Source of the DNA: Longimicrobium sp.
GTDB taxonomy: Bacteria > Gemmatimonadota > Gemmatimonadetes > Longimicrobiales > Longimicrobiaceae
Length of the DNA stretch: 64,000 nucleotides
Direction of reading: 5' to 3'
Assembly: GCA_036398975.1 (NCBI GenBank)
Contig: DASWNZ010000208.1
Span: 292-64,291, forward strand
Every line of letters begins with the position of its first letter. Positions within the stretch are counted from its first letter, which is position 1. The translations under genes and the position numbers were made by a program. Shown here in pieces: positions 1 to 64,000 of the stretch. Below the pieces are notes generated by a model. That model was not told the DNA's origin and made no database searches. It saw nothing but the letters and a program-made list of their open reading frames with translations.

Positions 1-1028
1 ACGAGCGGGAGGGCCAGGAGGAGGCCCAGGAAGCCGAACATCCCGCCAAAGAGCACCAGGGCGAAGAGCGTGATGAAGGGGTGGATCTCGGCGCTCTGCT
101 TCATGGCGAAGGGGGTGATGACGTACCCCTCGATCTGCTGGATGGCGAGCGCGGCCAGCGCCGTCCAGCCGCCCTTGGCGGGATCGTCCATGAAGGCGAC
201 CATGGTGGCCGTGCCTCCGCCGACGAAGGGGCCCACCAGCGGGATGAACTCCAGCGTGCCGTTCAGGAGCCCCAGCAGGAGCGCGTTGGGGACGCCGATC
301 AGCGAGAAAAGAAGGACGCTGAGGACGCCCACGCACAGCATGGCGAGCGCCGTCCCTTTCAGCCACCCCACCAGCCGCTCCCCCAGGAGCTGGAAGACGC
401 GGTACACGGCCGGGCGCTGGTCCGCGCGGACGAGGCGCAGCACCGGGTTCATCAGGTTCTCGTTGGGGTTCGCCAGCGCGAAGAGGGCGCCAAAGAACAC
501 CACGATGGGGATGAACAGCGCCTCCAGGAAGCTCATCGCGTTCCCCACCGCGTTGGCGTTCCCCACGGCGCCGGGCTTGGCGATCTCGGCGGGGCGGGGG
601 ATGCGGATGGGGGCGCCGGTCTGCTGCCGAAGCCACACCTCCCACTCCTTGATCTGCTGCTCCAGCCCTGGCCCGCGCCCCACCATGTCCCTGAGCTGCG
701 CCACCAGCACGGGGAGGCCAAAGGTCAGCAGCGCCGCCACCCCGCCGATCACCAGCACCCCCACCAGCGCCGCCAGCCACTTCCGCTCCAGCGGCAGCTT
801 TCGTCCGATCGCGTTGAGCCCCACGGCCACGATCGCCGCCGCGTAGATCATCAACAGGACCTGCGCGATCGTGTCGAAGAAGCGGAAGAGGATCGCCAGC
901 CCGAACGCGAGCGCCACCGCCTTGTAGACGTGCTCCGGCTGTATCCCTGCGAGCCGCGGGCCGGTGTGCGCGGCCACCGCATCGGCGGAGATGGCGGGCT
1001 GGGCTGCGGGTGTCGGTTGGTCTGGCAT
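1..1028 (-). CDS. AI-2E family transporter (PerM/UPF0118-like), partial; 3' end runs off the left edge
   Basis: Absent from the ORF track because it is edge-truncated. My reverse-strand translation from the ATG (complement of 1026-1028) reads MPDQPTPAAQ...EHVYKAVALAFGLAILFRFFDTIAQVLLMIYAAAIVAVGLNAIG...LNGTLEFIPLVGPFVGGGTATMVAF...AIQQIEGYVITPFAMKQSAEIHPF. It is multi-TM with strong GC3. Confidence 0.8.
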   Translation of the reverse strand, partial: MPDQPTPAAQPAISADAVAAHTGPRLAGIQPEHVYKAVALAFGLAILFRFFDTIAQVLLMIYAAAIVAVGLNAIGRKLPLERKWLAALVGVLVIGGVAALLTFGLPVLVAQLRDMVGRGPGLEQQIKEWEVWLRQQTGAPIRIPRPAEIAKPGAVGNANAVGNAMSFLEALFIPIVVFFGALFALANPNENLMNPVLRLVRADQRPAVYRVFQLLGERLVGWLKGTALAMLCVGVLSVLLFSLIGVPNALLLGLLNGTLEFIPLVGPFVGGGTATMVAFMDDPAKGGWTALAALAIQQIEGYVITPFAMKQSAEIHPFITLFALVLFGGMFGFLGLLLALPL

Positions 1029-1090
1029 GGGCGGGGTGGGCGGGTGGGGGGAGCTCCTCGCGGGGTGGTGCGGCAAGGAGTGAACCAGCG

Positions 1091-1237
1091 GTGCGTGAGT
1101 GCGTTAGTGCGTGAGTGCGCTGAAAACAGAAGTGCTAAGTGCCAAGTCCTGAGTGCTACACAACCGCAGTTCAGGACTCAGCACTTAGCACTCAGGACTT
1201 CCCCAACGCACTTCCGCACTCACGCACTAACGCACTT
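1091..1237. repeat. octamer-array inverted pair (OCT) with nested inner palindrome
   Basis: Left arm 1091-1120 GTGCGTGAGTGCGTTAGTGCGTGAGTGCGC. Inner arms 1131-1157 / 1173-1199. Right arm 1206-1237 ACGCACTTCCGCACTCACGCACTAACGCACTT. The outer arms share 21 nt of perfect complementarity. Confidence 0.9.
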
Positions 1238-1242
1238 CTTTC

Positions 1243-1593
1243 CTACTCCTCGTCCTCGTCGTCGTCGCCGTGCTCATAGCCGGCGGATTCCTCGGCGAGG
1301 AGCTCCATCAGCTGCGAGCCCCAGGCGCTCTCCAGCAGGCGGCGCACCTTGGGGAAGCGGTCGGTGACCTCCGCCATCTCCGGCGTGACGAACATCTCGA
1401 TGACGTCGCCGCGCTTGTAGGTCCCCGGCTCGGCCTCCTCGAGGAAGGCCTTCAGCTCCTCGATGAGGTCGCGGAGGTCGCTCAGCAGCTCGCCGGGGAA
1501 GTGCCCCTCGTCCAGCGCGACCGCCGACTCCGTCCAGTCGTGCACCTGCGATACCAGCGCGTCGAAACGCGCATCCGCCTTCGGATCAGCCAT
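1243..1593 (-). CDS. hypothetical acidic protein (116 aa)
   Basis: ORF 1243..1653(-). The internal ATG at 1593 (MADPKADARF) is preferred because GGTGAGGAG lies about 9 nt upstream. High GC3, DDDEDEE tail, no family recognised. Confidence 0.55.
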   Translation of the reverse strand: MADPKADARFDALVSQVHDWTESAVALDEGHFPGELLSDLRDLIEELKAFLEEAEPGTYKRGDVIEMFVTPEMAEVTDRFPKVRRLLESAWGSQLMELLAEESAGYEHGDDDEDEE

Positions 1594-1700
1594 TATGCGG
1601 TTCTCCTCACCCTTTGATCTCGACCGGTACACTGCCGTCCCCACGAGCGACACACCCTATCGACCGCGCGCACGCGGGTCAAGTGCGGCGCCCCCGCGAG

Positions 1701-1746
1701 GTGTCCGTTTTTGGGACGGGTTTTTCCCAGCGGCGGGCATGGACAC
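1701..1746. repeat. R7 nested hairpin (GTGTCCG-TTTTGGGACG...TTCCCA...GGACAC)
   Basis: GTGTCCGTTTTTGGGACGGGTTTTTCCCAGCGGCGGGCATGGACAC. Confidence 0.8.
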
Positions 1747-1813
1747 GGCACCCGCTGCCGGGCGCAGGCGCGTAAGTGCGTAAGCAGCAATGGGTTGTGA
1801 AGCGAACGCACGG

Positions 1814-1827
1814 GGCACGGTCTTCGC
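1814..1827 (+). promoter_or_regulatory. sigma-54-like -24/-12 element upstream of the efflux operon
   Basis: GGCACG gtct TCGC versus the consensus TGGCACG-N4-TTGC, with correct GG-N10-GC spacing. Lies 58 nt upstream of ATG 1885. Confidence 0.4.
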
Positions 1828-1884
1828 CTTAAGAGGGTTCGCCGCGAACGAAGCACTTCATCAACTACGAGACAAATCCGCGCC

Positions 1885-2118
1885 ATGCCCTCCATCGACC
1901 TCGCCACCGTACTCGTGCTCTGGATCACCGGAGCCGTGCTGATCTTTCCGCTGGCGGGGCTGGCGGCGCGCTTCGGGCTGGTGCCGGTGCTCCACGCCGT
2001 GGCGCGGGTGCGCCGCCCCGGCGCGGACGACGAGGAGCTGGACGACCGGCTCGCCGGGATGGAGGTGGAGCTGCGCGCCCTGACGGCCGCGGTGGAGCGC
2101 CTGAGCGCCACCCGCTGA
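1885..2118 (+). CDS. small membrane protein (77 aa), first gene of the efflux operon
   Basis: ORF track 1885..2118. Hydrophobic N-terminal helix LATVLVLWITGAVLIFPLAGLAARFGLVPVL followed by a charged helical tail. Very high GC3. Lies 65 nt upstream of the adaptor gene. Confidence 0.55.
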   Translation: MPSIDLATVLVLWITGAVLIFPLAGLAARFGLVPVLHAVARVRRPGADDEELDDRLAGMEVELRALTAAVERLSATR

Positions 2119-2183
2119 ACCGAACGACTTCATTCGGCTGCGCAACCTCGCCCGCCGATCCATCACTTGCAGGAGTTGCGACC

Positions 2184-3428
2184 GTGGACGTTCCCCGCCC
2201 CAAAAAGAGCAAGCGCGCACGCTGGGTGATCGGCGGCGCCGGGATCGCGGTGCTGGCGGGGGCCACCGTGGCGCTCGCCCGCCTGGACCCGGCCGCCCCC
2301 GCCGTGGAGCGCGCCACCGTTTGGACCGACACGGTGCGCCGCGGCGACATGCTGCGGCAGGTGCGCGGCCCCGGCACCCTGGTGGCCGAGGACATCCGCT
2401 GGGTTCCCGCCGTCGTTCCCGGCCGCGTGGAGCGCAAGCTGGTGCTGCCGGGCACCGCGGTGAAGGCCGGCACCGTGCTGGCCGAGCTCTCCAATCCCGA
2501 CGTGGAGCGGCAGGCGCTGGAGGCGCGGCGCCAGCTGGCCGCGGCGGAGAGCGACCTCGCCACGCTGCGCAGCAACCTGGAGTCGCAGCGGCTGACGCAG
2601 GAGGCGACCGTGGCTACCGTGCGCAACCAGCTTCGCGAGAACGAGCGCCTGGCGCGCGCCGCCGAAGGCCTCGCCGCGCAGAAGATGGTGTCGCAGCAGG
2701 AGCTCGACCGCGCCCGCGACAACGCCGAGGAGCTGCGCGTGCGGCTGGGGGTGGAGCAGCGCCGCCTGGCCTTCATCAGCCAGTCGATGAGGTCGCAGAT
2801 CAGCGCGCAGCAGTCGCAGCTCGGCATCCTGCGCACCCTCATCCAGTTCCAGCAGCGGCAGATCGACGCCATGCAGGTGCGCGCCGGCAGCGACGGCGTG
2901 CTCCAGGAGCTCTCGGTGGAGCCGGGGCAGTGGGTGAACAGCGGCACCACCCTCGCCCGCGTGGTGCAGCCCGGCCGGCTGAAGGCGGTGCTGCGCATCC
3001 CCGAGACGCAGGCCAAGGACCTGGTGGTGGGCCTCCCCGCCTCGGTGGACACGCGCAACGGCATCGTGCGCGGCCGTGTGGTGCGCATCGACCCCTCCGT
3101 GCAGAACGGGAGCGTGGCCATCGACGTGACGCTGGAAGGCCCCCTCCCCCGCGGCGCCCGCCCCGACCTGTCGGTGGACGGCACGGTGGACATCGAGCGC
3201 CTCACCAACGTGATGTACGTGGGCCGCCCCGCCTACGGCCAGGCGGAGAGCACCGTCAGCATGTTCCGCCTGGACCCCGCCGGCGCCGAGGCAGCGCGCG
3301 TGGCGGTGAAGCTGGGCCGCGGCTCGGCCAGCACGGTGGAAGTAGTCAACGGCCTCAAGCCGGGCGACGTGGTGATCCTGTCCGACATGAGCGCGTACGA
3401 CGGCTCGGAGCGGGTCAAGCTGAAGTAG
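2184..3428 (+). CDS. HlyD/MacA-type periplasmic adaptor (membrane fusion protein)
   Basis: 414 aa with a GTG start. TM anchor WVIGGAGIAVLAGATVAL, long coiled coil (EARRQLAAAESDLATLRSNLESQRL...) and a beta-rich C-terminus. Sits directly upstream of a MacB-type ATPase. Confidence 0.85.
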   Translation: MDVPRPKKSKRARWVIGGAGIAVLAGATVALARLDPAAPAVERATVWTDTVRRGDMLRQVRGPGTLVAEDIRWVPAVVPGRVERKLVLPGTAVKAGTVLAELSNPDVERQALEARRQLAAAESDLATLRSNLESQRLTQEATVATVRNQLRENERLARAAEGLAAQKMVSQQELDRARDNAEELRVRLGVEQRRLAFISQSMRSQISAQQSQLGILRTLIQFQQRQIDAMQVRAGSDGVLQELSVEPGQWVNSGTTLARVVQPGRLKAVLRIPETQAKDLVVGLPASVDTRNGIVRGRVVRIDPSVQNGSVAIDVTLEGPLPRGARPDLSVDGTVDIERLTNVMYVGRPAYGQAESTVSMFRLDPAGAEAARVAVKLGRGSASTVEVVNGLKPGDVVILSDMSAYDGSERVKLK

Positions 3429-3435
3429 GAAGAAA

Positions 3436-3556
3436 GGTGCGCTGGTGCGTGTGTGCGTGAGTGCGTCCCAACGTATTCACGCTCCCGCGCATCCAATGCA
3501 CGAAGCCCTGCCCTGAAGTTCAAAACGCACCAACGCACCAACGCACTCACGCACTT
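3436..3556. repeat. OCT inverted pair inside the adaptor-ATPase spacer
   Basis: Left arm 3436-3466 GGTGCGCTGGTGCGTGTGTGCGTGAGTGCGT. Right arm 3525-3556 ACGCACCAACGCACCAACGCACTCACGCACTT. Six of every 8 nt pair. Confidence 0.85.
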
Positions 3557-3586
3557 CAGTTCCCATCCAACCCCTGGAGCCGTTCC

Positions 3587-4327
3587 ATGGAAACCGCAAC
3601 CAAGCCGCTCATCCAGATGGACTCTGTCGGCAAGGTGTTCCTTACCGAAGAGGTGGAGACCCACGCCCTCAACAACGTCCACCTGGAGATCCGCTCCGGC
3701 GAGTACGTGGCGATCGCCGGGCCGTCCGGCTGCGGGAAGACGACGCTCCTCTCCATCCTGGGGCTGCTCGATTCGCCCACGGACGGCACGTACACGCTCA
3801 ACGGGCAGCCGGTGTCCGGGCTCACGGCTTCGCAGCGCGCGCACATCCGCAACCGCGAGATCGGCTTCATCTTCCAGGCGTTCAACCTGATCGGCGACCT
3901 GACCGTGAAGGAGAACGTGGAGCTGCCGCTGACCTACCGCGGGATGCCGGCGGCTGAGCGCAACAAGCGCGTCACCGAGGCGCTGGAGCGGGTGGGGATG
4001 GGTCACCGCGTGGGGCACTACCCGGCGCAGCTCTCCGGCGGCCAGCAGCAGCGCGTTGCCGTGGCGCGCGCCATCGCCGGCACCCCCTCCGTGCTCCTGG
4101 CGGACGAGCCCACGGGTAACCTTGACTCCACCAACGGCGAGCAGGTGATGGGGCTGCTGCAGGAGCTCCACCGCGAGGGCGCCACCATCGTCATGGTGAC
4201 GCACGACCCTCGCTACGCCGAGCACGCCGAGCGCAGCATCCACATGTTCGACGGCCGGGTGGTGCGCGAGGAGCGCTCGTCGGCGGTGGCGGCGGAGCTG
4301 GAGCGGCACGGCTTCGAGGTGGGCTGA
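3587..4327 (+). CDS. MacB/LolD-type ABC transporter ATP-binding protein
   Basis: Part of ORF 3461..4327. The start was moved to ATG 3587 ([10 protein letters not shown]) because the upstream codons translate the octamer repeat (THQRTHAL). Walker [10 protein letters not shown], signature LSGGQQQR, Walker B LLADEPT. Confidence 0.9.
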
Positions 4328-6741
4328 TGGACATCGCGCGGGAGCTTCGCCTTGCAGGGCGGTCGCTGCTGCGCAGCCGCCTCTTCGCCCTCGTCTCCAT
4401 CGCCACCATCGCGCTGGGGATCGGCGCCACGACGACGGTCTTTTCGCTGGTGAACGCCCTCCTCCTGCGCCCCCTTCCCATCGCGCAGCCGGAGCGCGTG
4501 GTGGGGATGCAGGAGACGCTGCGCGGGATGCGGGCGATGTCGATGGGCTACAGCGCGGTCTCGTACCCCCGCTACGTGGCGTATCGCGAGGCCACCGCGG
4601 GGATCTTCACCGGGCTGGCGGCGCAGCGCTACGAGGAGATGTCGCTGCGCGCCTCCGGTCAGGCGCAGGTGCTCACCGGCGTAGTGGCGTCCGGCAACTA
4701 CTGGGAAGTGCTCGGGGTGAGGCCCGCGCTGGGCCGCTTCTTCACCGGCCCCGACGAAAAGGAGCAGCTCGCCGTCATCAGCCACCACCTGTGGCAGACG
4801 CGCTTCGGCGGCGACCCCGGCGTCATCGGGCGCACCGTGCACCTGGACAGCCGCCCGCTCTCCGTGGTGGGCGTCGCGCCGAAGGAGTTCGGGGGGACGC
4901 TGGTGGGCGGCGTGGCGGACGTGTGGGTCACCCTGGGCGCGGCCGGCGTCGGCAGCGCGAACGAGGCGATCAACTCCAATTCCGGCGCCTCCCTCATCCT
5001 CTTCGGCCGCCTGCGGCCGGGGATGACGCAGGAGCGGGCCGGCGCGGCGCTCAAGGTGGCCGCCGCGCGCGTGCCGCTGGAGGAGCCGAACGCCAAGGTG
5101 CTCGACGTCCGCGTGGAGCCGCTGACCGGCGTGCCGGGCGAGATGCGCATGCCCGTGGCCGCGTTCATGGGGCTGCTGCTGGCGACCGCCCTCTTCGTGC
5201 TCCTGATCGCCGGCACCAACGTGGCGGGAATGCTGCTGGCCCGCGCCGTGGCCCGCCGCCGCGAGATGGCGATCCGCCTGGCCGTGGGCGCCACCGGCCG
5301 CAATCTGGTGAGGCAGCTGCTGGGCGAAAGCGTCCTCCTCTTCCTGCTGGGCGGGGGCGCCGGTGTCGTGCTGACGATCTGGCTCACGCGGGTGCTCTCG
5401 TCCATGCAGCCGCCCTTCCCGGCCCGCATCTCCTTCGACCTGCGCCCCGACCCGCGCGTGCTGGGCTTCGCGCTTGCGCTGGCGCTGCTGACCGGCGTGG
5501 CGTTCGGGCTGATGCCGGCGCTGCAGGCCTCGCGCACCGACGTGCTCAGCGGCCTCAAGGACGGCGGCACCCGCGAGGGCGCCCGCCGCGGCCGTCTGCG
5601 CAGCGGGCTCGTGGTGGGGCAGCTCGCCCTGGCCATGCTCCTGATGCTGGTGGCGGGGCTCTTTGGCCGCACGCTGCAGCACTCGATCTCCGCCGACCCC
5701 GGCTTCGTGCCCGAGGGCGTGGCGGTGGCGCGGGTGGACCTGGAGCCGCACGGCTACGACCGCGTGCGCGGCGAGGCCTTCCAGCGCCGGCTGCTGGAGC
5801 GGGTGGCCGCGGCGCCGGGCGTGCGCTCCGCCACCCTGGCCGACTTCGCGCCGATGAGCGGCAACGTGCGCAGCGAAGAGCTGCGCCTGCCGGGCAAGAA
5901 GGAGGCGATCACCGTCAGCATCGACGCGGTGGACCCCGGTTTCTTCGCCACGCTGCAGATCCCGCTGCGCGCCGGGCGCGTCTTTACCGACGAGGACCGC
6001 GAGGGTGCGCCGCCGGTGGCGGTCATCAACCAGACGCTGGCGCAGCGGCTGTGGCCCGGCGCCAGCGCCCTCGGCCGGACCGTGCGGCTTGGCGACGGCC
6101 CGCCGGTTGAAGTGGTCGGAGTGGTCGCGAACGGCACCTACGAGCGCTTCGGCGAGCGGCCGGTCTCCTTCCTCTACCGCCCCGTCGCGCAGAACTACAG
6201 CCCGGGCGTCGCCATCATGGCCCGCGCGGACCGCGGCGCCGGCGCTGCGCTGGAGGCCATCCGCCGCGAGCTGCAGGCGATGGACGCCAACGTCGCCCCC
6301 GAGCAGGCGATGCCGCTGACGTCGATGATCGGCGTGTCGCTCTTTCCGCAGCGCATCGCGGCCTTCTTCATCGGGGGCTTCGGGGTGCTGGGGCTGCTGC
6401 TGGCGTGCATCGGCATCTACGGCGTGCTGGCGTACCAGGTGGGCCAGCGCACGCGCGAGATCGGCGTCCGTGTCGCCCTCGGCGCCCGCGCCGGCGACGT
6501 GGTGCGCATGGTGGTGCGCCACGGCTTTAAGATCACCGCCCTCGGCGCGGCGATCGGCCTGGTGATGGCCGTCGCGGCCACGCGCCTCCTCAGCAGCCTG
6601 CTGTACGGCGTCAGCGCCACCGACCCGCTCACGTTCACGATCGTCCCCGTGCTCTTGCTGGCGGTGGCGCTGGTGGCGTCGTGGCTTCCCGCCCGCCGCG
6701 CCGCGCGGGTGGATCCGATGGTGGCGTTGAGGGCGGAATAG
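4327..6741 (+). CDS. ADOP-type duplicated MacB/FtsX permease (paralogue 1)
   Basis: 804 aa with an ATGA overlap on the ATPase stop. N-terminus RSLLRSRLFALVSIATIALGIGATTTVFS, two FtsX-like halves, C-terminus REIGVRVALGA...[16 protein letters not shown]. Confidence 0.9.
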   Translation: MDIARELRLAGRSLLRSRLFALVSIATIALGIGATTTVFSLVNALLLRPLPIAQPERVVGMQETLRGMRAMSMGYSAVSYPRYVAYREATAGIFTGLAAQRYEEMSLRASGQAQVLTGVVASGNYWEVLGVRPALGRFFTGPDEKEQLAVISHHLWQTRFGGDPGVIGRTVHLDSRPLSVVGVAPKEFGGTLVGGVADVWVTLGAAGVGSANEAINSNSGASLILFGRLRPGMTQERAGAALKVAAARVPLEEPNAKVLDVRVEPLTGVPGEMRMPVAAFMGLLLATALFVLLIAGTNVAGMLLARAVARRREMAIRLAVGATGRNLVRQLLGESVLLFLLGGGAGVVLTIWLTRVLSSMQPPFPARISFDLRPDPRVLGFALALALLTGVAFGLMPALQASRTDVLSGLKDGGTREGARRGRLRSGLVVGQLALAMLLMLVAGLFGRTLQHSISADPGFVPEGVAVARVDLEPHGYDRVRGEAFQRRLLERVAAAPGVRSATLADFAPMSGNVRSEELRLPGKKEAITVSIDAVDPGFFATLQIPLRAGRVFTDEDREGAPPVAVINQTLAQRLWPGASALGRTVRLGDGPPVEVVGVVANGTYERFGERPVSFLYRPVAQNYSPGVAIMARADRGAGAALEAIRRELQAMDANVAPEQAMPLTSMIGVSLFPQRIAAFFIGGFGVLGLLLACIGIYGVLAYQVGQRTREIGVRVALGARAGDVVRMVVRHGFKITALGAAIGLVMAVAATRLLSSLLYGVSATDPLTFTIVPVLLLAVALVASWLPARRAARVDPMVALRAE

Positions 6742-6745
6742 GGAC

Positions 6746-7182
6746 GGAAGTGCCTAGTGCCTAGTGCCTAGTAACGGCAGTGCATGAGTGCGCAGGTGCG
6801 TGAGGCTGGGTTGCGCGGGCGCGTGAGTGCCGGGGCGGCGCGGGTGCGCAGCGGGCGTGGGTTGAGTGCGGGTGCGTGGACGCACCCATGAACTTTGGCG
6901 CCCCCCGTTTCTGTCATCCTGAGCGACGCGCTGCACCGACCTCTGCCCGTCTCCAAACTCTGGCGCGGAGCGAAGGATCTACTGCGCGTGGCGAGGGGCT
7001 CGTGGTCACGGGGCTGTCCTCCTGCCTCACCGGCTAGATCCTTCGCTCGCCGCAGGAGTGTGCGGTACACGGCGGAAGAAGCGGCAGGCGGCTCTCTCAG
7101 GATGACAAAGGGCGCGCGCACCGAGTATACGGCACTAGGCACTAGGCACGAGGCACTAGGCACTTAGCACCCAGCACTTCCC
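6746..7182. repeat. OCT-like inverted pair (heptamer variant AGTGCCT/AGGCACT) enclosing an LRMT element
   Basis: Left arm 6746-6805 GGAAGTGCCTAGTGCCTAGTGCCTAG...GTGCGTGAGG. Right arm 7131-7182 GGCACTAGGCACTAGGCACGAGGCACTAGGCACTTAGCACCCAGCACTTCC. Confidence 0.85.
6913..7106. repeat. LRMT palindromic element (GTCATCCTGAG...CTCAGGATGAC)
   Basis: Terminal inverted repeats GTCATCCTGAGCGACGC / CTCTCAGGATGAC with internal GAAGGATCTACTGCGCG / CTAGATCCTTCGC. About 195 bp. Spurious ORFs over it read VILSDA...LRMT. Confidence 0.85.
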
Positions 7183-7214
7183 GACGCGACCAGACCTTCA
7201 GGAGGAGCATCCCC

Positions 7215-9623
7215 ATGGACTCGCTGATCCAGGACCTCCGCTACGCGATCCGCACCCTTCTGCGCAGCCCCGGCTTCACCCTCGTCGCCGTGCTGACGCT
7301 GGCGCTGGGGATCGGGGCGAACACGGCCATCTTCAGCGTGGTGAACGGGGTGATCCTGCGCCCCCTTCCCTACCCGCAGCCGGAGCAGCTCCGCTACCTG
7401 GCGTGGCAGTGGAAGAACGGCTCCGCAACCAACGCGCTCACCGGCTATCAGTTCGAGTACTGGCGCGAGCACGCGCGCTCCTTTGCGGGGGCGGCGAGCT
7501 TCGATCAACACGCCGCCGAGGTCGCCGGGGGCGGCTTCGCGCAGGGGCTGCGGGGGACGGACGAGTTCCTGGGCGTGCTGGGGGTGAAGCTGGCGCTGGG
7601 ACGCGGCTTCCTTCCCGAGGAGAACCGGCCGGGGGGCCCGCGCGCCGTGATCGTGGGCGATGGAATGTGGCGCACGCGGCTGGGGGCAGACCCGCGGGTG
7701 GTGGGGCGCACGCTGATGCTGGATGGCGAGCCCCACACCATCGTGGGCGTGCTCCCCGCCACCTTCCGCTTCCCGCAGTCGCCGGAGTGGACGGAGTTCG
7801 TCCTTCCGCTCAGGCTCATGGTGGACCGCGAGGACCAGGGGCACAACTCCACCGTGGTGGCCCGCCTTCGCGCCGGGGTGACTCCCCGCCAGGCGGAGGC
7901 GGAAATGGCGGCGCTCTCGGAGCGCTTCCGCCGCGAGAACCCGGAGCTCGCGGGGGCGGGGGAGGGGGTGGCGCTGGTGAGCTACGGCTCCATGTACCTG
8001 GGCGGGCTGCGTACGGTGCTATGGGTGCTGCTGGGCGCCGTGGGCGTGGTGCTCCTGATCGCGTGCGTCAACGTCGCCAACCTTCTTCTGGCCCGCGCCG
8101 CGCGCCGCCACCGCGAGATGGCGGTGAGGGCGGCCGTGGGCGCGGGGCGCGGACGCATCGTCCGCCAGGTGGTCACCGAAGGGGTGGTGCTCGCCCTGCT
8201 GGCCGGCGCCGCCGGGCTGGCGGTGGGGGCGGCGGTGGTTCGCGCGCTGCTGGCGCTCGCCCCGCAACTCCTGCCGCGCACGGACGAGATCGGGCTGGAC
8301 GCGAGGGTGCTCGCCTTCACCCTGCTGGTGGCGCTGGGCACGGGTGTGGTGGCGGGGCTCGCCTCCGCGCTCCCCGCCGCGCGCACCGACCTGGCGGGGG
8401 TGCTGCGCGGCGCCTCGCAGCCGGGCGGCGGGGGGCGCGGCGCGCGCGTGCTGGTAGCCGCGGAGGCCGCGCTGGCCGTGGTGCTCCTGGTGGGCGCGGG
8501 GCTCCTGGCCGGCAGTCTCGCCCGCATGAGCCGGGTGGACCCGGGCTTCCGCGCCGAGCATCTCCTTACCGCGCGCATCCCGCACGTTCCGGAGGGATAC
8601 GGATCCGCGGCCCGCTCCGCCGACTTCGCGGACCGGGTGATGACGCGGGTGCAGGGCACGCCGGGCGTGGTGTCGGTCGCGGCCGTCTCCGCCATACCGT
8701 TCCAGCGCGGGATGAACATCCCGGTGACGGTGGAGGGCCGCCCCGAGGCGACCGAGGGCGCCATCGAGTGGCGCGCGGTGACGCCGGGGTACTTTCGCAC
8801 CCTGGGCATCCCGCTGGCGGCCGGGCGCGACTTCGCGGCAAGCGACGCCGGCGGGGCCCCCGTCATCGCCGTCAACGAGTCCGCCGCGCGGCGCTACTGG
8901 CCCGGCCGCACTCCGCTGGGCGACCGGCTGCGGGTGGGCGCCATGGGCGGCAAGCCGATCCCCGAGCTGGCGGACGTCTCTCGCGAGATCGTGGGGGTGG
9001 TGCGCGACATCCGCGACCAGCGGATGGACCTCCCACCGCGGCGCACGGTGTTCGTGCCGATGGCGCAGGTCCCCGATGCGTACGCCTCCCTCCCTGCCCT
9101 GCTGGTGCGCACCACTGACCCGGCCTCGACGGGCGCGGTGCTGCGCCAGGCCATCCGCGAGGCAGACCCGCGCATGCCCGCTCCCGAGCTGCGCATGATG
9201 GAAGAGGTGGTGGGTGCCACGCTGGCGCAGTCGCGTTTCAACACGCTGCTGATGGGCAGCTTCGCGCTCCTCGCCATGCTCCTGACGGGGGTGGGGATCT
9301 TCGGCGTGGTGTCGTACACGGTGCGCCAGCGCACGCGTGAGATCGGAGTGCGGATGGCGCTCGGCGCCCGCCAGTCCGACGTTCTGGGCGCCGTGGTGAG
9401 GCAGGGGATCCGCCCCGCCGTAGTGGGGCTGGTGGTGGGGCTCGTCGCCGCGGCCGGGCTATCGCGCCTGGTGGCCGGAATGCTCTACGAGGTCAGCCCT
9501 ACCGATCCGCTCACCCTCGGCGCCGTCTCCGTCGCCCTGGTGGGGGTGGCCTTGCTCGCTTCTTACCTCCCCGCGCGGCGCGCCGCGCGCGTGGACCCCA
9601 TAATCGCCCTCCGCTCGGAGTAG
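7215..9623 (+). CDS. ADOP-type duplicated MacB/FtsX permease (paralogue 2)
   Basis: 802 aa. [53 protein letters not shown]...[11 protein letters not shown]...[21 protein letters not shown] lies 10 nt upstream of the ATG. Confidence 0.9.
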
Positions 9624-9630
9624 TTCCGCC

Positions 9631-12054
9631 ATGGACTCGCTGATCCAGGACCTCCGCTACGCGCTGCGCACCCTGCTGCGCAGCCCGGCCTTCACCACCA
9701 TCGCCGTGCTTACGCTGGCGCTGGGGATCGGGGCGAGCACGGCCATCTTCACGGTGGTCAACGGCGTCCTCCTGCGCCCGCTGCCGTACGCGGCGCCGGA
9801 GCGGCTGGTGGAGCTGAAGCACGTCAACGCGGGCGAGGGGGTCACGGACGGCACCTTTTCGGAGCCGGACTTCCTTGACCTGCAGCGCGCCGTGCCCGAG
9901 TTCGCGCAGCTCGGCGGGTTCTGGTACGCGCCGGGCAACAGCACCATGAACCTGATGGGCGACGGCGAGCCGACCGTCCTCTCCGGCGCCTTCGTCACCC
10001 CGGAGTTCTTCCCCGCGATGGGGGTGGCCGCCGAGGTGGGTCGCACCCTGCGTGCGGACGAGGGCGTGACCGGCGGGCCCAAGGCCATCGTGCTGAGCCA
10101 CGGCCTGTGGACGCGCCGCTACGGCGGCGACCGCTCGGTGGTGGGGCGCCGCGTGCAGCTCGACGGCGACGCCTTCACCGTCGTGGGGGTGATGCCGCCC
10201 TCCTTCCAGTACCCGGCGCGCGAGGTGGACGCCTGGATCCCGCTCGCCGTCTTCGGCCCCGACGACATCGGGCGGTCGCGCGACAGCCGCTTCCTGACCG
10301 TCGTCGGGCGGCTGGCGCCGGGCGCGGAGCTCGCCGCCGTCCGCAAGAAGACCGATGCCGCGCTGGCCGGTCTGGCCCGCCAGTATCCGGCCACCAACGA
10401 AGGGTGGGGCTCGGCCGCCGTCGTTCCGCTCTCGGATGCGCTGCTGGGGCGGGTACGGCCGGCGCTCCTGGTGCTGCTGGGCGCGGTGGTGCTCGTGCTG
10501 CTCATCGCCTGCGCCAACCTGGCGAACCTCCTCTTCGTTCGCAGCACCGCCCGCAGCCGCGAGACGGCGATCCGCGTGGCGCTGGGGGTGAAGCGCGGCC
10601 GGCTGATCCGCCAGCACCTCGCCGAGAGCTTCCTGCTGGCGGCGGCGGGCGGGCTGCTGGGCTTCGGGCTGGCGCTGATGGGCGTCGACTGGCTGCTGGC
10701 GTTGGGCGCGGGCGACCTGCCGCGCGCCGACAACATCCGCCCCGACGCGCGCGTGGCGGCCTTCGCCCTGGCCGCGGTGCTGGGGACGGCGGCGATGTTC
10801 GGGGCGTGGCCCGCCATCCGCGCATCGCGCGGCGAGCCGGGGCAGGCGCTGCGGGCCGGCGGGCGCGGCGGCAGCGAGGGTCGCGAGCGCGCCGCGGCCC
10901 GCAACGGCATCGTCGTGGCCGAGACGGCGCTGGCGGTCGTGCTGCTGATGGGCTCCGGGCTCATGCTCAAGAGCCTGTGGCGCCTGGCGAACGTGGACCC
11001 CGGCTTCCGCGCCGAGAAGGTGCTGACGATGAGCGTCTCCCCGCCGGAGATGGAGGGCGGGGCGATGGAGCGGATCGCGTACCGCAACCGCATCATGGAG
11101 CGCGTGCGGCAGGTGCCCGGCGTGGTGGCGGTGGGCGCCAGCAAGACGCTCCCGCTGCACGGCGGAGGCGAGGCGTACACCTTTGGCCTGAACGACCGGC
11201 CGGGGGTGGAGGTCAAGCCCGACGCGGGGCTCTTCATGGTGACGCCCGAGTACTTCCGCGCGCTGGGGATCCGCCTCATGCGCGGGCGCGACTTCAGCGA
11301 GTCCGTGGAGCGCGACCGGCTGAGCGTGGTGGTCAACCGCTCCCTCGCCGACCGCCTGTGGCCGGGGCAGGACCCGATCGGCAAGACGCTCCATTTCGCG
11401 CCCATCGAGTCCGACCTGACGGTGATCGGGGTGGCGGACAACGTGCGCACCGAGGGGCTGGCGGCGGAGCCGGGCGGGGCCCTGTACGTGTCGATGAACG
11501 GCCCCTTCTCGCGCAGCGCCACCAAGCTCTTCGTGCGCACCCAGGGCGACCCCGCGGCGATGGCGGGCGCGGTGACGGCCGCGATACACGAGGTGGCGCC
11601 GAATCAGCCCATCGTGGGCGTGACCACGCTGCGGCAGCTGGTGGCGGGCACCATCGCGGAGCCGCGCATGTTCGCCATCCTGACGGCGGTGTTCGGCGCG
11701 GCGGCGCTGGGGCTGGCGCTGCTGGGGATCTACGGCGTCATCTCGTACACGGTGGCGTGGCGCACGCGCGAGATCGGCATCCGCATGGCACTGGGGGCGG
11801 AGGCGCCGTCGGTGCTGCGCATGGTGATGAAGTGGACGCTGGGGCTGACCGCGTGGGGCGTGCTGGCCGGGCTGGTGGCGGCGCTGGTGCTCACGCGCGT
11901 CCTGAGCAGCCAGCTCTACGGCGTCTCGCCCACCGATCCGGCGACGTTTGCCGTGGTGGTGGTCCTGCTCGTCGGCGCGGCCCTGTTCGCCAGCTGGTTC
12001 CCGGCCCGGCGCGCGTCGAAGGTGGACCCGATGATCGCGCTGCGCTCCGAGTAA
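9631..12054 (+). CDS. ADOP-type duplicated MacB/FtsX permease (paralogue 3)
   Basis: 807 aa. Its first 33 nt are identical to paralogue 2 ([11 protein letters not shown]). C-terminus REIGIRMALGA...ARRASKVDPMIALRSE. Confidence 0.9.
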   Translation: MDSLIQDLRYALRTLLRSPAFTTIAVLTLALGIGASTAIFTVVNGVLLRPLPYAAPERLVELKHVNAGEGVTDGTFSEPDFLDLQRAVPEFAQLGGFWYAPGNSTMNLMGDGEPTVLSGAFVTPEFFPAMGVAAEVGRTLRADEGVTGGPKAIVLSHGLWTRRYGGDRSVVGRRVQLDGDAFTVVGVMPPSFQYPAREVDAWIPLAVFGPDDIGRSRDSRFLTVVGRLAPGAELAAVRKKTDAALAGLARQYPATNEGWGSAAVVPLSDALLGRVRPALLVLLGAVVLVLLIACANLANLLFVRSTARSRETAIRVALGVKRGRLIRQHLAESFLLAAAGGLLGFGLALMGVDWLLALGAGDLPRADNIRPDARVAAFALAAVLGTAAMFGAWPAIRASRGEPGQALRAGGRGGSEGRERAAARNGIVVAETALAVVLLMGSGLMLKSLWRLANVDPGFRAEKVLTMSVSPPEMEGGAMERIAYRNRIMERVRQVPGVVAVGASKTLPLHGGGEAYTFGLNDRPGVEVKPDAGLFMVTPEYFRALGIRLMRGRDFSESVERDRLSVVVNRSLADRLWPGQDPIGKTLHFAPIESDLTVIGVADNVRTEGLAAEPGGALYVSMNGPFSRSATKLFVRTQGDPAAMAGAVTAAIHEVAPNQPIVGVTTLRQLVAGTIAEPRMFAILTAVFGAAALGLALLGIYGVISYTVAWRTREIGIRMALGAEAPSVLRMVMKWTLGLTAWGVLAGLVAALVLTRVLSSQLYGVSPTDPATFAVVVVLLVGAALFASWFPARRASKVDPMIALRSE

Positions 12055-12069
12055 GCGCGGAACTGCCGG

Positions 12070-12133
12070 CTCACGCGGAGGCGCGGAGGCGCGGAGGAAG
12101 GAGCTCTCTGCGCCTTTGCGTTTTGGGCGTGAG
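12070..12133 (+). repeat. R5 palindrome (CTCACGCGGAGGCGCGGAGG...GCGTGAG), terminator-like, plus-strand biased
   Basis: Lies between convergent stops (12054 + and 12184 -). The 3' arm CTCTGCGCCTTTGCGTTTTGGGCGTGAG pairs with the 5' arm using several G-U wobbles that would be C-A mismatches on the other strand. Confidence 0.8.
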
Positions 12134-12183
12134 GCAGGCAGTCGAGGCAGGGCAGCGGGCGGGCGCGGCTAACAAAGACAGAA

Positions 12184-12783
12184 TCAGGAACCGGGGATCA
12201 GCTGCGGCATCAAGTCATCGAACAGGACGTGGTCCCAGCAAGCGTTGCGTAGCTCGTACGCGTGCCCCTTGAACCAGGCGTGAGTGACCTGCTTCATGCG
12301 CTGTCCCAGGAACTCCACGGCGGGTACGTGGTCCGCGTCGGCGGCGATCAGCACCGCGCGATCATAATGGCCGTCGATCCCGATGCGGATCAGGTCTGTG
12401 GCCAGTGCCGTGTCGATTCCTTTCTCGACCGTGCGCTGGATGTTCTGCTGGCAGTGCGGGCAGCTCGTGATCGGCTGGCGGCAGTTGGGGCACTTGATCG
12501 GACCCTGCGGTTTGCGTTCCTTGACGAGGACATCGTACCCGGGAAAACCGTCCATCACGTTGAAGAAGCGGCGCAGCCCGTTGTCCGCCGCGTTGTTGGG
12601 ATCGTATGAGGCATAGACGTGCGTGCCCGCGTACACGGCCGCGGGGTCGATCTGGCGCACCAGCGTCTCGTACAGCAACGGCTTCCAGGGGATCCGGACG
12701 ATGCCCCTCGCGCCCTTCTTCTGGTGGTAGTCGTTCCAGGAGAGCTGGAAGTTCCAGAAGTCGATGAAGATTTTTACGCGCAT
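12184..12783 (-). CDS. NYN (LabA/DUF88-like PIN-fold) domain protein with inserted CxxC...CxxC zinc ribbon
   Basis: 199 aa. NYN acidic motifs VKIFIDFWNF, GIDTALATDLI and LIAADADHVPAVEFL. Inserted CPNCRQPITSCPHCQQ. Visibly lower GC than its neighbours and on the opposite strand to the flanking permease genes. Confidence 0.8.
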   Translation of the reverse strand: MRVKIFIDFWNFQLSWNDYHQKKGARGIVRIPWKPLLYETLVRQIDPAAVYAGTHVYASYDPNNAADNGLRRFFNVMDGFPGYDVLVKERKPQGPIKCPNCRQPITSCPHCQQNIQRTVEKGIDTALATDLIRIGIDGHYDRAVLIAADADHVPAVEFLGQRMKQVTHAWFKGHAYELRNACWDHVLFDDLMPQLIPGS

Positions 12784-12802
12784 CGCGGGATGGGGTTAGG
12801 GC

Positions 12803-12831
12803 AAAAAAACAGGGAGCCTTGCGGCTCCCTG
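12803..12831 (-). terminator. intrinsic terminator inside the NYN gene leader
   Basis: Minus strand reads CAGGGAGCC GCAA GGCTCCCTG TTTTTTT (9-bp stem, GNRA loop, U7). It ends 19 nt before the NYN ATG at 12783. Confidence 0.8.
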
Positions 12832-12905
12832 GGGCTGTAACACTCGCCACGAACGAAAAAAATGAAGCGGCGAGGGGATGTAAGGCGGTGTTGCCACCGC
12901 TGATG

Positions 12906-12934
12906 AAGCTATGCTCAGGCCCGGGAACTGTCAA
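12906..12934 (-). promoter_or_regulatory. sigma-70-like promoter of the NYN leader
   Basis: Minus strand reads TTGACA - 17 nt - TAGCTT. The predicted start near 12899 gives a leader of about 115 nt containing the terminator at 12803-12831. Confidence 0.5.
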
Positions 12935-13104
12935 GCGTCTGAGGACCAAACTTTCTTTGATGTTGCTGCCTCTGGAAGCACTTCCTGGTGGGCGCCAGGC
13001 TCGATATCCCGCCGGCAGAGGAGCCGCACCGGACCACGGACGCCTCCCTCGGTTACACGGCTCTGGGACCTTGCGCGGTTGAAGCGCCGGAATGAGAGCC
13101 TTGT

Positions 13105-13200
13105 CTCACGCGGAGGCGCGGGAGGCGCGGGAGGCGCGGGAGGCGCGGGAGGCGCGGGAGGCGCGGAGAAAGGATCTCTCTGCGCTTCTGCGTTTTTCGG
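13105..13200 (+). repeat. R5 palindrome with an expanded 9-nt tandem array
   Basis: CTCACGCG followed by six perfect GAGGCGCGG units (13113-13166), then AGAAAGGATCTCTCTGCGCTTCTGCGTTTTTCGG. Confidence 0.85.
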
Positions 13201-13212
13201 GGTGGCGGCAAG

Positions 13213-13311
13213 CACGGGCGGCCACGCGGGGCCGCCCCTACGGGATTTGGGTGCACGGGGCGGGCGGCGGAGCAACGCGGGACACGGGCGCGATGAATCG
13301 CGCCCCTACCA
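13213..13311. repeat. R4 double-hairpin repeat (GGGGCCGCCCCTACGGGATTTGGG ... GGGCGCGATGAATCGCGCCCCTACC)
   Basis: Shares both hairpins with 24784, 27852 and 18633. Spurious ORFs over it read GAAPTG / RDESRPY. Confidence 0.85.
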
Positions 13312-13340
13312 GTGTGGCGCGCGGGATGCCCGCATACGCC

Positions 13341-13396
13341 CCTGCCCCAGGTAGTTTTGGGGGAGGGGCCGCGAGGTGACGAGCGGGGGTGGGGCC
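13341..13396. repeat. R6 repeat (CCCC...TTGGGGGAGGGGCCGCGAGGNNACGAGCGGGGG)
   Basis: CCTGCCCCAGGTAGTTTTGGGGGAGGGGCCGCGAGGTGACGAGCGGGGGTGGGGCC. Confidence 0.8.
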
Positions 13397-13397
13397 C

Positions 13398-13435
13398 TGT
13401 CCGGTTTTGGGACGTGGGATTCCCAGCGCTGGACA
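13398..13435. repeat. R7 nested hairpin
   Basis: TGTCCGGTTTTGGGACGTGGGATTCCCAGCGCTGGACA. Confidence 0.8.
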
Positions 13436-13561
13436 GAAGCGCATCGCGCCGCTGCGGTGAAGGCGTTGCAGGCCAAACGGTTGCGCGCGAGGGCCGGCCG
13501 GAACGCATGTCGCTAAAGAGCATGGCGTGGTGCCCTTTCGTTCCCCGAATGAGCCATCCCC

Positions 13562-15952
13562 ATGGAATCGCTGATCCAGGACGTCCGCTTCGCCGCGCGC
13601 TCGCTGCGCCGCACCCCAGGCTTCGCGCTGGCGGCCGTGCTCACCCTGGCCCTGGGGATCGGGGCGGGGACGACGGTTTTCTCGGCCGCGCAGGCGCTCC
13701 TCATGCGCCCGCTGCCGTTCCGCGACGCGGAGCGGCTGGCGGAGGTGTCGCTCTCCACGCAGGGCGGCACGGTGTTCGTGACCGCCTCCGATGCGCTGCG
13801 CAGGGCGGTGGCGGAGGAGCGGCGCGTGGTGCAGGGGGTGGCGGGGACGCTGGAGGAGGGGGTGAGCCTGCGCGCCGCCGACGGGCCCGGGGTGGCCAAC
13901 GGGGTGCTGGTGACGGACGACTACTTCGGCGTGATGGGCGTGCGGCCGGGGATCGGGCGCTGGCCCGCGGCGATCGACGAGGCCGCCATCTCCCACCCGC
14001 TCTGGAAGTCGCGCTTCGGCGGCGACCCGGCGGTGCTGGGGAGCACGGTGCGCATCAACGGGCAGCCGTTCCGCCTGGTGGGCGTGGCGCCGGCCGAGCT
14101 CACCGCCGCGTGGATCGGCGACCGGCCGGAGGTCTGGCTCTCCATCGCCGCGGCGCCGCGGGTGCTGCGCGACGGAGCACGGCGCAGCTTCGGGGTGAAC
14201 CTGGTGGCGCGCCTGCGTCCGGGCGTCACCCACGCGCAGGCGGAGGCGGCGCTCACGGCCGTGGTGCGCGCCAACCGCGACCCGCGGGAGGGCGAGTTCG
14301 CGCCCAACGCCGTGGTGCTGCGGGAGGTGAGCCCGATGTCGTGGACCCGCAAGGAAGACGTCACCGGCGCGCTGTGGCTCCTCGCGCTCGCCACCTCGCT
14401 GGTGCTGCTGGCGGCGTGCGTGAACGTGGCCGGTATCCTGGCCGCGCGCGCCACGGCCCGCGCCCGCGACACTGCACTGCGCATGTCGCTGGGCGCCACC
14501 CGCGCCCGCGTGGTGGGCGGCATCGTGGCCGAGGCGATGCTCCTGACCCTCGCGGGCGCCGCGGCCGGCGTCCTACTCTCCACCTGGTTCGGGCGGCTGC
14601 TGATGGCGCTCCCCTGGCCCGAGGCGGTGGCCGTGGAGCTGGTGCCCGATGCGCGGGTATGGGCCTTCGCCCTGGCGCTGGCGCTCGTCACCGGCGCGGC
14701 CATCAGCATCGTCCCGGTGCTGCAGACCGCTTCGGCGGACGTGGTGCCGCTCCTCAAGGGTACGACGGAGCTGAAGCGCGGCGGGCGCGGGTGGATGCGC
14801 GGGGCGCTGGTATCCGCGCAGATCGCCCTTTCCCTTCTCCTGCTGCTGGGCGCGGGGCTCTTCATGCGCGCGCTGGACCGCGCGTGGAGCGTGGACCCCG
14901 GCTTCGACCCGGCGGGCGTCCTCACCACCACGCTGGACCTGAGCCCCAGCGGCTACGATCCGAAGCAGGCCGCCCAGTTCTTCGACCGGCTGCAGGAGCG
15001 CGCCCGCGCGCTTCCCGGCGTGGAATCGGCCGCGCTCTCCATGAACGTGCCCTTCTCGCAGGCCAACGGGGGGATGATCCACGCCTCGGTCCCCGGCCAC
15101 ACGCCGAAGCCGGGCGAGATGCCCTTCGTGATGCTGAACGCCGTCTCCTCCGACTTCTTTCGCACGCTGCGGCTGCCCGTGCTGACGGGGCGCGGCTTCA
15201 CCGCCGCCGACGAGAACGCGGACGTGGCGGTGGTGAGCGAGGCGCTGGCGGCCCGCTACTGGCCGGACGGGAACGTGCTGGGCAAGTCGATCATGATGGG
15301 CGCGAAGCCGCTGCAGGTGATCGGCGTGGTGCGCGAGGCCAAGCTGCGCTCCCTGGGCGAAACGCCGAACGGCCTCCTCTACCTGCCGCTGGCCCAGGCT
15401 CCCACCATGCCCGAGCGTACGTTGAACGTGCGCGTCCGCGAGGGACAGGAGGGCCCGGTGGCCGCCGCGCTCGCCGCGGAGGTGCGCCGGCTGGACCGCG
15501 AGGTCCCCCTCCCCACCTTTCGCTCGCTGCGCGACCTGATCGGCGACTCGCTGCTGGCGCAGCGGCTGGGCGCGCTGCTGGTGGGCGCCTTCGGGGCGGC
15601 GGGGCTGCTGCTGGCGTGCGTGGGCGTGTACGGCGCGATGTCGTACACGGTGGGCCAGCGCACGCGCGAGATCGGCGTGCGGATGGCGCTGGGGGCGCAG
15701 ACCGCGCAGGTGCTCAAGCTGGTGTTGGGGCAGGGCGTGGTGCTCGCCGCCGCAGGCATCGGGGCGGGACTCGTGGCGGCTGTGGCGGCCACGCGCGTCG
15801 TGGGGCACCTCCTCTACGGCGTGAGCGCCACCGACCCGCTCACCTTCGCGACGGTGTCGCTGCTCCTGGCCGCCACCACCCTCGTCGCCACCTACCTCCC
15901 CGCGCGCCGCGCCGCCCGCGTGGACCCCATGGTCGCGCTGCGTTCCGAATGA
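13562..15952 (+). CDS. ADOP-type duplicated MacB/FtsX permease (paralogue 4)
   Basis: 796 aa. [41 protein letters not shown]...[11 protein letters not shown]...[16 protein letters not shown]. Confidence 0.9.
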   Translation: MESLIQDVRFAARSLRRTPGFALAAVLTLALGIGAGTTVFSAAQALLMRPLPFRDAERLAEVSLSTQGGTVFVTASDALRRAVAEERRVVQGVAGTLEEGVSLRAADGPGVANGVLVTDDYFGVMGVRPGIGRWPAAIDEAAISHPLWKSRFGGDPAVLGSTVRINGQPFRLVGVAPAELTAAWIGDRPEVWLSIAAAPRVLRDGARRSFGVNLVARLRPGVTHAQAEAALTAVVRANRDPREGEFAPNAVVLREVSPMSWTRKEDVTGALWLLALATSLVLLAACVNVAGILAARATARARDTALRMSLGATRARVVGGIVAEAMLLTLAGAAAGVLLSTWFGRLLMALPWPEAVAVELVPDARVWAFALALALVTGAAISIVPVLQTASADVVPLLKGTTELKRGGRGWMRGALVSAQIALSLLLLLGAGLFMRALDRAWSVDPGFDPAGVLTTTLDLSPSGYDPKQAAQFFDRLQERARALPGVESAALSMNVPFSQANGGMIHASVPGHTPKPGEMPFVMLNAVSSDFFRTLRLPVLTGRGFTAADENADVAVVSEALAARYWPDGNVLGKSIMMGAKPLQVIGVVREAKLRSLGETPNGLLYLPLAQAPTMPERTLNVRVREGQEGPVAAALAAEVRRLDREVPLPTFRSLRDLIGDSLLAQRLGALLVGAFGAAGLLLACVGVYGAMSYTVGQRTREIGVRMALGAQTAQVLKLVLGQGVVLAAAGIGAGLVAAVAATRVVGHLLYGVSATDPLTFATVSLLLAATTLVATYLPARRAARVDPMVALRSE

Positions 15953-15986
15953 ACCGCGATCTGCTGCTTCCAACACTCGAGTTACA

Positions 15987-17348
15987 ATGATGAAGCTTCG
16001 ATCGATCCTCCTCCTGGCCTTTCTTGCGGCGTGCGGCCCGGCGAAGGCGCCCGCGCCGTTCGACACCCCCATCGCCTTCACCCACGCGACGGTGGTGGAC
16101 GTGGAGACGGGGCGGCTCCTGCCCAACCAGACGGTGGTGGTCGCTGGGAACCGCATCCGCGAGGTGGGGCCCGCCGTGCGCGTGGGGGCGGGGACGCGGG
16201 TGGTGGATGCCAGCGGGAAGTTCCTGATCCCCGGGTTGTGGGACATGCACACGCACGTGTACGGCAACGGACCGGGCGCGCTCCTGCTGTACGCGGCCAA
16301 CGGCGTCACCAGCATCCGCGACATGGGCGCGGACGACTTCGCGCGGGTGCGGGCGTGGCGCGACAGCATCGCGGCCGGGCAGCGCATGGGCCCGCGCATG
16401 AAGGTCGCCTCGCCCGTGGTGGAGAACCCGCGCTGGATCGCCGCCGTCCGCGGCATGCAGGAGCGCGAGGGGCAGAACACCGACTGGCTCGCCTTCCGCT
16501 TCGGCCCCGCGACGCCGGCGGAGGCCATCGCCTTCGTGGACTCGGTGGCAAGGCTCGGCGCGGACCACGTCAAGGTGCGCAACTACCCCGCGCCCGAGGT
16601 GCTCCGCGCGCTGATGCAGCGGGCGCGCGAGCGCGGCCTTCCCGTCTACGCGCACACGCACGGCGGAATGCGGCCCGCCGATGCTTCCGCGGCGGGGATG
16701 GCGAGCTTCGAGCACGGCTTCTTTCCCGCGATCAGCGAATCGCGCGCGGGGCGCGACTCCGTGTACCGCGAGCTCATCCTCAACGGCACCGCCATCGTGC
16801 CCACGCTGGTGACGTGGCGCGGGCGCGTCCTCTCGGGCGACTCGCTCCTGGCGCTGGCCAGCGCGGACGACCCGCGGCTGCGCTACCTTCCCGCGCGCGT
16901 CTCGCAGCGCTGGCGCGACGAGGCGAAGACGCGCAAGCACGAGACGCCGATGGACTGGGGCGCGATGCAGCGCAACGACGTCCGCAACCTGCGCGAGCTG
17001 GCCGCGGCGGGGATGGTGGTGATGGTGGGGAGCGATGCCGGCGCGCCGCTGGTGGTGCCCGGCTTCGCCACGCACGACGAGCTCGCGCAGCTGGTGGAGA
17101 CGGCCGGCTTCACCCCGCTGCAGGCGCTCGAGGCCGCCACCCTGCGCCCCGCGCGCTTCATGGGCCGGGCGGATTCGCTCGGCACCGTCGCCGTCGGCCG
17201 CCTCGCCGACCTGGTGCTCCTGGACGCAAACCCGCTCGAGGACATCCGCAACACGCAAAAGATTCGTGGCGTTGTGCTGAACGGACGCTACCTCGACCGC
17301 GCGGCCCTCGACGCGCTCCTGGCCGACGCCGAGCGCGCCGCGAAGTAG
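15987..17348 (+). CDS. amidohydrolase-family lipoprotein
   Basis: 453 aa. Lipobox LLAFLAAC. Metal-binding DMHTHVY near the N-terminus and an overall imidazolonepropionase/prolidase-like amidohydrolase layout (GSDAG..., HDELAQLV). Confidence 0.8.
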   Translation: MMKLRSILLLAFLAACGPAKAPAPFDTPIAFTHATVVDVETGRLLPNQTVVVAGNRIREVGPAVRVGAGTRVVDASGKFLIPGLWDMHTHVYGNGPGALLLYAANGVTSIRDMGADDFARVRAWRDSIAAGQRMGPRMKVASPVVENPRWIAAVRGMQEREGQNTDWLAFRFGPATPAEAIAFVDSVARLGADHVKVRNYPAPEVLRALMQRARERGLPVYAHTHGGMRPADASAAGMASFEHGFFPAISESRAGRDSVYRELILNGTAIVPTLVTWRGRVLSGDSLLALASADDPRLRYLPARVSQRWRDEAKTRKHETPMDWGAMQRNDVRNLRELAAAGMVVMVGSDAGAPLVVPGFATHDELAQLVETAGFTPLQALEAATLRPARFMGRADSLGTVAVGRLADLVLLDANPLEDIRNTQKIRGVVLNGRYLDRAALDALLADAERAAK

Positions 17349-17358
17349 CCCGTGCTGG

Positions 17359-17398
17359 GTGTCCGATTTTGGGACGACGCTTTCCCACCCACGGACAT
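17359..17398. repeat. R7 nested hairpin
   Basis: GTGTCCGATTTTGGGACGACGCTTTCCCACCCACGGACAT. Confidence 0.8.
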
Positions 17399-17460
17399 GC
17401 ACGCGGCCATTCGTGGCGCCAAGATGATGGGCCGCAGTGACTTACGGCGTCGTCGCGCCG

Positions 17461-17474
17461 GGCATGGCTGTCGC
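17461..17474 (+). promoter_or_regulatory. sigma-54-like -24/-12 element upstream of the second ABC ATPase
   Basis: GGCATG gctg TCGC with correct GG-N10-GC spacing. Lies 70 nt upstream of ATG 17544. Confidence 0.35.
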
Positions 17475-17543
17475 ACTTAGAATCAGCGTCCGGGGCGGTC
17501 GTTCCGGACGCCGCAGCACTCCCTTCGAACTTCACGCGCTCAC

Positions 17544-18221
<678 letters not shown>

Positions 18222-18340
18222 ACGGCGGTGCGTGAGTGCGTTAGGGCGTAAGTGCGCTGGAGGTCGCCGTGATGTCGGTAGGGGCGTGATTCATCACGCC
18301 CGCCCTTTCCGCCGCCTCGACCACGCAGAACGCACACCCT

Positions 18341-18531
18341 GTCATCCTGAGGGAGCCGCGCACCCCGTCTTCGCCGTGCACCAGCGCCGTGCGGCGACCG
18401 AAGGATTTAGCCGGCGAGGCAGGAGGCCGGCGCCACAACGCGGATCTCTCTGTACGCGCAGTAGATCCTTCGCTTCGCGCCAGAGGATGGAGCGCGGGCG
18501 AGAGGCGGCGAGGCGCTTTGCTCAGGATGAC
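18341..18531. repeat. LRMT palindromic element
   Basis: GTCATCCTGAGGGAGCC...CGAAGGATTTAGCCGGCGAGGCAGGAGG...CGCAGTAGATCCTTCGC...GCTCAGGATGAC. Same architecture as 6913 and 32217. Confidence 0.85.
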
Positions 18532-18557
18532 AAATGGGGGCGCCGGCGTTTGCGTGA

Positions 18558-18604
18558 GTCCGCGCAGGCGGACTTCGCGTGGTTCCGGCGGCGAATTCAT
18601 TCGC
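18558..18604. repeat. R3 repeat (GTCCGC-loop-GCGGAC TTCGCGTGGTTCCRGCGGCGAATTCATTCGC)
   Basis: Near-identical to 43333-43379 apart from the hairpin loop (GCAG vs GAAG) and one further substitution. Confidence 0.8.
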
Positions 18605-18632
18605 TCCTGGAAACGGACGTCGGCGATGCGCA

Positions 18633-18716
18633 GGGCACGGGCAGCCACGTGGGGCGGCCCCTACGGGTATCGGGTCGGGTGGACGGCGGGCGGGCACGGG
18701 CGTGATGAGTCACAGC
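18633..18716. repeat. R4 double-hairpin repeat
   Basis: CACGGGCAGCCACGTGGGGCGGCCCCTACGGGTATCGGG...GGGCGTGATGAGTCACAGCCC. Confidence 0.8.
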
Positions 18717-18781
18717 CCAAACGCGGGTGCGCGTAAACGCACTCACGCACTAACGCACTCACGCACTCACGCACTTCTTCC

Positions 18782-21175
18782 ATGGACACGCTCCTCCAGG
18801 ACCTTCGCTTCGCGATGCGCGCGCTCGGCCGCAGCCCAGGGTTCGCGCTGGTGGCGGTGGCAACGCTGGCGCTCGGGATCGGCGTGAACACGACGATGTT
18901 CAGCGTCGTCAACTCCATTCTACTGCGCCCGCCGGCCCACGTGGACCCCGACGGGCTCGTGGTGCTGCGCACGCTGCACCAGAAGAGCGGCGACGAGAGC
19001 AGCGTCTCGTATCCCAACTTCGTGGACTGGCAGGCGGGGAGCCCGTCGTTCCAGGCGATGGGAGCGTATTACGACGACCGCATGATCCTCACCGGGCGCG
19101 GCGCGGAGCCGGAAGAGGTGAGCGGGGAGGTGGTGAGCGCCGGGCTCTTTTCGATGCTTGGCGCGCGGGCGGCGCTGGGGCGCACCTTTCTCCCCGAAGA
19201 GGGGAAGCCCGGCGCCGCGCGCGTCGTGGTGATCGCGCACCAGGAGTGGGAGCGGCGCTTCGAACGTGACCCGCGCATCGTGGGCTCCACCCTGTCGCTC
19301 GACGGCGTGCCGCACACCGTCATCGGAGTCATGCCGAAAAACTTCGGCTTCCCGGACAACCAGACCTTCTGGACGCCGCTGCGCCCGGAGGTCCAGGAGG
19401 AGCGCGGGAGCCGGTACATGTCCGTGATCGGCCGGCTGCGACCGGGGGCCACGCTGCAGCAGGCGCGCGCCGAGCTGGACGCCGTCTCGCGTGAGCTGGC
19501 GCGGCGCTACCCTGAGACGAACGCGGGGTCTGGCGTGCGGGCGACCGACTTCAGCGAGAGCTGGTCGGGCGAGGTGCGCGCGCCCCTCCTGGTGATGATG
19601 GGCGCGGTGGGCTTCGTCCTGCTGATCGCCTGCTCCAACGTCGCCAACCTCCTCCTGGCCCGCGCCGCCGCCCGCCGCCGCGAGATCGCCGTGCGCGTGG
19701 CCATCGGCGCGGGGAGGGGCCGCATCGTCCGCCAGCTCCTCACCGAGAGCGCGCTGGTGTCGCTGCTGGGCGGCGCGCTGGGGATCGGGCTCGCCATGTG
19801 GGGGCTGCGCCTGATCATGTCATCGTTTCCCTTCCAGCCGCCGCTCTGGATGGTGTTCGACATCGACCGCACGGTGCTCCTCTTCGTGCTCGGCGTGTCG
19901 CTGGGCACCGGCCTGCTCTTCGGGCTGGCGCCGGCGCTGCGGGCCACGTCGGGCGACCTGCAGGGCGTGCTGCGCGACGGCGGCCGCGGCTCCACCACCG
20001 GCGCGCGGCGCGGGCGGCTGCAGTCGGCGCTGGTGATGGGGCAGCTCGCGCTGGCGGCGGTGCTGCTGACGGGGGCGCTGCTCATGGTGCGCTCCTTCGT
20101 CCACCTCAACTCCGCCGACCCCGGCTTCCGGCTCGACGGCGCCGTGTCGATGCGCATCACGGTCAGCGGCGAGCGCTACGAGACCGAGGCGGCGCGCACG
20201 GCCTTCTTCCGCCAGGTGCTGGACCGCGTGCGCCCGCTTCCCGGCGTCGCCAGCGCGGGGATGGCGGACTGGCTCCCCCTCTCCGGCGGCTCCTCCACCA
20301 GCGGCGTGATGGTGGACGGGCGCGAGGTGCCCGGCTCCGACCGCCCCGACGCCGAGGTGCGGCGCACGACGGACGGCTTCGCTGAGGCGATGGGGCTGCG
20401 GCTGCGCGCCGGGCGCCCCTTCACCGCGCACGAGGCCGCGGCCGGCGCGCCGGTGGTGGTGGTCAGCCGCTCGATGGCCGAGCGCTTCTGGCCGGGGCAG
20501 AGCGCGCTGGGCCACACCGTGAGCACCGGCGGCGACTGGCGGACCGTCATCGGCGTGGTGGACGACATCAGCGGCCAGCACCGCGGCGACGCACCGCGCC
20601 CGCAGCTCTACTTCCCCGCGGGTGACCACGGCAGCCGCTCGATGGCGCTCGTCGCGCGCACCCCGGGCGATGCGGCCGCGCTGGCGCCCGCGCTGCGCCG
20701 CGCCATCCGCGAGATCGATCCGGGCGTGGCGGTGGCGGACGTGCACACGATGGCCGAGGTCGCGGGCCAGTCGCTCTGGAAGCAGCGGCTCTTCGGGGGG
20801 ATGTTCGCCTCGTTCGGCTTCGTCGCGCTCCTGCTGGCGGTCACCGGCGTGTACGCGATGATGGCGTACGCGGTGGCCCAGCGCATCCACGAGATCGGGG
20901 TGCGGATGGCGCTGGGCGCGCGCACCGGGCAGGTGCTGCGCATGGTGGTGGGGCAGGGGCTCACCATCGCGGCCATCGGCGTGGGGATCGGGCTCGCGGG
21001 CGCCCTGGCCGTCACGCGGCTGATGGCGGGGCTGCTGGAAGGGGTGAGCCCCAGCGACCCGCTCACCTTCGCTCTCGTGGCGCTCCTGCTGGCCTCGGTC
21101 GCCGTGCTGGCGAGCTGGCTCCCCGCCCGCCGCGCCGCCCGCGTCGATCCAATGATCGCCCTTCGCTCGGAGTGA
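18782..21175 (+). CDS. ADOP-type duplicated MacB/FtsX permease (paralogue 5)
   Basis: 797 aa. MDTLLQDLRFAMRALGRSPGFALVAVATLALGIGVNTTMFS...[11 protein letters not shown]...[16 protein letters not shown]. The ATG is abutted by an octamer array and has no SD. Confidence 0.9.
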   Translation: MDTLLQDLRFAMRALGRSPGFALVAVATLALGIGVNTTMFSVVNSILLRPPAHVDPDGLVVLRTLHQKSGDESSVSYPNFVDWQAGSPSFQAMGAYYDDRMILTGRGAEPEEVSGEVVSAGLFSMLGARAALGRTFLPEEGKPGAARVVVIAHQEWERRFERDPRIVGSTLSLDGVPHTVIGVMPKNFGFPDNQTFWTPLRPEVQEERGSRYMSVIGRLRPGATLQQARAELDAVSRELARRYPETNAGSGVRATDFSESWSGEVRAPLLVMMGAVGFVLLIACSNVANLLLARAAARRREIAVRVAIGAGRGRIVRQLLTESALVSLLGGALGIGLAMWGLRLIMSSFPFQPPLWMVFDIDRTVLLFVLGVSLGTGLLFGLAPALRATSGDLQGVLRDGGRGSTTGARRGRLQSALVMGQLALAAVLLTGALLMVRSFVHLNSADPGFRLDGAVSMRITVSGERYETEAARTAFFRQVLDRVRPLPGVASAGMADWLPLSGGSSTSGVMVDGREVPGSDRPDAEVRRTTDGFAEAMGLRLRAGRPFTAHEAAAGAPVVVVSRSMAERFWPGQSALGHTVSTGGDWRTVIGVVDDISGQHRGDAPRPQLYFPAGDHGSRSMALVARTPGDAAALAPALRRAIREIDPGVAVADVHTMAEVAGQSLWKQRLFGGMFASFGFVALLLAVTGVYAMMAYAVAQRIHEIGVRMALGARTGQVLRMVVGQGLTIAAIGVGIGLAGALAVTRLMAGLLEGVSPSDPLTFALVALLLASVAVLASWLPARRAARVDPMIALRSE

Positions 21176-21179
21176 TCGC

Positions 21180-23618
21180 ATGACGAACCTGCGCTACGCC
21201 CTCCGCTCCCTGCGCAACGCCCCCGGCTTCACCGCCGCGGCCGTGGTCACGCTGGCGCTGGGGATCGGGGCTAACGCGACGGCCTTCAGCCTGGTGGACG
21301 CGCTGATGCTGCGCCCCCTGCCGGTGGAGGACCCGGGCGCGCTGGTGCGCCTGCACCCCATGAACCGCAACGTGGAGACGGGGGAGGTGAGCCCGGGCTA
21401 CTCGTGGTCCATCCCCGACTTCGAGGACTACCGGGCGCGCCGCGAGGTGTTCGCGGGCCTGGCGGCGCACGAGATGCGCCCCTTTCGGGTGGGGACGGGC
21501 GCGGTGGAGGGGGCGCGGGGAGCGGCCGTCAGCGGCGACTTCTTTCGCGTTTTGGGAGTGAAGGCGATCCGCGGCCGCACCCTCCTCCCCTCCGACGACA
21601 GGGCGCAGGACCCGGGCGCGGTGGCGGTGGTGAGCGAGTCGTACTGGCGCACCCGGATGAGCGCCGACCCCGGCGTGCTGGGGAAGACCCTGGTCCTCAA
21701 CCGGCACCCCTTCCGCGTGGTGGGAGTGGTGGGGAGCGAGACCGTCTTCCGCGCGATCGGCGGCGAGAACCCCGCGGAGGTGTGGATCCCGCTGCGCGCG
21801 CGCGCCGCCTTCCTGGATCCCAGGATGAACCCGCTGGACACGCGCTCGGTTTCGTTCGCCACTGTCTTCGGCCGGCTGCAGCCGGGAGTGACGGTGGAGC
21901 GCGCCCAGCTCGCCGCCGACCTGACCGCGCGCCGACTGGCCGCCGCGTATCCCGAGACCAACGCCGGCCGACTGTCCCGGGTGGTGCCCGCGGGGAACGT
22001 GGCCGGGCTGTCGCTGGACCAGGACACGCGCGCGGTGCGGGAGCGTGGCGCGTACCTGCTGATGGCCGTGGTCGCGATGGTGCTCCTGGTGGCCTGCGCC
22101 AACGTGGCCAACCTGCTGCTCGCCCGCGCCACCTCTCGCCGCCGCGAGATCGCCATCCGCTCGTCGCTGGGCGCGGGGCGCGGCCACATCGCCCGCCAGC
22201 TCCTTACCGAGAGCGTGGTGCTGGCGCTGATGGGCGGGGGCGCGGGGCTCCTGCTGGCATGGGCCGGCGTGTCGCTCGCCTCGCGCATCCCGGAGGTGGC
22301 GCGGGTGTCGCCGTCGCTCGACGCGCGCGTGCTGGCGTTCACCCTGGCGGTGTCGGTGGTGGCGGGGATCGCCTTCGGGCTGGTGCCCGTGATCGGCGCC
22401 GGCGCGCGCGACTTGTTGACCGCGCTGCGCGACGGCGGGGCGCAGGGCGCCACCCGCAGCCTGGCGGTGCAGGGAGCGCTCGTGGTGGGGCAGGTCTCCA
22501 TCACCCTGGTGCTGGTGGTGGCGATGGGGCTCGTCCTCCGCTCGCTCGGCAAGCTCCACGACGTCGATCCGGGCTTCGACGCGGAGCAGATCGTCACCGC
22601 CGGCGTCAACTTCGCCGAACCGGGCGACGAGAGCTTCGGACCGCCCCCCGCCGCGCGCGTGCGGGAGGTGCTGGACCGGGTGCGCGCCCTGCCGGGAGTG
22701 GAGGATGCGACGTTCGCGAACATGGCGCCGCTCACCGGCATGTCCATGTCGGCCACCTTCGAGGTGCCGGGCTACACGCCGCCGCCGGGCGAGGACCCCA
22801 GCGCGGCGATCATGTCCATCGACGACGCGTACCTGCGCACCATGGGCATCCCCCTGCTGCGCGGACGTCCCTTCGGCCCGGCGGGCGACGAGCAGCGGGT
22901 GCTGGTGAACCGCGCGCTCGCCGCCAAGTACTGGCCCGGCCGCGACGCCGTGGGGCAGCGCATCCGCATGAACGACGACGTCTTCCACGTCGCCGGTGTG
23001 ATCGGCGACGTGCGCGCCGCCGCCATCGCCGCCGAGGCGCCCCCCACGCTCTACCTCCGCTCGCCGCGGCAGACGTATTCGTACCTCACGCTGCACGTGC
23101 GCGCCGCCGGGGACCCGGCCTCCCTGGTCGCTCCGCTGCGCCGCGTGCTGGCTCAGGCGACCCCCGGGCAGCCCGCGCCCACGGTGACCCCGATGTCCGA
23201 GAACGTGGCCGAGTCGCTGGCCCAGGCCCGCTGGATCGCCACCTTCTTCACCCTCTTCGGCGGCGTGGCGCTCACGCTGGCGGCGGTGGGGCTGTACGGC
23301 GTCGTGTCGTACTCCGTCACGCAGCGCCGCCGCGAGATGGGCATCCGCGCCGCGCTGGGCGCCGGTCCGCGCCGCATCGTGGCGATAGTGCTGCGGCAGG
23401 GCGGCGCGCTCGCCGCGGCCGGCGCGGTGCTGGGCATCGCCGTGGCGCTCGCCACCACGCGCGCCATCGGCGGCATCCTCTACGAAGTGGAGCCGGTCGA
23501 CGCCACCTCGTTCGCGCTCGCCCTCGCCGTACTGGGCGGCGCCGCGCTCCTGGCGAGCTGGATTCCCGCCCGCCGCGCCGCCCGCGTGGACCCCATGGTC
23601 GCGCTGCGCAGCGAGTGA
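21180..23618 (+). CDS. ADOP-type duplicated MacB/FtsX permease (paralogue 6)
   Basis: 812 aa, starting 4 nt after the paralogue 5 stop. [37 protein letters not shown]...REMGIRAALGA...[16 protein letters not shown]. Confidence 0.9.
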   Translation: MTNLRYALRSLRNAPGFTAAAVVTLALGIGANATAFSLVDALMLRPLPVEDPGALVRLHPMNRNVETGEVSPGYSWSIPDFEDYRARREVFAGLAAHEMRPFRVGTGAVEGARGAAVSGDFFRVLGVKAIRGRTLLPSDDRAQDPGAVAVVSESYWRTRMSADPGVLGKTLVLNRHPFRVVGVVGSETVFRAIGGENPAEVWIPLRARAAFLDPRMNPLDTRSVSFATVFGRLQPGVTVERAQLAADLTARRLAAAYPETNAGRLSRVVPAGNVAGLSLDQDTRAVRERGAYLLMAVVAMVLLVACANVANLLLARATSRRREIAIRSSLGAGRGHIARQLLTESVVLALMGGGAGLLLAWAGVSLASRIPEVARVSPSLDARVLAFTLAVSVVAGIAFGLVPVIGAGARDLLTALRDGGAQGATRSLAVQGALVVGQVSITLVLVVAMGLVLRSLGKLHDVDPGFDAEQIVTAGVNFAEPGDESFGPPPAARVREVLDRVRALPGVEDATFANMAPLTGMSMSATFEVPGYTPPPGEDPSAAIMSIDDAYLRTMGIPLLRGRPFGPAGDEQRVLVNRALAAKYWPGRDAVGQRIRMNDDVFHVAGVIGDVRAAAIAAEAPPTLYLRSPRQTYSYLTLHVRAAGDPASLVAPLRRVLAQATPGQPAPTVTPMSENVAESLAQARWIATFFTLFGGVALTLAAVGLYGVVSYSVTQRRREMGIRAALGAGPRRIVAIVLRQGGALAAAGAVLGIAVALATTRAIGGILYEVEPVDATSFALALAVLGGAALLASWIPARRAARVDPMVALRSE

Positions 23619-23695
23619 TGCAAACGACTTCGCACCGGCAAGCATCCTATCCGCGCGTGCCTTACATACCATCCTTTCCGCAACGGAGCTTGCCC

Positions 23696-24580
23696 GTGAA
23701 AAACCTCACCCTCCTCGCCCTCGCCCTCCTGGCCGCGGCGCCGCTCGAAGCGCAGCGCGACCAGTACGACTGGAGCGGCTCCATCCCCGCCGGCGCCACC
23801 CTGCGCGTCTCCACCGGCGCGGGCGACGTGAACGTGACCCGCTCGGCGCGCGGGAGCACGGCCACCGTGCGGGGCCGCGTGCGCCGCGCGCAGGGCAACG
23901 AGCGCATCCGCTTCGAGCTGGTGCGCGACGGGCAGAACGTGACCATCTGCGCGCTGTACACGGAGCGCGCCACCTGCACGGCGCAGGGGATCCGCGACGA
24001 TTCGCATCGCGGGAATCGCCACGCCCGCGCGGACTTCACGGTGGAGGTGCCGGCCGGCGTGCTCCTCGCCGCCAGCAGCGGCACGGGCGACGTGGACGTG
24101 AGCGGCGCGACCGCTTCGGTGCGCGCCAGCACCGGCAACGGCGACGTGCGGGTGGGTCCCGGTGCGGCGGAGGTGAGCGCGTCGTCCGGCAACGGGACGA
24201 TCCAGGTGCAGGGCGCGCGCGGCGCCGTCCGCGCATCGTCGGGCAACGGGCAGATCGACGTGGCCACCTCCGCCGGGCCCGTCACCGCCTCCAGCGGCAA
24301 CGGCGACATTCGCGTGTCGATGGCCTCGTTGCGCTCCACGGGCGACCTGAGCTTCAGCAGCGGCAACGGCGACATTACCCTGCGACTCCCCGGCGACTTC
24401 GGCGCGGAGCTGCAGGCCAGCACGGGGAGCGGATCGGTGCGCAGCGACTTCGAGGTGCGCACCACGGGACGCATCACCGCGCACCGGCTGCACGGCACCA
24501 TCGGCCGCGGCGGACGCTCGTTGCGCATCTCCACCGGCAGCGGCAGCATTGCGCTGGAGCGGGCGGGGGGAGCGCAGTAG
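23696..24580 (+). CDS. DUF4097-like beta-strand repeat protein (putative adhesin), secreted
   Basis: C-terminal part of the artefactual 1058-aa ORF 21404..24580. GTG at 23696 is preceded by GGAG at 23685. Signal peptide KNLTLLALALLAAAPLEAQ. Reiterated (S/T)GxGD(V/I) repeats (STGAGDVNV, SGTGDVDV, STGNGDVRV, SSGNGTIQV, SSGNGQIDV, SSGNGDIRV, SSGNGDITL, STGSGSV). Confidence 0.75.
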   Translation: MKNLTLLALALLAAAPLEAQRDQYDWSGSIPAGATLRVSTGAGDVNVTRSARGSTATVRGRVRRAQGNERIRFELVRDGQNVTICALYTERATCTAQGIRDDSHRGNRHARADFTVEVPAGVLLAASSGTGDVDVSGATASVRASTGNGDVRVGPGAAEVSASSGNGTIQVQGARGAVRASSGNGQIDVATSAGPVTASSGNGDIRVSMASLRSTGDLSFSSGNGDITLRLPGDFGAELQASTGSGSVRSDFEVRTTGRITAHRLHGTIGRGGRSLRISTGSGSIALERAGGAQ

Positions 24581-24590
24581 TCAGTCCTTG

Positions 24591-24650
24591 GTGGATGCAT
24601 CGTAGGTCGATGTATTGTGGTGCGATGTATCGTCGGGTGACGTATTGCTG
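24591..24650 (+). repeat. four direct 15-nt repeats (consensus GTNGATGTATYGTNG)
   Basis: GTGGATGCATCGTAG / GTCGATGTATTGTGG / TGCGATGTATCGTCG / GGTGACGTATTGCTG, exact 15-nt phase. Locally AT-richer and unique in the window. Confidence 0.8.
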
Positions 24651-24662
24651 TGGGCACCGGCG

Positions 24663-24743
24663 GCGTATGAACGCCCGGGGATGAACGCCGGGGGCTGAAG
24701 CCCCCGGCTGGAACCACGGGAAGACCGCTGAAGCGGTCTCGCG
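24663..24743. repeat. R3-related repeat (GGGGGCTGAAGCCCCCGGCTGGAAC...), inverted orientation
   Basis: Hairpins GCGTATGAACGC-like, GGGGGCTGAAGCCCCC and GACCGCTGAAGCGGTC. Related to 49275 and 35670. Confidence 0.7.
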
Positions 24744-24783
24744 CGCGGCGGCCGGTGCGCGGTGGCGGGGTTCGGCGCAGCAC

Positions 24784-24883
24784 GGGACACGGGCAGCCAC
24801 GTGGGGCGGCCCCTACGGGATTGGGGTCGAATGCCGGCGGCGGAGCGGCGCTGGACACGGGCGCGATGAATCGCGCCCCTACC
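24784..24883. repeat. R4 double-hairpin repeat
   Basis: CACGGGCAGCCACGTGGGGCGGCCCCTACGGGATTGGGG...GGGCGCGATGAATCGCGCCCCTACC. Confidence 0.85.
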
Positions 24884-24893
24884 ACAGACATCA

Positions 24894-24930
24894 ACGCACT
24901 AACGCACTAACGCACTAACGCACTCAGTGC
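24894..24930. repeat. OCT array without an obvious partner arm
   Basis: ACGCACTA x3 followed by ACGCACTCAGTGC, 61 nt upstream of the NtrC-type gene. Confidence 0.8.
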
Positions 24931-24991
24931 TAGAATCCAGCGGCCGGCCCGCGAACCGGGCCGGCTGCGCTCACTTGATCAGGTCCACCCC

Positions 24992-26356
24992 ATGGCTCCC
25001 ACCGCTCCGCCCCGCATCCTGATCGCCGACGATCAGCCGGACATCCTCCAGGCCCTGCGCCTCCTCCTGAAAGGCGCCGGCTACGGCATCGAGACGGCCA
25101 CCTCCCCCGCATCCGCGCTGGCGGCGGCGCGGGAAAAGGATCTGGACGTGGTGCTGATGGACCTCAACTACGCCCGCGACACCACCTCGGGGCGCGAGGG
25201 GCTGGAGCTGATTCCGCAGATCCACGCAGCCGATCCTTCGCTCCCCATTGTCGTGATGACGGCGTGGGGGAGCGTGGAGAGCGCCGTGGAGGCGATGCGG
25301 CGCGGCGCCCGGGACTACGTGGAGAAGCCGTGGGACAACCAGCGCCTCCTGGCCACCCTCGCGTCGCAGGTGGAGCTGGGGCGTGCCCTGCGCCAGACGC
25401 AGCGGCTGGAGCAGGAGAACCGCCGCCTGCGCAGCGACGGCCTCCCCGAGATGATCGCGGAGTCGCGCGCCATGGCGCCCGTGCTGCGCCTGATGGAGCG
25501 CGTGGGCCCGTCGGACGCATCCGTGCTCATCACCGGCGAGCACGGCACGGGCAAGGACGTCGTTGCGCGCTGGCTCCACGCCTCGTCGCCCCGCGCCTCG
25601 CGCGCGCTGGTGACGGTGAACGCAGGCGCCATCGCGGAGGGCGTGTTCGAGAGCGAGCTCTTTGGCCACGTAAAGGGCGCCTTCACCGACGCGCGCTCGG
25701 ACCGGGTGGGCGCCTTCGAGCTGGCGGACGGCGGCACCCTCTTCATGGACGAGATCGGCACCATGCCGCACGACCAGCAGGCCAAGCTCCTCCGCGTGCT
25801 GCAGAGCGGCGAGCTGCAGCGCGTGGGAGCGTCGCGCACCCGCAAGGTGGACGTGCGCGTGATCTCGGCCACCAACCTGGACGTGCAGCAGGGCGTGGAA
25901 GAGGGGCGCTTCCGCGAAGACCTCCTCTTCCGCCTCAACACTGTCGAGATCCACCTCCCCCCGTTGCGGGACCGGCGCGAGGACGTGCCGCTGCTGGCCA
26001 ACCATTTCCTGCGCCGCGGCGCCGCGCAGTACCGCAAGGCGCTGGAGGGGTTTACGCCGGACGCGATGAAGGCGCTCCTCTCCTACCCGTGGCCCGGCAA
26101 CGTGCGCGAGCTGGAGCACGCGGTGGAGCGCTCCATCCTGCTGACCGCCGGGCCGCGGGTGGGCGTGGAGGACCTGGCGCTGCGCGGCCGCGTCCCCGCC
26201 TCGGTCGCCATGGAGGAGATGTCGCTGGAAGACGCCGAGCGCCTGCTGATCCGGAAGGCGCTGGAGCGCTTCGACGGCAACGTGAGCCAGGCCGCGGAGG
26301 CGCTGGGCCTCAGCCGCAGCGCGCTGTACCGACGGCTGGAGCGCTTCGGGCTGTGA
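24992..26356 (+). CDS. sigma-54-dependent response regulator (NtrC family)
   Basis: 454 aa. Receiver domain (ILIADDQPDI...DVVLMDLNY), AAA+ Walker A GEHGTGKD, sigma-54 contact loop GAFTDA, C-terminal Fis-type HTH SQAAEALGLSRSALYRRL. Confidence 0.9.
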   Translation: MAPTAPPRILIADDQPDILQALRLLLKGAGYGIETATSPASALAAAREKDLDVVLMDLNYARDTTSGREGLELIPQIHAADPSLPIVVMTAWGSVESAVEAMRRGARDYVEKPWDNQRLLATLASQVELGRALRQTQRLEQENRRLRSDGLPEMIAESRAMAPVLRLMERVGPSDASVLITGEHGTGKDVVARWLHASSPRASRALVTVNAGAIAEGVFESELFGHVKGAFTDARSDRVGAFELADGGTLFMDEIGTMPHDQQAKLLRVLQSGELQRVGASRTRKVDVRVISATNLDVQQGVEEGRFREDLLFRLNTVEIHLPPLRDRREDVPLLANHFLRRGAAQYRKALEGFTPDAMKALLSYPWPGNVRELEHAVERSILLTAGPRVGVEDLALRGRVPASVAMEEMSLEDAERLLIRKALERFDGNVSQAAEALGLSRSALYRRLERFGL

Positions 26357-26429
26357 GCCCTCACCCCCGCTCGTTCCTCGCTGCCCCCTCTCCCGATAAC
26401 AGGAGAGGGCTGCGCCCTCACGTTATCGA
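26357..26429. repeat. R6-variant repeat (CTCTCCCGATAACAGGAGAGGG core)
   Basis: Fills the spacer between the NtrC-type gene and its kinase. CCCTCACCCCCGCTCGTTCCTCGCTGCCCCCTCTCCCGATAACAGGAGAGGG...CGTTATCGAGAGAGGGGG. Confidence 0.8.
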
Positions 26430-26441
26430 GAGAGGGGGCGG

Positions 26442-27803
26442 ATGCCGCGGGCCGGGTTGCTCCGGGATCTCGGGTTGATGCCCCCGCGCCGGCGGCGGAC
26501 GCGCCACCAGACCCAGATCTTCCTCCTCGCCCTCATGGCGGGGCTGCCAGGGGTGGCGCTCTCCGCGCTGCTGCTGTGGAGGGGCGGCTACGACAGCGGC
26601 GTGCAGTGGACGGCGGCCGTGCTGGTGGGCGGCGGGTGGCTGCTGGCCGCTTGGATGGTGCGCGAGCGGGCCATCCGCCCCCTCCAGACGCTCTCCAACC
26701 TGCTGGCGGCGCTGCGTGAGGGCGACTTCTCGCTCCGCGCCCGCGGCGCGCGTCCGGACGATGCGCTCGGGCTGGCGCTGGTGGAGGCCAACGCGCTGGG
26801 CGAGACGCTTCGCGAGCAGCGCATCGGCGCCATCGAGGCGACCGCCCTCCTGCGCCGCGTCATGGCGGAGATCGACGTTGCCGTCTTCGCCATCGACGAG
26901 GGCGGGCGCGTCCGTCTCGTAAACCGCGCCGGCGAGCGCCTCCTGGACCGCCCGCCGGAGCGCATCATCGGCTTCCCCGCCGACGAGCTGGAGCTGACCG
27001 ACCTCTTGGAGGGGGAGACGCCGCGCACCGTGGAGCACGAGTTCCCCGGCGGCGCCGGGCGCTGGGAGGTGCGGCGCGGTCCGTTCCGCCAGGGCGGCCG
27101 CTCGCACCAGCTGCTGGTGGTGGCGGACGTGAGCCGCGTGCTGCGCGAGGAGGAGCGGCAGGCGTGGCGGCGGCTGATCCGCGTGCTGAGCCACGAGATC
27201 AACAACTCGCTGGCGCCCATCCAGTCCATCGCCGGCACCCTGCAGGGGATGGTGGGCGAGGACGCCGTCCCCGGCGAGCTGGGCGACGACCTGCGCGGCG
27301 GCCTGGCGATCATCGCGGGGCGCTCCACCTCGCTCAGCCGCTTCATGGCCGAGTACGCCCGCCTGGCTCGCCTTCCGCCGCCCTCGCTCAGCCCCATCGA
27401 CATCGGGCTGCGCGTGCGCCACACCGCGGAGCTGGAGCGGCGCCTCCCCGTGCGCGTCGTCCCCGGCGACGAGCTGCTGGTGAGTGCCGACCCGGACCAG
27501 ATCGACCAGCTCCTGATCAACCTCGTCCGCAACGCCACCGATGCCGCCCTCGAAACCGGCGGCGGGGTGCGCGCCGGCTGGCGCGCGGATGGAGATGGCG
27601 TGGAGGTGTGGGTGGAGGATGACGGTCCCGGCCTGGCGGACACGGCCAACCTGTTCGTCCCCTTCTTCACCACGAAGCGCAACGGCACCGGCATCGGCCT
27701 CGCCCTCAGCCGCCAGATCGCCGAGGCCCATGGCGGCACGCTCACCCTGGAGAACCGGGCGGATGCGCGGGGGTGCATCGCGCGGCTGGTGCTGCCGGGG
27801 TGA
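26442..27803 (+). CDS. sensor histidine kinase (partner of the NtrC-type regulator)
   Basis: 453 aa with two N-terminal TM segments. H-box LSHEINNSLAPIQS, N-box LINLVRNATDA, G1 DDGPGL, G2 GTGIGLALS. The start could be 26478 instead. Confidence 0.85.
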   Translation: MPRAGLLRDLGLMPPRRRRTRHQTQIFLLALMAGLPGVALSALLLWRGGYDSGVQWTAAVLVGGGWLLAAWMVRERAIRPLQTLSNLLAALREGDFSLRARGARPDDALGLALVEANALGETLREQRIGAIEATALLRRVMAEIDVAVFAIDEGGRVRLVNRAGERLLDRPPERIIGFPADELELTDLLEGETPRTVEHEFPGGAGRWEVRRGPFRQGGRSHQLLVVADVSRVLREEERQAWRRLIRVLSHEINNSLAPIQSIAGTLQGMVGEDAVPGELGDDLRGGLAIIAGRSTSLSRFMAEYARLARLPPPSLSPIDIGLRVRHTAELERRLPVRVVPGDELLVSADPDQIDQLLINLVRNATDAALETGGGVRAGWRADGDGVEVWVEDDGPGLADTANLFVPFFTTKRNGTGIGLALSRQIAEAHGGTLTLENRADARGCIARLVLPG

Positions 27804-27851
27804 GGGGCGGTGGCGTGCGTTGGTGCGCGTCGGCGGGGTTCGTCACGCGAG

Positions 27852-27954
27852 CGGGCACGGGCAGCCACGTGGGGCGGCCCCTACGGGATTGGGGTGCGTG
27901 GGCGGAGGTTGGGGTGCGGCAGGCGGTGGGCAGACACGCAGGTCTGCCCCTACC
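27852..27954. repeat. R4 double-hairpin repeat
   Basis: CACGGGCAGCCACGTGGGGCGGCCCCTACGGGATTGGGG...GGGCAGACACGCAGGTCTGCCCCTACC. Confidence 0.85.
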
Positions 27955-28040
27955 AGATCGAATCGCACCGCGGGGGTTGAGGCACGGCGGAGGGCGCCCG
28001 CGGTGAATCGCGCTCGGCACCGCGCAGGGATGGACACGTG

Positions 28041-28101
28041 CGCCCCTCCCCCAGGCAGTTATTGGGGGAGGGGCCGCGAGGAACGAGCGGGGGAGGGGGC
28101 C
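28041..28101. repeat. R6 repeat
   Basis: CGCCCCTCCCCCAGGCAGTTATTGGGGGAGGGGCCGCGAGGAACGAGCGGGGGAGGGGGCC. Confidence 0.85.
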
Positions 28102-28199
28102 CGCGGAACCCAACGCGCGTTCCGTTGTACCGAGTGCATCGTGAGCCGCGGCCGTAAGTGCTTTGGCGGCGGGTCTTTGTGCGCTCCAAGGGGGTGAGG

Positions 28200-29084
28200 A
28201 TGGATCGGGACTACCTGGTGCGCGCCACCGCTCTCGACGAGCGGGTGCGCGCGTTTGCATTGAACGCCACGGGAATCGTGTCCGAGCTGCGCCGGCGCCA
28301 CGACACCTCGCCCGTCGTGACGGCGGCGCTGGGGCGTACGGCCATGGGCGCGCTCCTCATCGCCGCGGCCACGCTCAAGGAAGAGGAGCAGCTCCTTACC
28401 GTGGACGTAAAGGGCGACGGGCCGGCAGGGCGCATCATCGTGACCGCCAACGGGCGCGGCGAGGTGCGCGGGCTGGTGGGCAACCCCCACGCGGACGCGG
28501 AGAGCGCCGGCGAGAAGCTGAACGTGGCCGGCGTGGTCGGTTCCACCGGCTTCCTCTCCGTCACCAAGCACCTGGGGATGAAGGACTCCTACCAGGGCAC
28601 GGTTGCGCTCGTTTCGGGCGAGATCGGCGACGACCTCACCTACTACCTGGCGCAGAGCGAGCAGACGCCCTCGGCCGTCGGCGTGGGCGTGTTCACGCAG
28701 CAGGACGCCAGCGTGGTGGCCGGCGGCTACATGATACAGCTCCTGCCGGGGCTGTCGGAGAAGGAGATCGCCGCCATCGAGGAGCGGATCGCGGGCCTTC
28801 CGCATCCCACACGGCTGCTGCGCGAGGGCTCCACGCCGGAGCAGATCCTGGAGCGCATCTTCCCCGAGGGCTACACCCTGGGCGACAGCCAGCCGATCCG
28901 CTTCCACTGCCCCTGCTCGCGCGAGCGCTTCGAGTCCGCCATCGTGAGCCTGGGGCAGGACGAGGTGCGGCGCCTCATCGAGGAGGAAGAGGAGCCGTAC
29001 ACCGAGGTGGTCTGCCACTTCTGCAACGAGTCGTACCGCTACAGCCCGCACGAGATGGAAGCCATCCTGGAAGCGGCGCGCTGA
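28200..29084 (+). CDS. hslO: Hsp33 redox-regulated chaperone
   Basis: ORF 28158..29084, with the start set to ATG 28200 after AAGGGGGTGAGG. C-terminal zinc centre HCPCS...CHFCNESY. SEQTPSAVGVGV motif. Confidence 0.9.
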   Translation: MDRDYLVRATALDERVRAFALNATGIVSELRRRHDTSPVVTAALGRTAMGALLIAAATLKEEEQLLTVDVKGDGPAGRIIVTANGRGEVRGLVGNPHADAESAGEKLNVAGVVGSTGFLSVTKHLGMKDSYQGTVALVSGEIGDDLTYYLAQSEQTPSAVGVGVFTQQDASVVAGGYMIQLLPGLSEKEIAAIEERIAGLPHPTRLLREGSTPEQILERIFPEGYTLGDSQPIRFHCPCSRERFESAIVSLGQDEVRRLIEEEEEPYTEVVCHFCNESYRYSPHEMEAILEAAR

Positions 29085-29096
29085 GGGGTCTTTACC

Positions 29097-29143
29097 CGGA
29101 AAAGAAAACGGCCGGCGAGCGCATCCATGCGCGCGCCGGCCGT
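29097..29143 (-). terminator. intrinsic terminator (strong on the minus strand, shared by convergent hslO)
   Basis: ACGGCCGGCG...CGCCGGCCGT 10-bp stem. On the minus strand it is followed by TTTTCTTTTCC. Lies between hslO stop 29084 and lipoprotein stop 29156. Confidence 0.75.
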
Positions 29144-29155
29144 CTTGCATTCCCG

Positions 29156-29572
29156 CTACCTCACGATGGAGGCGGATCGCAGGTTCTCGGCGGTGTAGAT
29201 GACGCCGGCATCGTTCGCGATCGTCCCGATCTCGATGTAAGTCGGGTAGCCGTGCTCCTCGTCGTAGCGCACGATGAGGTTCTTCTCGCCATTGCGGCGC
29301 GCCTCCTCGATGCGTTCGACGAGGTCCTCGATGGTCGGCCAATCCGCGTTCGGCAGGTTCGTGACGTTCTCCCCGCTCGGGCGCTTGAAGACTCCCGCGA
29401 CCACGCCGGCACGCACGTGTATCGTAACCGGCGCGGTAACCTGGCTTCCACAGAAGCAGGTCCTCTGGAAGTCGTACAGGTACTCCGACCGGTCCCAGGC
29501 GGCGGTGGGATCGCGCGAGCACCCCGCGACGGCCATCAGGGCGATGCAGAGCAGAACAAGCTTCAGGCGCAT
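29156..29572 (-). CDS. lipoprotein, DUF6174-like (tentative)
   Basis: Start taken at MRLKLVLLCIALMAVAGC (lipobox) inside ORF 29156..29761. YDFQRTCFCG motif. The family assignment is from memory only. Confidence 0.6.
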   Translation of the reverse strand: MRLKLVLLCIALMAVAGCSRDPTAAWDRSEYLYDFQRTCFCGSQVTAPVTIHVRAGVVAGVFKRPSGENVTNLPNADWPTIEDLVERIEEARRNGEKNLIVRYDEEHGYPTYIEIGTIANDAGVIYTAENLRSASIVR

Positions 29573-29694
29573 GGGCGGCTCCAGGGCAGAGGGTTCGAAA
29601 GGCAAACGCCTACCAGGAGAACGCCCCAGCCCCGCCCAAAATGCACACCCTCCTTCCCTTCTTTCCGTTCCGCAGCTCTGTGTGAAACCGCCGT

Positions 29695-30165
29695 TCACGC
29701 CGCGAGCGCCTCGCGAATCTCGTCGAACGGGGGCAGCAGGCTGGGATTGCTGCTGTGCCACACGTAGCGCACCGTACGGTCCGGGTTCACCACGAACACC
29801 GAGCGGTCAGACACGTCGCGCAGCCCCGGCCCAAGCGGCGCCTCGCGCAGCACCCCGAACGCGCGGCTCGCCTCGCGGTTGAAGTCCGAGAGGAAGAGGT
29901 AGTCCGCGCCGATCTCGTTGCGGAAGCGGTCCAGCACGAACGGCGAATCGACGCTGATCGCCGCCACCTGCGCGCCCAGCTCGTTGTACACGGCCAGGTC
30001 GTCGCGAAAGGTGCACAGCTCCTCGGTGCAGGTGCTGGTGAAGGCCAGCGGAAAGAAGACCACCACCGTCGCCTGGCCGCCGTAGAGGGAGCCCAGCGAC
30101 ACCTGCTGGTTGTCGTGCGCCGGAAGGGTCACGTCGGGTGCCTGATCGCCAATCTGAAGCGGCAT
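29695..30165 (-). CDS. peroxiredoxin (AhpC/TSA family, AhpE/Bcp-like)
   Basis: 156 aa. VVFFPLAFTSTCTEELC peroxidatic-Cys motif. Confidence 0.85.
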   Translation of the reverse strand: MPLQIGDQAPDVTLPAHDNQQVSLGSLYGGQATVVVFFPLAFTSTCTEELCTFRDDLAVYNELGAQVAAISVDSPFVLDRFRNEIGADYLFLSDFNREASRAFGVLREAPLGPGLRDVSDRSVFVVNPDRTVRYVWHSSNPSLLPPFDEIREALAA

Positions 30166-30223
30166 GTAGCGGTTTCCTTCGTGCGTTGTATGGTGAGATC
30201 GGGCGCCGGCGCGGCGCCCCTCG

Positions 30224-30679
30224 TCAGTCCGGATCCAGCAGCCGCAGCGTGGTGAGGGCCAGGCGCACGGTGTCGCGCTCCTTCTCCTCCTCCCCGGCCG
30301 GGCAGAAGTAGGTGGCGAAGCAGATCGCCCCCGGCGTCGTCGCCACGCCTACCATCCAGAAGAGCGACTCGCCGTCGTCCTCGTCCTCGCTCGTGAACTC
30401 GCACAGCGCGAGTTCGCTTCCGTCCTCCAACGGCACGTCCTCCACCTCGTCCTCCTCCAGCTCCACGCTGCGCTCTTCCAGGAAGGCGTACAGCTCCTCG
30501 GCCGGATCGGGAAACTCGTCCGCGGAGGCCTCGAAGGCGATCAGGTGGAGCGTCCCGACGCCGTCCTCGCGCCACACCTCCGCGCCGCCGTCCTCCTCGT
30601 CGGGCGCGGCGGACCAGCCCTGGGGGATCACCAGGTCGAACCTGCCATCGGGGTCCGCGAACCGCTGCGCATCGCTCAT
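30224..30679 (-). CDS. hypothetical acidic protein (151 aa)
   Basis: ORF track, high GC3, Asp/Glu-rich. No family recognised. Confidence 0.55.
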   Translation of the reverse strand: MSDAQRFADPDGRFDLVIPQGWSAAPDEEDGGAEVWREDGVGTLHLIAFEASADEFPDPAEELYAFLEERSVELEEDEVEDVPLEDGSELALCEFTSEDEDDGESLFWMVGVATTPGAICFATYFCPAGEEEKERDTVRLALTTLRLLDPD

Positions 30680-30887
30680 GGGGTCTCTGCTATACGGGTG
30701 TGGGGGCGGCGCGGGGCAAGATGGGCGCCGCTCCCGTGGCAGGCAAGCCGTTCCGGTACACGGTCGTTGTCAGAAACGGATGGGGAGGGGCGTTCTTGGA
30801 TTCGAACGCCCGTTCGGCATCGAACGGGACCGCAGGCGCAGCGGATGATGCGTCTCCACTCCTAGCCGGGAGGCGCTTATTCGCACC

Positions 30888-31040
30888 TTGAGTGTCAGTC
30901 TTGTGGCGGTCGCGGCCCTCGTGGCCAGCTTCGCGGTCGTGATCCAGCGTCAGGACGAGCCGGACCGGCTTCGCGAGCGGCGCGCCGAGCCTTCCCCGCC
31001 GGCCGTCGACCTGGACCAGCTCCGCAGCGCGGGCCTGTAA
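30888..31040 (+). CDS. possible small membrane-anchored protein (about 50 aa)
   Basis: Below the ORF-track size cutoff. Frame is open from 30849. TTG at 30888 gives LSVSLVAVAALVASFAVVIQRQDEPDRLRERRAEPSPPAVDLDQLRSAGL. High GC3, GGGAGG at 30868, and followed by a canonical terminator. The start is uncertain. Confidence 0.35.
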   Translation: MSVSLVAVAALVASFAVVIQRQDEPDRLRERRAEPSPPAVDLDQLRSAGL

Positions 31041-31074
31041 GCCGGTCACTGCCAGGAAGGCAGAAATCAGTGAG

Positions 31075-31108
31075 GGGCCGCTCCGGCAACGGAGCGGCCC
31101 TTCTTTGT
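31075..31108 (+). terminator. intrinsic terminator
   Basis: GGGCCGCTCC ggcaac GGAGCGGCCC TTCTTTGT. Confidence 0.8.
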
Positions 31109-31267
31109 GCAATGTGAATAGATGAAGATGTTTTTCCACATTGGGTATGTTGTCATTGAACATTCCCGAGACATAACACGGGGATTGCCTAACGGACCAG
31201 GTGAGAGCTGGTCCCGGCAATACCGGTGAGTTTCTCCTCTGATTACGAGGCGAATTCGGACGCAGGG

Positions 31268-31296
31268 TTGACCTAAACCCATGCAAGCGTTATGAT
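31268..31296 (+). promoter_or_regulatory. sigma-70-like promoter of the SLT gene
   Basis: TTGACC - 17 nt - TATGAT in an AT-richer spacer, about 80 nt upstream of ATG 31381. Confidence 0.55.
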
Positions 31297-31380
31297 TAGG
31301 GCATAAGAACAACGCCGAAACGCACCGCCGCGACACAAAAGATCGCGCGCTTCGCAACGCCAAATCAGGAGACCTTCGTT

Positions 31381-32109
31381 ATGAACAACAGCGAATCGAG
31401 CCGTAACCGTTCGCGTTTTCGCAACGATACCCGCGCGCTCCTTACTTCGCGCCCGGTGCAGGTCCTCCTGGTGCTGGGGGCGATGGTGGAGGGCGCGGTG
31501 ATCCTGGGCCGCGACAGGGCGCCGGAGCCCGCGAAGCCAGTCACGATGCAGCAGGCCCTCCACGAGGCCATCAGGCCGGTGCCGGTGAAGGTGGTGGAGC
31601 ACAAGCGCCTCGAGAAGCTGGCCGACCTGGCCGTGAACGAGGACGCCCGTGAAGACGAGACGGTGGCCGAGGCGCAGAAGCTCGCCGAGAAGTACCGGAA
31701 GAGCGGCTTCAAGGTGTCGGACAGGCTGGCGCTGCAGATCCACGAGGCGGCGGTCGAGAACGGGATCAAGCCGGAAGTGGCGTTCGGGCTGGTGAAGACG
31801 GAGAGCGGGTTCAAGACGAGCGCGACGAGCCACGTGGGCGCCATCGGCCTCACGCAGCTGATGCCGGCGACGGCTCGCTGGCTGAAGCCCGGCACCACGC
31901 GCAGCGACCTCCGCGACACGGAGACGAACCTGAACATCGGCTTCAAGTACCTCGCCGACCTGATCGAGAAGTACGACGGCAACCAGAAGCTGGCGCTGCT
32001 GGCCTACAACCGCGGCCCCGGCACCGTGGACCGCCTCCTGAAGCGCGGCCGCAACCCGGACAACGGCTACGCGGACATGGTCTACGGCCGCCGGAACGGA
32101 CACCGGTAA
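31381..32109 (+). CDS. lytic transglycosylase (SLT domain) protein
   Basis: 242 aa. Catalytic ES in VKTESGF, then GAIGLTQLMP and LLAYNRGPG motifs. Confidence 0.85.
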   Translation: MNNSESSRNRSRFRNDTRALLTSRPVQVLLVLGAMVEGAVILGRDRAPEPAKPVTMQQALHEAIRPVPVKVVEHKRLEKLADLAVNEDAREDETVAEAQKLAEKYRKSGFKVSDRLALQIHEAAVENGIKPEVAFGLVKTESGFKTSATSHVGAIGLTQLMPATARWLKPGTTRSDLRDTETNLNIGFKYLADLIEKYDGNQKLALLAYNRGPGTVDRLLKRGRNPDNGYADMVYGRRNGHR

Positions 32110-32132
32110 GCATCAGTAAGCAAGGACATTTG

Positions 32133-32167
32133 AGGGGCGCCTCCCAGGTTCGGGGGCGCCCCTTTTA
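32133..32167 (+). terminator. intrinsic terminator of the SLT gene
   Basis: AGGGGCGCC tcccaggttcggg GGCGCCCCT TTT, 24 nt after the stop. Confidence 0.7.
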
Positions 32168-32216
32168 GTGCGTTAGTGCGTTAGTGCGCTAAAACCCGAT
32201 GCTGCCCCCTATTCTT

Positions 32217-32407
32217 GTCATCCTGAAGGAGCCGCCCCGCAGAAGCCTGCTGCATCCCACACTTCGGCGGCGACTGAAGGATCTAGCCGGCGAGGCAAGA
32301 GGACCGGTGCGTGAGCCGGGGCCTCTCGTCACGCGCAGTAGATCCTTCACTCCGCGCCGAAGATTGAAGCCGGGGCGAGGTCGGTGCAGCGCGTCGCTCA
32401 GGATGAC
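32217..32407. repeat. LRMT palindromic element
   Basis: GTCATCCTGAAGGAGCC...TGAAGGATCTAGCCGGCGAGGCAAGAGG...CGCAGTAGATCCTTCAC...GCTCAGGATGAC. Confidence 0.85.
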
Positions 32408-32443
32408 AAAAAAGTGCGGGGCGACCGTCGACTCGGTCGCCCC
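32406..32443 (-). terminator. intrinsic terminator of fdxA
   Basis: Minus strand reads GGGGCGACCG agtcga CGGTCGCCCC gcac TTTTTTG. Confidence 0.7.
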
Positions 32444-32471
32444 CCACTCACGCACTCACGCACTTTTCCGT

Positions 32472-32708
<237 letters not shown>

Positions 32709-32823
32709 ATGCGCTCTCTCCAACGGGTTTGGTCAGGGTCGGGTCTGGCTCCGGTGTCTTGGAGCGATACGATAACCCCCGGAACCGGGGTTGTCCATAC
32801 GCACTCGAACGATCGTTCGAAAA

Positions 32824-33678
32824 TCACTTCAGGTGAACGTCGAACCACTCCAGCGTCGCCTCCTGCGCCGTGCGCAGCGCGTCGGTAGCGCCCTGGTACG
32901 GGTGCTTCGCGCCGAAGGTGTGGTCCGCGTCCTCGATGAGCAGGAGCTCCGCGTTCTCCCCCGCCATGTCCCACAGCGTCCGCGCATCGTCCGGCGTCAC
33001 CGACGTGTCCGCCTCACCGTGGACGATCAGCCAGGGCAGGGTGAGCCGGGCCGCCGCGCGCCGGATGTCCAGCCGCTCCGTGTTCTCCTCCAGGTCGCGC
33101 AGGTAGGCCGGGCCGACGGGCATCGCCTGCCCCGTGCGCGCGTTGGTGATCTCCACGGACTCACCGTGCCGCCAGCGCCCGAGCTGCTCGTCCGTCCAGC
33201 GGTGCACGGTGGCGATGGCGTTCCACGTCACCAGGGCATCGACGCGCTCGTCCTCCGCCGCCGCCAGCGCCGCCTCCCCGCCGCCGCGCGAGTGCCCCAG
33301 CAGCCCCACGTGCTTGGGACGCTTCGGCAGCAGGCCCTTCCCGCGCACCGCATCCAGCACCATGCGGATCTCGTCGACGTTGCGGCTGTGCGTCTGCTGC
33401 GCGAAGAGGTCGAGGGCGCTGAAGTCCACCCCGTCCGCCCCCACCCCGTTGTGCGAGAAGTCGAACGACACCACCGCGTGCCCCGCCGCCGCCAGCGAGC
33501 GCGCCACGGCCGGGAAGAACCCCCACTCGCGGAACCCCTTGAACCCGTGGCAGATCACCACCGCGCTCAGCGGCCGGGTCCCCTCCTGCACGCGAAGGTC
33601 GCCGCGCACGGGCGGCCCCCCTTCGCGCGGGCGCAGCTCGAAGCGGGTGCGGGTCAGTGCGGTCGTGATCTCGGGCAT
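32824..33678 (-). CDS. alpha/beta hydrolase
   Basis: 284 aa. Nucleophile elbow GHSRGG, late Asp (HGEADTSV) and His (DADHTF). Confidence 0.8.
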   Translation of the reverse strand: MPEITTALTRTRFELRPREGGPPVRGDLRVQEGTRPLSAVVICHGFKGFREWGFFPAVARSLAAAGHAVVSFDFSHNGVGADGVDFSALDLFAQQTHSRNVDEIRMVLDAVRGKGLLPKRPKHVGLLGHSRGGGEAALAAAEDERVDALVTWNAIATVHRWTDEQLGRWRHGESVEITNARTGQAMPVGPAYLRDLEENTERLDIRRAAARLTLPWLIVHGEADTSVTPDDARTLWDMAGENAELLLIEDADHTFGAKHPYQGATDALRTAQEATLEWFDVHLK

Positions 33679-33765
33679 GTGCGGCGCGCGCGTGAATGGT
33701 GATCATCAAGATTGACTTCAGCGGACCCAGCGAGCACCTCAATGCCGGCCCAGCACCGGTACACT

Positions 33766-33836
33766 CCCCCCTCTCTCGATAACAGAGGCGCCAGCCTCTC
33801 CTGTTATCGGGAGAGGGGGGCCGGGGGGGTGAGGGC
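33766..33836. repeat. R6-variant repeat, inverted orientation
   Basis: CCCCCCTCTCTCGATAACAGAGGCGCCAGCCTCTCCTGTTATCGGGAGAGGGGGGCC...GGTGAGGGCC. Overlaps the 3' end of the DR2241 ORF. Confidence 0.8.
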
Positions 33837-34754
33837 CACCATCGGGCACCCCTCACACGGCACTTTGCGCGGGCACCCCTCGCACGGCAGCTCGCCCTCG
33901 TCCTCCGGAGCCTCGGCGGCGGCGAGGCGGACGGCCAGGTAGCGGATACGGCGCGGGTTGAGCGGATCGTCGAACTCGCCCTCGCGCACGCCGCCCAGCG
34001 TGCCGGACGCGGCGGCGGCGACGACCGCGCGGAGCTGGTTCGTCTCCTCCGCCGCCATTGGCACCAGGCCGTCGATGGGGCGGCGCGGGGCGCGCTCCAC
34101 CTTGAGCACCTGCCGCGCAAAGGAGACGAACATCGAGCACGCCTCGGGGCAGGGGACCAGCGCGTCGCCGTGCGGCGGGCCTTCGTCCGCCATCTCCAGC
34201 GGCGTCGCCTCGTCCACCTCCCAGGCGACGCGCCGCAGGCACACGGCGTCGCCGCAGCAGGCGCGCACGGTGTTCCGAACGGCATCCGTCTCCAGCAGCT
34301 TGACGGCGCCGTACATCCCGGTCTGCCGCGCCGCCGTCTCGCGCCAGTGGGTGACGCGCAGGGTGCCGGTGCGCCCCGCGTGCCAGTGCAGCGCGCAGGC
34401 GGGGTACAGGTAGTCGAGCGCGGTCCAGAGCGCGCCAACGTCCAATTCCACCAGCGCCCACCCCGCGCGCAGGTTGGGCGACGTCTTGAGCGGCCGGTGC
34501 TCCCCGTCGTCCGTCACCTGCGCGATTGCGCGCGCGGCGAACGGGTCGCGCGAGACCTCCAGCGCGTCCAGCGGAAAGCCGGCATCGCGGCGATGGCGGA
34601 TCTCGTAGCGCCCGCCGCCCGCCGCGCGGATCAGCGCCTGGAGGAAGGCGCGCCCCTCCGGCCCCGCCTCGTCCACCCACGCCGCCAGCGCCGTGCGCGC
34701 CTCCGCGATCCCGCCCAGGGCATGCGCCCCGCGCTCCTGCGGGCGGTCAGACAC
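33804..34754 (-). CDS. DR2241-family Cys-rich (putative Fe-S) protein
   Basis: 316 aa. Cys clusters ACCGDAVCLR, CPEAC and CEGCPRKVPCEGCP. Overlaps the stop of the upstream CbiX gene by 8 nt, which is the usual DR2241/CbiX pairing. The C-terminal residues read into a repeat element. Confidence 0.7.
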   Translation of the reverse strand: MSDRPQERGAHALGGIAEARTALAAWVDEAGPEGRAFLQALIRAAGGGRYEIRHRRDAGFPLDALEVSRDPFAARAIAQVTDDGEHRPLKTSPNLRAGWALVELDVGALWTALDYLYPACALHWHAGRTGTLRVTHWRETAARQTGMYGAVKLLETDAVRNTVRACCGDAVCLRRVAWEVDEATPLEMADEGPPHGDALVPCPEACSMFVSFARQVLKVERAPRRPIDGLVPMAAEETNQLRAVVAAAASGTLGGVREGEFDDPLNPRRIRYLAVRLAAAEAPEDEGELPCEGCPRKVPCEGCPMVALTPPAPLSR

Positions 34755-35553
34755 GTGCGTCCTCGAGTGCCAGGATGCCCTCTGGGACGTTCGCGCCGGC
34801 CTCGCGAGCGCGCTGCAGCACGATCTCCGCTACCTCGGGAAAGGTCCCCACCGGCGCCGCGTAGAAGATGGCGCGACCGTCCTTCTCCGTCACCGGGCTC
34901 ATCGCCGGGCGGTTGATCCCCAGGTCATCGGGGATGGTCTCCTGCGTGTGCCACCCCTCGGCCACGAAGAAGGGGACGAGCACCACGTCGCGCCCGCCCA
35001 TCTCCTCCAGCACCTCGCCGACCTCGGGCGGCTGGTCGAGGAACCCCGTCTTCACCTCGCCGAAGACGCCGGCCGCCTCCGCCTCGCGGGTGACGCGGTA
35101 GATGACCTCGGCGGAGTTGCTGTTCCGCTCCGTGCCGTGGCCGATGATGATCAGCCCCGCCCGCCGCGCCTCGGCGTCGTCCATCCCGGCGCTCTCCTCC
35201 GCGCGCCGCAGGATCATGGCCGACATCGACGGATGCGTCCCTACCGGCCCGCAGTAGCGGATCGTCTTCCCCAGCTTGCGCGTGACCGAGGGCGCCGGCC
35301 CGTCCAGCCCCAGCTCGCGGGGGATCACCTCCTCGGTGAAGTACCCTTCGGAGATGAAGAGGGGAACGACGTACACGTCCTCCGATTCCACGAGATCGAA
35401 CACCTCGCGCATGGAGGGCTCTTCCTTCCAGAAGCACTCGCGCACCTCGTCGAACGCCCCTGTGCGCCGGATGGCCTCCGCGTGGCGATAGACCGGCGCG
35501 CTCGACTCCGCGTTGAGATGCGACCCGTGCCCGATGATGATCAGCGCTTGCAA
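34747..35553 (-). CDS. cbiX: sirohydrochlorin chelatase, double CbiX domain
   Basis: In frame within ORF 34747..36072. There is no ATG, so I chose the TTG at 35553 (MQALIIIGHGSH). Second domain LIIIGHGTERNS. VVPLFISEGYF / LVPFFVAEGWH motifs. Confidence 0.75.
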   Translation of the reverse strand: MQALIIIGHGSHLNAESSAPVYRHAEAIRRTGAFDEVRECFWKEEPSMREVFDLVESEDVYVVPLFISEGYFTEEVIPRELGLDGPAPSVTRKLGKTIRYCGPVGTHPSMSAMILRRAEESAGMDDAEARRAGLIIIGHGTERNSNSAEVIYRVTREAEAAGVFGEVKTGFLDQPPEVGEVLEEMGGRDVVLVPFFVAEGWHTQETIPDDLGINRPAMSPVTEKDGRAIFYAAPVGTFPEVAEIVLQRAREAGANVPEGILALEDARV

Positions 35554-35669
35554 ATCAGCCTGCTCTTCGTGGTCGTTCCCGGACGGTTGTCCAAGATCCG
35601 TCCCAACTTGCGGGCGCCGTGTGGCGGATGCAAGCGCTCGTGGACTCCAGATTGATTTGCGCGTTGCAC

Positions 35670-35722
35670 GAGCCGGCTTTTGCCGCCTTCCCGTCGTTCC
35701 AGCCGGGGGATTCATCCCTCGG
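35670..35722. repeat. R3-related repeat
   Basis: GAGCCGGCTTTTGCCGCCTTCCCGTCGTTCCAGCCGGGGGATTCATCCCTCGG. Colinear with 49275-49328. Confidence 0.7.
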
Positions 35723-35791
35723 CAATGCGGCGCCAGTGCCCGCCGCCGCCGAGCCTGCGAAGGCAGGCTTCCCGCGGTCGTTGCAGCGGTT

Positions 35792-36202
35792 TCAACCGCC
35801 GGCCCCCGCCGCCCGCCCGCCGCAGCTCTCCGCGATCGAGCGCACCTCGCTCTGCACCGTCGTACCGGGCGTGCGCCTGCTCCCGCGCACGTTCCCCAGC
35901 ATCTCCCGCTCCCACCGCTCCCCGAAGAGGCGCAGGGTGCGTGCGTCATCCACCACCGCGTCGATCTGCAGCCAGGTACGCCTCGTCTCGCTGAGCGCAC
36001 GGGTGACGTCCCGCTCCAGCCGAATCTGGTTCGGCGGGAGGCCTTCGGACGTGGCGGCGTACCCCAGCGCACGCGCGCTCCGCTCCACGCACCCCAGCGC
36101 GTCCACCGACGCCGGCGCGTTGGCGTAGACGGTGAGGCGCGAAGCGGTCACGGAGCAGGCGGCTAGGAGCAGGGCAGGCACGAAGAGGGCGGCGCGGGTC
36201 AT
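35792..36202 (-). CDS. hypothetical lipoprotein
   Basis: Start at MTRAALFVPALLLAAC (lipobox) inside ORF 35792..36448. High GC3. Confidence 0.55.
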   Translation of the reverse strand: MTRAALFVPALLLAACSVTASRLTVYANAPASVDALGCVERSARALGYAATSEGLPPNQIRLERDVTRALSETRRTWLQIDAVVDDARTLRLFGERWEREMLGNVRGSRRTPGTTVQSEVRSIAESCGGRAAGAGG

Positions 36203-36293
36203 GGCGGACTCCAGAGGCAGGGGAAGCGGCTGCGATGATCTCTGGGACGCACAGCCCGGCGGATCTTGCACAGCTACGACCCCAGCGACTGCT

Positions 36294-36494
36294 TCACCGT
36301 GAGCCGCGGCGTCGCCCCTCTTTGGTTTCGGCCGCGGCACGAACGTGCTCGTCCTCAGAGATCTGCCTCGCGCGTTCGGCCGCTGCCAGGAGCGCATCGG
36401 CATTGGGCAGCCCAAGATCCGCGAACACGTTATCGCTCCCTTCGACAACCTCCACCCCGTTGATCACGCGGCGGGTAAGCTCGTTCTGCTCCAT
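36294..36494 (-). pseudogene. truncated HigA/XRE-like antitoxin remnant
   Basis: 66 aa. VEVVEGSDNVFADLGLPNADALLAAAERARQI resembles the N-terminal ~40 aa of GSGNVFADLGLP-type antitoxins, but the HTH part is missing. Lies between two identical 26-bp direct repeats. Confidence 0.4.
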
Positions 36495-36540
36495 GATCCC
36501 TCGTGTGGTGAACGGTACGGTCGCAGCTAGCCAGTTGTCG

Positions 36541-36987
36541 CTACGACCCCAGCGACTGCTTCACCAGCAGGTCATGCGTCGCCTTCTGGGCGGGCGAGAG
36601 CTTGGCGGGGATGCCGACGATGATCGCGGGCTGCGAGGGCGCATCGGGGAGGTGGAGGACGAGGTGGTCGGGGGGGACGGGACGGGCGTACTCGGCGGCG
36701 CGGCCCGTGGGGTCGATCTGGACGGTGCGGCCCTTCGCCGCAAGCGTCGCGAGGACGCGGCCGTACTCCAGCCACTCCGCGCGCGGGTCGGAATCCTCCG
36801 CGGCGACGGCGGGGATCAGCTGCTCCTCGAAGTAGGCGCGCGCCCGGCGAAAGGCTTCGGGATCCGCGTCGCGGAGCGCCACCATCTGCTTGCGATAGAA
36901 CTCGCGCGGGTCACGGGCGCCGGCCTGCTGCAGGGCGCTCTCGAAGCGGGCGTCGGCGCGGGCGCGGAGGTCGGAGGGTGCGGGCAT
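36541..36987 (-). CDS. hypothetical protein (148 aa)
   Basis: Start at ATG 36987 (MPAPSDLRARADARFE) inside ORF 36541..37260. High GC3. Its last 23 coding nt plus stop are duplicated at 36273-36298. Confidence 0.6.
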   Translation of the reverse strand: MPAPSDLRARADARFESALQQAGARDPREFYRKQMVALRDADPEAFRRARAYFEEQLIPAVAAEDSDPRAEWLEYGRVLATLAAKGRTVQIDPTGRAAEYARPVPPDHLVLHLPDAPSQPAIIVGIPAKLSPAQKATHDLLVKQSLGS

Positions 36988-37258
36988 CGTCGGCTCAGTG
37001 GCGGTGGACGCGGGCCGGGAAGCTACCCCGCCACGGACACTCGCGCCACGGTACGCCGCCCCCGCCTCTCCCTCACCATCGACACCAGCAGGCATACGCC
37101 TCCGGCGAGCCCCGCGGCCAAACACGCCTTGAAGCGGTGGTAGTCCCAGCAGAGCGGGTAGGTGCACGCCAGCAGCATCAGCCCCGTCACCAGTCTGGTG
37201 CGGGGAACGAAACTTGTAGCGTGGTGGCGCCTTACATTCGCACATACAGGGAGGTCGC

Positions 37259-37813
37259 ATGGTTCAGCCGATTCCGTTCCCCCGCACTGGCGACGACGGC
37301 GGAGGTGGCGCGTCGGACACGCTGGAGCTCTCGTGGGAGCTGTTCGGCGAGCTCTGCCGCGCGCTGGCCATCCGCGTGGCGCACGAGTACGAACCGGACC
37401 TGGTGATCGGCATAGCCACGGCGGGCGTGATCCCCGCGGCGACCGTCGCGGGGATCCTGCAGGTGGAGTTCGAGTCGATGAAGATCTCGCGGCGCGACGG
37501 CAGCGCGGTGGCCCGTCCGGCGCCCACGGTCCTCTCCTCGGCGCCGCCGCGCGCGCGTGGGCGGCGCGTGCTGATCGTGGACGAGCTCACCACCAGCGGC
37601 GACACGCTGCGGCTGGCCCTCGCCGCCGTGCGCGAGGTGGGGCCGGCCGAAGTACGCACCGCCACCTCCTTCGTGCGCCCCGGCGGCTACCGCCCCGACT
37701 TCTTCGCCCTGGAGACGCCCGCGCTCATCGTCTTCCCCTGGGACCGCCAGGTGATCGAGCGCGGCGAGCTGGTGACCCCGCCCATCTACACGGGGCCGAT
37801 CCTGCACGCCTAA
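37259..37813 (+). CDS. phosphoribosyltransferase
   Basis: 184 aa. PRPP-binding motif VLIVDELTTSGDTL. AGGGAGG RBS at 37248. Confidence 0.8.
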   Translation: MVQPIPFPRTGDDGGGGASDTLELSWELFGELCRALAIRVAHEYEPDLVIGIATAGVIPAATVAGILQVEFESMKISRRDGSAVARPAPTVLSSAPPRARGRRVLIVDELTTSGDTLRLALAAVREVGPAEVRTATSFVRPGGYRPDFFALETPALIVFPWDRQVIERGELVTPPIYTGPILHA

Positions 37814-38157
37814 CGGGTGTTGGGGCAGTCGCGCTCCGCCGTCTTCCGCATCTCCACCAGCTCGACGACGTGGAACTCGCGATCGTTGCCGCCCATTGGG
37901 CCGTAGCGGCCGGGCGCCCCCACGGTGCCGCGGAGGCGCGCGAACACGGGCTCGTACATCGCGTCGGCGAGCGAGTCGTAGCGCGCGTGCATCTCGGTGG
38001 TGAGGAGGGGGAGCCAGTTTTCCGACGACTGGCAGGGGCGGAAGGAGGCCGTCTCGAAGCCGAACGTGAGCCGGCCTTCCACCACGACGTCGTCCGCGTG
38101 ACTCACGTCGCGGCACCCCGCCGCGAGCACCAGCGCGCACACGAGAAGACGCTTCAT
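37810..38157 (-). CDS. hypothetical lipoprotein
   Basis: Start at MKRLLVCALVLAAGC (lipobox) within ORF 37810..38217. Convergent 4-nt overlap with the PRTase stop. Confidence 0.6.
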   Translation of the reverse strand: MKRLLVCALVLAAGCRDVSHADDVVVEGRLTFGFETASFRPCQSSENWLPLLTTEMHARYDSLADAMYEPVFARLRGTVGAPGRYGPMGGNDREFHVVELVEMRKTAERDCPNTR

Positions 38158-38249
38158 TTGGCTGACCTCCTGGAGTGGTCGAATGCGGCGGACACCGTGA
38201 GTGTCGCTCCCCATCAACGCCCACGCGGCCCGCGTGTGACACCCGCGCC

Positions 38250-39302
38250 ATGAAGACCCTCCGCCGCGCCCGCATCCTCCTGGCCGCCCTGGCTCTCGCC
38301 GCGTGCGCCACGACGGGAACCCGCACCTCCGCCGGCCACCTCGTCCGCGACACCGTCGACGCGCCGTCGCTCGCTGGGAACCGGCTGGGCGACCCTGCGC
38401 GGCGCGAGGCGCTGGTGTACCTGCCGCCCGGCTACGGCACGGGAAACCGCCGCTACGCTACGCTCTACGTGCTGCACGGCTTCGACGCGCCGCTCCAGGC
38501 GTTCGAAACGGGGCGGGTGCCCATCCGCGTGCTGATGGACTCCCTGATCGCGGCGGGGCGCGCGCGTCCCATGATCGTGGTGGTGCCCGATGCGCGGAAC
38601 GCGTACGGCGGCGCCTTCTACACCAACTCGCTCGTAGCGGGGAACTGGGCGGACTTCGTGGCGCGCGACCTGGTGGCGCACGTGGACCGGCGCTACCGCA
38701 CCCTCCCGCGCGCCGCATCGCGCGGGATCGAGGGGCACTCGATGGGCGGCTTCGGCGCGCTGACCCTCGCCGCGCGCCACCCGGACGTCTTCGGTGCGGT
38801 GTACGCCGCCTCGCCGTGCTGCTTCGGGCCTCGCATGATGGACGATCTGGCCCCCTACTGGCCTGCCGCTCTCTCGCTCGCTGACCGGGATGCAGTGAGC
38901 GCCGCCGGCTTCCAGGCGCGCCTGATCCTCGGCCTCGCCACCGCTCTCACGCCCGCACCGGAGCGCGCGCCGCTCTTCGTCGATCTCCCCTTCCGCCGCG
39001 GCGCGGACGGCGCCCTGGTCCGCGACGAGCCCGCCTACTCCCGCTGGACCGCCCTCACCCCGTCATCGCTCGTGCGCGCGAACGCCGACGGCCTGCGCCG
39101 GCTGCGTGGCATCCGCTTCGACGTGGGCACCTCGGACGCCTTCACCCACATCCTCCCCAACCTGCGCGAGCTCTCCGCCGCGCTGGACTCCGCCGGCATC
39201 CGCCACACATTCCAGCCCTACCCCGGCGACCACGTCAGCGGCCTCCGCCCTCGCTTCGCATCCGAGGTGATCCCCTTCTTCTCGGCCACGCTCCAGCACT
39301 GA
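38250..39302 (+). CDS. esterase-family alpha/beta hydrolase (putative esterase, PF00756-like), lipoprotein
   Basis: Start at MKTLRRARILLAALALAAC within ORF 38175..39302. YVLHGF and GHSMGGFGAL motifs. Confidence 0.8.
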   Translation: MKTLRRARILLAALALAACATTGTRTSAGHLVRDTVDAPSLAGNRLGDPARREALVYLPPGYGTGNRRYATLYVLHGFDAPLQAFETGRVPIRVLMDSLIAAGRARPMIVVVPDARNAYGGAFYTNSLVAGNWADFVARDLVAHVDRRYRTLPRAASRGIEGHSMGGFGALTLAARHPDVFGAVYAASPCCFGPRMMDDLAPYWPAALSLADRDAVSAAGFQARLILGLATALTPAPERAPLFVDLPFRRGADGALVRDEPAYSRWTALTPSSLVRANADGLRRLRGIRFDVGTSDAFTHILPNLRELSAALDSAGIRHTFQPYPGDHVSGLRPRFASEVIPFFSATLQH

Positions 39303-39311
39303 AACTGCGGG

Positions 39312-39395
39312 CTCACGCGGAGACGCGGAGACGCAGAGAGAGGACTACGGAGAGATTCCTCCGCGGCTTGCACTTCCCTCCGCGCCTCCGCGTGA
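39312..39395. repeat. R5 palindrome between convergent genes
   Basis: CTCACGCGGAGACGCGGAGACGCAGAGAG...CCTCCGCGCCTCCGCGTGA. Lies between the esterase stop (39302) and the rho stop (39495). Confidence 0.85.
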
Positions 39396-39432
39396 TGCTG
39401 TTGCCGTCGCCCCGGCTCTGATGCATGCAAGC

Positions 39433-39491
39433 GCCCCCTCCCCCAGCGGTTTGGGGGAGGGGGCAGCGAGGTAACGAGCGGGGGAGGGGGC
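39433..39491. repeat. R6 repeat
   Basis: GCCCCCTCCCCCAGCGGTTTGGGGGAGGGGGCAGCGAGGTAACGAGCGGGGGAGGGGGC. Ends 4 nt from the rho stop. Confidence 0.85.
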
Positions 39492-39494
39492 CTG

Positions 39495-40745
39495 CTACCC
39501 GCGCGCCATCGAGTCCAGGAAGTCCTTGTTAGCCTTGGTCTTCTTCATCCGCGTAAGGAGGAAGTCGATCGACTCGGCCGGCGCCATGTCCGAGAGGAAG
39601 TTTCGCAGCAGGTAGACGCGCGTCAGCTCCAGCTCGCTGAGGAGGAGGTCTTCGCGGCGCGTGCCCGAGCGGTTGATGTCGATCGCCGGGAAGATGCGCT
39701 TGTCCGCGATGTGGCGGTCGAGCACCAGCTCCATGTTGCCGGTCCCCTTGAACTCCTCAAAGATCACCTCGTCCATCCGGCTCCCCGTCTCCACCAGCGC
39801 CGTGGCGACGATGGTGAGCGAGCCGCCCTCCTCGATGTTGCGCGCCGCGCCGAAGAAGCGCTTCGGCTTGTGCAGCGCGTTGGCGTCCACACCGCCGGAG
39901 AGGATCTTTCCGGAGTGCGGCACCGTCACGTTGTAGGCACGCGCCAGGCGGGTGATGGAGTCCAGCAGGATCACCACGTCGCGGCCGTGCTCCACCAGGC
40001 GCTTGGCCTTTTCCAGCACCATCTCCGCGACCTGCGTGTGCCGGTCGGCCGGCTCGTCGAAGGTGGACGAGATCACCTCGGCGCGGACGTTCTCCTGCAT
40101 GTCCGTCACCTCTTCCGGCCGCTCGTCGATGAGCAGCACGATGAGGTGCACCTCGGGGTGGTTCTCGGTGATGGCGTTGGCCATCTTCTGCATCAGGATC
40201 GTCTTGCCGGCCTTGGGCGGCGCCACGATCAGCCCGCGCTGCCCCTTGCCCAGCGGCGCGATCAGGTCCATCACGCGCATCGACAGGTCGCCCGTGGGGG
40301 CTTCCAGCTTGACGCGCTGGTCCGGATAGCGCGGGCGCAGGTTGTCGAAGGCGATGCGGTGCTTCGCCTTGTCCGGCTCGTCGCCGTTGACGCGCTCCAC
40401 CTTGAGGAGCGCCAGGTACCGCTCGCCTTCCTTGGGCGGGCGCACCTGCCCCAGCACCGTGTCGCCGGTGCGCAGGTCGAAGCGCTTGATCTGGCTGGGC
40501 GAGACGTAGATGTCGTCCGGCCCGTACAGGTAGTTCCAGTCCTGAGAGCGGAGGAAGCCGTACCCCTCGGGGAGAACCTCCAGCACGCCCTCGCCGCGCA
40601 GCACGACCTCGGAGTCCAGCAGGTTCTGCTCGATGCGGTAGATAAGGTCCTGCTTGCGGAGCCCCGAGTAGTTCGAGATGTTGAGGCCTTCGGCCATCTC
40701 GTGCAGCTCGGCGATGCTCTTGGATTTTATGGTAGTGATGTCCAC
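39495..40745 (-). CDS. rho: transcription termination factor Rho
   Basis: 416 aa with a GTG start. RNA-binding [18 protein letters not shown], Walker [15 protein letters not shown] and SGVDANAL motifs. Confidence 0.95.
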
Positions 40746-40900
40746 GTGGGTCTCCGAATGCGTCAGCGCGTCCCGCGGGTCAGGGGGTGCGATCCCGCCC
40801 GATCCGCTGGATGGTCTTCTGAGGGGTCTGAGCGGGGAGCAAGGAAGAGGGCGGAGTGCGCCCGAGGCTTGCCTGATGATCTATGGGGGACAGTGGCCCC

Positions 40901-40929
40901 AACCTAACTCCCGCTATTTCCACGGTCAA
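40901..40929 (-). promoter_or_regulatory. sigma-70-like promoter of rho
   Basis: Minus strand reads TTGACC - 17 nt - TAGGTT, giving a leader of about 150 nt before GTG 40745. Confidence 0.4.
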
Positions 40930-40931
40930 GT

Positions 40932-42056
40932 GTGCCGTTCACCCCTCTGACGGAGCTCTTCGCCTCCGTCCGGGTGGTGCGGATCGGCGACCGCGAGGTC
41001 GTCTTCGGCCTCCTGATACCCGGTGTGGCCCCGGACGGTCCAGCCGTGCGCCGCATGCTGGAGGGGTGGCCCGGCTCGCACTGGGCCTCCCCCGCCGGCG
41101 ACGGCTGGGAGATCGCGGAGGTCCGCACCCGCCGGCCGCGCCGCGAGCGGTGGCTTCTGCACGCCCTCCTGCTGCTGGCGGCCCTCTTCAGCGCCACCGT
41201 CTCCGGCGCGCTGATCGCCGGCCGCGATCCGCTGGGGCTGACGGAGCGGATGGTGCTCGGCGTGGCGCTCCCCGTCCCCACCGGGTTATACGCCGCCGCG
41301 CTCCTTCCCGGACTCCTCTTCTCTATCCCGTTGATGGGCGTGCTGCTCGGGCACGAACTGGGCCACTACGTGGCGGCGAAGCGTCACAACCTGGACGCCT
41401 CGCCGCCGTACTTCATCCCCGCGCCTTTTTTCCTCAGCCTGATCGGCACGCTGGGCGCCTTCATCCGCCTGCGCTCCCCCATGCTTCACCGCCGGATGCT
41501 GATGGACGTCGGCGCGGCGGGTCCGCTGGCGGGGCTCGTCTTCGCGCTGCCGGTGGCCGCGGTCGGGATCGCGCTGAGCCGCCCGGCCGTCCTGCTCCCC
41601 GGCCTGGCTGGGCGCAACCTCTTCCCCTTCCTCGGCATCCCGCTGCAGCTGGGCGACTCGCTGCTGTGGATGGCCCTCCGCGCCGTCTTCGCGCCTGACG
41701 CGCAGGTGCTGATCCTCCACCCGATGGCGGTTGCGGGGTGGGTGGGGCTCTTCTTCACGGCGATGAACCTCCTCCCCGTCGCCCAGCTCGACGGCGGCCA
41801 CATCGTCTACGCCCTCTTCGGCGCCCGGCGGCAGCTCGCCGTGGCGACGTTCTTCTTCGCCACTCTGCTCGTGCTGGGGTGGTGGTGGCCGGGATGGTGG
41901 TTCTGGGCCGTGCTCGTCCTCCTGATCGGCCGCGGCCGCCTGTCGCACCCGCCCGTCCTAGACCCTCGCCTTCCCCTCACCTCCGGCCAGCGTGTGGCGG
42001 GGTGGGTGTGCGTCGTGTTCTTTGTGCTCGCGTTCGTACCGGTGCCGGTGTCCTGA
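40932..42056 (+). CDS. site-2 protease family (M50) membrane metalloprotease
   Basis: 374 aa with a GTG start, polytopic. HELGHYVAAKRH zinc motif and NLLPVAQLDGGH second motif. Confidence 0.85.
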   Translation: MPFTPLTELFASVRVVRIGDREVVFGLLIPGVAPDGPAVRRMLEGWPGSHWASPAGDGWEIAEVRTRRPRRERWLLHALLLLAALFSATVSGALIAGRDPLGLTERMVLGVALPVPTGLYAAALLPGLLFSIPLMGVLLGHELGHYVAAKRHNLDASPPYFIPAPFFLSLIGTLGAFIRLRSPMLHRRMLMDVGAAGPLAGLVFALPVAAVGIALSRPAVLLPGLAGRNLFPFLGIPLQLGDSLLWMALRAVFAPDAQVLILHPMAVAGWVGLFFTAMNLLPVAQLDGGHIVYALFGARRQLAVATFFFATLLVLGWWWPGWWFWAVLVLLIGRGRLSHPPVLDPRLPLTSGQRVAGWVCVVFFVLAFVPVPVS

Positions 42057-42070
42057 TAAGTTATTCGTCA

Positions 42071-42101
42071 TTGATTTCGCGAAGTATATAACGTATATCT
42101 T
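42071..42101 (+). promoter_or_regulatory. AT-rich promoter/operator candidate upstream of mobile mystery protein A
   Basis: TTGATT followed by GAAGTATATAACGTATATCTTATAC, the most AT-rich stretch of the window. The exact -10 is ambiguous (TATATC at 17 nt or TATCTT at 19 nt). Confidence 0.35.
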
Positions 42102-42133
42102 ATACAACCTGCGGCTTCTACAACGGATACCTG

Positions 42134-42607
42134 ATGACTACTTCGTTCGGACGACTCCGGCGCAGGCACCTCGACACGCTTGTTACTGCGCTGAACCCTC
42201 TCCGGCGCATGAGCCCGCCTCCGCGTGGGTGGGTCAACGAGATCCGGACCACCCTCGGGCTGACTTCGGCGCAGCTCGGGGCACGCATGGGAGTGAGTCA
42301 GTCTGCGGTGAGCCAGCTGGAGCGCAGAGAGGCGGAGGGGAGCTTGACACTGAACTCGCTCCGCGCCGCGGCGGATGCGCTGGAGTGCGACCTCGTGTAC
42401 GCGCTCGTACCGCGCGCGGGCTCGATCACGGCGATGATGGAGAAACGTGCCCGCGCCGTCGCGGCTGCGACCGTCGCGAGGGTCTCGCACACGATGCGCC
42501 TGGAAGACCAGGGGATCAACGCAGCCGCGATGCGGGAGCAGGTGGAGGAGCTCGCGCGGGACCTCATCGACGATCCGCGTTCGCTCTGGGCGGACGATGT
42601 GGGATGA
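42134..42607 (+). CDS. mobile mystery protein A (XRE-type HTH)
   Basis: 157 aa. HTH LGLTSAQLGARMGVSQSAVSQLERRE. Overlaps the downstream Fic gene by 11 nt, which is the typical A/B pairing. Confidence 0.75.
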   Translation: MTTSFGRLRRRHLDTLVTALNPLRRMSPPPRGWVNEIRTTLGLTSAQLGARMGVSQSAVSQLERREAEGSLTLNSLRAAADALECDLVYALVPRAGSITAMMEKRARAVAAATVARVSHTMRLEDQGINAAAMREQVEELARDLIDDPRSLWADDVG

Positions 42608-43184
42608 CGTACCCGGCGGCGCGACTCCGCTCGACCCGGACGAGATCGAGAGCCTGATCCCAACCCACATCCGCACCCGTGGCGAGCTCGACCAGTGGGA
42701 GCAGGAGAACATCCTGGCCGCGGAGCGCTGGCTGTTCTCGCGCCGGACTCGCCGGAAGATCGAGCTCACGCGGAGCTTCGTCGTGCTCGTGCACAGCCGG
42801 ATGTTCGACCGCACGTGGCAGTGGGCCGGACAGTTCCGGCGCACGGAGCGCAACATCGGCGTCGATCCGCGGGTGATCGCGGTGGAGCTCCGCAGCCTCC
42901 TCGACGACGCCCAGTACTGGCTCGCCAACGGCACCTACGATCTGGACGAGGTGGCGGCGCGGCTTCATCACCGCCTTGTCGCGATCCACCCGTTCCCGAA
43001 CGGCAACGGACGCCACGCGCGCATGTTCGCCGACGCGGTTCTCTTTAGCGAGGGGAAGCCCCGCTTCACCTGGGGAAGCGGAAACCTGCTGGAGACCGGT
43101 GAGCTTCGCCGCCGCTACCTCGGTGCGCTGCGCGCGGCCGACGCTCACGACATCCGCCCGCTCCTGGAGTTCGTGCGGAGCTGA
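42597..43184 (+). CDS. mobile mystery protein B (Fic domain)
   Basis: Start at ATG 42597 (MWDDVPGG) within ORF 42447..43184. Fic motif HPFPNGNGRHARM. Confidence 0.8.
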   Translation: MWDDVPGGATPLDPDEIESLIPTHIRTRGELDQWEQENILAAERWLFSRRTRRKIELTRSFVVLVHSRMFDRTWQWAGQFRRTERNIGVDPRVIAVELRSLLDDAQYWLANGTYDLDEVAARLHHRLVAIHPFPNGNGRHARMFADAVLFSEGKPRFTWGSGNLLETGELRRRYLGALRAADAHDIRPLLEFVRS

Positions 43185-43225
43185 GGAGTCCCGCGGCGAT
43201 GAGGGGGCTCGCTGCCGGACCCTCG

Positions 43226-43304
43226 GTACGCGCAGTAGATCCTTCGCTACGCGCCGTAGGACAGAGCACGGGACAGGATTGAGAGGCGCGTCGCTCAGGA
43301 TGAC
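43226..43304. repeat. LRMT element, right half only
   Basis: CGCAGTAGATCCTTCGCTACGCGCC...GTCGCTCAGGATGAC. The left terminal repeat is absent. Confidence 0.7.
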
Positions 43305-43332
43305 AGAAATGGGGGGCGTGCGCCCCGGTGCA

Positions 43333-43379
43333 GTCCGCGAAGGCGGACTTCGCGTGGTTCCAGCGGCGAATTCATTCGC
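43333..43379. repeat. R3 repeat
   Basis: GTCCGCGAAGGCGGACTTCGCGTGGTTCCAGCGGCGAATTCATTCGC. Confidence 0.8.
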
Positions 43380-43399
43380 TCTGGCCCATTCGGTCTTCA

Positions 43400-43430
43400 A
43401 CGCACTCACGCACTCACGCACTCACGCATT
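43400..43430. repeat. OCT array without an obvious partner arm
   Basis: ACGCACTC x3 followed by ACGCATTA, at the right end of the spacer after the Fic gene. Confidence 0.8.
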
Positions 43431-43539
43431 AATCGCTTCCCCACACTCCCATTCTTGACAAACCCTCACGTTCCGGGGGAGATTCGGTGCGGGGCCGGGC
43501 CCGACGCGGCCCACCACGCCACACCCCGGAGCCCCGCCG

Positions 43540-43881
43540 ATGGCACGCCACAACCGCGAAGGGGAAGGGGAGGACCAGCACGGCCGCCGCTACCGAATCG
43601 GCTACCAGCCGGACTGGCTCCGCCAGGTCAAGGTGACGTGCGACCTGGACAACGGCCGCCAGTCCACCAAGACGCTCCTGCGCAACCCGGAGCGGCCGGC
43701 ACACCCCCCCGGGCCCAGGGTGCACACGCAGATCGACTCGGCGGAGCTGGGGCTGAGCTTCGGGGTGACGCTGCACGACGAGCGCCGCGTGGTCCGCCGC
43801 ATCATCGTGGAGACGGTGATCCCCGGCGAGCGCGGCGAGACCATCTCCTTCGTCGTCTCCACCCTCCCCGACGAAGAGTAG
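43540..43881 (+). CDS. hypothetical protein (113 aa)
   Basis: ORF track. Very high GC3, no repeats inside, no family recognised. Lies 59 nt upstream of a histidine kinase. Confidence 0.55.
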   Translation: MARHNREGEGEDQHGRRYRIGYQPDWLRQVKVTCDLDNGRQSTKTLLRNPERPAHPPGPRVHTQIDSAELGLSFGVTLHDERRVVRRIIVETVIPGERGETISFVVSTLPDEE

Positions 43882-43940
43882 CACATCCTTTCCGGGACGC
43901 TTTTCCCGGCGTCCGCCAACACCTTCCGCGTGAACCCTCC

Positions 43941-44810
43941 ATGATGGTCCTGTTGGCCCAGACCGCGCCGCTCCCGTGCCCGGACACGCGCATCATGTTC
44001 GGCGTGAGCGTGGTGGTGGTGGTGAGCGTGGTGGTGTTCACCGCGGCGGTCATCGTCACGCTGCTGCGGCGCAGCGACCGGCGGCGGGCGGAGGAGGAAA
44101 AGGTGGCCGCCATCGGCACGGCGACCGCGCGCATCCTGCACCAGATCAAGAACCCGCTGCAGACCGTCGTCCTGAACGCCGACATCCTGCAGGACGAGCG
44201 AATCGTGAGCGACGCCACCGGCCGCCGCGAGGTGTGCGAGGCCATCGTTTCCGAGAGCCAGCGGCTGGTGAGCATGCTGGACGAGCTCTCGGTGTACGCC
44301 AGCGGCGCGCGGCGCGCCCTCAGCCGCCAGCCGGTGCCCGTGCACGAGATCGTCGCCCAGCTCGCGCGGCAGCAGGAGCGCGACGCCAGCATGAGCGTCG
44401 ACGCGGGCGTGCTGGGCGAGGCGGTCGTCTTCGCCGATCCGTACTACCTGCGGCAGGTCTTCGAGAACCTGGTGCGCAACGCCTGCGAGGCGATGCACGA
44501 CCAGGACGACCGCCGCCTCACCCTGCGCGTCGAGTCGGCGGCGGGATCGGCGGAGGTGCGCGTGACGGACAACGGGCCTGGGATCGAGCCGGAGAAGCTG
44601 GACCAGATCTTTCAGCCGTTCGTGTCCAGCAAGGGGAAGGGGATGGGGCTTGGGCTCGCCATCTGCCGCGAGATCGTGGAGGGGCACGGCGGGCGGCTTG
44701 AGGTCGAGTCCACGCCGGGCGTCGGCTCCACCTTCATCGTGCGCCTTCCGTTGTACGATGCCACCGCGCTCGAGGCGGGCGCCGGGCGCGCGACCGAGGC
44801 GTGGGTGTAG
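43941..44810 (+). CDS. histidine kinase, single TM, no sensor domain, no cognate regulator nearby
   Basis: In frame within ORF 43455..44810, ATG at 43941 (alternative 43995). TM VSVVVVVSVVVFTAAVIVTLL, H-box LHQIKNPL, N-box NLVRNACEA, G1 DNGPGI, G2 GMGLGLAI. Confidence 0.8.
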   Translation: MMVLLAQTAPLPCPDTRIMFGVSVVVVVSVVVFTAAVIVTLLRRSDRRRAEEEKVAAIGTATARILHQIKNPLQTVVLNADILQDERIVSDATGRREVCEAIVSESQRLVSMLDELSVYASGARRALSRQPVPVHEIVAQLARQQERDASMSVDAGVLGEAVVFADPYYLRQVFENLVRNACEAMHDQDDRRLTLRVESAAGSAEVRVTDNGPGIEPEKLDQIFQPFVSSKGKGMGLGLAICREIVEGHGGRLEVESTPGVGSTFIVRLPLYDATALEAGAGRATEAWV

Positions 44811-44827
44811 GGCGGGATCGCAATTGC

Positions 44828-44950
44828 CTCACGCGGAGACGCGGAGACGCTGAGGAACTGCAAATGCACGGCTCACACAGAGACACAGAGCCACAGAGAG
44901 AGAACAGCATGAGGGATTTTCTCTCCGCGTTCTCCGCGTCTCCGCGTGAG
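44828..44950. repeat. R5 palindrome (compound) between convergent genes
   Basis: CTCACGCGGAGACGCGGAGACGCTGAGG...CTCACACAGAGACACAGAGCCACAGAGAG...CTCTCCGCGTTCTCCGCGTCTCCGCGTGAG. Confidence 0.85.
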
Positions 44951-45032
44951 ACCAGCTGTTCGGATCTTGAGTACAAGCAAAAGGGCGGGCACCGGGGAAG
45001 GCGCCCGCCCTTTTCTATTTCTGCGCTCTTGC

Positions 45033-45965
45033 TCAGGCCGGCTTGACCTTGCAGGTGATGCCGGTGACGCTGTAGTCCACCACCACGTTCTGGCCCGAGG
45101 CCAGGGTCACGCTGGGGGCGCTGGGCGTGGCGGCGATCATCAACGAGTCGCCGTTCGCGTAGCCCACCGGGGCGACGCCCATCGCGTAGGTGCCCGGGGC
45201 GACGTAGGCCATCTTGTAGCGCGCGTCCGCCTGCGCCTTGGCCGAAAGCGTGGTCGGGCCGGTGGCGGTCGCGGTGAAGTGCGTCACGTCCGTCGCGGCG
45301 CCGCCGCAGGCCGGGAAGACCACGCCCGCCGCCGGCGTCACCAGGCCACTGATGCCGCCCGAGAGCTGCACCTGCGTGACCGTGAACTGCGGGTTCAGGA
45401 TGAGCTGCCCGCTCTTGCCCGCCACGTGCCCGAACGAGCGCGCCACGTCGAAGTCCAGCGCCACGATCCTGCTGTCGCCATCGACCGTGAGGCCGGGGCC
45501 GGGGAAGCGGATCTTGTAGCCGCTCGCGCGAGACTTCCCGCTGGTCAGGTTGATGGTGCCCGTGGCCGTCATCCCGGCGGGGAGGCGGGCGCCCGGCGTA
45601 GCGTACACCCGGCCGTCGCGCGTCACCACGTACGCATCGCCCACGCGCACGCGGAGCTGCGAGTAGGTGCCCGCGGGGATCACCGCGTCCCGCACCAGGT
45701 CCGCCCCGGCGCCGCCCACCAGGGTCAGCAGGTCGAAGTACGTCGAGGAGTCGGCCGCAAGCGTGAGGCGGCCGGCCGTGGAGTCGGCATCCGACTCGCC
45801 CTGCAGGTACAGCTCGGTGATCTGGACCTTCACTTCCTTGAAGTCGCCCGGCGCGTCCACCAGCCGGATGCTGACGCGGCTGCTACCGCTGTCCGTGCCA
45901 CCGTCGCAGGCGCCGAGCGCCGCCGCGGCAAGGAGGGGAAGGAGGAAACGGGTGCCTTTGAACAT
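45033..45965 (-). CDS. DUF4382-like lipoprotein
   Basis: Start at MFKGTRFLLPLLAAAALGAC within ORF 45033..46421. IRLVDAPGDFKEVKVQITELYL, IPAGTYSQLRVRVG and VALDFDVARSF match my memory of DUF4382. Confidence 0.7.
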   Translation of the reverse strand: MFKGTRFLLPLLAAAALGACDGGTDSGSSRVSIRLVDAPGDFKEVKVQITELYLQGESDADSTAGRLTLAADSSTYFDLLTLVGGAGADLVRDAVIPAGTYSQLRVRVGDAYVVTRDGRVYATPGARLPAGMTATGTINLTSGKSRASGYKIRFPGPGLTVDGDSRIVALDFDVARSFGHVAGKSGQLILNPQFTVTQVQLSGGISGLVTPAAGVVFPACGGAATDVTHFTATATGPTTLSAKAQADARYKMAYVAPGTYAMGVAPVGYANGDSLMIAATPSAPSVTLASGQNVVVDYSVTGITCKVKPA

Positions 45966-46107
45966 CGCTGATCTCCACGAATGTGACTGCACGGTTGACC
46001 GGTTGCGCCCGGTGGTTCGACCCAATGACGAGCACTCGCGCGGCTGCGTCACATCAAATGTTCGCGCCAAACTGCTACATCTCTGATCCAGAACGTCGAG
46101 GTACAAG

Positions 46108-46134
46108 AGCCGCGGAGAGATGCTCTCCGCGGCT
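46108..46134 (-). terminator. hairpin downstream of rsgA (weak U tract)
   Basis: AGCCGCGGAGAG atg CTCTCCGCGGCT 12-bp stem. The flanking T content is poor on both strands. Confidence 0.3.
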
Positions 46135-46171
46135 TTCAGTGCCCCTCGTGTCCTATGTGTGAGGCTTCGTT

Positions 46172-47095
46172 TCAGTACTCGTCGTCCTCGCCCAGCATCA
46201 TGCGGCGGTAGCTGTCGTAGCGGCCGAAGCCGATGTCGCCCGCGTCCACGGCGGTGCGGATGGCGCAGCCGGGCTCGTGGATGTGCGTGCACGACGAGCT
46301 GTAGCGGCACTCGCCGATGAGCGGCGCGAACTCGGGGAAGTAGAAGTGGAGCTGGTCCGTGTCGATCTCCCACAGCCCCACCTCGCGCAGACCCGGGGTG
46401 TCGGCCACGTAGCCGCCGCACTCCAGGGGGATGAGTTGCGCAGTGACGGTGGTGTGGCGCCCCTTGTTGACCGCCTCGCTCACCGCGGCTACCCGAAGCC
46501 CCAGCCCCGGCTGCACCACGTTGAGGAGGCTGCTCTTCCCCACGCCCGACGGCCCGGCGAGCGCGGACACCTGCCCGCAGATGGCCTCGCGCAGGGCATC
46601 GACGCCCACGCCCTGCTTAGCGGCGGTGAAGATGATGCGGTAGCCGGCGCGCTCGTACGGGGCGAAGAGGGCGCGGGCGGCCTCCTCCCCCTCCACGTCC
46701 GTCTTGTTGACGACGATCAGCGGGCGCAGCTCCGCCGCCTCGGCGATCACCAGGAAGCGGTCGAGCATGCGCAGGTGCGGCGAGGGGTTGGCCGCCGCGA
46801 AGACGATGAGCACCTGGTCTACGTTGGCGACGATCACCTTGGCGCGCGGCGCCTTGCCCGGCGCACGGCGGGCGAGGACGTTGCGGCGGTCGTGGACGCT
46901 CTCGATGGTCCACGCCTCCGCGCCGGAGCCGGAGCCGCGCCCCAGCTCCACGACGTCGCCAACCACCACCTTGTCGCCGGTGCGCTCCTCGCGTTTCACC
47001 CTGCCGCGGAGCGACGCCTCGATCGTCCCCTCGGCGGTCTCGATCTCGTACACTCCGCCCTGCGCGCGGAGCACCGTTCCGGTCAGCGTCGCCAC
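46172..47095 (-). CDS. rsgA: ribosome small-subunit-dependent GTPase A
   Basis: GTG at 47095 (GAGG 6 nt upstream) within ORF 46172..48352. VVNKTD, GPSGVGKSSLLN and zinc knuckle CRYSSSCTHIHEPGC. Confidence 0.9.
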   Translation of the reverse strand: MATLTGTVLRAQGGVYEIETAEGTIEASLRGRVKREERTGDKVVVGDVVELGRGSGSGAEAWTIESVHDRRNVLARRAPGKAPRAKVIVANVDQVLIVFAAANPSPHLRMLDRFLVIAEAAELRPLIVVNKTDVEGEEAARALFAPYERAGYRIIFTAAKQGVGVDALREAICGQVSALAGPSGVGKSSLLNVVQPGLGLRVAAVSEAVNKGRHTTVTAQLIPLECGGYVADTPGLREVGLWEIDTDQLHFYFPEFAPLIGECRYSSSCTHIHEPGCAIRTAVDAGDIGFGRYDSYRRMMLGEDDEY

Positions 47096-47205
47096 TCTGT
47101 GCCTCGAAGTTGACTCTGTATCCTCTGTGCGAGGCCCCCGCAAAGAGGGAGCGCCGCACCCGGAACCCGGGTACGGCGCGCCTGCATGCCACGGCCGGCC
47201 ATCGG

Positions 47206-48123
47206 TTACGCCGCCGCGAACGAGGCCAGCGCCTCGCCCATCTCGCCCTCGCGCAGGCGCTTGAGGGCGCGGTCGCGGAGCTGGCGGATCCGCTCGCGGG
47301 TCACGCCCAGGATGTCGCCGATCTCCTCCAGCGTGTGCTCGCGCCCGCCCTCCAGGCCGAAGTACAGCTTGAGGACCTTGGCGTCGCGCGGCTGAAGGGT
47401 GTTCAGCGCCCGGTCGATCCGCTCGGAGAGGAGGCGCTCCTCCACCTCGTCCTCCGTCATGATCGCCTCGTCGGCGATGAAGCGGTCCATCAGCTGGCTG
47501 TCGTCCGAGTCGCCGATCGGGGCGTCCAGGCGGATCTCGGCGGCGTTCAGCGTCTGCAGGCTCTCCACGATCTCCGGCGACAGGCCGGTGGCCTCGCTGA
47601 GCTCCTGCGGCGACGGATCGCGGCGCAGCTCCTGCTTCAGCCGCTCGCGCTCGCGGAAGATCTTGGCCAGGTCCGACGCGCGGTTGAGAGGCACGCGCAC
47701 CGAGCGGCCCTGGTTGGCGAGCGCCGAAAGGATCGCCTGGCGGATCCACCACACGGCGTAGGAGATGAACTTCACCCCCTGGTCCGGATCGAACTTGCGC
47801 GCGGCCGTCACCAGGCCGACGTTCCCCTCCTGGATCAGGTCCGAGAGGGAGACGCCGCGGTTCTGGTACTTCTTTGCCACCGAGATCACGAAGCGCAGGT
47901 TGGCCCGCACCAGCTCGTTGACGGCGTCCTCGTCGCCCAGCCGCGCGCGGCGCCCCAGCTCGATCTCCTGGGGCGACGTGAGCAGCGGATGGGTGCTGAC
48001 CTCCTTGAGGTACTGGTCCAGGCTGGACTGGTCCTCGTTGGCGACGCCGAAACCGGCCTCGGACCCGCCGCCCTTCTTCCGCCGCCTCGGTGTAGTGGTG
48101 GTGCCTTTCCGCGCTGTCGCCAT
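47206..48123 (-). CDS. RNA polymerase sigma-70 family factor (RpoD/SigA-like, short form)
   Basis: Start at MATARKG within ORF 47206..48213. Region 2 NLRFVISVAKKY...YAVWWIRQAI, region 4.2 TLEEIGDILGVTRERIRQLRDRALKRLR. Confidence 0.9.
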   Translation of the reverse strand: MATARKGTTTTPRRRKKGGGSEAGFGVANEDQSSLDQYLKEVSTHPLLTSPQEIELGRRARLGDEDAVNELVRANLRFVISVAKKYQNRGVSLSDLIQEGNVGLVTAARKFDPDQGVKFISYAVWWIRQAILSALANQGRSVRVPLNRASDLAKIFRERERLKQELRRDPSPQELSEATGLSPEIVESLQTLNAAEIRLDAPIGDSDDSQLMDRFIADEAIMTEDEVEERLLSERIDRALNTLQPRDAKVLKLYFGLEGGREHTLEEIGDILGVTRERIRQLRDRALKRLREGEMGEALASFAAA

Positions 48124-48209
48124 ATCTCGATCCGTAGCTTGCGCTCGTTCCGGAGCCGTTTTCTGTGGCTGTGCCAAACGTTGTCGACCCTGCAAAAGCT
48201 CTGCCCGAC

Positions 48210-48248
48210 GCAAAACGAACCGCCCGGCGCTGGGCTGCGGCCGGGCGG
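48210..48248 (-). terminator. intrinsic terminator between the thioesterase and sigma genes
   Basis: Minus strand reads CCGCCCGGC cgcagcccagc GCCGGGCGG TTCGTTTTG. Confidence 0.5.
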
Positions 48249-48439
48249 GGGAGTTGGAGGTGCCGCGGCGTGCCGCCGCTTCCGCCCCCTAACGCCGCCG
48301 CCGCGCCCCCGCGCACCGCCCCGCCGACGCGCCACGCCCCCGCTCCCGGCATGCTCCGGAGCGGCTCTCAGGCCGTGGTGCGATCGGAAAAGTCATCCGG
48401 GCGTGTGCAAGAAGTAGGTGGCCGGCTCGGGGGGCGCAC

Positions 48440-48468
48440 AACGTAGCGGGCGCCCCCACGGCCGTCAA
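48440..48468 (-). promoter_or_regulatory. possible sigma-70-like promoter
   Basis: Minus strand reads TTGACG - 17 nt - TACGTT, downstream of the thioesterase stop and upstream of the terminator at 48210-48248 and the sigma gene. Confidence 0.3.
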
Positions 48469-48514
48469 TGGAGAGTACCGTGCTGGCGGAGGTTGGTTCC
48501 CACCGCCCTCTCCT

Positions 48515-49057
48515 CTATCTCTTCTGCTTCCTCCGGCTCCTCGCCAGCCGCTCCTCGCGCCGCAGCTGCGCGGCTTCGAAGCGGAGCCGTTCCTCCTCCG
48601 TCTCGGGCAGCACCGGGGGCACGGGGGTGGGGCGGCCGCGCTCGTCCAGGGCCACGAAGGTGGCATAGCAGGTGTTGGTGTGGCGCTCCTCGCCGGTTAC
48701 GGGGTTCTGGGCCAGCACCTTGACCCCGATCTCCATGCTGGTGCGCCCTGCGAAGTTCACCGACGCGTGTGCGACCACCAGCTCGCCGATGTAGATGGGC
48801 TCGTTGAACTCCACGCTGTCCATGCTCTTGGTGACGACGGGCCGGCCGGCGTGCTTCATGGCGCAGAACGCCGCCGCGCGGTCGATGAACCCCAGCAGCA
48901 CCCCGCCGAACAGCGTCCCCGCGACGTTCTGGCTCTGCGGCTCCGCCAGGTCCGCGAAGGTCACCTGCGACAGCCGCACCGGCCGCGGCACCTCTACGTC
49001 GGGCGCGGGGCCCTGCATGTAGATCTCGACCGGCCTGATTCTCTGTTCCACGTCCAT
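48515..49057 (-). CDS. acyl-CoA thioesterase (hotdog fold)
   Basis: Start at MDVEQRI within ORF 48515..49204; upstream codons translate a repeat. GTLFGGVLLGFIDRAAAFCA motif and a basic C-terminal tail. Confidence 0.8.
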   Translation of the reverse strand: MDVEQRIRPVEIYMQGPAPDVEVPRPVRLSQVTFADLAEPQSQNVAGTLFGGVLLGFIDRAAAFCAMKHAGRPVVTKSMDSVEFNEPIYIGELVVAHASVNFAGRTSMEIGVKVLAQNPVTGEERHTNTCYATFVALDERGRPTPVPPVLPETEEERLRFEAAQLRREERLARSRRKQKR

Positions 49058-49165
49058 CTCCCCTATTCCGTGATAAGAGCGCCCCGCGGATTCCGTCCGC
49101 CGGGCGCTCGAAAGGTCGTTGGTCCAGCGGCGGGGAAGATGGCGCCCGAGGCGGCGGGCGCGCCA

Positions 49166-49220
49166 GCCCCCTCCCCCGCTCGTTCCTCGCGGCCCCTCCC
49201 CCAAACCGCGGGGGAGGGGC
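49166..49220. repeat. R6 repeat, inverted orientation
   Basis: GCCCCCTCCCCCGCTCGTTCCTCGCGGCCCCTCCCCCAAACCGCGGGGGAGGGGC. Confidence 0.85.
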
Positions 49221-49274
49221 GGACGCGGGCATCTGCCCGCTACCTCACGGCACTGTGCGCCGCCGGCTTTGTCG

Positions 49275-49328
49275 AGCCGGTTTCAGCCGCCTTCGCGTAG
49301 TTCCAGCCGGGGGCTTCAGCCCCCGGCG
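49275..49328. repeat. R3-related repeat
   Basis: GAGCCGGTTTCAGCCGCCTTCGCGTAGTTCCAGCCGGGGGCTTCAGCCCCCGGCG. Confidence 0.7.
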
Positions 49329-49366
49329 CGCGCCGGGGCACGCCGGTTCCGGCGCCACACCTGCCC

Positions 49367-50347
49367 TCACCAAGTCAGCACGATCTTCCCAAACGTATCG
49401 TTCGCCTCCATGCGCTCGTGGGCTTTGCGGATGTCGGAGAAGGGGTAGACGGTGTCGACGACGGGGCGGATGCGGGCGGAGGAGACGAGCGGGAGCACGG
49501 CGCCGGAGAACTCGCGCGCCAGGGCGATCTTTTCCTCCAGCGGCCGGCTGCGCAGCACGGTGCCGAAGATGTGGATGCGGCGCCGCAGGAGGAGCCCCAG
49601 GTCGATCTCCGCCTTGGTGCCGGCGGTGGTACCCACGACGACCGCCCGGCCGCGCAGCGCGAGCACCCGCAGCGACGCCTCCAGCAGCTTCCCGCCGACG
49701 AGGTCCAGCAGCGCGTGGACCCCGCCCCCGTACGTGGCCTGGTTGACCGCCTCGGCCAGGTCCTCCTTGCTGGTGTCGATCCCGGTCTCCAGCCCCAGCT
49801 CGCGGGCGCGCTCCAGCTTGGCGGCCGAGCGCGACGTGCCGAGCACCTCCGCCCCGGCCGCGCGCGCCAGCTGCAGCGCCGCGGTGCCCACGCCGCTCCC
49901 GACGGCGTGGATCAGCACGCGCTCACCCACTTTGACGTCGAGCTGGCGGAAGAGGGCATCGTAGGAAGTGAGGAAGGCTTCGGGGATGGCCGCCGCCTCT
50001 TCGAAGCCCAGGTTCTGCGGGATGCGGATGGCCTCGCGCTCGTGCACAACCACGAACTCGGAGTGCCCGCCGCCTCCCACGATCCCCATCACCCGGTTCC
50101 CCACGGCCCACAGACCCGCGCCCTGCCCGACCGCGTCCACCTCGCCGGCGTACTCCAGCCCCGGGACGTCGGCGGGGGCCCCGGGAGGGGCGGGGTACAT
50201 CCCGCGGCGCTGCAGGAGGTCCGCGCGGTTCAGCGCGGAGGCGTGCACCCGCACCCGGATCTCGCCCGGCCCGGGCTCGGGCACCGGCCGGTCTTCCTGC
50301 TCCAGCACCTCGGCGCCGCCGGGGCGGGTGATGACGATCGCTTTCAT
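49367..50347 (-). CDS. NAD(P)H:quinone oxidoreductase (zinc-type ADH/MDR family)
   Basis: 326 aa. MKAIVITRPGG..., cofactor loop HAVGSGVGTAALQLA. Confidence 0.85.
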   Translation of the reverse strand: MKAIVITRPGGAEVLEQEDRPVPEPGPGEIRVRVHASALNRADLLQRRGMYPAPPGAPADVPGLEYAGEVDAVGQGAGLWAVGNRVMGIVGGGGHSEFVVVHEREAIRIPQNLGFEEAAAIPEAFLTSYDALFRQLDVKVGERVLIHAVGSGVGTAALQLARAAGAEVLGTSRSAAKLERARELGLETGIDTSKEDLAEAVNQATYGGGVHALLDLVGGKLLEASLRVLALRGRAVVVGTTAGTKAEIDLGLLLRRRIHIFGTVLRSRPLEEKIALAREFSGAVLPLVSSARIRPVVDTVYPFSDIRKAHERMEANDTFGKIVLTW

Positions 50348-50353
50348 CGAGAA

Positions 50354-50544
50354 AAGTGCGTGAGTGCGTTAGTGCGTGAGTGCGTTGGAACAGCGGGCCT
50401 CACGCAGAGGCGCAGAGACGCAGGAGTAGGCGCGGAGGTCTCTCCTGCGTCTCTGCGCCTCTGCGTGAGATTGCCATTTATCGTCGGAGCAGATCTCTGG
50501 TGAGCGGCGCCACGCACTGACGCACTAACGCACTCACGCACTAT
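50354..50544. repeat. OCT inverted pair enclosing an R5 palindrome
   Basis: Left arm 50354-50388 ends 6 nt from the qor-like ATG. Right arm 50511-50544 overlaps the amidase stop. 23 nt of perfect complementarity (ACGCACTAACGCACTCACGCACT). Confidence 0.9.
50399..50469. repeat. R5 palindrome (CAGAG variant)
   Basis: CTCACGCAGAGGCGCAGAGACGCAGGAG...CTCCTGCGTCTCTGCGCCTCTGCGTGAG. Near-perfect hairpin. Confidence 0.85.
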
Positions 50545-52136
50545 CGCGCCTCCGCCCTGAAGAACGCCTCGATGCCGCGCACGTGCGCCGTCGCCAGGCG
50601 GTCGAGGAAGGCGGGGTCGCGCAGGGCGTTTTCCTCTTCCGGGATCGGCATGAAGAGCGACTCGGTGAGGGCGGAGGGGAGCCAGGTGGGGCGCACCAGG
50701 GCCAGGTTCTCGCGCAGCGCGCCGCGGTTGGGAAGGAGCGTCACGGCGACGATGTTGTCCGCCAGCGACTGCGCCAGCGAGCGGCCAAAGGGCTGGAAGT
50801 GGTACACCGCCGTGTGGAAGGCGCGGAACGGGTTCTGGGCCTCGCCGAACGCGTTGTTGTGCACCGACACCAGGATGTCCGCGTCGCTCCGCACCGCCAG
50901 CGCCACGCGGCCGCGCAGGTCCTCGGCCGTGGTCGTGGAGAACGGGGCCTCGCGCCCGGTGCGCGTCAGGATCACCTCGGCGCCGGCGGCGCGCAGCTTT
51001 TCGGCCAGCGGCAGGGAGATGGCGAGGTTGGCGTCGCCCTCGTACAGGCCGGTGGGGCCGGTGGCGCCCGCGGGCGGGTGGCCGGGGTCGATCACGATGC
51101 GCCGCCCCCGCAGCGGGCTGGCCGCGTCGACCGCCGGGCGGCGGCGGAGGCGCAGGACGAGCGCGCCGTCCGCCGCGTAGAACGCCTTGTATCCCCACGG
51201 CGCGCGGGCCAGCGACAGGCGCACCCTCACCGTGGACGGGCCCGCCGCGTCCTGGGCCACGCCGGTCAGCATCGCGTCGTTCTGCGCGGTGCTGGCGGCC
51301 TGCGCGGTCACGCCGTACAGCGTCACTGTCCACTCGCGCTCGCCGGGCTCCACCAGGAAGGGCGCGCGCTGCGCGGGAATGCGCACGTCCACCCAGCGGT
51401 CGGCGGGGGTCACGGCGATGGCGCCCAGCGCGACGGGGGCCATCGGCGCCGCGGTGGTGTCGGCCACCGTCACGCTGCTCGCGTCGATCCAGGCGGCGGT
51501 CGACGGATCGAGCTGCACGCGGTACTGGCTGCCGCGGCGCTCCGCCAGCGACAGGCGCGTGCCGCGCGGGAAGAACCAGCGGTAGGTGCCCGTGGGCGTG
51601 GCGCGCGCGAACACCTCCGATCCCGTCGCCAGCGTGTCCAATCCGCCGCTCACCTGCGCCGCCCGTGGCGCGGCGAAGACCTGTGCCCCGCCGCCGGTCC
51701 CCACGAAGTCCGGCGTTGGCTCCGGCCGGTAGGCGATGGTGTGGCTGGCCGTCTGCCCGTTCTTGAAGGCGCGCAGCTCCCACGCGCTCGCCGGCACCGG
51801 GAGGTAGGCGATGAAGGCGCCGTTGGGCGCAACCGGCACGAGCGTACCGTTGATGGTCAGCGCCGCGCCCCCCGTCCCCACGGAGCCGTAGATGAAGGCC
51901 GAGTCGCGGCCCGGGCGGATGACGTTGTTGCCGGGCTGGATTACGCGGATCGCGAGCGGGGCCTCCACGCGCTGGATCGGCGGAAGGCCGGGCGTGAGCG
52001 GCTCGTATTCCAGCGGCTCGGGCGCGAGATCGGGGCGCGGCTCCGGGCCGGTCCCGGGCGTGCCGCCGCCAGGGGTGCAGGCGGCGGCCAGGAGAAGGAG
52101 GGCGGCGAACGGACGCAGGGAGAATGACCGGGTCAA
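50541..52136 (-). CDS. N-acetylmuramoyl-L-alanine amidase (Amidase_3) lipoprotein
   Basis: Within ORF 50541..52214. TTG at 52136 chosen (AGGAG 6 nt upstream; MTRSFSLRPFAALLLLAAAC lipobox). C-terminal domain VIDPGHP...VSVHNNAF...ESLFM. Confidence 0.8.
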   Translation of the reverse strand: MTRSFSLRPFAALLLLAAACTPGGGTPGTGPEPRPDLAPEPLEYEPLTPGLPPIQRVEAPLAIRVIQPGNNVIRPGRDSAFIYGSVGTGGAALTINGTLVPVAPNGAFIAYLPVPASAWELRAFKNGQTASHTIAYRPEPTPDFVGTGGGAQVFAAPRAAQVSGGLDTLATGSEVFARATPTGTYRWFFPRGTRLSLAERRGSQYRVQLDPSTAAWIDASSVTVADTTAAPMAPVALGAIAVTPADRWVDVRIPAQRAPFLVEPGEREWTVTLYGVTAQAASTAQNDAMLTGVAQDAAGPSTVRVRLSLARAPWGYKAFYAADGALVLRLRRRPAVDAASPLRGRRIVIDPGHPPAGATGPTGLYEGDANLAISLPLAEKLRAAGAEVILTRTGREAPFSTTTAEDLRGRVALAVRSDADILVSVHNNAFGEAQNPFRAFHTAVYHFQPFGRSLAQSLADNIVAVTLLPNRGALRENLALVRPTWLPSALTESLFMPIPEEENALRDPAFLDRLATAHVRGIEAFFRAEAR

Positions 52137-52240
52137 CACGGGCTCCTGTGGATGCCGGCGGATCGCGGGGCAGCCGGACGGTCGGCCGCGGCGCAGCCCG
52201 GCACGGCGGTGCAAAGGACGCGCCGGACGCGCCCGGAGGG

Positions 52241-52269
52241 TTGCATCCCGGCAAAACCTTGTATATCGT
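52241..52269 (+). promoter_or_regulatory. possible sigma-70-like promoter of the S8 peptidase gene
   Basis: TTGCAT - 17 nt - TATCGT, about 90 nt upstream of ATG 52358. Confidence 0.35.
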
Positions 52270-52357
52270 TTAGCGCCATCTGTTTACCTCCTCCGCAGGC
52301 CGCACCCGCCCCGGGTCACGGCCGCGATCTTCCTTTTGCCGCACAAGAGGACGCTTC

Positions 52358-53761
52358 ATGCACGCTCCGCGCATCGCCGTACCCTTTGCCCTCGCCGCGC
52401 TCGTGGCGCTGGCGGCCTGCTCCGACGGACCCGCGTCGCCCGATCCTGTGGCGCCGGCCGTGTCGCGCGCGGGGCAGCCGATCCCCACCCGCGCACAGGA
52501 GCGCCCCGGCACCTGGGTGGAGCGCACCGACGAGCAGCTCTGGGCCGCCATCTCTGCCGCGGGCGGGAACGCGGCGGTGGGGCTCAAGTCGCCGGGCGCG
52601 GTGCGCGGCGTGTGGCGCGGGCGGGTGCTGGTGGGGCGCAGCGAGTGGTCGCAGGGGCGCGCGGCCGTGGCGTCGCAGCCGGGCGTGACGCTGGTGCGCA
52701 CGGACGACCTCCTTCCCTCGATGGAGGTTCAGCTGGACGGGCCCGGCGCGCTGGCCGCCCTGCGCCGCCTTCCGTTCGTCGACTACGTGGAGCCGACGAT
52801 GGTGGAGGACGGCCTCCCCGAGTTCGCGGGCGTGGGCGGGTGCGGATGGGGGAGCGCGTGGACGGGAGACCGGCAGTACACCGCGTCGGGCGACGTATAC
52901 TCGCAGAAGCTCACCGCCATGCGCATCCCCGATGCGTGGACGCTGAGCAGCGGCGCGGGCGTCACCATCGGCCTCACGGACACGGGGATCTCTTCCGGCC
53001 AGGGGCAGTTCACCAGCACCTTTGCCACGGGTGAGAGCGCCGGGCGCACGCTGAAGCTCCTCAAGGTGTCGTCGATGTCCAGCGTGTACGACGGATGCGG
53101 CCACGGCACGCGCATGGCCGGCATCATCGCCGCGCCGCGCGACGGGCGCAGCGTGGGCGGCATCGCGTACCGCTCCAACTTCGTGAGCGTGCGCCAGGCG
53201 GACGGCGTGGCCACCGTCTCCAGCAGCGACGCCAAGTACAGCGTGCGCGCCGCCGCGGAGAACGGCGCCCGCATCGTGGTGATGGCGTGGGAGTCGCTGA
53301 ACTGGTACTGGCAGGTGTCCGACGAGATCGAGTACTGGCACTACAACTACCCGATCCTCTTCTTCGGCGCCGCGGGCACCAGCGGGTGCGGCGACGGCAT
53401 CCTGGACAGCAACGTCGTCTTCCCGGCGGACATGCCCGAGGTGGTGGCGGTCACGGGCGTGACGTACCCGGGCGGCGGCGTCCCCTGCGGCATCCATCGC
53501 GGCTCGGACGTGGAGCTGACGGCGTACCTGGACGTCCCCAGCACGGGCCAGTACACCGCCGACGTGGTGGGGATGGGCGGCAGCTCCAACGCCACCGCCA
53601 TCGTGGGGGCGGTGGCGGCGCTGGTCTGGTCGCGCACCCCTAGCCTGACGCGCGACGGCGTTCGCCAGCGCCTGATCCAGACCGCGCAGTACTACCCGAA
53701 CCGGCACTCGGAACAGGGCTACGGGCTGATCAACGCGTATCGCGCGGTGGCGGGGAACTGA
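52358..53761 (+). CDS. S8 (subtilisin-like) serine peptidase, lipoprotein
   Basis: 467 aa. Lipobox LVALAAC. Asp TIGLTDTGIS, His GHGTRMAG, Ser MGGSSNATAIVG. Confidence 0.8.
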   Translation: MHAPRIAVPFALAALVALAACSDGPASPDPVAPAVSRAGQPIPTRAQERPGTWVERTDEQLWAAISAAGGNAAVGLKSPGAVRGVWRGRVLVGRSEWSQGRAAVASQPGVTLVRTDDLLPSMEVQLDGPGALAALRRLPFVDYVEPTMVEDGLPEFAGVGGCGWGSAWTGDRQYTASGDVYSQKLTAMRIPDAWTLSSGAGVTIGLTDTGISSGQGQFTSTFATGESAGRTLKLLKVSSMSSVYDGCGHGTRMAGIIAAPRDGRSVGGIAYRSNFVSVRQADGVATVSSSDAKYSVRAAAENGARIVVMAWESLNWYWQVSDEIEYWHYNYPILFFGAAGTSGCGDGILDSNVVFPADMPEVVAVTGVTYPGGGVPCGIHRGSDVELTAYLDVPSTGQYTADVVGMGGSSNATAIVGAVAALVWSRTPSLTRDGVRQRLIQTAQYYPNRHSEQGYGLINAYRAVAGN

Positions 53762-53817
53762 ATCGGGAATCGGGAATGGGGAATGGGAACGGCTGATTGG
53801 ATCGCCGTTCCCATTCC
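53762..53817. repeat. GGGAAT(C/G) heptamer run merging into a 14-bp hairpin
   Basis: ATCGGGAATCGGGAATGGGGAATGGGAACGGC tgattggatc GCCGTTCCCATTCC, between convergent stops 53761 (+) and 53823 (-). Probable bidirectional terminator, but with weak U tracts. Confidence 0.6.
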
Positions 53818-53822
53818 TGTAG

Positions 53823-54092
53823 TTACAGCTGTATATCCCCACCCGCGTCCCTCTGCCGCAGCCGCGCGAGCTGCTCGCGTGATGTGGCCAGCGCCCGCTC
53901 CGTGGCTGCGCGGTCGATGCGCAGGCGGAGGGTGACGGTGCCCGCGGCCGGCTCGCGCTCGATGGTCACCACGTCGCCCTCGCGCGTGCCGTCGGGAAGG
54001 AGCCAGGCGGGTACGTGGAGCAGCCTGCCGTCCTCCGCGTGCACGGCGGCAATCCCTTCTTCGATGCTGTCGACCGTCCAGGTGTGGGTCAT
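53823..54092 (-). CDS. DUF3006-like small protein
   Basis: 89 aa. WTVDSIEEGIAAVHAEDGRLLHVPAWLLPDGTREGDVV matches my memory of DUF3006. Confidence 0.6.
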   Translation of the reverse strand: MTHTWTVDSIEEGIAAVHAEDGRLLHVPAWLLPDGTREGDVVTIEREPAAGTVTLRLRIDRAATERALATSREQLARLRQRDAGGDIQL

Positions 54093-54193
54093 GGGCTCCT
54101 CGAGGGAGGGTGCCGGCGCGGGTCCGGCGATCGCGAGAAGCGGACCGGGCGGGGCGGGTTGACGGCCGTCCGGTGCGCGTGCGAAGTTCAGGT

Positions 54194-54634
54194 ATGAACG
54201 AAACCGGAGCTCTGTGCGTCCCGCGCGTGCGCGAGGTGCTGGCGGCCCTCCTCCGCGCGGGCGGCGAGGTGGAGGCGCGGCTGGAGCGCAGCGTGGAGCC
54301 GATGGGGCTCTCGCTCGCCAAGATGGGCGCGCTGCACACCCTGGTGGAGGCGGACGGGCCCATCCCGCTGGGGCAGCTCGCGGAGCGGCTCTGCTGCGTG
54401 AAGTCCAACGTCACCCAGCTCGTGGACCGGCTGGAGGCGGAACTCCTGGTGCGGCGCGTCCCCGATCCGGCGGACCGGCGCAGCGTCCGCGCGGAGGTCA
54501 CCGCCGAGGGCCGGGCACGCTACGCCGCCGCCGTCCGCGCCCGCGAGGCCGCCGAGGCCGAGCTCCTGGCCGGCTTCGGCGACGACGAGCTGGAGCGGCT
54601 CGCCGCGTGGTGCCGGCGGGTGGCGGGCGGATGA
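54194..54634 (+). CDS. MarR family transcriptional regulator
   Basis: Start at MNETGAL within ORF 54110..54634. Winged HTH LGQLAERLCCVKSNVTQLVDRLEAELLVRRVPDPADRRS. Confidence 0.8.
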   Translation: MNETGALCVPRVREVLAALLRAGGEVEARLERSVEPMGLSLAKMGALHTLVEADGPIPLGQLAERLCCVKSNVTQLVDRLEAELLVRRVPDPADRRSVRAEVTAEGRARYAAAVRAREAAEAELLAGFGDDELERLAAWCRRVAGG

Positions 54635-54897
54635 TCTTCATCTCCGAAGACCCCGCCCCCTGGGACGACGACCTCGAAGCCGACTTCCCCCTGGGCGACG
54701 GTGTGGCGGACACCAGCGCCTCCGTGCAGTGCCCGTACTGCGGCGAAGTGGTGGAGATCGCCCTCGACCCCGGCAGCGGCACGTGCCAGGGCTACGTGGA
54801 AGACTGCCAGGTCTGCTGCCGCCCCTGGCAAGTCCACGTCGTCTACGGCCCCGACGGCGCGGCCGAAGTGTGGGCGGAAGCGGCGGACGGCGACTAA
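54631..54897 (+). CDS. CPXCG-motif cysteine-rich protein
   Basis: ATGA overlap with the MarR stop. 88 aa. CPYCGEVVEI...EDCQVCCRPW. Confidence 0.7.
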   Translation: MIFISEDPAPWDDDLEADFPLGDGVADTSASVQCPYCGEVVEIALDPGSGTCQGYVEDCQVCCRPWQVHVVYGPDGAAEVWAEAADGD

Positions 54898-54902
54898 AAC
54901 CA

Positions 54903-54986
54903 TCACACAGAGACACAGAGGGGCAAGGAAAGAACAGAGAAGATTTTCTCTGCGCCTTGCAGTTCCCTCTGTGCCCTCTGTGTGAG
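54903..54986. repeat. R5 palindrome (CACAGAG variant) between convergent genes
   Basis: TCACACAGAGACACAGAGG...CCCTCTGTGCCCTCTGTGTGA. Lies between the stops at 54897 (+) and 54992 (-). Confidence 0.85.
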
Positions 54987-54991
54987 GCTTT

Positions 54992-55981
54992 TTACGCCGC
55001 GGAAAGCAGCGAGCGGACGGCTTGCGCGCGGCGCGGTGCGCGGAGGGCGTCGAAGGCGCGGGCGGCGGCTTCCAGGTCCTCGCGGGCGGCGTCGGGGTCG
55101 CCGGTCTCCAGGCGGAAGCGGCCGCGCTCCACGCGCACCTCGGCGTCCACGAGGGGGGCGTAGCTCATCTCGCAGAGGGTGACGGCGCTGTCCAGCTCGC
55201 AGCGGGCGGCGGAGAGGTCGCCGCGCGCCCACGCCACCATCCCCAGGAGCTTCCGCACCTCGGCGAGGCCGTAGAGAGTGCTGTGGCAGTCGAAGCGGAG
55301 GAGCGCCTGGCGCGCGAACCGCTCGGCCGCGGGCAGGTCGCCGCGCATCAGCGCCACCTCGCCGCGGGCGACCACCGCGAAGGCGAAGAGCTGCTGCTCG
55401 CCGGCGGACTGCGCGAGGTCGGCGGCGCGGGCGAAGCAGTGGTCCGCCTCGTCCCACGACTTCATCACCTGGTGCGCGATCCCGAGGTTGTGGAGGATGC
55501 GCGCCTCGCCCAGCGCGTCGCCAAGCTGGTGATAGAGGGCCCGGGCGATCCGGTACCACTCGGCGGCCCTCCCCGGCTGCTCCCGCATGTCGTGCAGGAT
55601 GCCGAGGTTGGTGGCGGCGTCGGCGCGCACCTTGTCCATCCCCTCGCTGGCGGCGCTCTCCAGCGCGTCTTCCAGGCGGATGCGGGCGTCCTCCAGCGCG
55701 CCCATCTCCAGCAGGATCACCCCGGCCAGGTTCTGCGCCCGCAGCGCCCCCGCGTGATCGCCGCGCGCGCGGAGCTCCCGCAGCGCGTCGTCGGCGTGGG
55801 CGAGGGCGGCAGGGCGGTCGTCCAGGCGAAAGAGGGCTTCGGCCAGGAGGAGGAGGGCTTCGGGCTCGGCGTGCAGCGAGGTGCGCAGCGGCCCCAGCAC
55901 GCGCTGCACCGCCTGCCAGTGGCGCGCCTCCGCGAACCGCCGGGCCTCCGCCACGGCGGTGGGCTCGAAGTCGGGGCTCAT
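54992..55981 (-). CDS. tetratricopeptide repeat protein
   Basis: ATG 55981 (GAGGG upstream) within ORF 54992..56110. Serial TPR-like helices (NLAGVILLEMGALEDA, NLGILHDMREQPGRAAEWY, NLGIAHQVMKSWDEA). Confidence 0.7.
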   Translation of the reverse strand: MSPDFEPTAVAEARRFAEARHWQAVQRVLGPLRTSLHAEPEALLLLAEALFRLDDRPAALAHADDALRELRARGDHAGALRAQNLAGVILLEMGALEDARIRLEDALESAASEGMDKVRADAATNLGILHDMREQPGRAAEWYRIARALYHQLGDALGEARILHNLGIAHQVMKSWDEADHCFARAADLAQSAGEQQLFAFAVVARGEVALMRGDLPAAERFARQALLRFDCHSTLYGLAEVRKLLGMVAWARGDLSAARCELDSAVTLCEMSYAPLVDAEVRVERGRFRLETGDPDAAREDLEAAARAFDALRAPRRAQAVRSLLSAA

Positions 55982-56312
55982 GATCCTGGCCCTCACCCGC
56001 CGCTCGCGACGGCGTACCTGGTGCGCACCGATCCCATCATCGTTTTCATCGATACCGTCCCGCGGAGTGAGAGCGGGGCGGCCACCGGGGGCACGCCCGC
56101 CCCTGCCCAAGGGCGAAAGCGGTGCCGCGCGGGGTGGATCTCGTAAGGCGATGCGGTTGAATCAGATAGATGCCGCGGAGGGAGAGCGGCGGAGCAGGGT
56201 GCCGCGTGCGGATTCTGGACGAGGAAGCGCGGTGCGGACGAAAAGGCGAGCGATGCGGCGGCGATGCGTGGCTGCCCGGAAATCAGGCACCCTCCAGCTT
56301 CCGAACAGCGGT

Positions 56313-56381
56313 CTCACGCGGAGGCGCGGAGAACGCAGAGAACTCCGCCACCTCTTCCGCGTCTCCGCGTCTCCGCGTGAG
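56313..56381. repeat. R5 palindrome
   Basis: CTCACGCGGAGGCGCGGAGAACGCAGAG...CTTCCGCGTCTCCGCGTCTCCGCGTGAG, just downstream of the stop at 56391 (-). Confidence 0.85.
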
Positions 56382-56390
56382 GCAAAGCAG

Positions 56391-57158
56391 TCAGCGGCCG
56401 CCGCCGACGCAGGCGATCCGGGATAGGTTGTCGGCCGAGATCGGCGTCCACCTCTGGCTGTTCATGCGCTGGACGAACTGCGTGGTGTACACCTGGATCA
56501 CCGCGCCGCCCGCGATGACGTCGACGCGAAAGAGCTCCTGCGGACGGTACAGCTCGAGCTCCGCGAGGCCGCTGAACGCGGGCCGCTCGTCCACGATGAC
56601 GCACGGGCGCACGGGAGCGCCGCGGACGCGCACGCAATCCAGGCCGCCGCCCGAGGCAAGGCTGCCGCAGGTGGTGCGCGCCAGCCCCATCCGCGACTGG
56701 ACGAAGTCGCTGGCGTTGTTGGCCGCGCTCGCGGTGAGCTCGTCGCTGCTGAAGCCGCGCACCGTGAACCCGCTGGAGCGGAGACGCCGCTCGAAGCGGC
56801 GCGACTGCACCCGGACCGCCTCCAGCATCAGCGGCTCCGCCGCAAGCGGCACCTCCAGCTCCAGCCCTTCGCGCCCCACCCGCCACACGGACATCGTCGT
56901 GCGGTAGCCCAGGCGCGACACCATCGTGGGGTGGTCGCCCAGCGGCACGCCGCCGATCCTGAACACGCCGTTCGAGTCGCTGACCGCCGTGCGCTTCAGC
57001 GACGACATGCGCACCACGACCCCCCGGATCGGCGCCAGCGTCGCCGCGTCGACGGCGCGCCCCACGACGGAGGCCGTATCGGGCGCCTGGGCCGCGGCGG
57101 GCGCGGCCCAGGCCAGGAAGAGCGCCGCCGTCAGCCGGCGGATGGAGCGGAGGGGCAT
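56391..57158 (-). CDS. carboxypeptidase-regulatory-like domain protein, secreted
   Basis: ATG 57158 within ORF 56391..58202. Signal peptide LTAALFLAWAAPAAAQA. VVGRAVDAATLAPIRGVVVRM...TAVSDSNGVFRIGGVPLG. Confidence 0.7.
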   Translation of the reverse strand: MPLRSIRRLTAALFLAWAAPAAAQAPDTASVVGRAVDAATLAPIRGVVVRMSSLKRTAVSDSNGVFRIGGVPLGDHPTMVSRLGYRTTMSVWRVGREGLELEVPLAAEPLMLEAVRVQSRRFERRLRSSGFTVRGFSSDELTASAANNASDFVQSRMGLARTTCGSLASGGGLDCVRVRGAPVRPCVIVDERPAFSGLAELELYRPQELFRVDVIAGGAVIQVYTTQFVQRMNSQRWTPISADNLSRIACVGGGR

Positions 57159-57169
57159 CGTGGTGAAGG

Positions 57170-60151
57170 TCAGGGTTGCGACGCGGTCGTCGTCGCGCCG
57201 GTGGACGTGGCCGGGGCGCCGGGCTGCGGCACCTCGGCGGCGGGGAGCACCTGGTCGCGACCCTTGTTCAGGAAGGGGACGCCCTGGCGCATCCAGTCCG
57301 GCTGCGGGCGGCCCTTGAGGTGGTGATCGAAGAACTGCATCATCCGAATCGCGAGGTCCACCTGGTTGGCGCGCTTGGTGGGGTTGTGCTCGTCGCCGTT
57401 GTAGTTGATCAGGTACACCTCCTTCCCCAGCCGCCGCAGCGCCACGAACATCTCGATCCCCTGGTACCAGGGCACCGCGCCGTCGTTGTCGTTGTGCATG
57501 ATCATCAGCGGCGTCTGGATGCGGTCCGCGGCGAAGAGCGGTGAGTTCTCGATGTACAGCTCCCGGTTCTGCCACGGCGTGGCGCCGATGCGGCTCTGCC
57601 CGCGCTCGTACTGGAAGGCGCGCGCGAGGCCGCTCTGCCAGCGGATGCCGCCGTACGCGCTCGTCATGTTGGCCACCGGCGCTCCCGCCATCGCCGCGCG
57701 GAACATGGGGGTGCGGGTGATCATGTACGCCACCTGGTAGCCGCCCCACGACTGCCCCTGGATCGCCACCTTCGCCGAGTCCACGAAGCCGCGCCCGATC
57801 AGCGAGCGCACGCCGGGGACGATGGAGCGCATTGCGCTCTGCCCCGGATAGCCGGTGGTGTAGTGGATGTCCGGCATGAACACCAGGTAGTCGTTCGACG
57901 CGTACAGCGTGGGCTGGATGGTGTTGCGCGGCACGTCCATCCGGTACTGGTGCAGGTTGTCCGAGAGCGACTCGTAGAAGTAGACCACCATCGGGTACTT
58001 CTTCGAAGGATCGAACCCTTCCGGCTTGTAGAGGAGCCCCTGCAGGTCGGCGCCGTCCTCGGACCGCCAGCTCACCAGCTCCACGCTCGGCCAGCGGTAG
58101 CGCGACTGCTGCGGGTTCGCCTCGCTCATCCGCCGCGCATCGGCAAAGGTGGCGCCGCTTACCCACACGTCCGGGAATTCGCGGACGGTCTGCCGCGTCC
58201 ACAGGTAAACGTCGGCTTCACGGGCCTTGCTGGGAGTGCCGAGCTGCCGGTCTTCCATCACCAGCCGCACCGGCGCGGCGTCGGAGCCCAACTGGTCGCG
58301 GAAGTACCCGCTGGCCTTGGTGTCCTCGTTGAAGACGCGCAGCAGCAGCGGCTGGCGCGGGTCGATGGAGCGCTCCTCGGGGTCCAGGTCCACCCAGCGG
58401 AACACCATCTTCCCGCGGCGGCCGGCGGAGTCGGTCACCACGCGGGCGGGGCGGCGGCCGGCGGGGTCCAGCTCCCACACGTCGAAGCGGTCGTAGACGA
58501 GCACCGAGCGGTCGCCCTGCGTCCAGCCGGCGACGCCCCAGGGGGCGGGATCGGAGGGGGTGTCCCACGTCTCCTGGTCGAAGCGCACGCCCAGCCGCCC
58601 CGTGAGGTCCGTGGTGCGCCCGGTGGCGACGTCATAGGAGTGCCAGCGGCGGTCGCGGTCGAAGAAGAGGACGAAGCGGCCGCCGGGGGAGAGCTGCGGG
58701 TCGAAGGGGATGCGCGTGGCCACGGGACGGCGCGCGCCGGTGCGGGTGTCGATGGCGTACACGTCCGCGCCGCCCTCGCCCCACATCGCCTGCACGCCGT
58801 AGCGCATCTCGTCGCTCGCGATGGCGACGCGCCCGTCGTCGGAGAGCTGCACCCCGCGCAGGGTGTCGTTGCCGATGACCACCGGCCGCTCGCCGGGGCG
58901 CACGATGGCCGTCCACGCGCTGTCGCGGTCGCGCGCGGCTTCCACGCGCTGCTGCGGCTGCAGGCGCGGATCGCGGTAGTTCCACAGGTCGAAGACGGCC
59001 TTGTCCGCCAGCGAGTCGGCGGGGATGGAGTCGGGGGTCACGGGGATGACGCCGAACACCACCGCGCCTCCGTCCTCGGTAAAGCGGATGCGGCCCCGCT
59101 CCGCCACCATCCGCCCGCTCCCCACCTGGTCCGCATCCACCACGCGGCGCACGCGCGGCTCGCCGCCGCCGAGGGACGCGTGGTACAGCGCGGAGAGCGG
59201 CTTGTCGCGGTCGCGCGAGTCGCGGTCGGTGGTGAAGGCCGCCTGGCGCCCGTCGTCGCTGAAGGTGAGGCCGCGGTAGCCGCCCGCGCCGGCCAGCAGC
59301 GTGTGCGTGCGCCCGCCGGCGAGGTCGCGCAGGTAGGCGCCGTCACTGTCGTCGCGGCGCGCGGCGACGGTGTACCCCAGCCAGCGCCCGCCCCGGTCCA
59401 GGGTGAACGCCGTCACCTCCTCGATGCGCGTCTCGTTACCCGTCTGCAGGTCGCGCAGGACGAGGGTGGAGCCGAAATCCTTTTTCTTGCCGCCGCGCGC
59501 GGTGTCCGTGCTCACCGGACGCGGGGTGCCGCCGGGCGTCGCCGCCGCGGCCGGTGCCTGCCCTGGAGCAGCCGCCGCCACTGCCGCCGCCGTGTCGCGG
59601 GCGGTGCGGGCGGCGGTGCTGTCGGTCTCCAGCAGATACGCCAGCCAGCGCCCGTTCTCCTCTGGCATGCGGAACGACCGCACGCGCGGCACCACCGTCA
59701 CGCGCCCGTCCGCGAGGCTCATGATCCCCAGCGACGAGCGGGGCATGTCCGCCGGCTTGCGGCGCTCGCGGCGGGCGCGGTCCCACTCGGATCGCGGGGC
59801 TTCGATGGAGAAGACGGCGAAGCGCCCGTCGGCCGAGAACTGCGCGCGGGAGGGCTGGTAGCCGGCCTCGGGGCCGGTGGCGCCGGCGCGGGTCTGCGGG
59901 CGGCCCACGTAGCCACGCGTGTGGCGATGCTCGGCCCCGCCGGTGGTGGAGCGCACCACCACCTCGCCGTCGCCCACCTGCGGCACCAGGGTGTACACCG
60001 CCCAGCGCCCATCGCGCGAAAGGGTGGCGCCGTGCACCGACCGCCACTGGTCGAAGTCGGCCACCGTGATCGCCCGGCGGCCCTCCTGGGCCATGGCGGG
60101 AACGGCGCCCAGCCAGAGCGCGGTCAGAAAAAGCGAAGCTCTGCGTTTCAT
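57170..60151 (-). CDS. S9 family serine peptidase with N-terminal beta-propeller
   Basis: ATG 60151 (MKRRASLFLTALWLGAVPAMAQ signal peptide) within ORF 57170..60346; upstream codons translate the octamer repeat. Nucleophile GQSWGGY, Asp HNDNDGAVP, His GDEHNP. Confidence 0.9.
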   Translation of the reverse strand: MKRRASLFLTALWLGAVPAMAQEGRRAITVADFDQWRSVHGATLSRDGRWAVYTLVPQVGDGEVVVRSTTGGAEHRHTRGYVGRPQTRAGATGPEAGYQPSRAQFSADGRFAVFSIEAPRSEWDRARRERRKPADMPRSSLGIMSLADGRVTVVPRVRSFRMPEENGRWLAYLLETDSTAARTARDTAAAVAAAAPGQAPAAAATPGGTPRPVSTDTARGGKKKDFGSTLVLRDLQTGNETRIEEVTAFTLDRGGRWLGYTVAARRDDSDGAYLRDLAGGRTHTLLAGAGGYRGLTFSDDGRQAAFTTDRDSRDRDKPLSALYHASLGGGEPRVRRVVDADQVGSGRMVAERGRIRFTEDGGAVVFGVIPVTPDSIPADSLADKAVFDLWNYRDPRLQPQQRVEAARDRDSAWTAIVRPGERPVVIGNDTLRGVQLSDDGRVAIASDEMRYGVQAMWGEGGADVYAIDTRTGARRPVATRIPFDPQLSPGGRFVLFFDRDRRWHSYDVATGRTTDLTGRLGVRFDQETWDTPSDPAPWGVAGWTQGDRSVLVYDRFDVWELDPAGRRPARVVTDSAGRRGKMVFRWVDLDPEERSIDPRQPLLLRVFNEDTKASGYFRDQLGSDAAPVRLVMEDRQLGTPSKAREADVYLWTRQTVREFPDVWVSGATFADARRMSEANPQQSRYRWPSVELVSWRSEDGADLQGLLYKPEGFDPSKKYPMVVYFYESLSDNLHQYRMDVPRNTIQPTLYASNDYLVFMPDIHYTTGYPGQSAMRSIVPGVRSLIGRGFVDSAKVAIQGQSWGGYQVAYMITRTPMFRAAMAGAPVANMTSAYGGIRWQSGLARAFQYERGQSRIGATPWQNRELYIENSPLFAADRIQTPLMIMHNDNDGAVPWYQGIEMFVALRRLGKEVYLINYNGDEHNPTKRANQVDLAIRMMQFFDHHLKGRPQPDWMRQGVPFLNKGRDQVLPAAEVPQPGAPATSTGATTTASQP

Positions 60152-60281
60152 ACGTCGGGATGGCGGCGAAAGGGTGGCGCGGGACCCCGGGGCGGGGAAC
60201 AGGCGTATACGTAGCACCGGCGGCGGGGCGGGGGCAAGCGGGGGGCGGGCGTTGGGCGCGGGGCGGGGGTTTTGCGTAGGG

Positions 60282-60366
60282 GTGCGTGAGTGCGTTAGTG
60301 CGTGAGTGCGTTTAACAAACGGCTCTTCCCTGGCGCACTGACGCACTGACGCACTAACGCACTTCC
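60282..60366. repeat. OCT inverted pair in a divergent promoter spacer
   Basis: Left arm 60282-60311 carries the same 29-mer as at 1091 and 50356. Right arm 60333-60366 GCGCACTGACGCACTGACGCACTAACGCACTTCC, 15 nt before the sixA ATG. Confidence 0.9.
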
Positions 60367-60381
60367 TTACCAGCCGCCACC

Positions 60382-60894
60382 ATGCAACTCCTCATCATCC
60401 GCCACGCCATCGCCGAAGACCGCGACCACTGGGCCCTTTCCGGCCACCCCGACGCCGAGCGCCCGCTGACCGGGGACGGGAAGCGGAGGATGAAGCGCGG
60501 CGCGGCCGGGCTGCGGGCGCTGGTCCCCCGCATCGACGCGCTGGCCACCTCGCCGCTGGTGCGGGCGCACGACACCGCCGTCATCGTCGCGCGGGAGTAC
60601 GACGGGATGGCGATGGAGATCGTGACCGAGCTGTCGCCCGAGCGCGGGGCGGACGACCTCCTCCCCTGGCTGCGCGGGCACGGGCCGGACGCCGTGGTGG
60701 CGATCGTGGGGCACGAGCCGGGGCTCGGCTGCCTGCTGGGGTGGCTGCTGACGGGGCGCCACCAGAGCTTCGTGGAGCTGAAGAAGGGGGCCGCCTGCCT
60801 CCTGGAGTTCGACGACCCGCCCGCCGCGGGGAACGCGACGCTGCTCTGGTCGCTGACGCCGGGGCAGCTCCGCAAGCTGGAGCGCGCACGGTGA
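60382..60894 (+). CDS. sixA: phosphohistidine phosphatase SixA
   Basis: 170 aa. LLIIRHAIAE (RHA motif) and IVGHEPGLG. Confidence 0.8.
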   Translation: MQLLIIRHAIAEDRDHWALSGHPDAERPLTGDGKRRMKRGAAGLRALVPRIDALATSPLVRAHDTAVIVAREYDGMAMEIVTELSPERGADDLLPWLRGHGPDAVVAIVGHEPGLGCLLGWLLTGRHQSFVELKKGAACLLEFDDPPAAGNATLLWSLTPGQLRKLERAR

Positions 60895-62273
60895 CCGAAC
60901 GCTCCACGCTGCTCGACCTGCCTGCGGAGATGGCCGTCCGCTGGATCGCGCTGGGCCTGCTGGAAGAGGCGGCCGCCGCCCACGCCCGCCTCGCCGACCC
61001 GGCGGAGACGGACGCGCTCCACGACTTCCGCGTGGCGCTGCGCAGGCTGCGGAGCACCCTCCGCGCCTACCGCGACCTGCCGGGCGACGTGGTGCGGGGC
61101 AAGGACCGGCGCACCCTGCGCGAGCTGGCCCACGCCACCGGCGACGCGCGCGACGCGCAGGTGCAGAACGAGTGGCTCACCACGCGGCTCAAGAAGGCCC
61201 GCGGCGCGGAAAGGGTGGGGCTGCGCGACGCGCTGGAGCGCTCGCGCGAGCGGGCGGAGGCCGCGGGAGAGCAGATGCGGAACGCCTCCGCCGCCTTCCC
61301 GGCCGAGCACGAGCGTCTGGCGCGCCGCCTCCGCCGCTTCTGCACCGAGCTCACGCCCGGCGAGTCGCCCATCGAAACGCCGTTCCGCGCCGAGCTAGCC
61401 GCGCGGCTCCGCACCGAGGCCGACGCGCTGGAGCTGGAGCTGGAAGGGGTGCTGGACGAGTCGCGGCAGGACGAGGCGCACCGCTCGCGCATCGTCGCCA
61501 AGCGCATCCGCTACCTGCTGGAGCCGGTGCGCGACCTGGTGCCCGGCGCAAAGGAGATGATCAAGGAGCTCAAGGGGCTCCAGGCGCTCCTGGGCGAGAT
61601 GCACGACGCGCACGTCCTGCTGGGCGAGGTGTCGGCGGCGGTGGAGGAGGCGGAGGGCGAGGAGGAGGCGGGATCGCGCGCCCTGCAGCGGCGCCTTTCG
61701 GAGGAGCGGGCGGAGCACTTCTCCGCGCTGCGCGAGCGCTGGCTGCACGGCGCGGCCGCGGACCTCCCCGGCCGGGTGCGCGCCCTGGCGGACGCGCTGG
61801 AGGGCGCCGGACCCCCGCGCGAGATCGAGCGCAAGTACCTGCTCCGCAAGATGCCCGCGCTGGACGGGCTGGACGCGGAGCTGCGCCAGATCGAGCAGGG
61901 GTACCTTCCCGGCGAGCGGCTGGCGGAGCGGGTGCGGCGCGTGAAGACGCCTGACGGCACACAGTGGTTCCGCACGGTGAAGCTGGGCGCCGGCGTGTCG
62001 CGCATCGAGGTGGAGGAGGAGACCACCGACCGCATCTTCCGCGCGCTCTGGCGGCTCACGAAGGGGCGGCGCGTGCGCAAGCGGCGCTACGCGGTGAAGG
62101 ATGGGGAGCAGGTGTGGGAGATCGACCACTTCCGCGACCGGCGGCTGGTGCTGGCCGAGGTGGAGCTTCCCGCCGTGGACACCCCTGTGGAGGTGCCGGA
62201 CTGGCTGCGCGCCGTGCTGGTGCGCGAGGTGACCGGCGACCCGGCGTACGTCAACCTGAACCTGGCCCGGTAG
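60891..62273 (+). CDS. CHAD domain - CYTH (triphosphate tunnel metalloenzyme) fusion protein
   Basis: GTG 60891 overlaps the sixA stop (GTGA), in frame with ORF 60741..62273. CHAD helices with HDFRVALRRLRS and HRSRIVAKRIRY. C-terminal CYTH with the ExExK signature EIERKYLL. Confidence 0.8.
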   Translation: MTERSTLLDLPAEMAVRWIALGLLEEAAAAHARLADPAETDALHDFRVALRRLRSTLRAYRDLPGDVVRGKDRRTLRELAHATGDARDAQVQNEWLTTRLKKARGAERVGLRDALERSRERAEAAGEQMRNASAAFPAEHERLARRLRRFCTELTPGESPIETPFRAELAARLRTEADALELELEGVLDESRQDEAHRSRIVAKRIRYLLEPVRDLVPGAKEMIKELKGLQALLGEMHDAHVLLGEVSAAVEEAEGEEEAGSRALQRRLSEERAEHFSALRERWLHGAAADLPGRVRALADALEGAGPPREIERKYLLRKMPALDGLDAELRQIEQGYLPGERLAERVRRVKTPDGTQWFRTVKLGAGVSRIEVEEETTDRIFRALWRLTKGRRVRKRRYAVKDGEQVWEIDHFRDRRLVLAEVELPAVDTPVEVPDWLRAVLVREVTGDPAYVNLNLAR

Positions 62274-62311
62274 CGCTCCAGCGCCGCCGGCATTCCCCTG
62301 GCGGCGACTCC

Positions 62312-64000
62312 ATGAGGAAGCACCCCTTTCTCGCAGCGGCCTTAGCCCTCGCCCTCCTGGGCGGGTGCGTCCCCTTCGGCCGCCAGCAGAACCCGTTCGC
62401 GCCCAACGCGCGCCTCCCCAGCGACACGCTGGTGAGGACGGGGAAGCTGTCGAACGGCCTCACCTACTACGTGCGCCGCAACGCGGAGCCCCGGGCGCGC
62501 GCGGAGCTGCGCCTGGCGGTGGACGCCGGCTCGGTGCTGGAGGCCGAGTCCGAGCGGGGCTACGCACACTTCGTGGAGCACATGGCCTTCAACGGCACGC
62601 GACGCTTCCACGGGCACACCATCATCGAGTTCCTGGAGAAGTCCGGCATGCGGTTCGGGCCGGACGTCAACGCGTACACCTCGTTCGACGAGACGGTGTA
62701 CACGATGACCCTTCCCACCGACAGCGCGCGCTTCCTGGAGACGGGGCTAGACATCCTGGAAGACTGGGCGACGGGGATCGCCTTCGACACGGCGGAGGTG
62801 CGGCAGGAGCGCGGGGTGATCGTGGAGGAGTGGAGGCTGGGGCGCGGGGCGGGGCAGCGGCTGCAGGACCGGCACCTGGGCACCCTCTTCGGCCGCTCGC
62901 GCTACGGGAGGCGCCTCCCCATCGGCACCCCCGAGAGCATCCGCGGGGCGACGGCCGCGGGGCTGCGCGACTTCCACCGCAAGTGGTACCGCCCGGAGCT
63001 GATGGCCGTGGTGGCCGTCGGCGACTTCGACGCGGCGCGGATGGAGTCGATGATCCGCCTCCGCTTCGGCGCCATCCCGCCCAGCGACACCACGCAGCCT
63101 CGCCGCCTCACCTACCCCGTGGCCGCATCCGCCGGCACGCGCTACTCCGTGGCCACGGACCGGGAAGCGACCTCGTCCACCGTGACGGTGGTGCACACGG
63201 CACCGGCGCGCGTGCGGCGGCTGGTGCGCGAGTACCGCGAGGCCATCGTGGACATGCTGTACAACGGCGTCCTCAACGACCGCCTCAACGAGGCCACCCA
63301 GCGGCCGGGCGCGCCCTTTCTGGACGTCTCATCCGTGAGCGGCTCGCTGGTGCGCCCGCTGGACGCATACTTCCTCACGGCCCGCGCTCCCGAGGGCGGA
63401 ACGGAGCGGGCGCTGGCGGGGCTGCTGGCCGAGGCGGAGCGGGCGGCGCGCTTCGGCTTCACCCCCGGCGAGCTGGCGCGCGAAAAGGCCGAGCTCCTGC
63501 GCTCGTGGGAGCAGATCCACCTGGAGCGGGAGAAGACGACCTCCGGGCAGTACGCGGGGCAGTACGTGGGGCACTTCCTGTACGGCGGCCCCCTGCTGGA
63601 CGTGGACACGGAGTACCGCCTGCAGCGCGCCCTCATCCCCGGCATCCGCGCCGGCGAGGTGAGCGCGCGGGCCCGCACCTGGCTGGCCCCCACCAACCGC
63701 GCCGTGCTGGTGAGCGCTCCCGAGCGCAGCGGCGTCCCGCGGCCGGACAGCGCGCGCCTGGCCGCCATCGCGGACTCGGTGACGACCGCCCGGCTCACGC
63801 CCTACACCGAAGCGCTCTCCAACGCCCCGCTTCTCCCCAGGCCCCCGGCCGCCGGCCGCGTGGTCAGCCAGCGGATGCACGCGGAGGTGGGGGTGACGGA
63901 GTGGACGCTCTCCAACGGCGTGCGCGTGCTGCTGAAGCCCACCGACTTCCGCGAGGACGAGGTCACGCTGGCGGGCCGCAGCCCCGGCGGCACCTCGCTG
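62312..64000 (+). CDS. M16 (pitrilysin/insulinase) family zinc peptidase, partial; runs off the right edge
   Basis: Absent from the ORF track (edge-truncated). ATG 62312 gives MRKHPFLAAALALALLGGC (lipobox). Inverted zinc motif HFVEHMAFNG, then EEWRLGRG. Confidence 0.85.
   Translation, partial: MRKHPFLAAALALALLGGCVPFGRQQNPFAPNARLPSDTLVRTGKLSNGLTYYVRRNAEPRARAELRLAVDAGSVLEAESERGYAHFVEHMAFNGTRRFHGHTIIEFLEKSGMRFGPDVNAYTSFDETVYTMTLPTDSARFLETGLDILEDWATGIAFDTAEVRQERGVIVEEWRLGRGAGQRLQDRHLGTLFGRSRYGRRLPIGTPESIRGATAAGLRDFHRKWYRPELMAVVAVGDFDAARMESMIRLRFGAIPPSDTTQPRRLTYPVAASAGTRYSVATDREATSSTVTVVHTAPARVRRLVREYREAIVDMLYNGVLNDRLNEATQRPGAPFLDVSSVSGSLVRPLDAYFLTARAPEGGTERALAGLLAEAERAARFGFTPGELAREKAELLRSWEQIHLEREKTTSGQYAGQYVGHFLYGGPLLDVDTEYRLQRALIPGIRAGEVSARARTWLAPTNRAVLVSAPERSGVPRPDSARLAAIADSVTTARLTPYTEALSNAPLLPRPPAAGRVVSQRMHAEVGVTEWTLSNGVRVLLKPTDFREDEVTLAGRSPGGTSL

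Follow-up and report, generated by a model that had tools for sequence, protein, structure and literature searches.

We lean towards reading the tandem octamer arrays scattered through the window, that is, the 64,000-nt stretch of Longimicrobium DNA analysed here, as the arms of a palindromic repeat element, dispersed, non-autonomous and specific to the Longimicrobiaceae, the copies of which change by slippage, would have been further reshaped by nested repeats and by co-matching of their arms, and would act as REP-like stem-loops. This octamer-armed repeat is an unusual, undescribed relative of the small bacterial repeats (REP/REPIN, MITE) and not a wholly new system.

A palindromic repeat with octamer arms

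The canonical copy is about 76 nt long and consists of about four AGTGCGTK octamers, a loop of 10-20 nt and about four MACGCACT octamers, its stem being lengthened by short flanks, purine-rich on the left and pyrimidine-rich on the right. Because the element is palindromic, each copy reads 5'-(AGTGCGTN)n...(NACGCACT)n-3' on both strands, and from this follows the strict rule, reported in an earlier note made from the sequence alone, that the left arm is of the AGTGCGT type and the right arm of the ACGCACT type. Our array scan found no exception to the rule, and the seven inverted pairs and two unpaired arrays described there were all recovered at the same positions. Searching for (ACGCACTN)x3 with up to 2 mismatches gave 26 matches in the window versus 0.00 in shuffles; TRF and a separate scan of our own were concordant with this pattern search, and all the arrays of the window lay in intergenic spacers.

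The order 5'-(AGTGCGTN)n...(NACGCACT)n-3' was kept in 48 out of 48 cases of neighbouring arrays (up to 1 kb apart, in 116 sequences). Across related genomes the arm-to-arm gap had a minimum of 10 nt and was 18 nt or less in 12 of the 48, and the most frequent form, with 4+4 units, accounted for 17 of the 48 pairs. The earlier picture of paired arms enclosing whole spacers thus stands as far as the arms are complementary, polar, intergenic and adjacent to coding sequences, but the unit, with gaps from 10 nt and 4+4 as its commonest form, is a compact palindrome and not a long-range bracket. Identical 31-mer arms recur at unrelated loci and in different genomes, and identical arms of 29-31 nt, with the variable position running G,T,G in the same way, occur at four loci of the window and in other genomes. 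The exact 29-mer noted before at 1091, 50356 and 60282 was confirmed, and a fourth copy was found on the minus strand at 18738-18766. Arms within one pair were no more similar to each other than arms from different pairs, and the unit counts of the two arms of a pair showed no positive correlation.

These identical arms bear on the idea that the arrays are pure simple-sequence repeats, each of which arose by slippage in place from a chance seed and not by copying from another locus. Copy number is indeed hypervariable between strains, these genomes hold many different 7-8-nt units, and long simple-sequence repeats of 5-11 nt, heptamers foremost, are enriched in some bacteria according to a summary of Mrazek et al. 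(2007) in PMC4679880. By local growth alone, however, a single family of inverted arrays that match each other could not have arisen in dozens of unrelated spacers, and the shared 29-31-nt arms, the 48:0 polarity and a partner arm that always matches leave this reading strongly disfavoured and very improbable. The slippage-grown element that the earlier note listed as one possibility fits the variation in copy number but not the origin, as the same 31-mer arm is found at unrelated loci and in different genomes.

About 100 of the 115 genome matches belonged to Longimicrobium, Longimicrobiaceae or other Gemmatimonadota, whereas those in other phyla were single unpaired (GACGCACT)n runs. The host, Longimicrobium, is a soil bacterium of the phylum Gemmatimonadota. 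In the complete chromosome OY969570.1 the loops have a common consensus, TTAACCGCGGTTCA. No transposase or other mobilising gene was found, with nothing recurrent inside the large loops, no HUH/RAYT-like ORF in 1.1 Mb of sampled sequence and no evident target-site duplication. The earlier remark that its author knew of no described element class with this architecture holds in that no Rfam family matched and our literature searches found no description of this architecture, but part of the design is shared with REP/REPIN/BIME, with MITEs and with long simple-sequence repeats, among them cyanobacterial STRR and TAACTGA repeats.

Copies in the window and the contents of their loops

What had been described as long-range bracketing is best read as a compact hairpin with other repeats in its loop, which would be later insertions. 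These comprise a 200-bp MITE-like element, terminator-like type-B hairpins, heptamer arrays and G-rich palindromes. The interiors of long pairs are made of other dispersed repeats that are also found at further loci, one copy lying outside any pair (in L133), and between strains they differ through insertions and deletions, the arms themselves keeping their place. The earlier note had overlooked these other tandem-unit hairpin families in the same spacers, and also that pair 1 is one continuous nested palindrome whose gap is not unrelated sequence. Its left arm (1090-1120), (AGTGCGTN)x4, includes the exact 29-mer, and its right arm (1206-1236), (NACGCACT)x4, ends 6 nt from the stop codon (1243) of a minus-strand gene. 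Between them, an inner palindrome (1130-1200) formed by the heptamers AAGTGCT, AAGTGCC, AAGTCCT and GAGTGCT (1130-1157) and AGGACTC, AGCACTT, AGCACTC and AGGACTT (1173-1200) with ACACAACCGCAGTTC at its centre belongs to the same nested hairpin and is no foreign insert; the 159-nt region has a folding energy of -86 to -98 kcal/mol.

In pair 2, the left arm (3436-3466) lies 7 nt past the stop (3428) of an HlyD-family gene, and the ATG (3587) of an ABC ATPase gene stands 31 nt beyond the right arm (3525-3555), with GGAG between. Pair 3 carries the heptamer variant, AGTGCCT/AGGCACT, at 6746-6805/7131-7182, as previously claimed. Its left side contains (AGTGCCT)x3 (6749-6769), 7 nt past the stop at 6741, and in addition an inner octamer array without a partner (6779-6801), with 2 to 11 units in sister strains; a MITE-like element of about 200 bp, TGTCATCCTGAG...CTCAGGATGACAAA, occupies 6912-7109, and the right arm, (AGGCACT)n, has 5 to 11 units in sister strains and is followed 32 nt on by an ATG (7215). 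The left arm of pair 4 (18227-18257) begins 5 nt past the TGA stop (18219-18221) of an ABC ATPase gene. A MITE-like element lies at 18340-18534, and the remaining interior is a mosaic of other dispersed repeats in which strains differ by insertions and deletions, the length of the spacer ranging from 390 to 679 nt. The right arm (18737-18775), (ACGCACTN)x5, is followed by TCTTCC and the ATG (18782) of a permease gene, which has no Shine-Dalgarno.

The left arm of pair 5 (32165-32189, 3 units) comes directly after a terminator-like hairpin plus TTTT, 55 nt past the stop at 32109; a MITE-like element follows at 32216-32410, and the right arm (32445-32467, about 2.5 units) ends 4 nt from the stop (32472) of a convergent ferredoxin gene. 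Pair 6, for which a 23-nt run common to both arms had correctly been reported, has its left arm (50355-50385, with the exact 29-mer) 7 nt upstream of the ATG (50347) of a minus-strand alcohol-dehydrogenase-family (ADH) gene and a type-B hairpin, CTC(ACGCAGAG)n...(CTCTGCGY)nGAG, in its loop (50399-50469), and the last unit of its right arm (50512-50542) overlaps the TAG stop of a minus-strand amidase gene. Pair 7 is a near-canonical copy with a 21-nt loop (left arm 60281-60311, with the exact 29-mer; right arm 60333-60363), and the ATG (60382) of a histidine-phosphatase gene lies 18 nt further on, again with no Shine-Dalgarno.

Both unpaired arrays are of the right type. One (24894-24924), (ACGCACTA)x4, lies upstream of a sigma-54 response-regulator gene; its counterpart in strain L118 has 8 units, (ACGCACYA)x8, directly after the stop of an extra permease gene. 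The other (43400-43430) is (ACGCACTC)x4, and the spacer to its left holds just half a MITE-like element (43226-43309), as expected if a deletion removed the left arm.

The strict alternation of arrays along the window means that each block of genes is also flanked by inverted arms, and (ACGCACTN)n-gene(s)-(NAGTGCGT)n units could be taken for cassettes bordered by inverted recombination sites that shuffle, for instance, the many ADOP/MacB permease paralogues. Strains do differ in how many permease genes they have, and the extra one of L118 ends exactly at the (ACGCACYA)x8 array. Nevertheless, the other differences in permease number map within paralogous coding sequence and not at arrays, the flanked blocks hold ordinary housekeeping genes that vary widely in size, and the compact copies with loops of 10-20 nt show that arms within a spacer belong to each other, so that we give cassette borders very little credence.

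Variation between strains and species

Among strains at 90-97% nucleotide identity, arrays in the same spacer ranged from 2 to 11 units, and no difference in presence or absence of a whole element was seen. Mobility of the element is deduced only from differences between species. Between the peptidase S9 and histidine-phosphatase (His_Phos_1) genes, the window and L133 have the hairpin, L134 has a remnant, and L135 and L136 have nothing, and the spacer between the CHAD-domain and peptidase M16 genes is filled in L133, that of the window being empty. At least 6 unit types were found across species, each with an exactly complementary partner arm, and at two orthologous junctions (amidase to ADH, and peptidase S8 | DUF3006) a tandem-unit hairpin was kept despite a changed unit, the compensated change at the former being found in a species with 55% identity in the CHAD protein. 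The pairing of the arms, the complementary units across species and these two junctions suggest that the hairpin is the preserved property.

It is unlikely, by comparison with this palindromic element, that each array is an independent, outward-facing site for a protein reading tandem 8-nt units in DNA or RNA, such as a polar roadblock or insulator at gene borders, the inverted pairing being a by-product of one array per border. Such sites would agree with arms that are gene-adjacent whatever the arm-to-arm distance, with copy numbers that vary independently in the arms of a pair, and with single arrays, since those at 24894 and 43400 and the inner one at 6779 were kept in all strains and the left arm of pair 6 stands alone in strain L126, where the right arm is missing. 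A comparable interpretation has been given to the TAACTGA heptamer repeats that immediately precede start codons in Beggiatoaceae (PMC4679880). If the protein read one fixed sequence, however, units that differ between species yet leave the arms complementary would not be expected, and the 12 of 48 compact pairs (loops of 10-18 nt), with 4+4 as the commonest form, fit a single palindromic unit rather than two separately placed sites; no candidate protein was identified.

With regard to how copies of the palindromic element change, replication slippage alters the unit number in each arm separately. Small repeats would come to sit in the loop, spreading the arms up to about 500 nt apart with both still gene-adjacent, and the arms would keep matching as the unit drifts, probably through template switching across the palindrome or through selection for pairing.

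Placement at gene ends and the predicted stem-loop

The median distance from stop codon to arm was 5 nt, with 60 of the 87 values between -9 and +11 nt, and in some copies the arm itself supplies the stop codon. Within the window, the stops at 3428, 6741 and 18221 lie 5-7 nt from the arm, those at 1243 and 32472 lie 4-6 nt from it and the one at 50541 overlaps it, arm-to-ATG distances being 6 nt (18782), 7 nt (50347), 18 nt (60382) and 31-32 nt (3587, 7215). Distances between arms and coding sequences were as the earlier note had given them, or smaller. Stop codons are far closer than random insertion into spacers would give, and some targeting rule or selection must act.

Minimum-energy RNA folding paired the arms with each other in 7 of the 7 window spacers, on either strand (14-31 arm-to-arm bp), in agreement with the proposal that they clamp each spacer into one large stem-loop; stems of arms only averaged -55 kcal/mol. 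Copies sit mostly 0-8 nt past a stop and often 5-30 nt before the next start, and a transcribed copy would place a stem of about -50 kcal/mol where the ribosome stops. Most likely it would work like a large REP-like stem-loop, located between cistrons and where transcripts end, which may serve as an exonuclease barrier, a partial terminator and a mask over the downstream start region. T was enriched about 2-fold in the outward flanks, but most copies are not canonical intrinsic terminators, since just 23% of type-A flanks had at least 4 T in 9 nt. Stem stability revealed no sense-strand G-U bias (p = 1), which, together with copies between divergent genes and persisting single arms, weakens a purely RNA-level function.

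We consider it rather improbable that the hairpin is an RNA device, selected by the host, through which translation is coupled or handed over, with its 5' arm at the site of ribosome termination and its 3' arm just before the next start. The stem would hide a start without a Shine-Dalgarno until the terminating ribosome melts its base, and would bring stop and start together over any spacer length; the device would resemble the long-range coupling structures of phage MS2 and, as regards its geometry, the cauliflower mosaic virus ribosomal shunt. In a variant, RNase III would cut the stem of about 31 bp. Such a device would not call for the convergent and divergent gene pairs that also carry the element, for single arms surviving without a partner or for sense-strand stems that are no more stable, and in the window a normal Shine-Dalgarno separates arm from ATG at two junctions (3587, 7215). 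Although 30 of the 38 pairs with known context lie between co-directional genes, this is near the ordinary share of such gene pairs. In favour of coupling, the stop lies 0-8 nt before the stem, or within its first unit, in most stop-facing cases, and an in-frame ATG follows 5-16 nt beyond the arm, mostly without a Shine-Dalgarno, in 20 of the 79 start-facing arms, start-codon calls being approximate. The element constitutes the entire spacer at several operon junctions (18222-18781 in the window; 20457-20570 in L134), and the compensated amidase-to-ADH hairpin also fits. Finally, histidine-phosphatase orthologues without the hairpin have a GGAG-type Shine-Dalgarno, whereas those bearing it have none.

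Type-A arrays in the window and in related genomes

The type-A arrays, in which a left arm of AGTGCGT-type octamers is followed by a complementary right arm of ACGCACT-type octamers, were recovered both by Tandem Repeats Finder and by an independent chain search. Allowing up to 2 mismatches, 26 matches to (ACGCACTN)x3 were found in the window, against 0.00 in dinucleotide-preserving shuffles. An earlier note had described seven inverted pairs (arms starting at 1091/1206, 3436/3525, 6746/7131 in a heptamer variant, 18227/18737, 32167/32445, 50354/50511 and 60282/60333) and two single arrays (24894-24924 and 43400-43430), and all of them were found at those positions, with the AGTGCGT-type arm on the left without exception. 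The 29-mer that the note had reported is indeed exact at the three stated positions (1091, 50356 and 60282), and it occurs once more, on the minus strand, at 18738-18766. On a gene map built from third-position GC content every array falls in a spacer, as had been stated. No tRNA or tmRNA genes were found in the window, which has 71% GC; its protein-coding genes include many for MacB/FtsX 'ADOP' permeases, together with those for a sigma-54 activator, Rho, Hsp33 and further housekeeping functions. The giant stem-loop proposed for each spacer also appeared in minimum-energy RNA folds, where the arms paired mutually in 7/7 spacers on either strand, with 14-31 arm-to-arm base pairs.

The type-A pattern was then scanned exactly over genomes, one per species. 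About 100 of the 115 matches listed came from Longimicrobium, Longimicrobiaceae or other Gemmatimonadota, and the few listed in Streptomyces, Verrucomicrobiota and other groups were single unpaired (GACGCACT)n runs. One metagenome contig (L117) was 99.995% identical to the window and other contigs were 90-97% identical, two of them coming from bins named Longimicrobium sp. The feature is lineage-wide and, in line with the note, which knew of no described class with this architecture, is without earlier description in the literature searched: no tandem-unit-armed hairpins, in Gemmatimonadota or elsewhere, were described in the open-access literature searched, and no Rfam family matched at the gathering score over the whole window. 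The Gemmatimonadota rank with the most abundant phyla of soil and, to our knowledge, almost nothing is known of their non-coding DNA; with tandem-unit hairpins occupying about 15 of the 41 window spacers of at least 60 nt, such hairpins would make up a large part of the intergenic space of the phylum. Among viral contigs the pattern was rare (16 stretches in 2.9 million contigs). A 30-kb viral-classed contig (IMGVR_UViG_3300036770_005734; loci L146 and L149) carried four type-A matches at three sites (3819-3841, 5663-5709 and, in L149, 2259-2281) and may derive from a Longimicrobium prophage, or be a piece of chromosome wrongly classed as viral.

The window and the 115 listed loci were pooled, and neighbouring arrays within 1 kb were compared. 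The order 5'-(AGTGCGTN)n...(NACGCACT)n-3' was found in 48/48 neighbouring pairs and the opposite order in 0; the arm-to-arm gap had a minimum of 10 nt and was 18 nt or less in 12 of the 48, and four plus four units were the commonest form (17/48). The copies on the complete chromosome of a related genome (OY969570.1) are nearly uniform, with four units per arm, G, T and G at the variable position, and loops close to TTAACCGCGGTTCA, itself a near-palindrome. One 31-mer arm was found again at unrelated loci and in different genomes. A single arm is a tandem AGTGCGTN array and is not self-complementary, the palindrome needing both arms, and the outer flanks lengthen the stem, with purines prevailing on the left (GGAAGA, GAACGGA) and pyrimidines on the right (TCTTCC, TCCGTTC). 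Type-A stems reach a mean of about -55 kcal/mol. The earlier note had taken the long-range pair as the basic entity, a view that we abandon: given the short gaps, the 4+4 form and the recurring 31-mer arm, the basic entity is rather a compact palindrome, canonically of about 76 nt with inverted arms, and no real ORF recurs in its loops. Such a palindrome is identical on both strands, and therefore the left/right rule follows automatically, given descent from one founder. There is good support for the arrays forming a discrete hairpin element that is shared across the family, and we regard it as improbable that they are independent protein-binding arrays. Three further readings were rejected: a CRISPR-like one (the units are contiguous, without spacers), a coding one (with which the 8-nt period is incompatible) and a replication-oriented, Chi/KOPS-like one (the element is identical on both strands).

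Placement at stop and start codons

The arms proved to lie even closer to genes than first stated. Stop-facing arms are at a median of 5 nt; the distance from the stop to the first unit was within -9 to +11 nt in 60 of the 87 stop-facing arms, and the few bases between stop codon and arm are purine-rich. In about 15 cases the stop codon is supplied by the array, either as AGT GCG TGA or as a TAG, TAA or TGA overlapping the first AG; as read from the sequence, three units with an 8-nt period place TGA or TAG in all three frames. On the start side, where start calls are approximate, an in-frame ATG lay at most 16 nt away in 20 of 79 start-facing arms, and the linker between arm and ATG, subject to the same approximate calls, was usually pyrimidine-rich and without a Shine-Dalgarno sequence, as in ACGCACT-TCTTCC-ATG at 18775-18784. 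The element makes up the whole spacer at several operon junctions (18222-18781 in the window; 20457-20570 in L134, from another species). Such precision would not be expected of random spacer insertion, and some targeting rule or selection acts. The pairs lay in 30 co-directional, 4 convergent and 4 divergent contexts, which is near the ordinary mix. This near-nucleotide placement raises testable questions on termination, mRNA stability and Shine-Dalgarno-independent initiation in Gemmatimonadota.

Judging from position and stability, we tentatively suggest that the element, lying between cistrons and where transcripts end, may act as a stem-loop of the REP kind, which would serve as a stabiliser, a partial terminator and a mask of the downstream start. 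Like terminators and intercistronic stabilisers, type A has a GC-rich stem just 3' of the stop, a T-enriched tail and two-way symmetry; unlike terminators, its tail is weakly T-rich, its loops extend up to hundreds of nt, and copies are also found directly upstream of starts and between divergent genes. Mean T in the outward flanks is about 2-fold over background, and at least 4 T in 9 nt were present in 23% of type-A flanks versus 41% of those of type B; the stem is present in type A, and the loop is short in compact copies only. The consensus promoter/terminator scanner covers loops of 3-8 nt, so that type-A hairpins were not scored by it. Type B is a second hairpin family, CTC(RCRCRGAG)2-4 followed by a loop of about 10 nt and (CTCYGYGY)2-4GAG, with a polarity of 37:0 across related genomes. 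It usually lies about 10 nt 3' of stop codons, flanked by A-rich sequence on the upstream side and T-rich sequence on the downstream side, and has the look of a recurring bidirectional terminator (window 12070-12133, 13105-13193, 39312-39395, 44828-44950, 50399-50469, 54903-54986 and 56313-56381). Intra-operon stem-loops reportedly set subunit ratios in ABC-transporter operons (PMC9045158).

Among the rivals, the one of most interest is that translation is coupled, or ribosomes are handed over, across the stem. The geometry of stop, stem and start speaks for it, as does the absence of Shine-Dalgarno sequences, but we consider it unlikely, given that stem stability has no strand bias, that elements also occur in non-operon contexts and that single arms persist. 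Sense and antisense stem energies were equal in the 30 co-directional pairs (Wilcoxon p = 1.0); sense-strand stems are not more stable, and therefore no G-U signature of RNA-level selection is seen. If coupling holds, the element would be a natural insertion-tolerant translational coupler. We would give rather poor chances to a reading in which the hairpins are more than tolerated repeats and form a lineage-wide modular operon wiring, where a stem stretching from the stop codon to a Shine-Dalgarno-less start makes downstream translation dependent on upstream termination. Dependence could arise if translation were coupled, or ribosomes handed over, across the stem, or if RNase III set free a short, CA-rich leader. 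Were it true, the wiring would hold despite selfish DNA piling up in the loop, and slippage in arm length would be a heritable tuning of coupling; a second novelty would be arms built and matched by tandem units and template switching, without a transposase.

Variation of arms, loops and units

Among strains at 90-97% nucleotide identity all array sites are conserved and unit numbers vary, from 2 to 11 in the inner octamer array at 6779, from 5 to 11 in the heptamer right arm at 7131 and from 4 to 7 in the left arm at 18227. No whole-element insertion polymorphism was found among these strains, which differ in copy number and interior content; the sole arm-level difference was in strain L126, where the 50.4 kb pair has no right arm. 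The unit counts of partner arms were not positively correlated (rho = -0.39), and therefore slippage acts on each arm separately. That purely local slippage accounts for the arrays is highly improbable. The arms may be kept matched by template switching across the palindrome, a mutational process established for quasi-palindromes, or by selection for pairing. Pair-specific co-evolution of type-A arms was rejected, arm identity being 0.84 both within and between pairs. The hypervariable arms could be used as strain-typing markers, and they are a likely source of contig breaks and mis-assembly in metagenome bins.

In the long pairs of the window the space between the arms is taken up by dispersed repeats of other kinds. 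One of these, a MITE-like element about 200 bp long, is bounded by TGTCATCCTGAG...CTCAGGATGACAAA, has an inner inverted repeat GAAGGATCT...AGATCCTTC, and is present in full at 6912-7109, 18340-18534 and 32216-32410, always within type-A pairs, and by half at 43226-43309. It has no obvious target duplication, and copies beyond the window were found in L008, L041, L054, L056 and L133, with one in L133 lying outside a pair. G-rich palindromes are also among the loop contents, and the loop of pair 6 (50354/50511) holds the type-B terminator-like hairpin at 50399-50469. Pair 1 (1091/1206) is one continuous nested palindrome, because inner heptamer arms at 1130-1157 and 1173-1200 flank the centre AACCGCAGTT. 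In spacer 18222-18781 both arms are kept in nine related strains, with an interior of 390 to 679 nt that varies via indels of repeat modules. Material would thus build up in the loop, the arms remaining at the gene borders. Only half of the MITE-like element and a right arm are left at 43185-43539, and the unpaired arrays at 24894 and 43400 fit the partial loss of a pair. We searched loops and inter-array intervals of 250-3500 nt for an autonomous copy and found junk translations or ordinary genes, with no recurring family; no gene recurrent in loops or beside arrays was found. The idea that the arms are recombination sites bordering cassettes is highly improbable, and, like those of protein-binding arrays and local slippage, it fits less well than a hairpin repeat family or coupling.

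Other repeats occur in the window as well. A dispersed palindromic family, CCCCTCCCCC...GGGGGAGGGG with a conserved segment CGCGAGGAACGAGCGGGGG, occurs at 13345-13400, 28040-28095, 39430-39490 and 49160-49215, and at 9320-9465 in L134, where a member stands in place of the left arm of window pair 7 (60282/60333). The dispersed motif GGCACGGGCAGCCACGTGGGGCGGCCCCTACGGG and its relative GGACACGGGCGCGATGAATCGCGCCCCTAC recur where spacers are long, often on the immediate inner side of a type-A right arm (about 13225-13260, 18640-18675, 24785-24825 and 27855-27890). Directly 3' of a DUF4097 stop, about 4 degenerate copies of a 15-nt unit resembling TGGTGCGATGTATCG stand in tandem (24589-24647); they share their spacer with the unpaired array at 24894 and are conserved but divergent among strains. 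Decayed single type-A arms may be common: GGCGTGCGTTGGTGCGCGT, at 27804-27840 directly 3' of the histidine-kinase stop, is an apparent decayed left arm with no right partner.

Species differ in the unit, and the partner arm is exactly complementary each time. Among contigs of other species, L135 has AGTGCGAR / YTCGCACT and AGTACGRR / YYCGTACT, L133 shares AGTGCCK / MGGCACT with window pair 3 (6746/7131), and L134 has AGGGAAC / GTTCCCT; the window itself has GAATSGG / CCCATTC at 53760. At two orthologous junctions the tandem-unit hairpin is kept and the unit is changed. Between the amidase stop and the start of an alcohol-dehydrogenase-family gene, hairpins with different units occupy 50348-50540 in the window and 36-183 in L135, and units also differ in the convergent peptidase S8/DUF3006 spacer, from 53762 onward in the window versus 1808-1913 in L134. 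In the latter spacer, (GAATCGG/GAATGGG)x4 (53760-53817) starts within the peptidase S8 TGA stop and pairs with GCCGTTCCCATTCC, and the L134 orthologue reads (AGGGAAC)4...(CTGTTCC)4 from stop codon to stop codon. It is the hairpin that persists rather than its sequence. Occupancy differs as well: the hairpin of the peptidase S9/histidine-phosphatase spacer is present in the window and L133, reduced to a remnant in L134 and absent from L135 and L136, and the two species without it have a GGAG-type Shine-Dalgarno there; the CHAD-domain/peptidase M16 spacer is filled in L133 and empty in the window. The near-nucleotide placement at stops and starts and the compensated unit changes are surprising and easily tested.

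Relation to known repeats

The type-A family combines small palindromic intergenic repeats with simple-sequence repeats. Each REP is a 20-40-bp imperfect palindrome; REPs join other motifs in BIME mosaics, and mRNA stabilisation, termination and supercoiling have been proposed as their roles. RAYTs are HUH Y1 transposases; their genes have the repeats on either side and occur in 1 to a few copies per genome. In REPINs the replicative unit is an inverted doublet that forms a hairpin in single-stranded DNA or mRNA (PMC3116915), and REPs are found chiefly 3' of coding regions, in spacers whose neighbouring genes are co-directional or convergent, and have a GTAG or CGTC tag that stays unpaired at one end (PMC3733652). 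Type-A elements resemble REPs, REPINs and BIMEs in being high-copy, extragenic inverted doublets that form a hairpin and join other motifs in mosaics. Two defining traits of REPs are absent: the type-A arms are not self-palindromic but made of tandem 7-8-nt units that behave as microsatellites, and no conserved GTAG or CGTC tag was found in type-A flanks. Their placement at stops and starts is also much tighter. No RAYT gene was found by an HUH...Y regex for HUH/RAYT-like ORFs, which, run on 1.1 Mb from many incomplete genomes, returned one out-of-frame false hit.

Like MITEs, type-A elements are short, non-coding and dispersed, with terminal inverted repeats, a hairpin, nested insertions and an occupancy that differs between species. 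Unlike MITEs, they show no target-site duplication, and their 'terminal repeats' are nearly the entire element and internally repetitive. No direct repeat was found at the borders of compact copies, whose flanks are mutually complementary, and no parent insertion sequence with type-A ends was found in the loops and the 1.1 Mb sampled. MIRUs, the mycobacterial interspersed repetitive units, are tandem repeats that fill operon spacers, abut the stop and start on either side and differ in number from strain to strain; their units of 40-100 bp are direct repeats with small ORFs that couple translation, and they are not known to have a hairpin architecture. Spacer filling and copy variation are thus shared with type A, the MIRU units being longer, direct and ORF-bearing.

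TAACTGA repeats are located a few nt upstream of start codons, in spacers without canonical ribosome-binding sites, and were found in 169 direct sets and only one indirect set (PMC4679880). Like the STRR heptamers of cyanobacteria and the TAACTGA repeats found in Beggiatoaceae, cyanobacteria and Bacteroidetes, type-A arms are dispersed, lineage-restricted intergenic arrays with a few 7-8-nt units at each site, and each arm qualifies as a long simple-sequence repeat (5-11-nt unit, head-to-tail, longer than chance, variable, non-coding); unlike them, type A is defined by the inverted partner and tightly linked to stop codons. The best explanation would be a family of dispersed palindromic repeats, non-autonomous and with arms of tandem units, that slippage and loop insertions have reshaped. 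The combined statement, repeat-family identity together with a REP-like effect, is one towards which we lean slightly.

Several other features of the window were recorded. Three copies of TGTCCGnTTTTGGGACGnnnnTTTCCC (0 expected by chance), at 1702-1728, 13398-13424 and 17360-17386, each lie upstream of a MacB/ADOP transporter gene or operon and contain TGGGACG-N4-TTTCC, which resembles a sigma-54 -24/-12 promoter; a sigma-54 activator and a histidine kinase are encoded at 24992-27803. Tandem ADOP paralogues (MacB_PCD + FtsX, about 800 aa) between 4327 and 23618 vary in number and order among the 90-97% strains. Compared with L116, L118, L120 and L121 over this interval, the stretch 7390-9629 is missing from L116, L118 and L121 each have an extra permease, and most breakpoints fall inside paralogous coding sequence. 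An NYN-domain (PIN-like nuclease) gene on the minus strand (12184-12783) lies between the type-B hairpins at 12070-12133 and 13105-13193, the second of which includes six perfect tandem copies of the nonamer GGAGGCGCG (13112-13166); several sister strains lack this gene together with its surroundings. Finally, within the 71% GC region, 42057-43184 is locally AT-rich (as in TAAGTTATTCGTCATTGATTTCGCGAAGTATATAACGTATATC) before HTH_3 and Fic/DOC genes, and could possibly be a toxin-antitoxin or acquired module.
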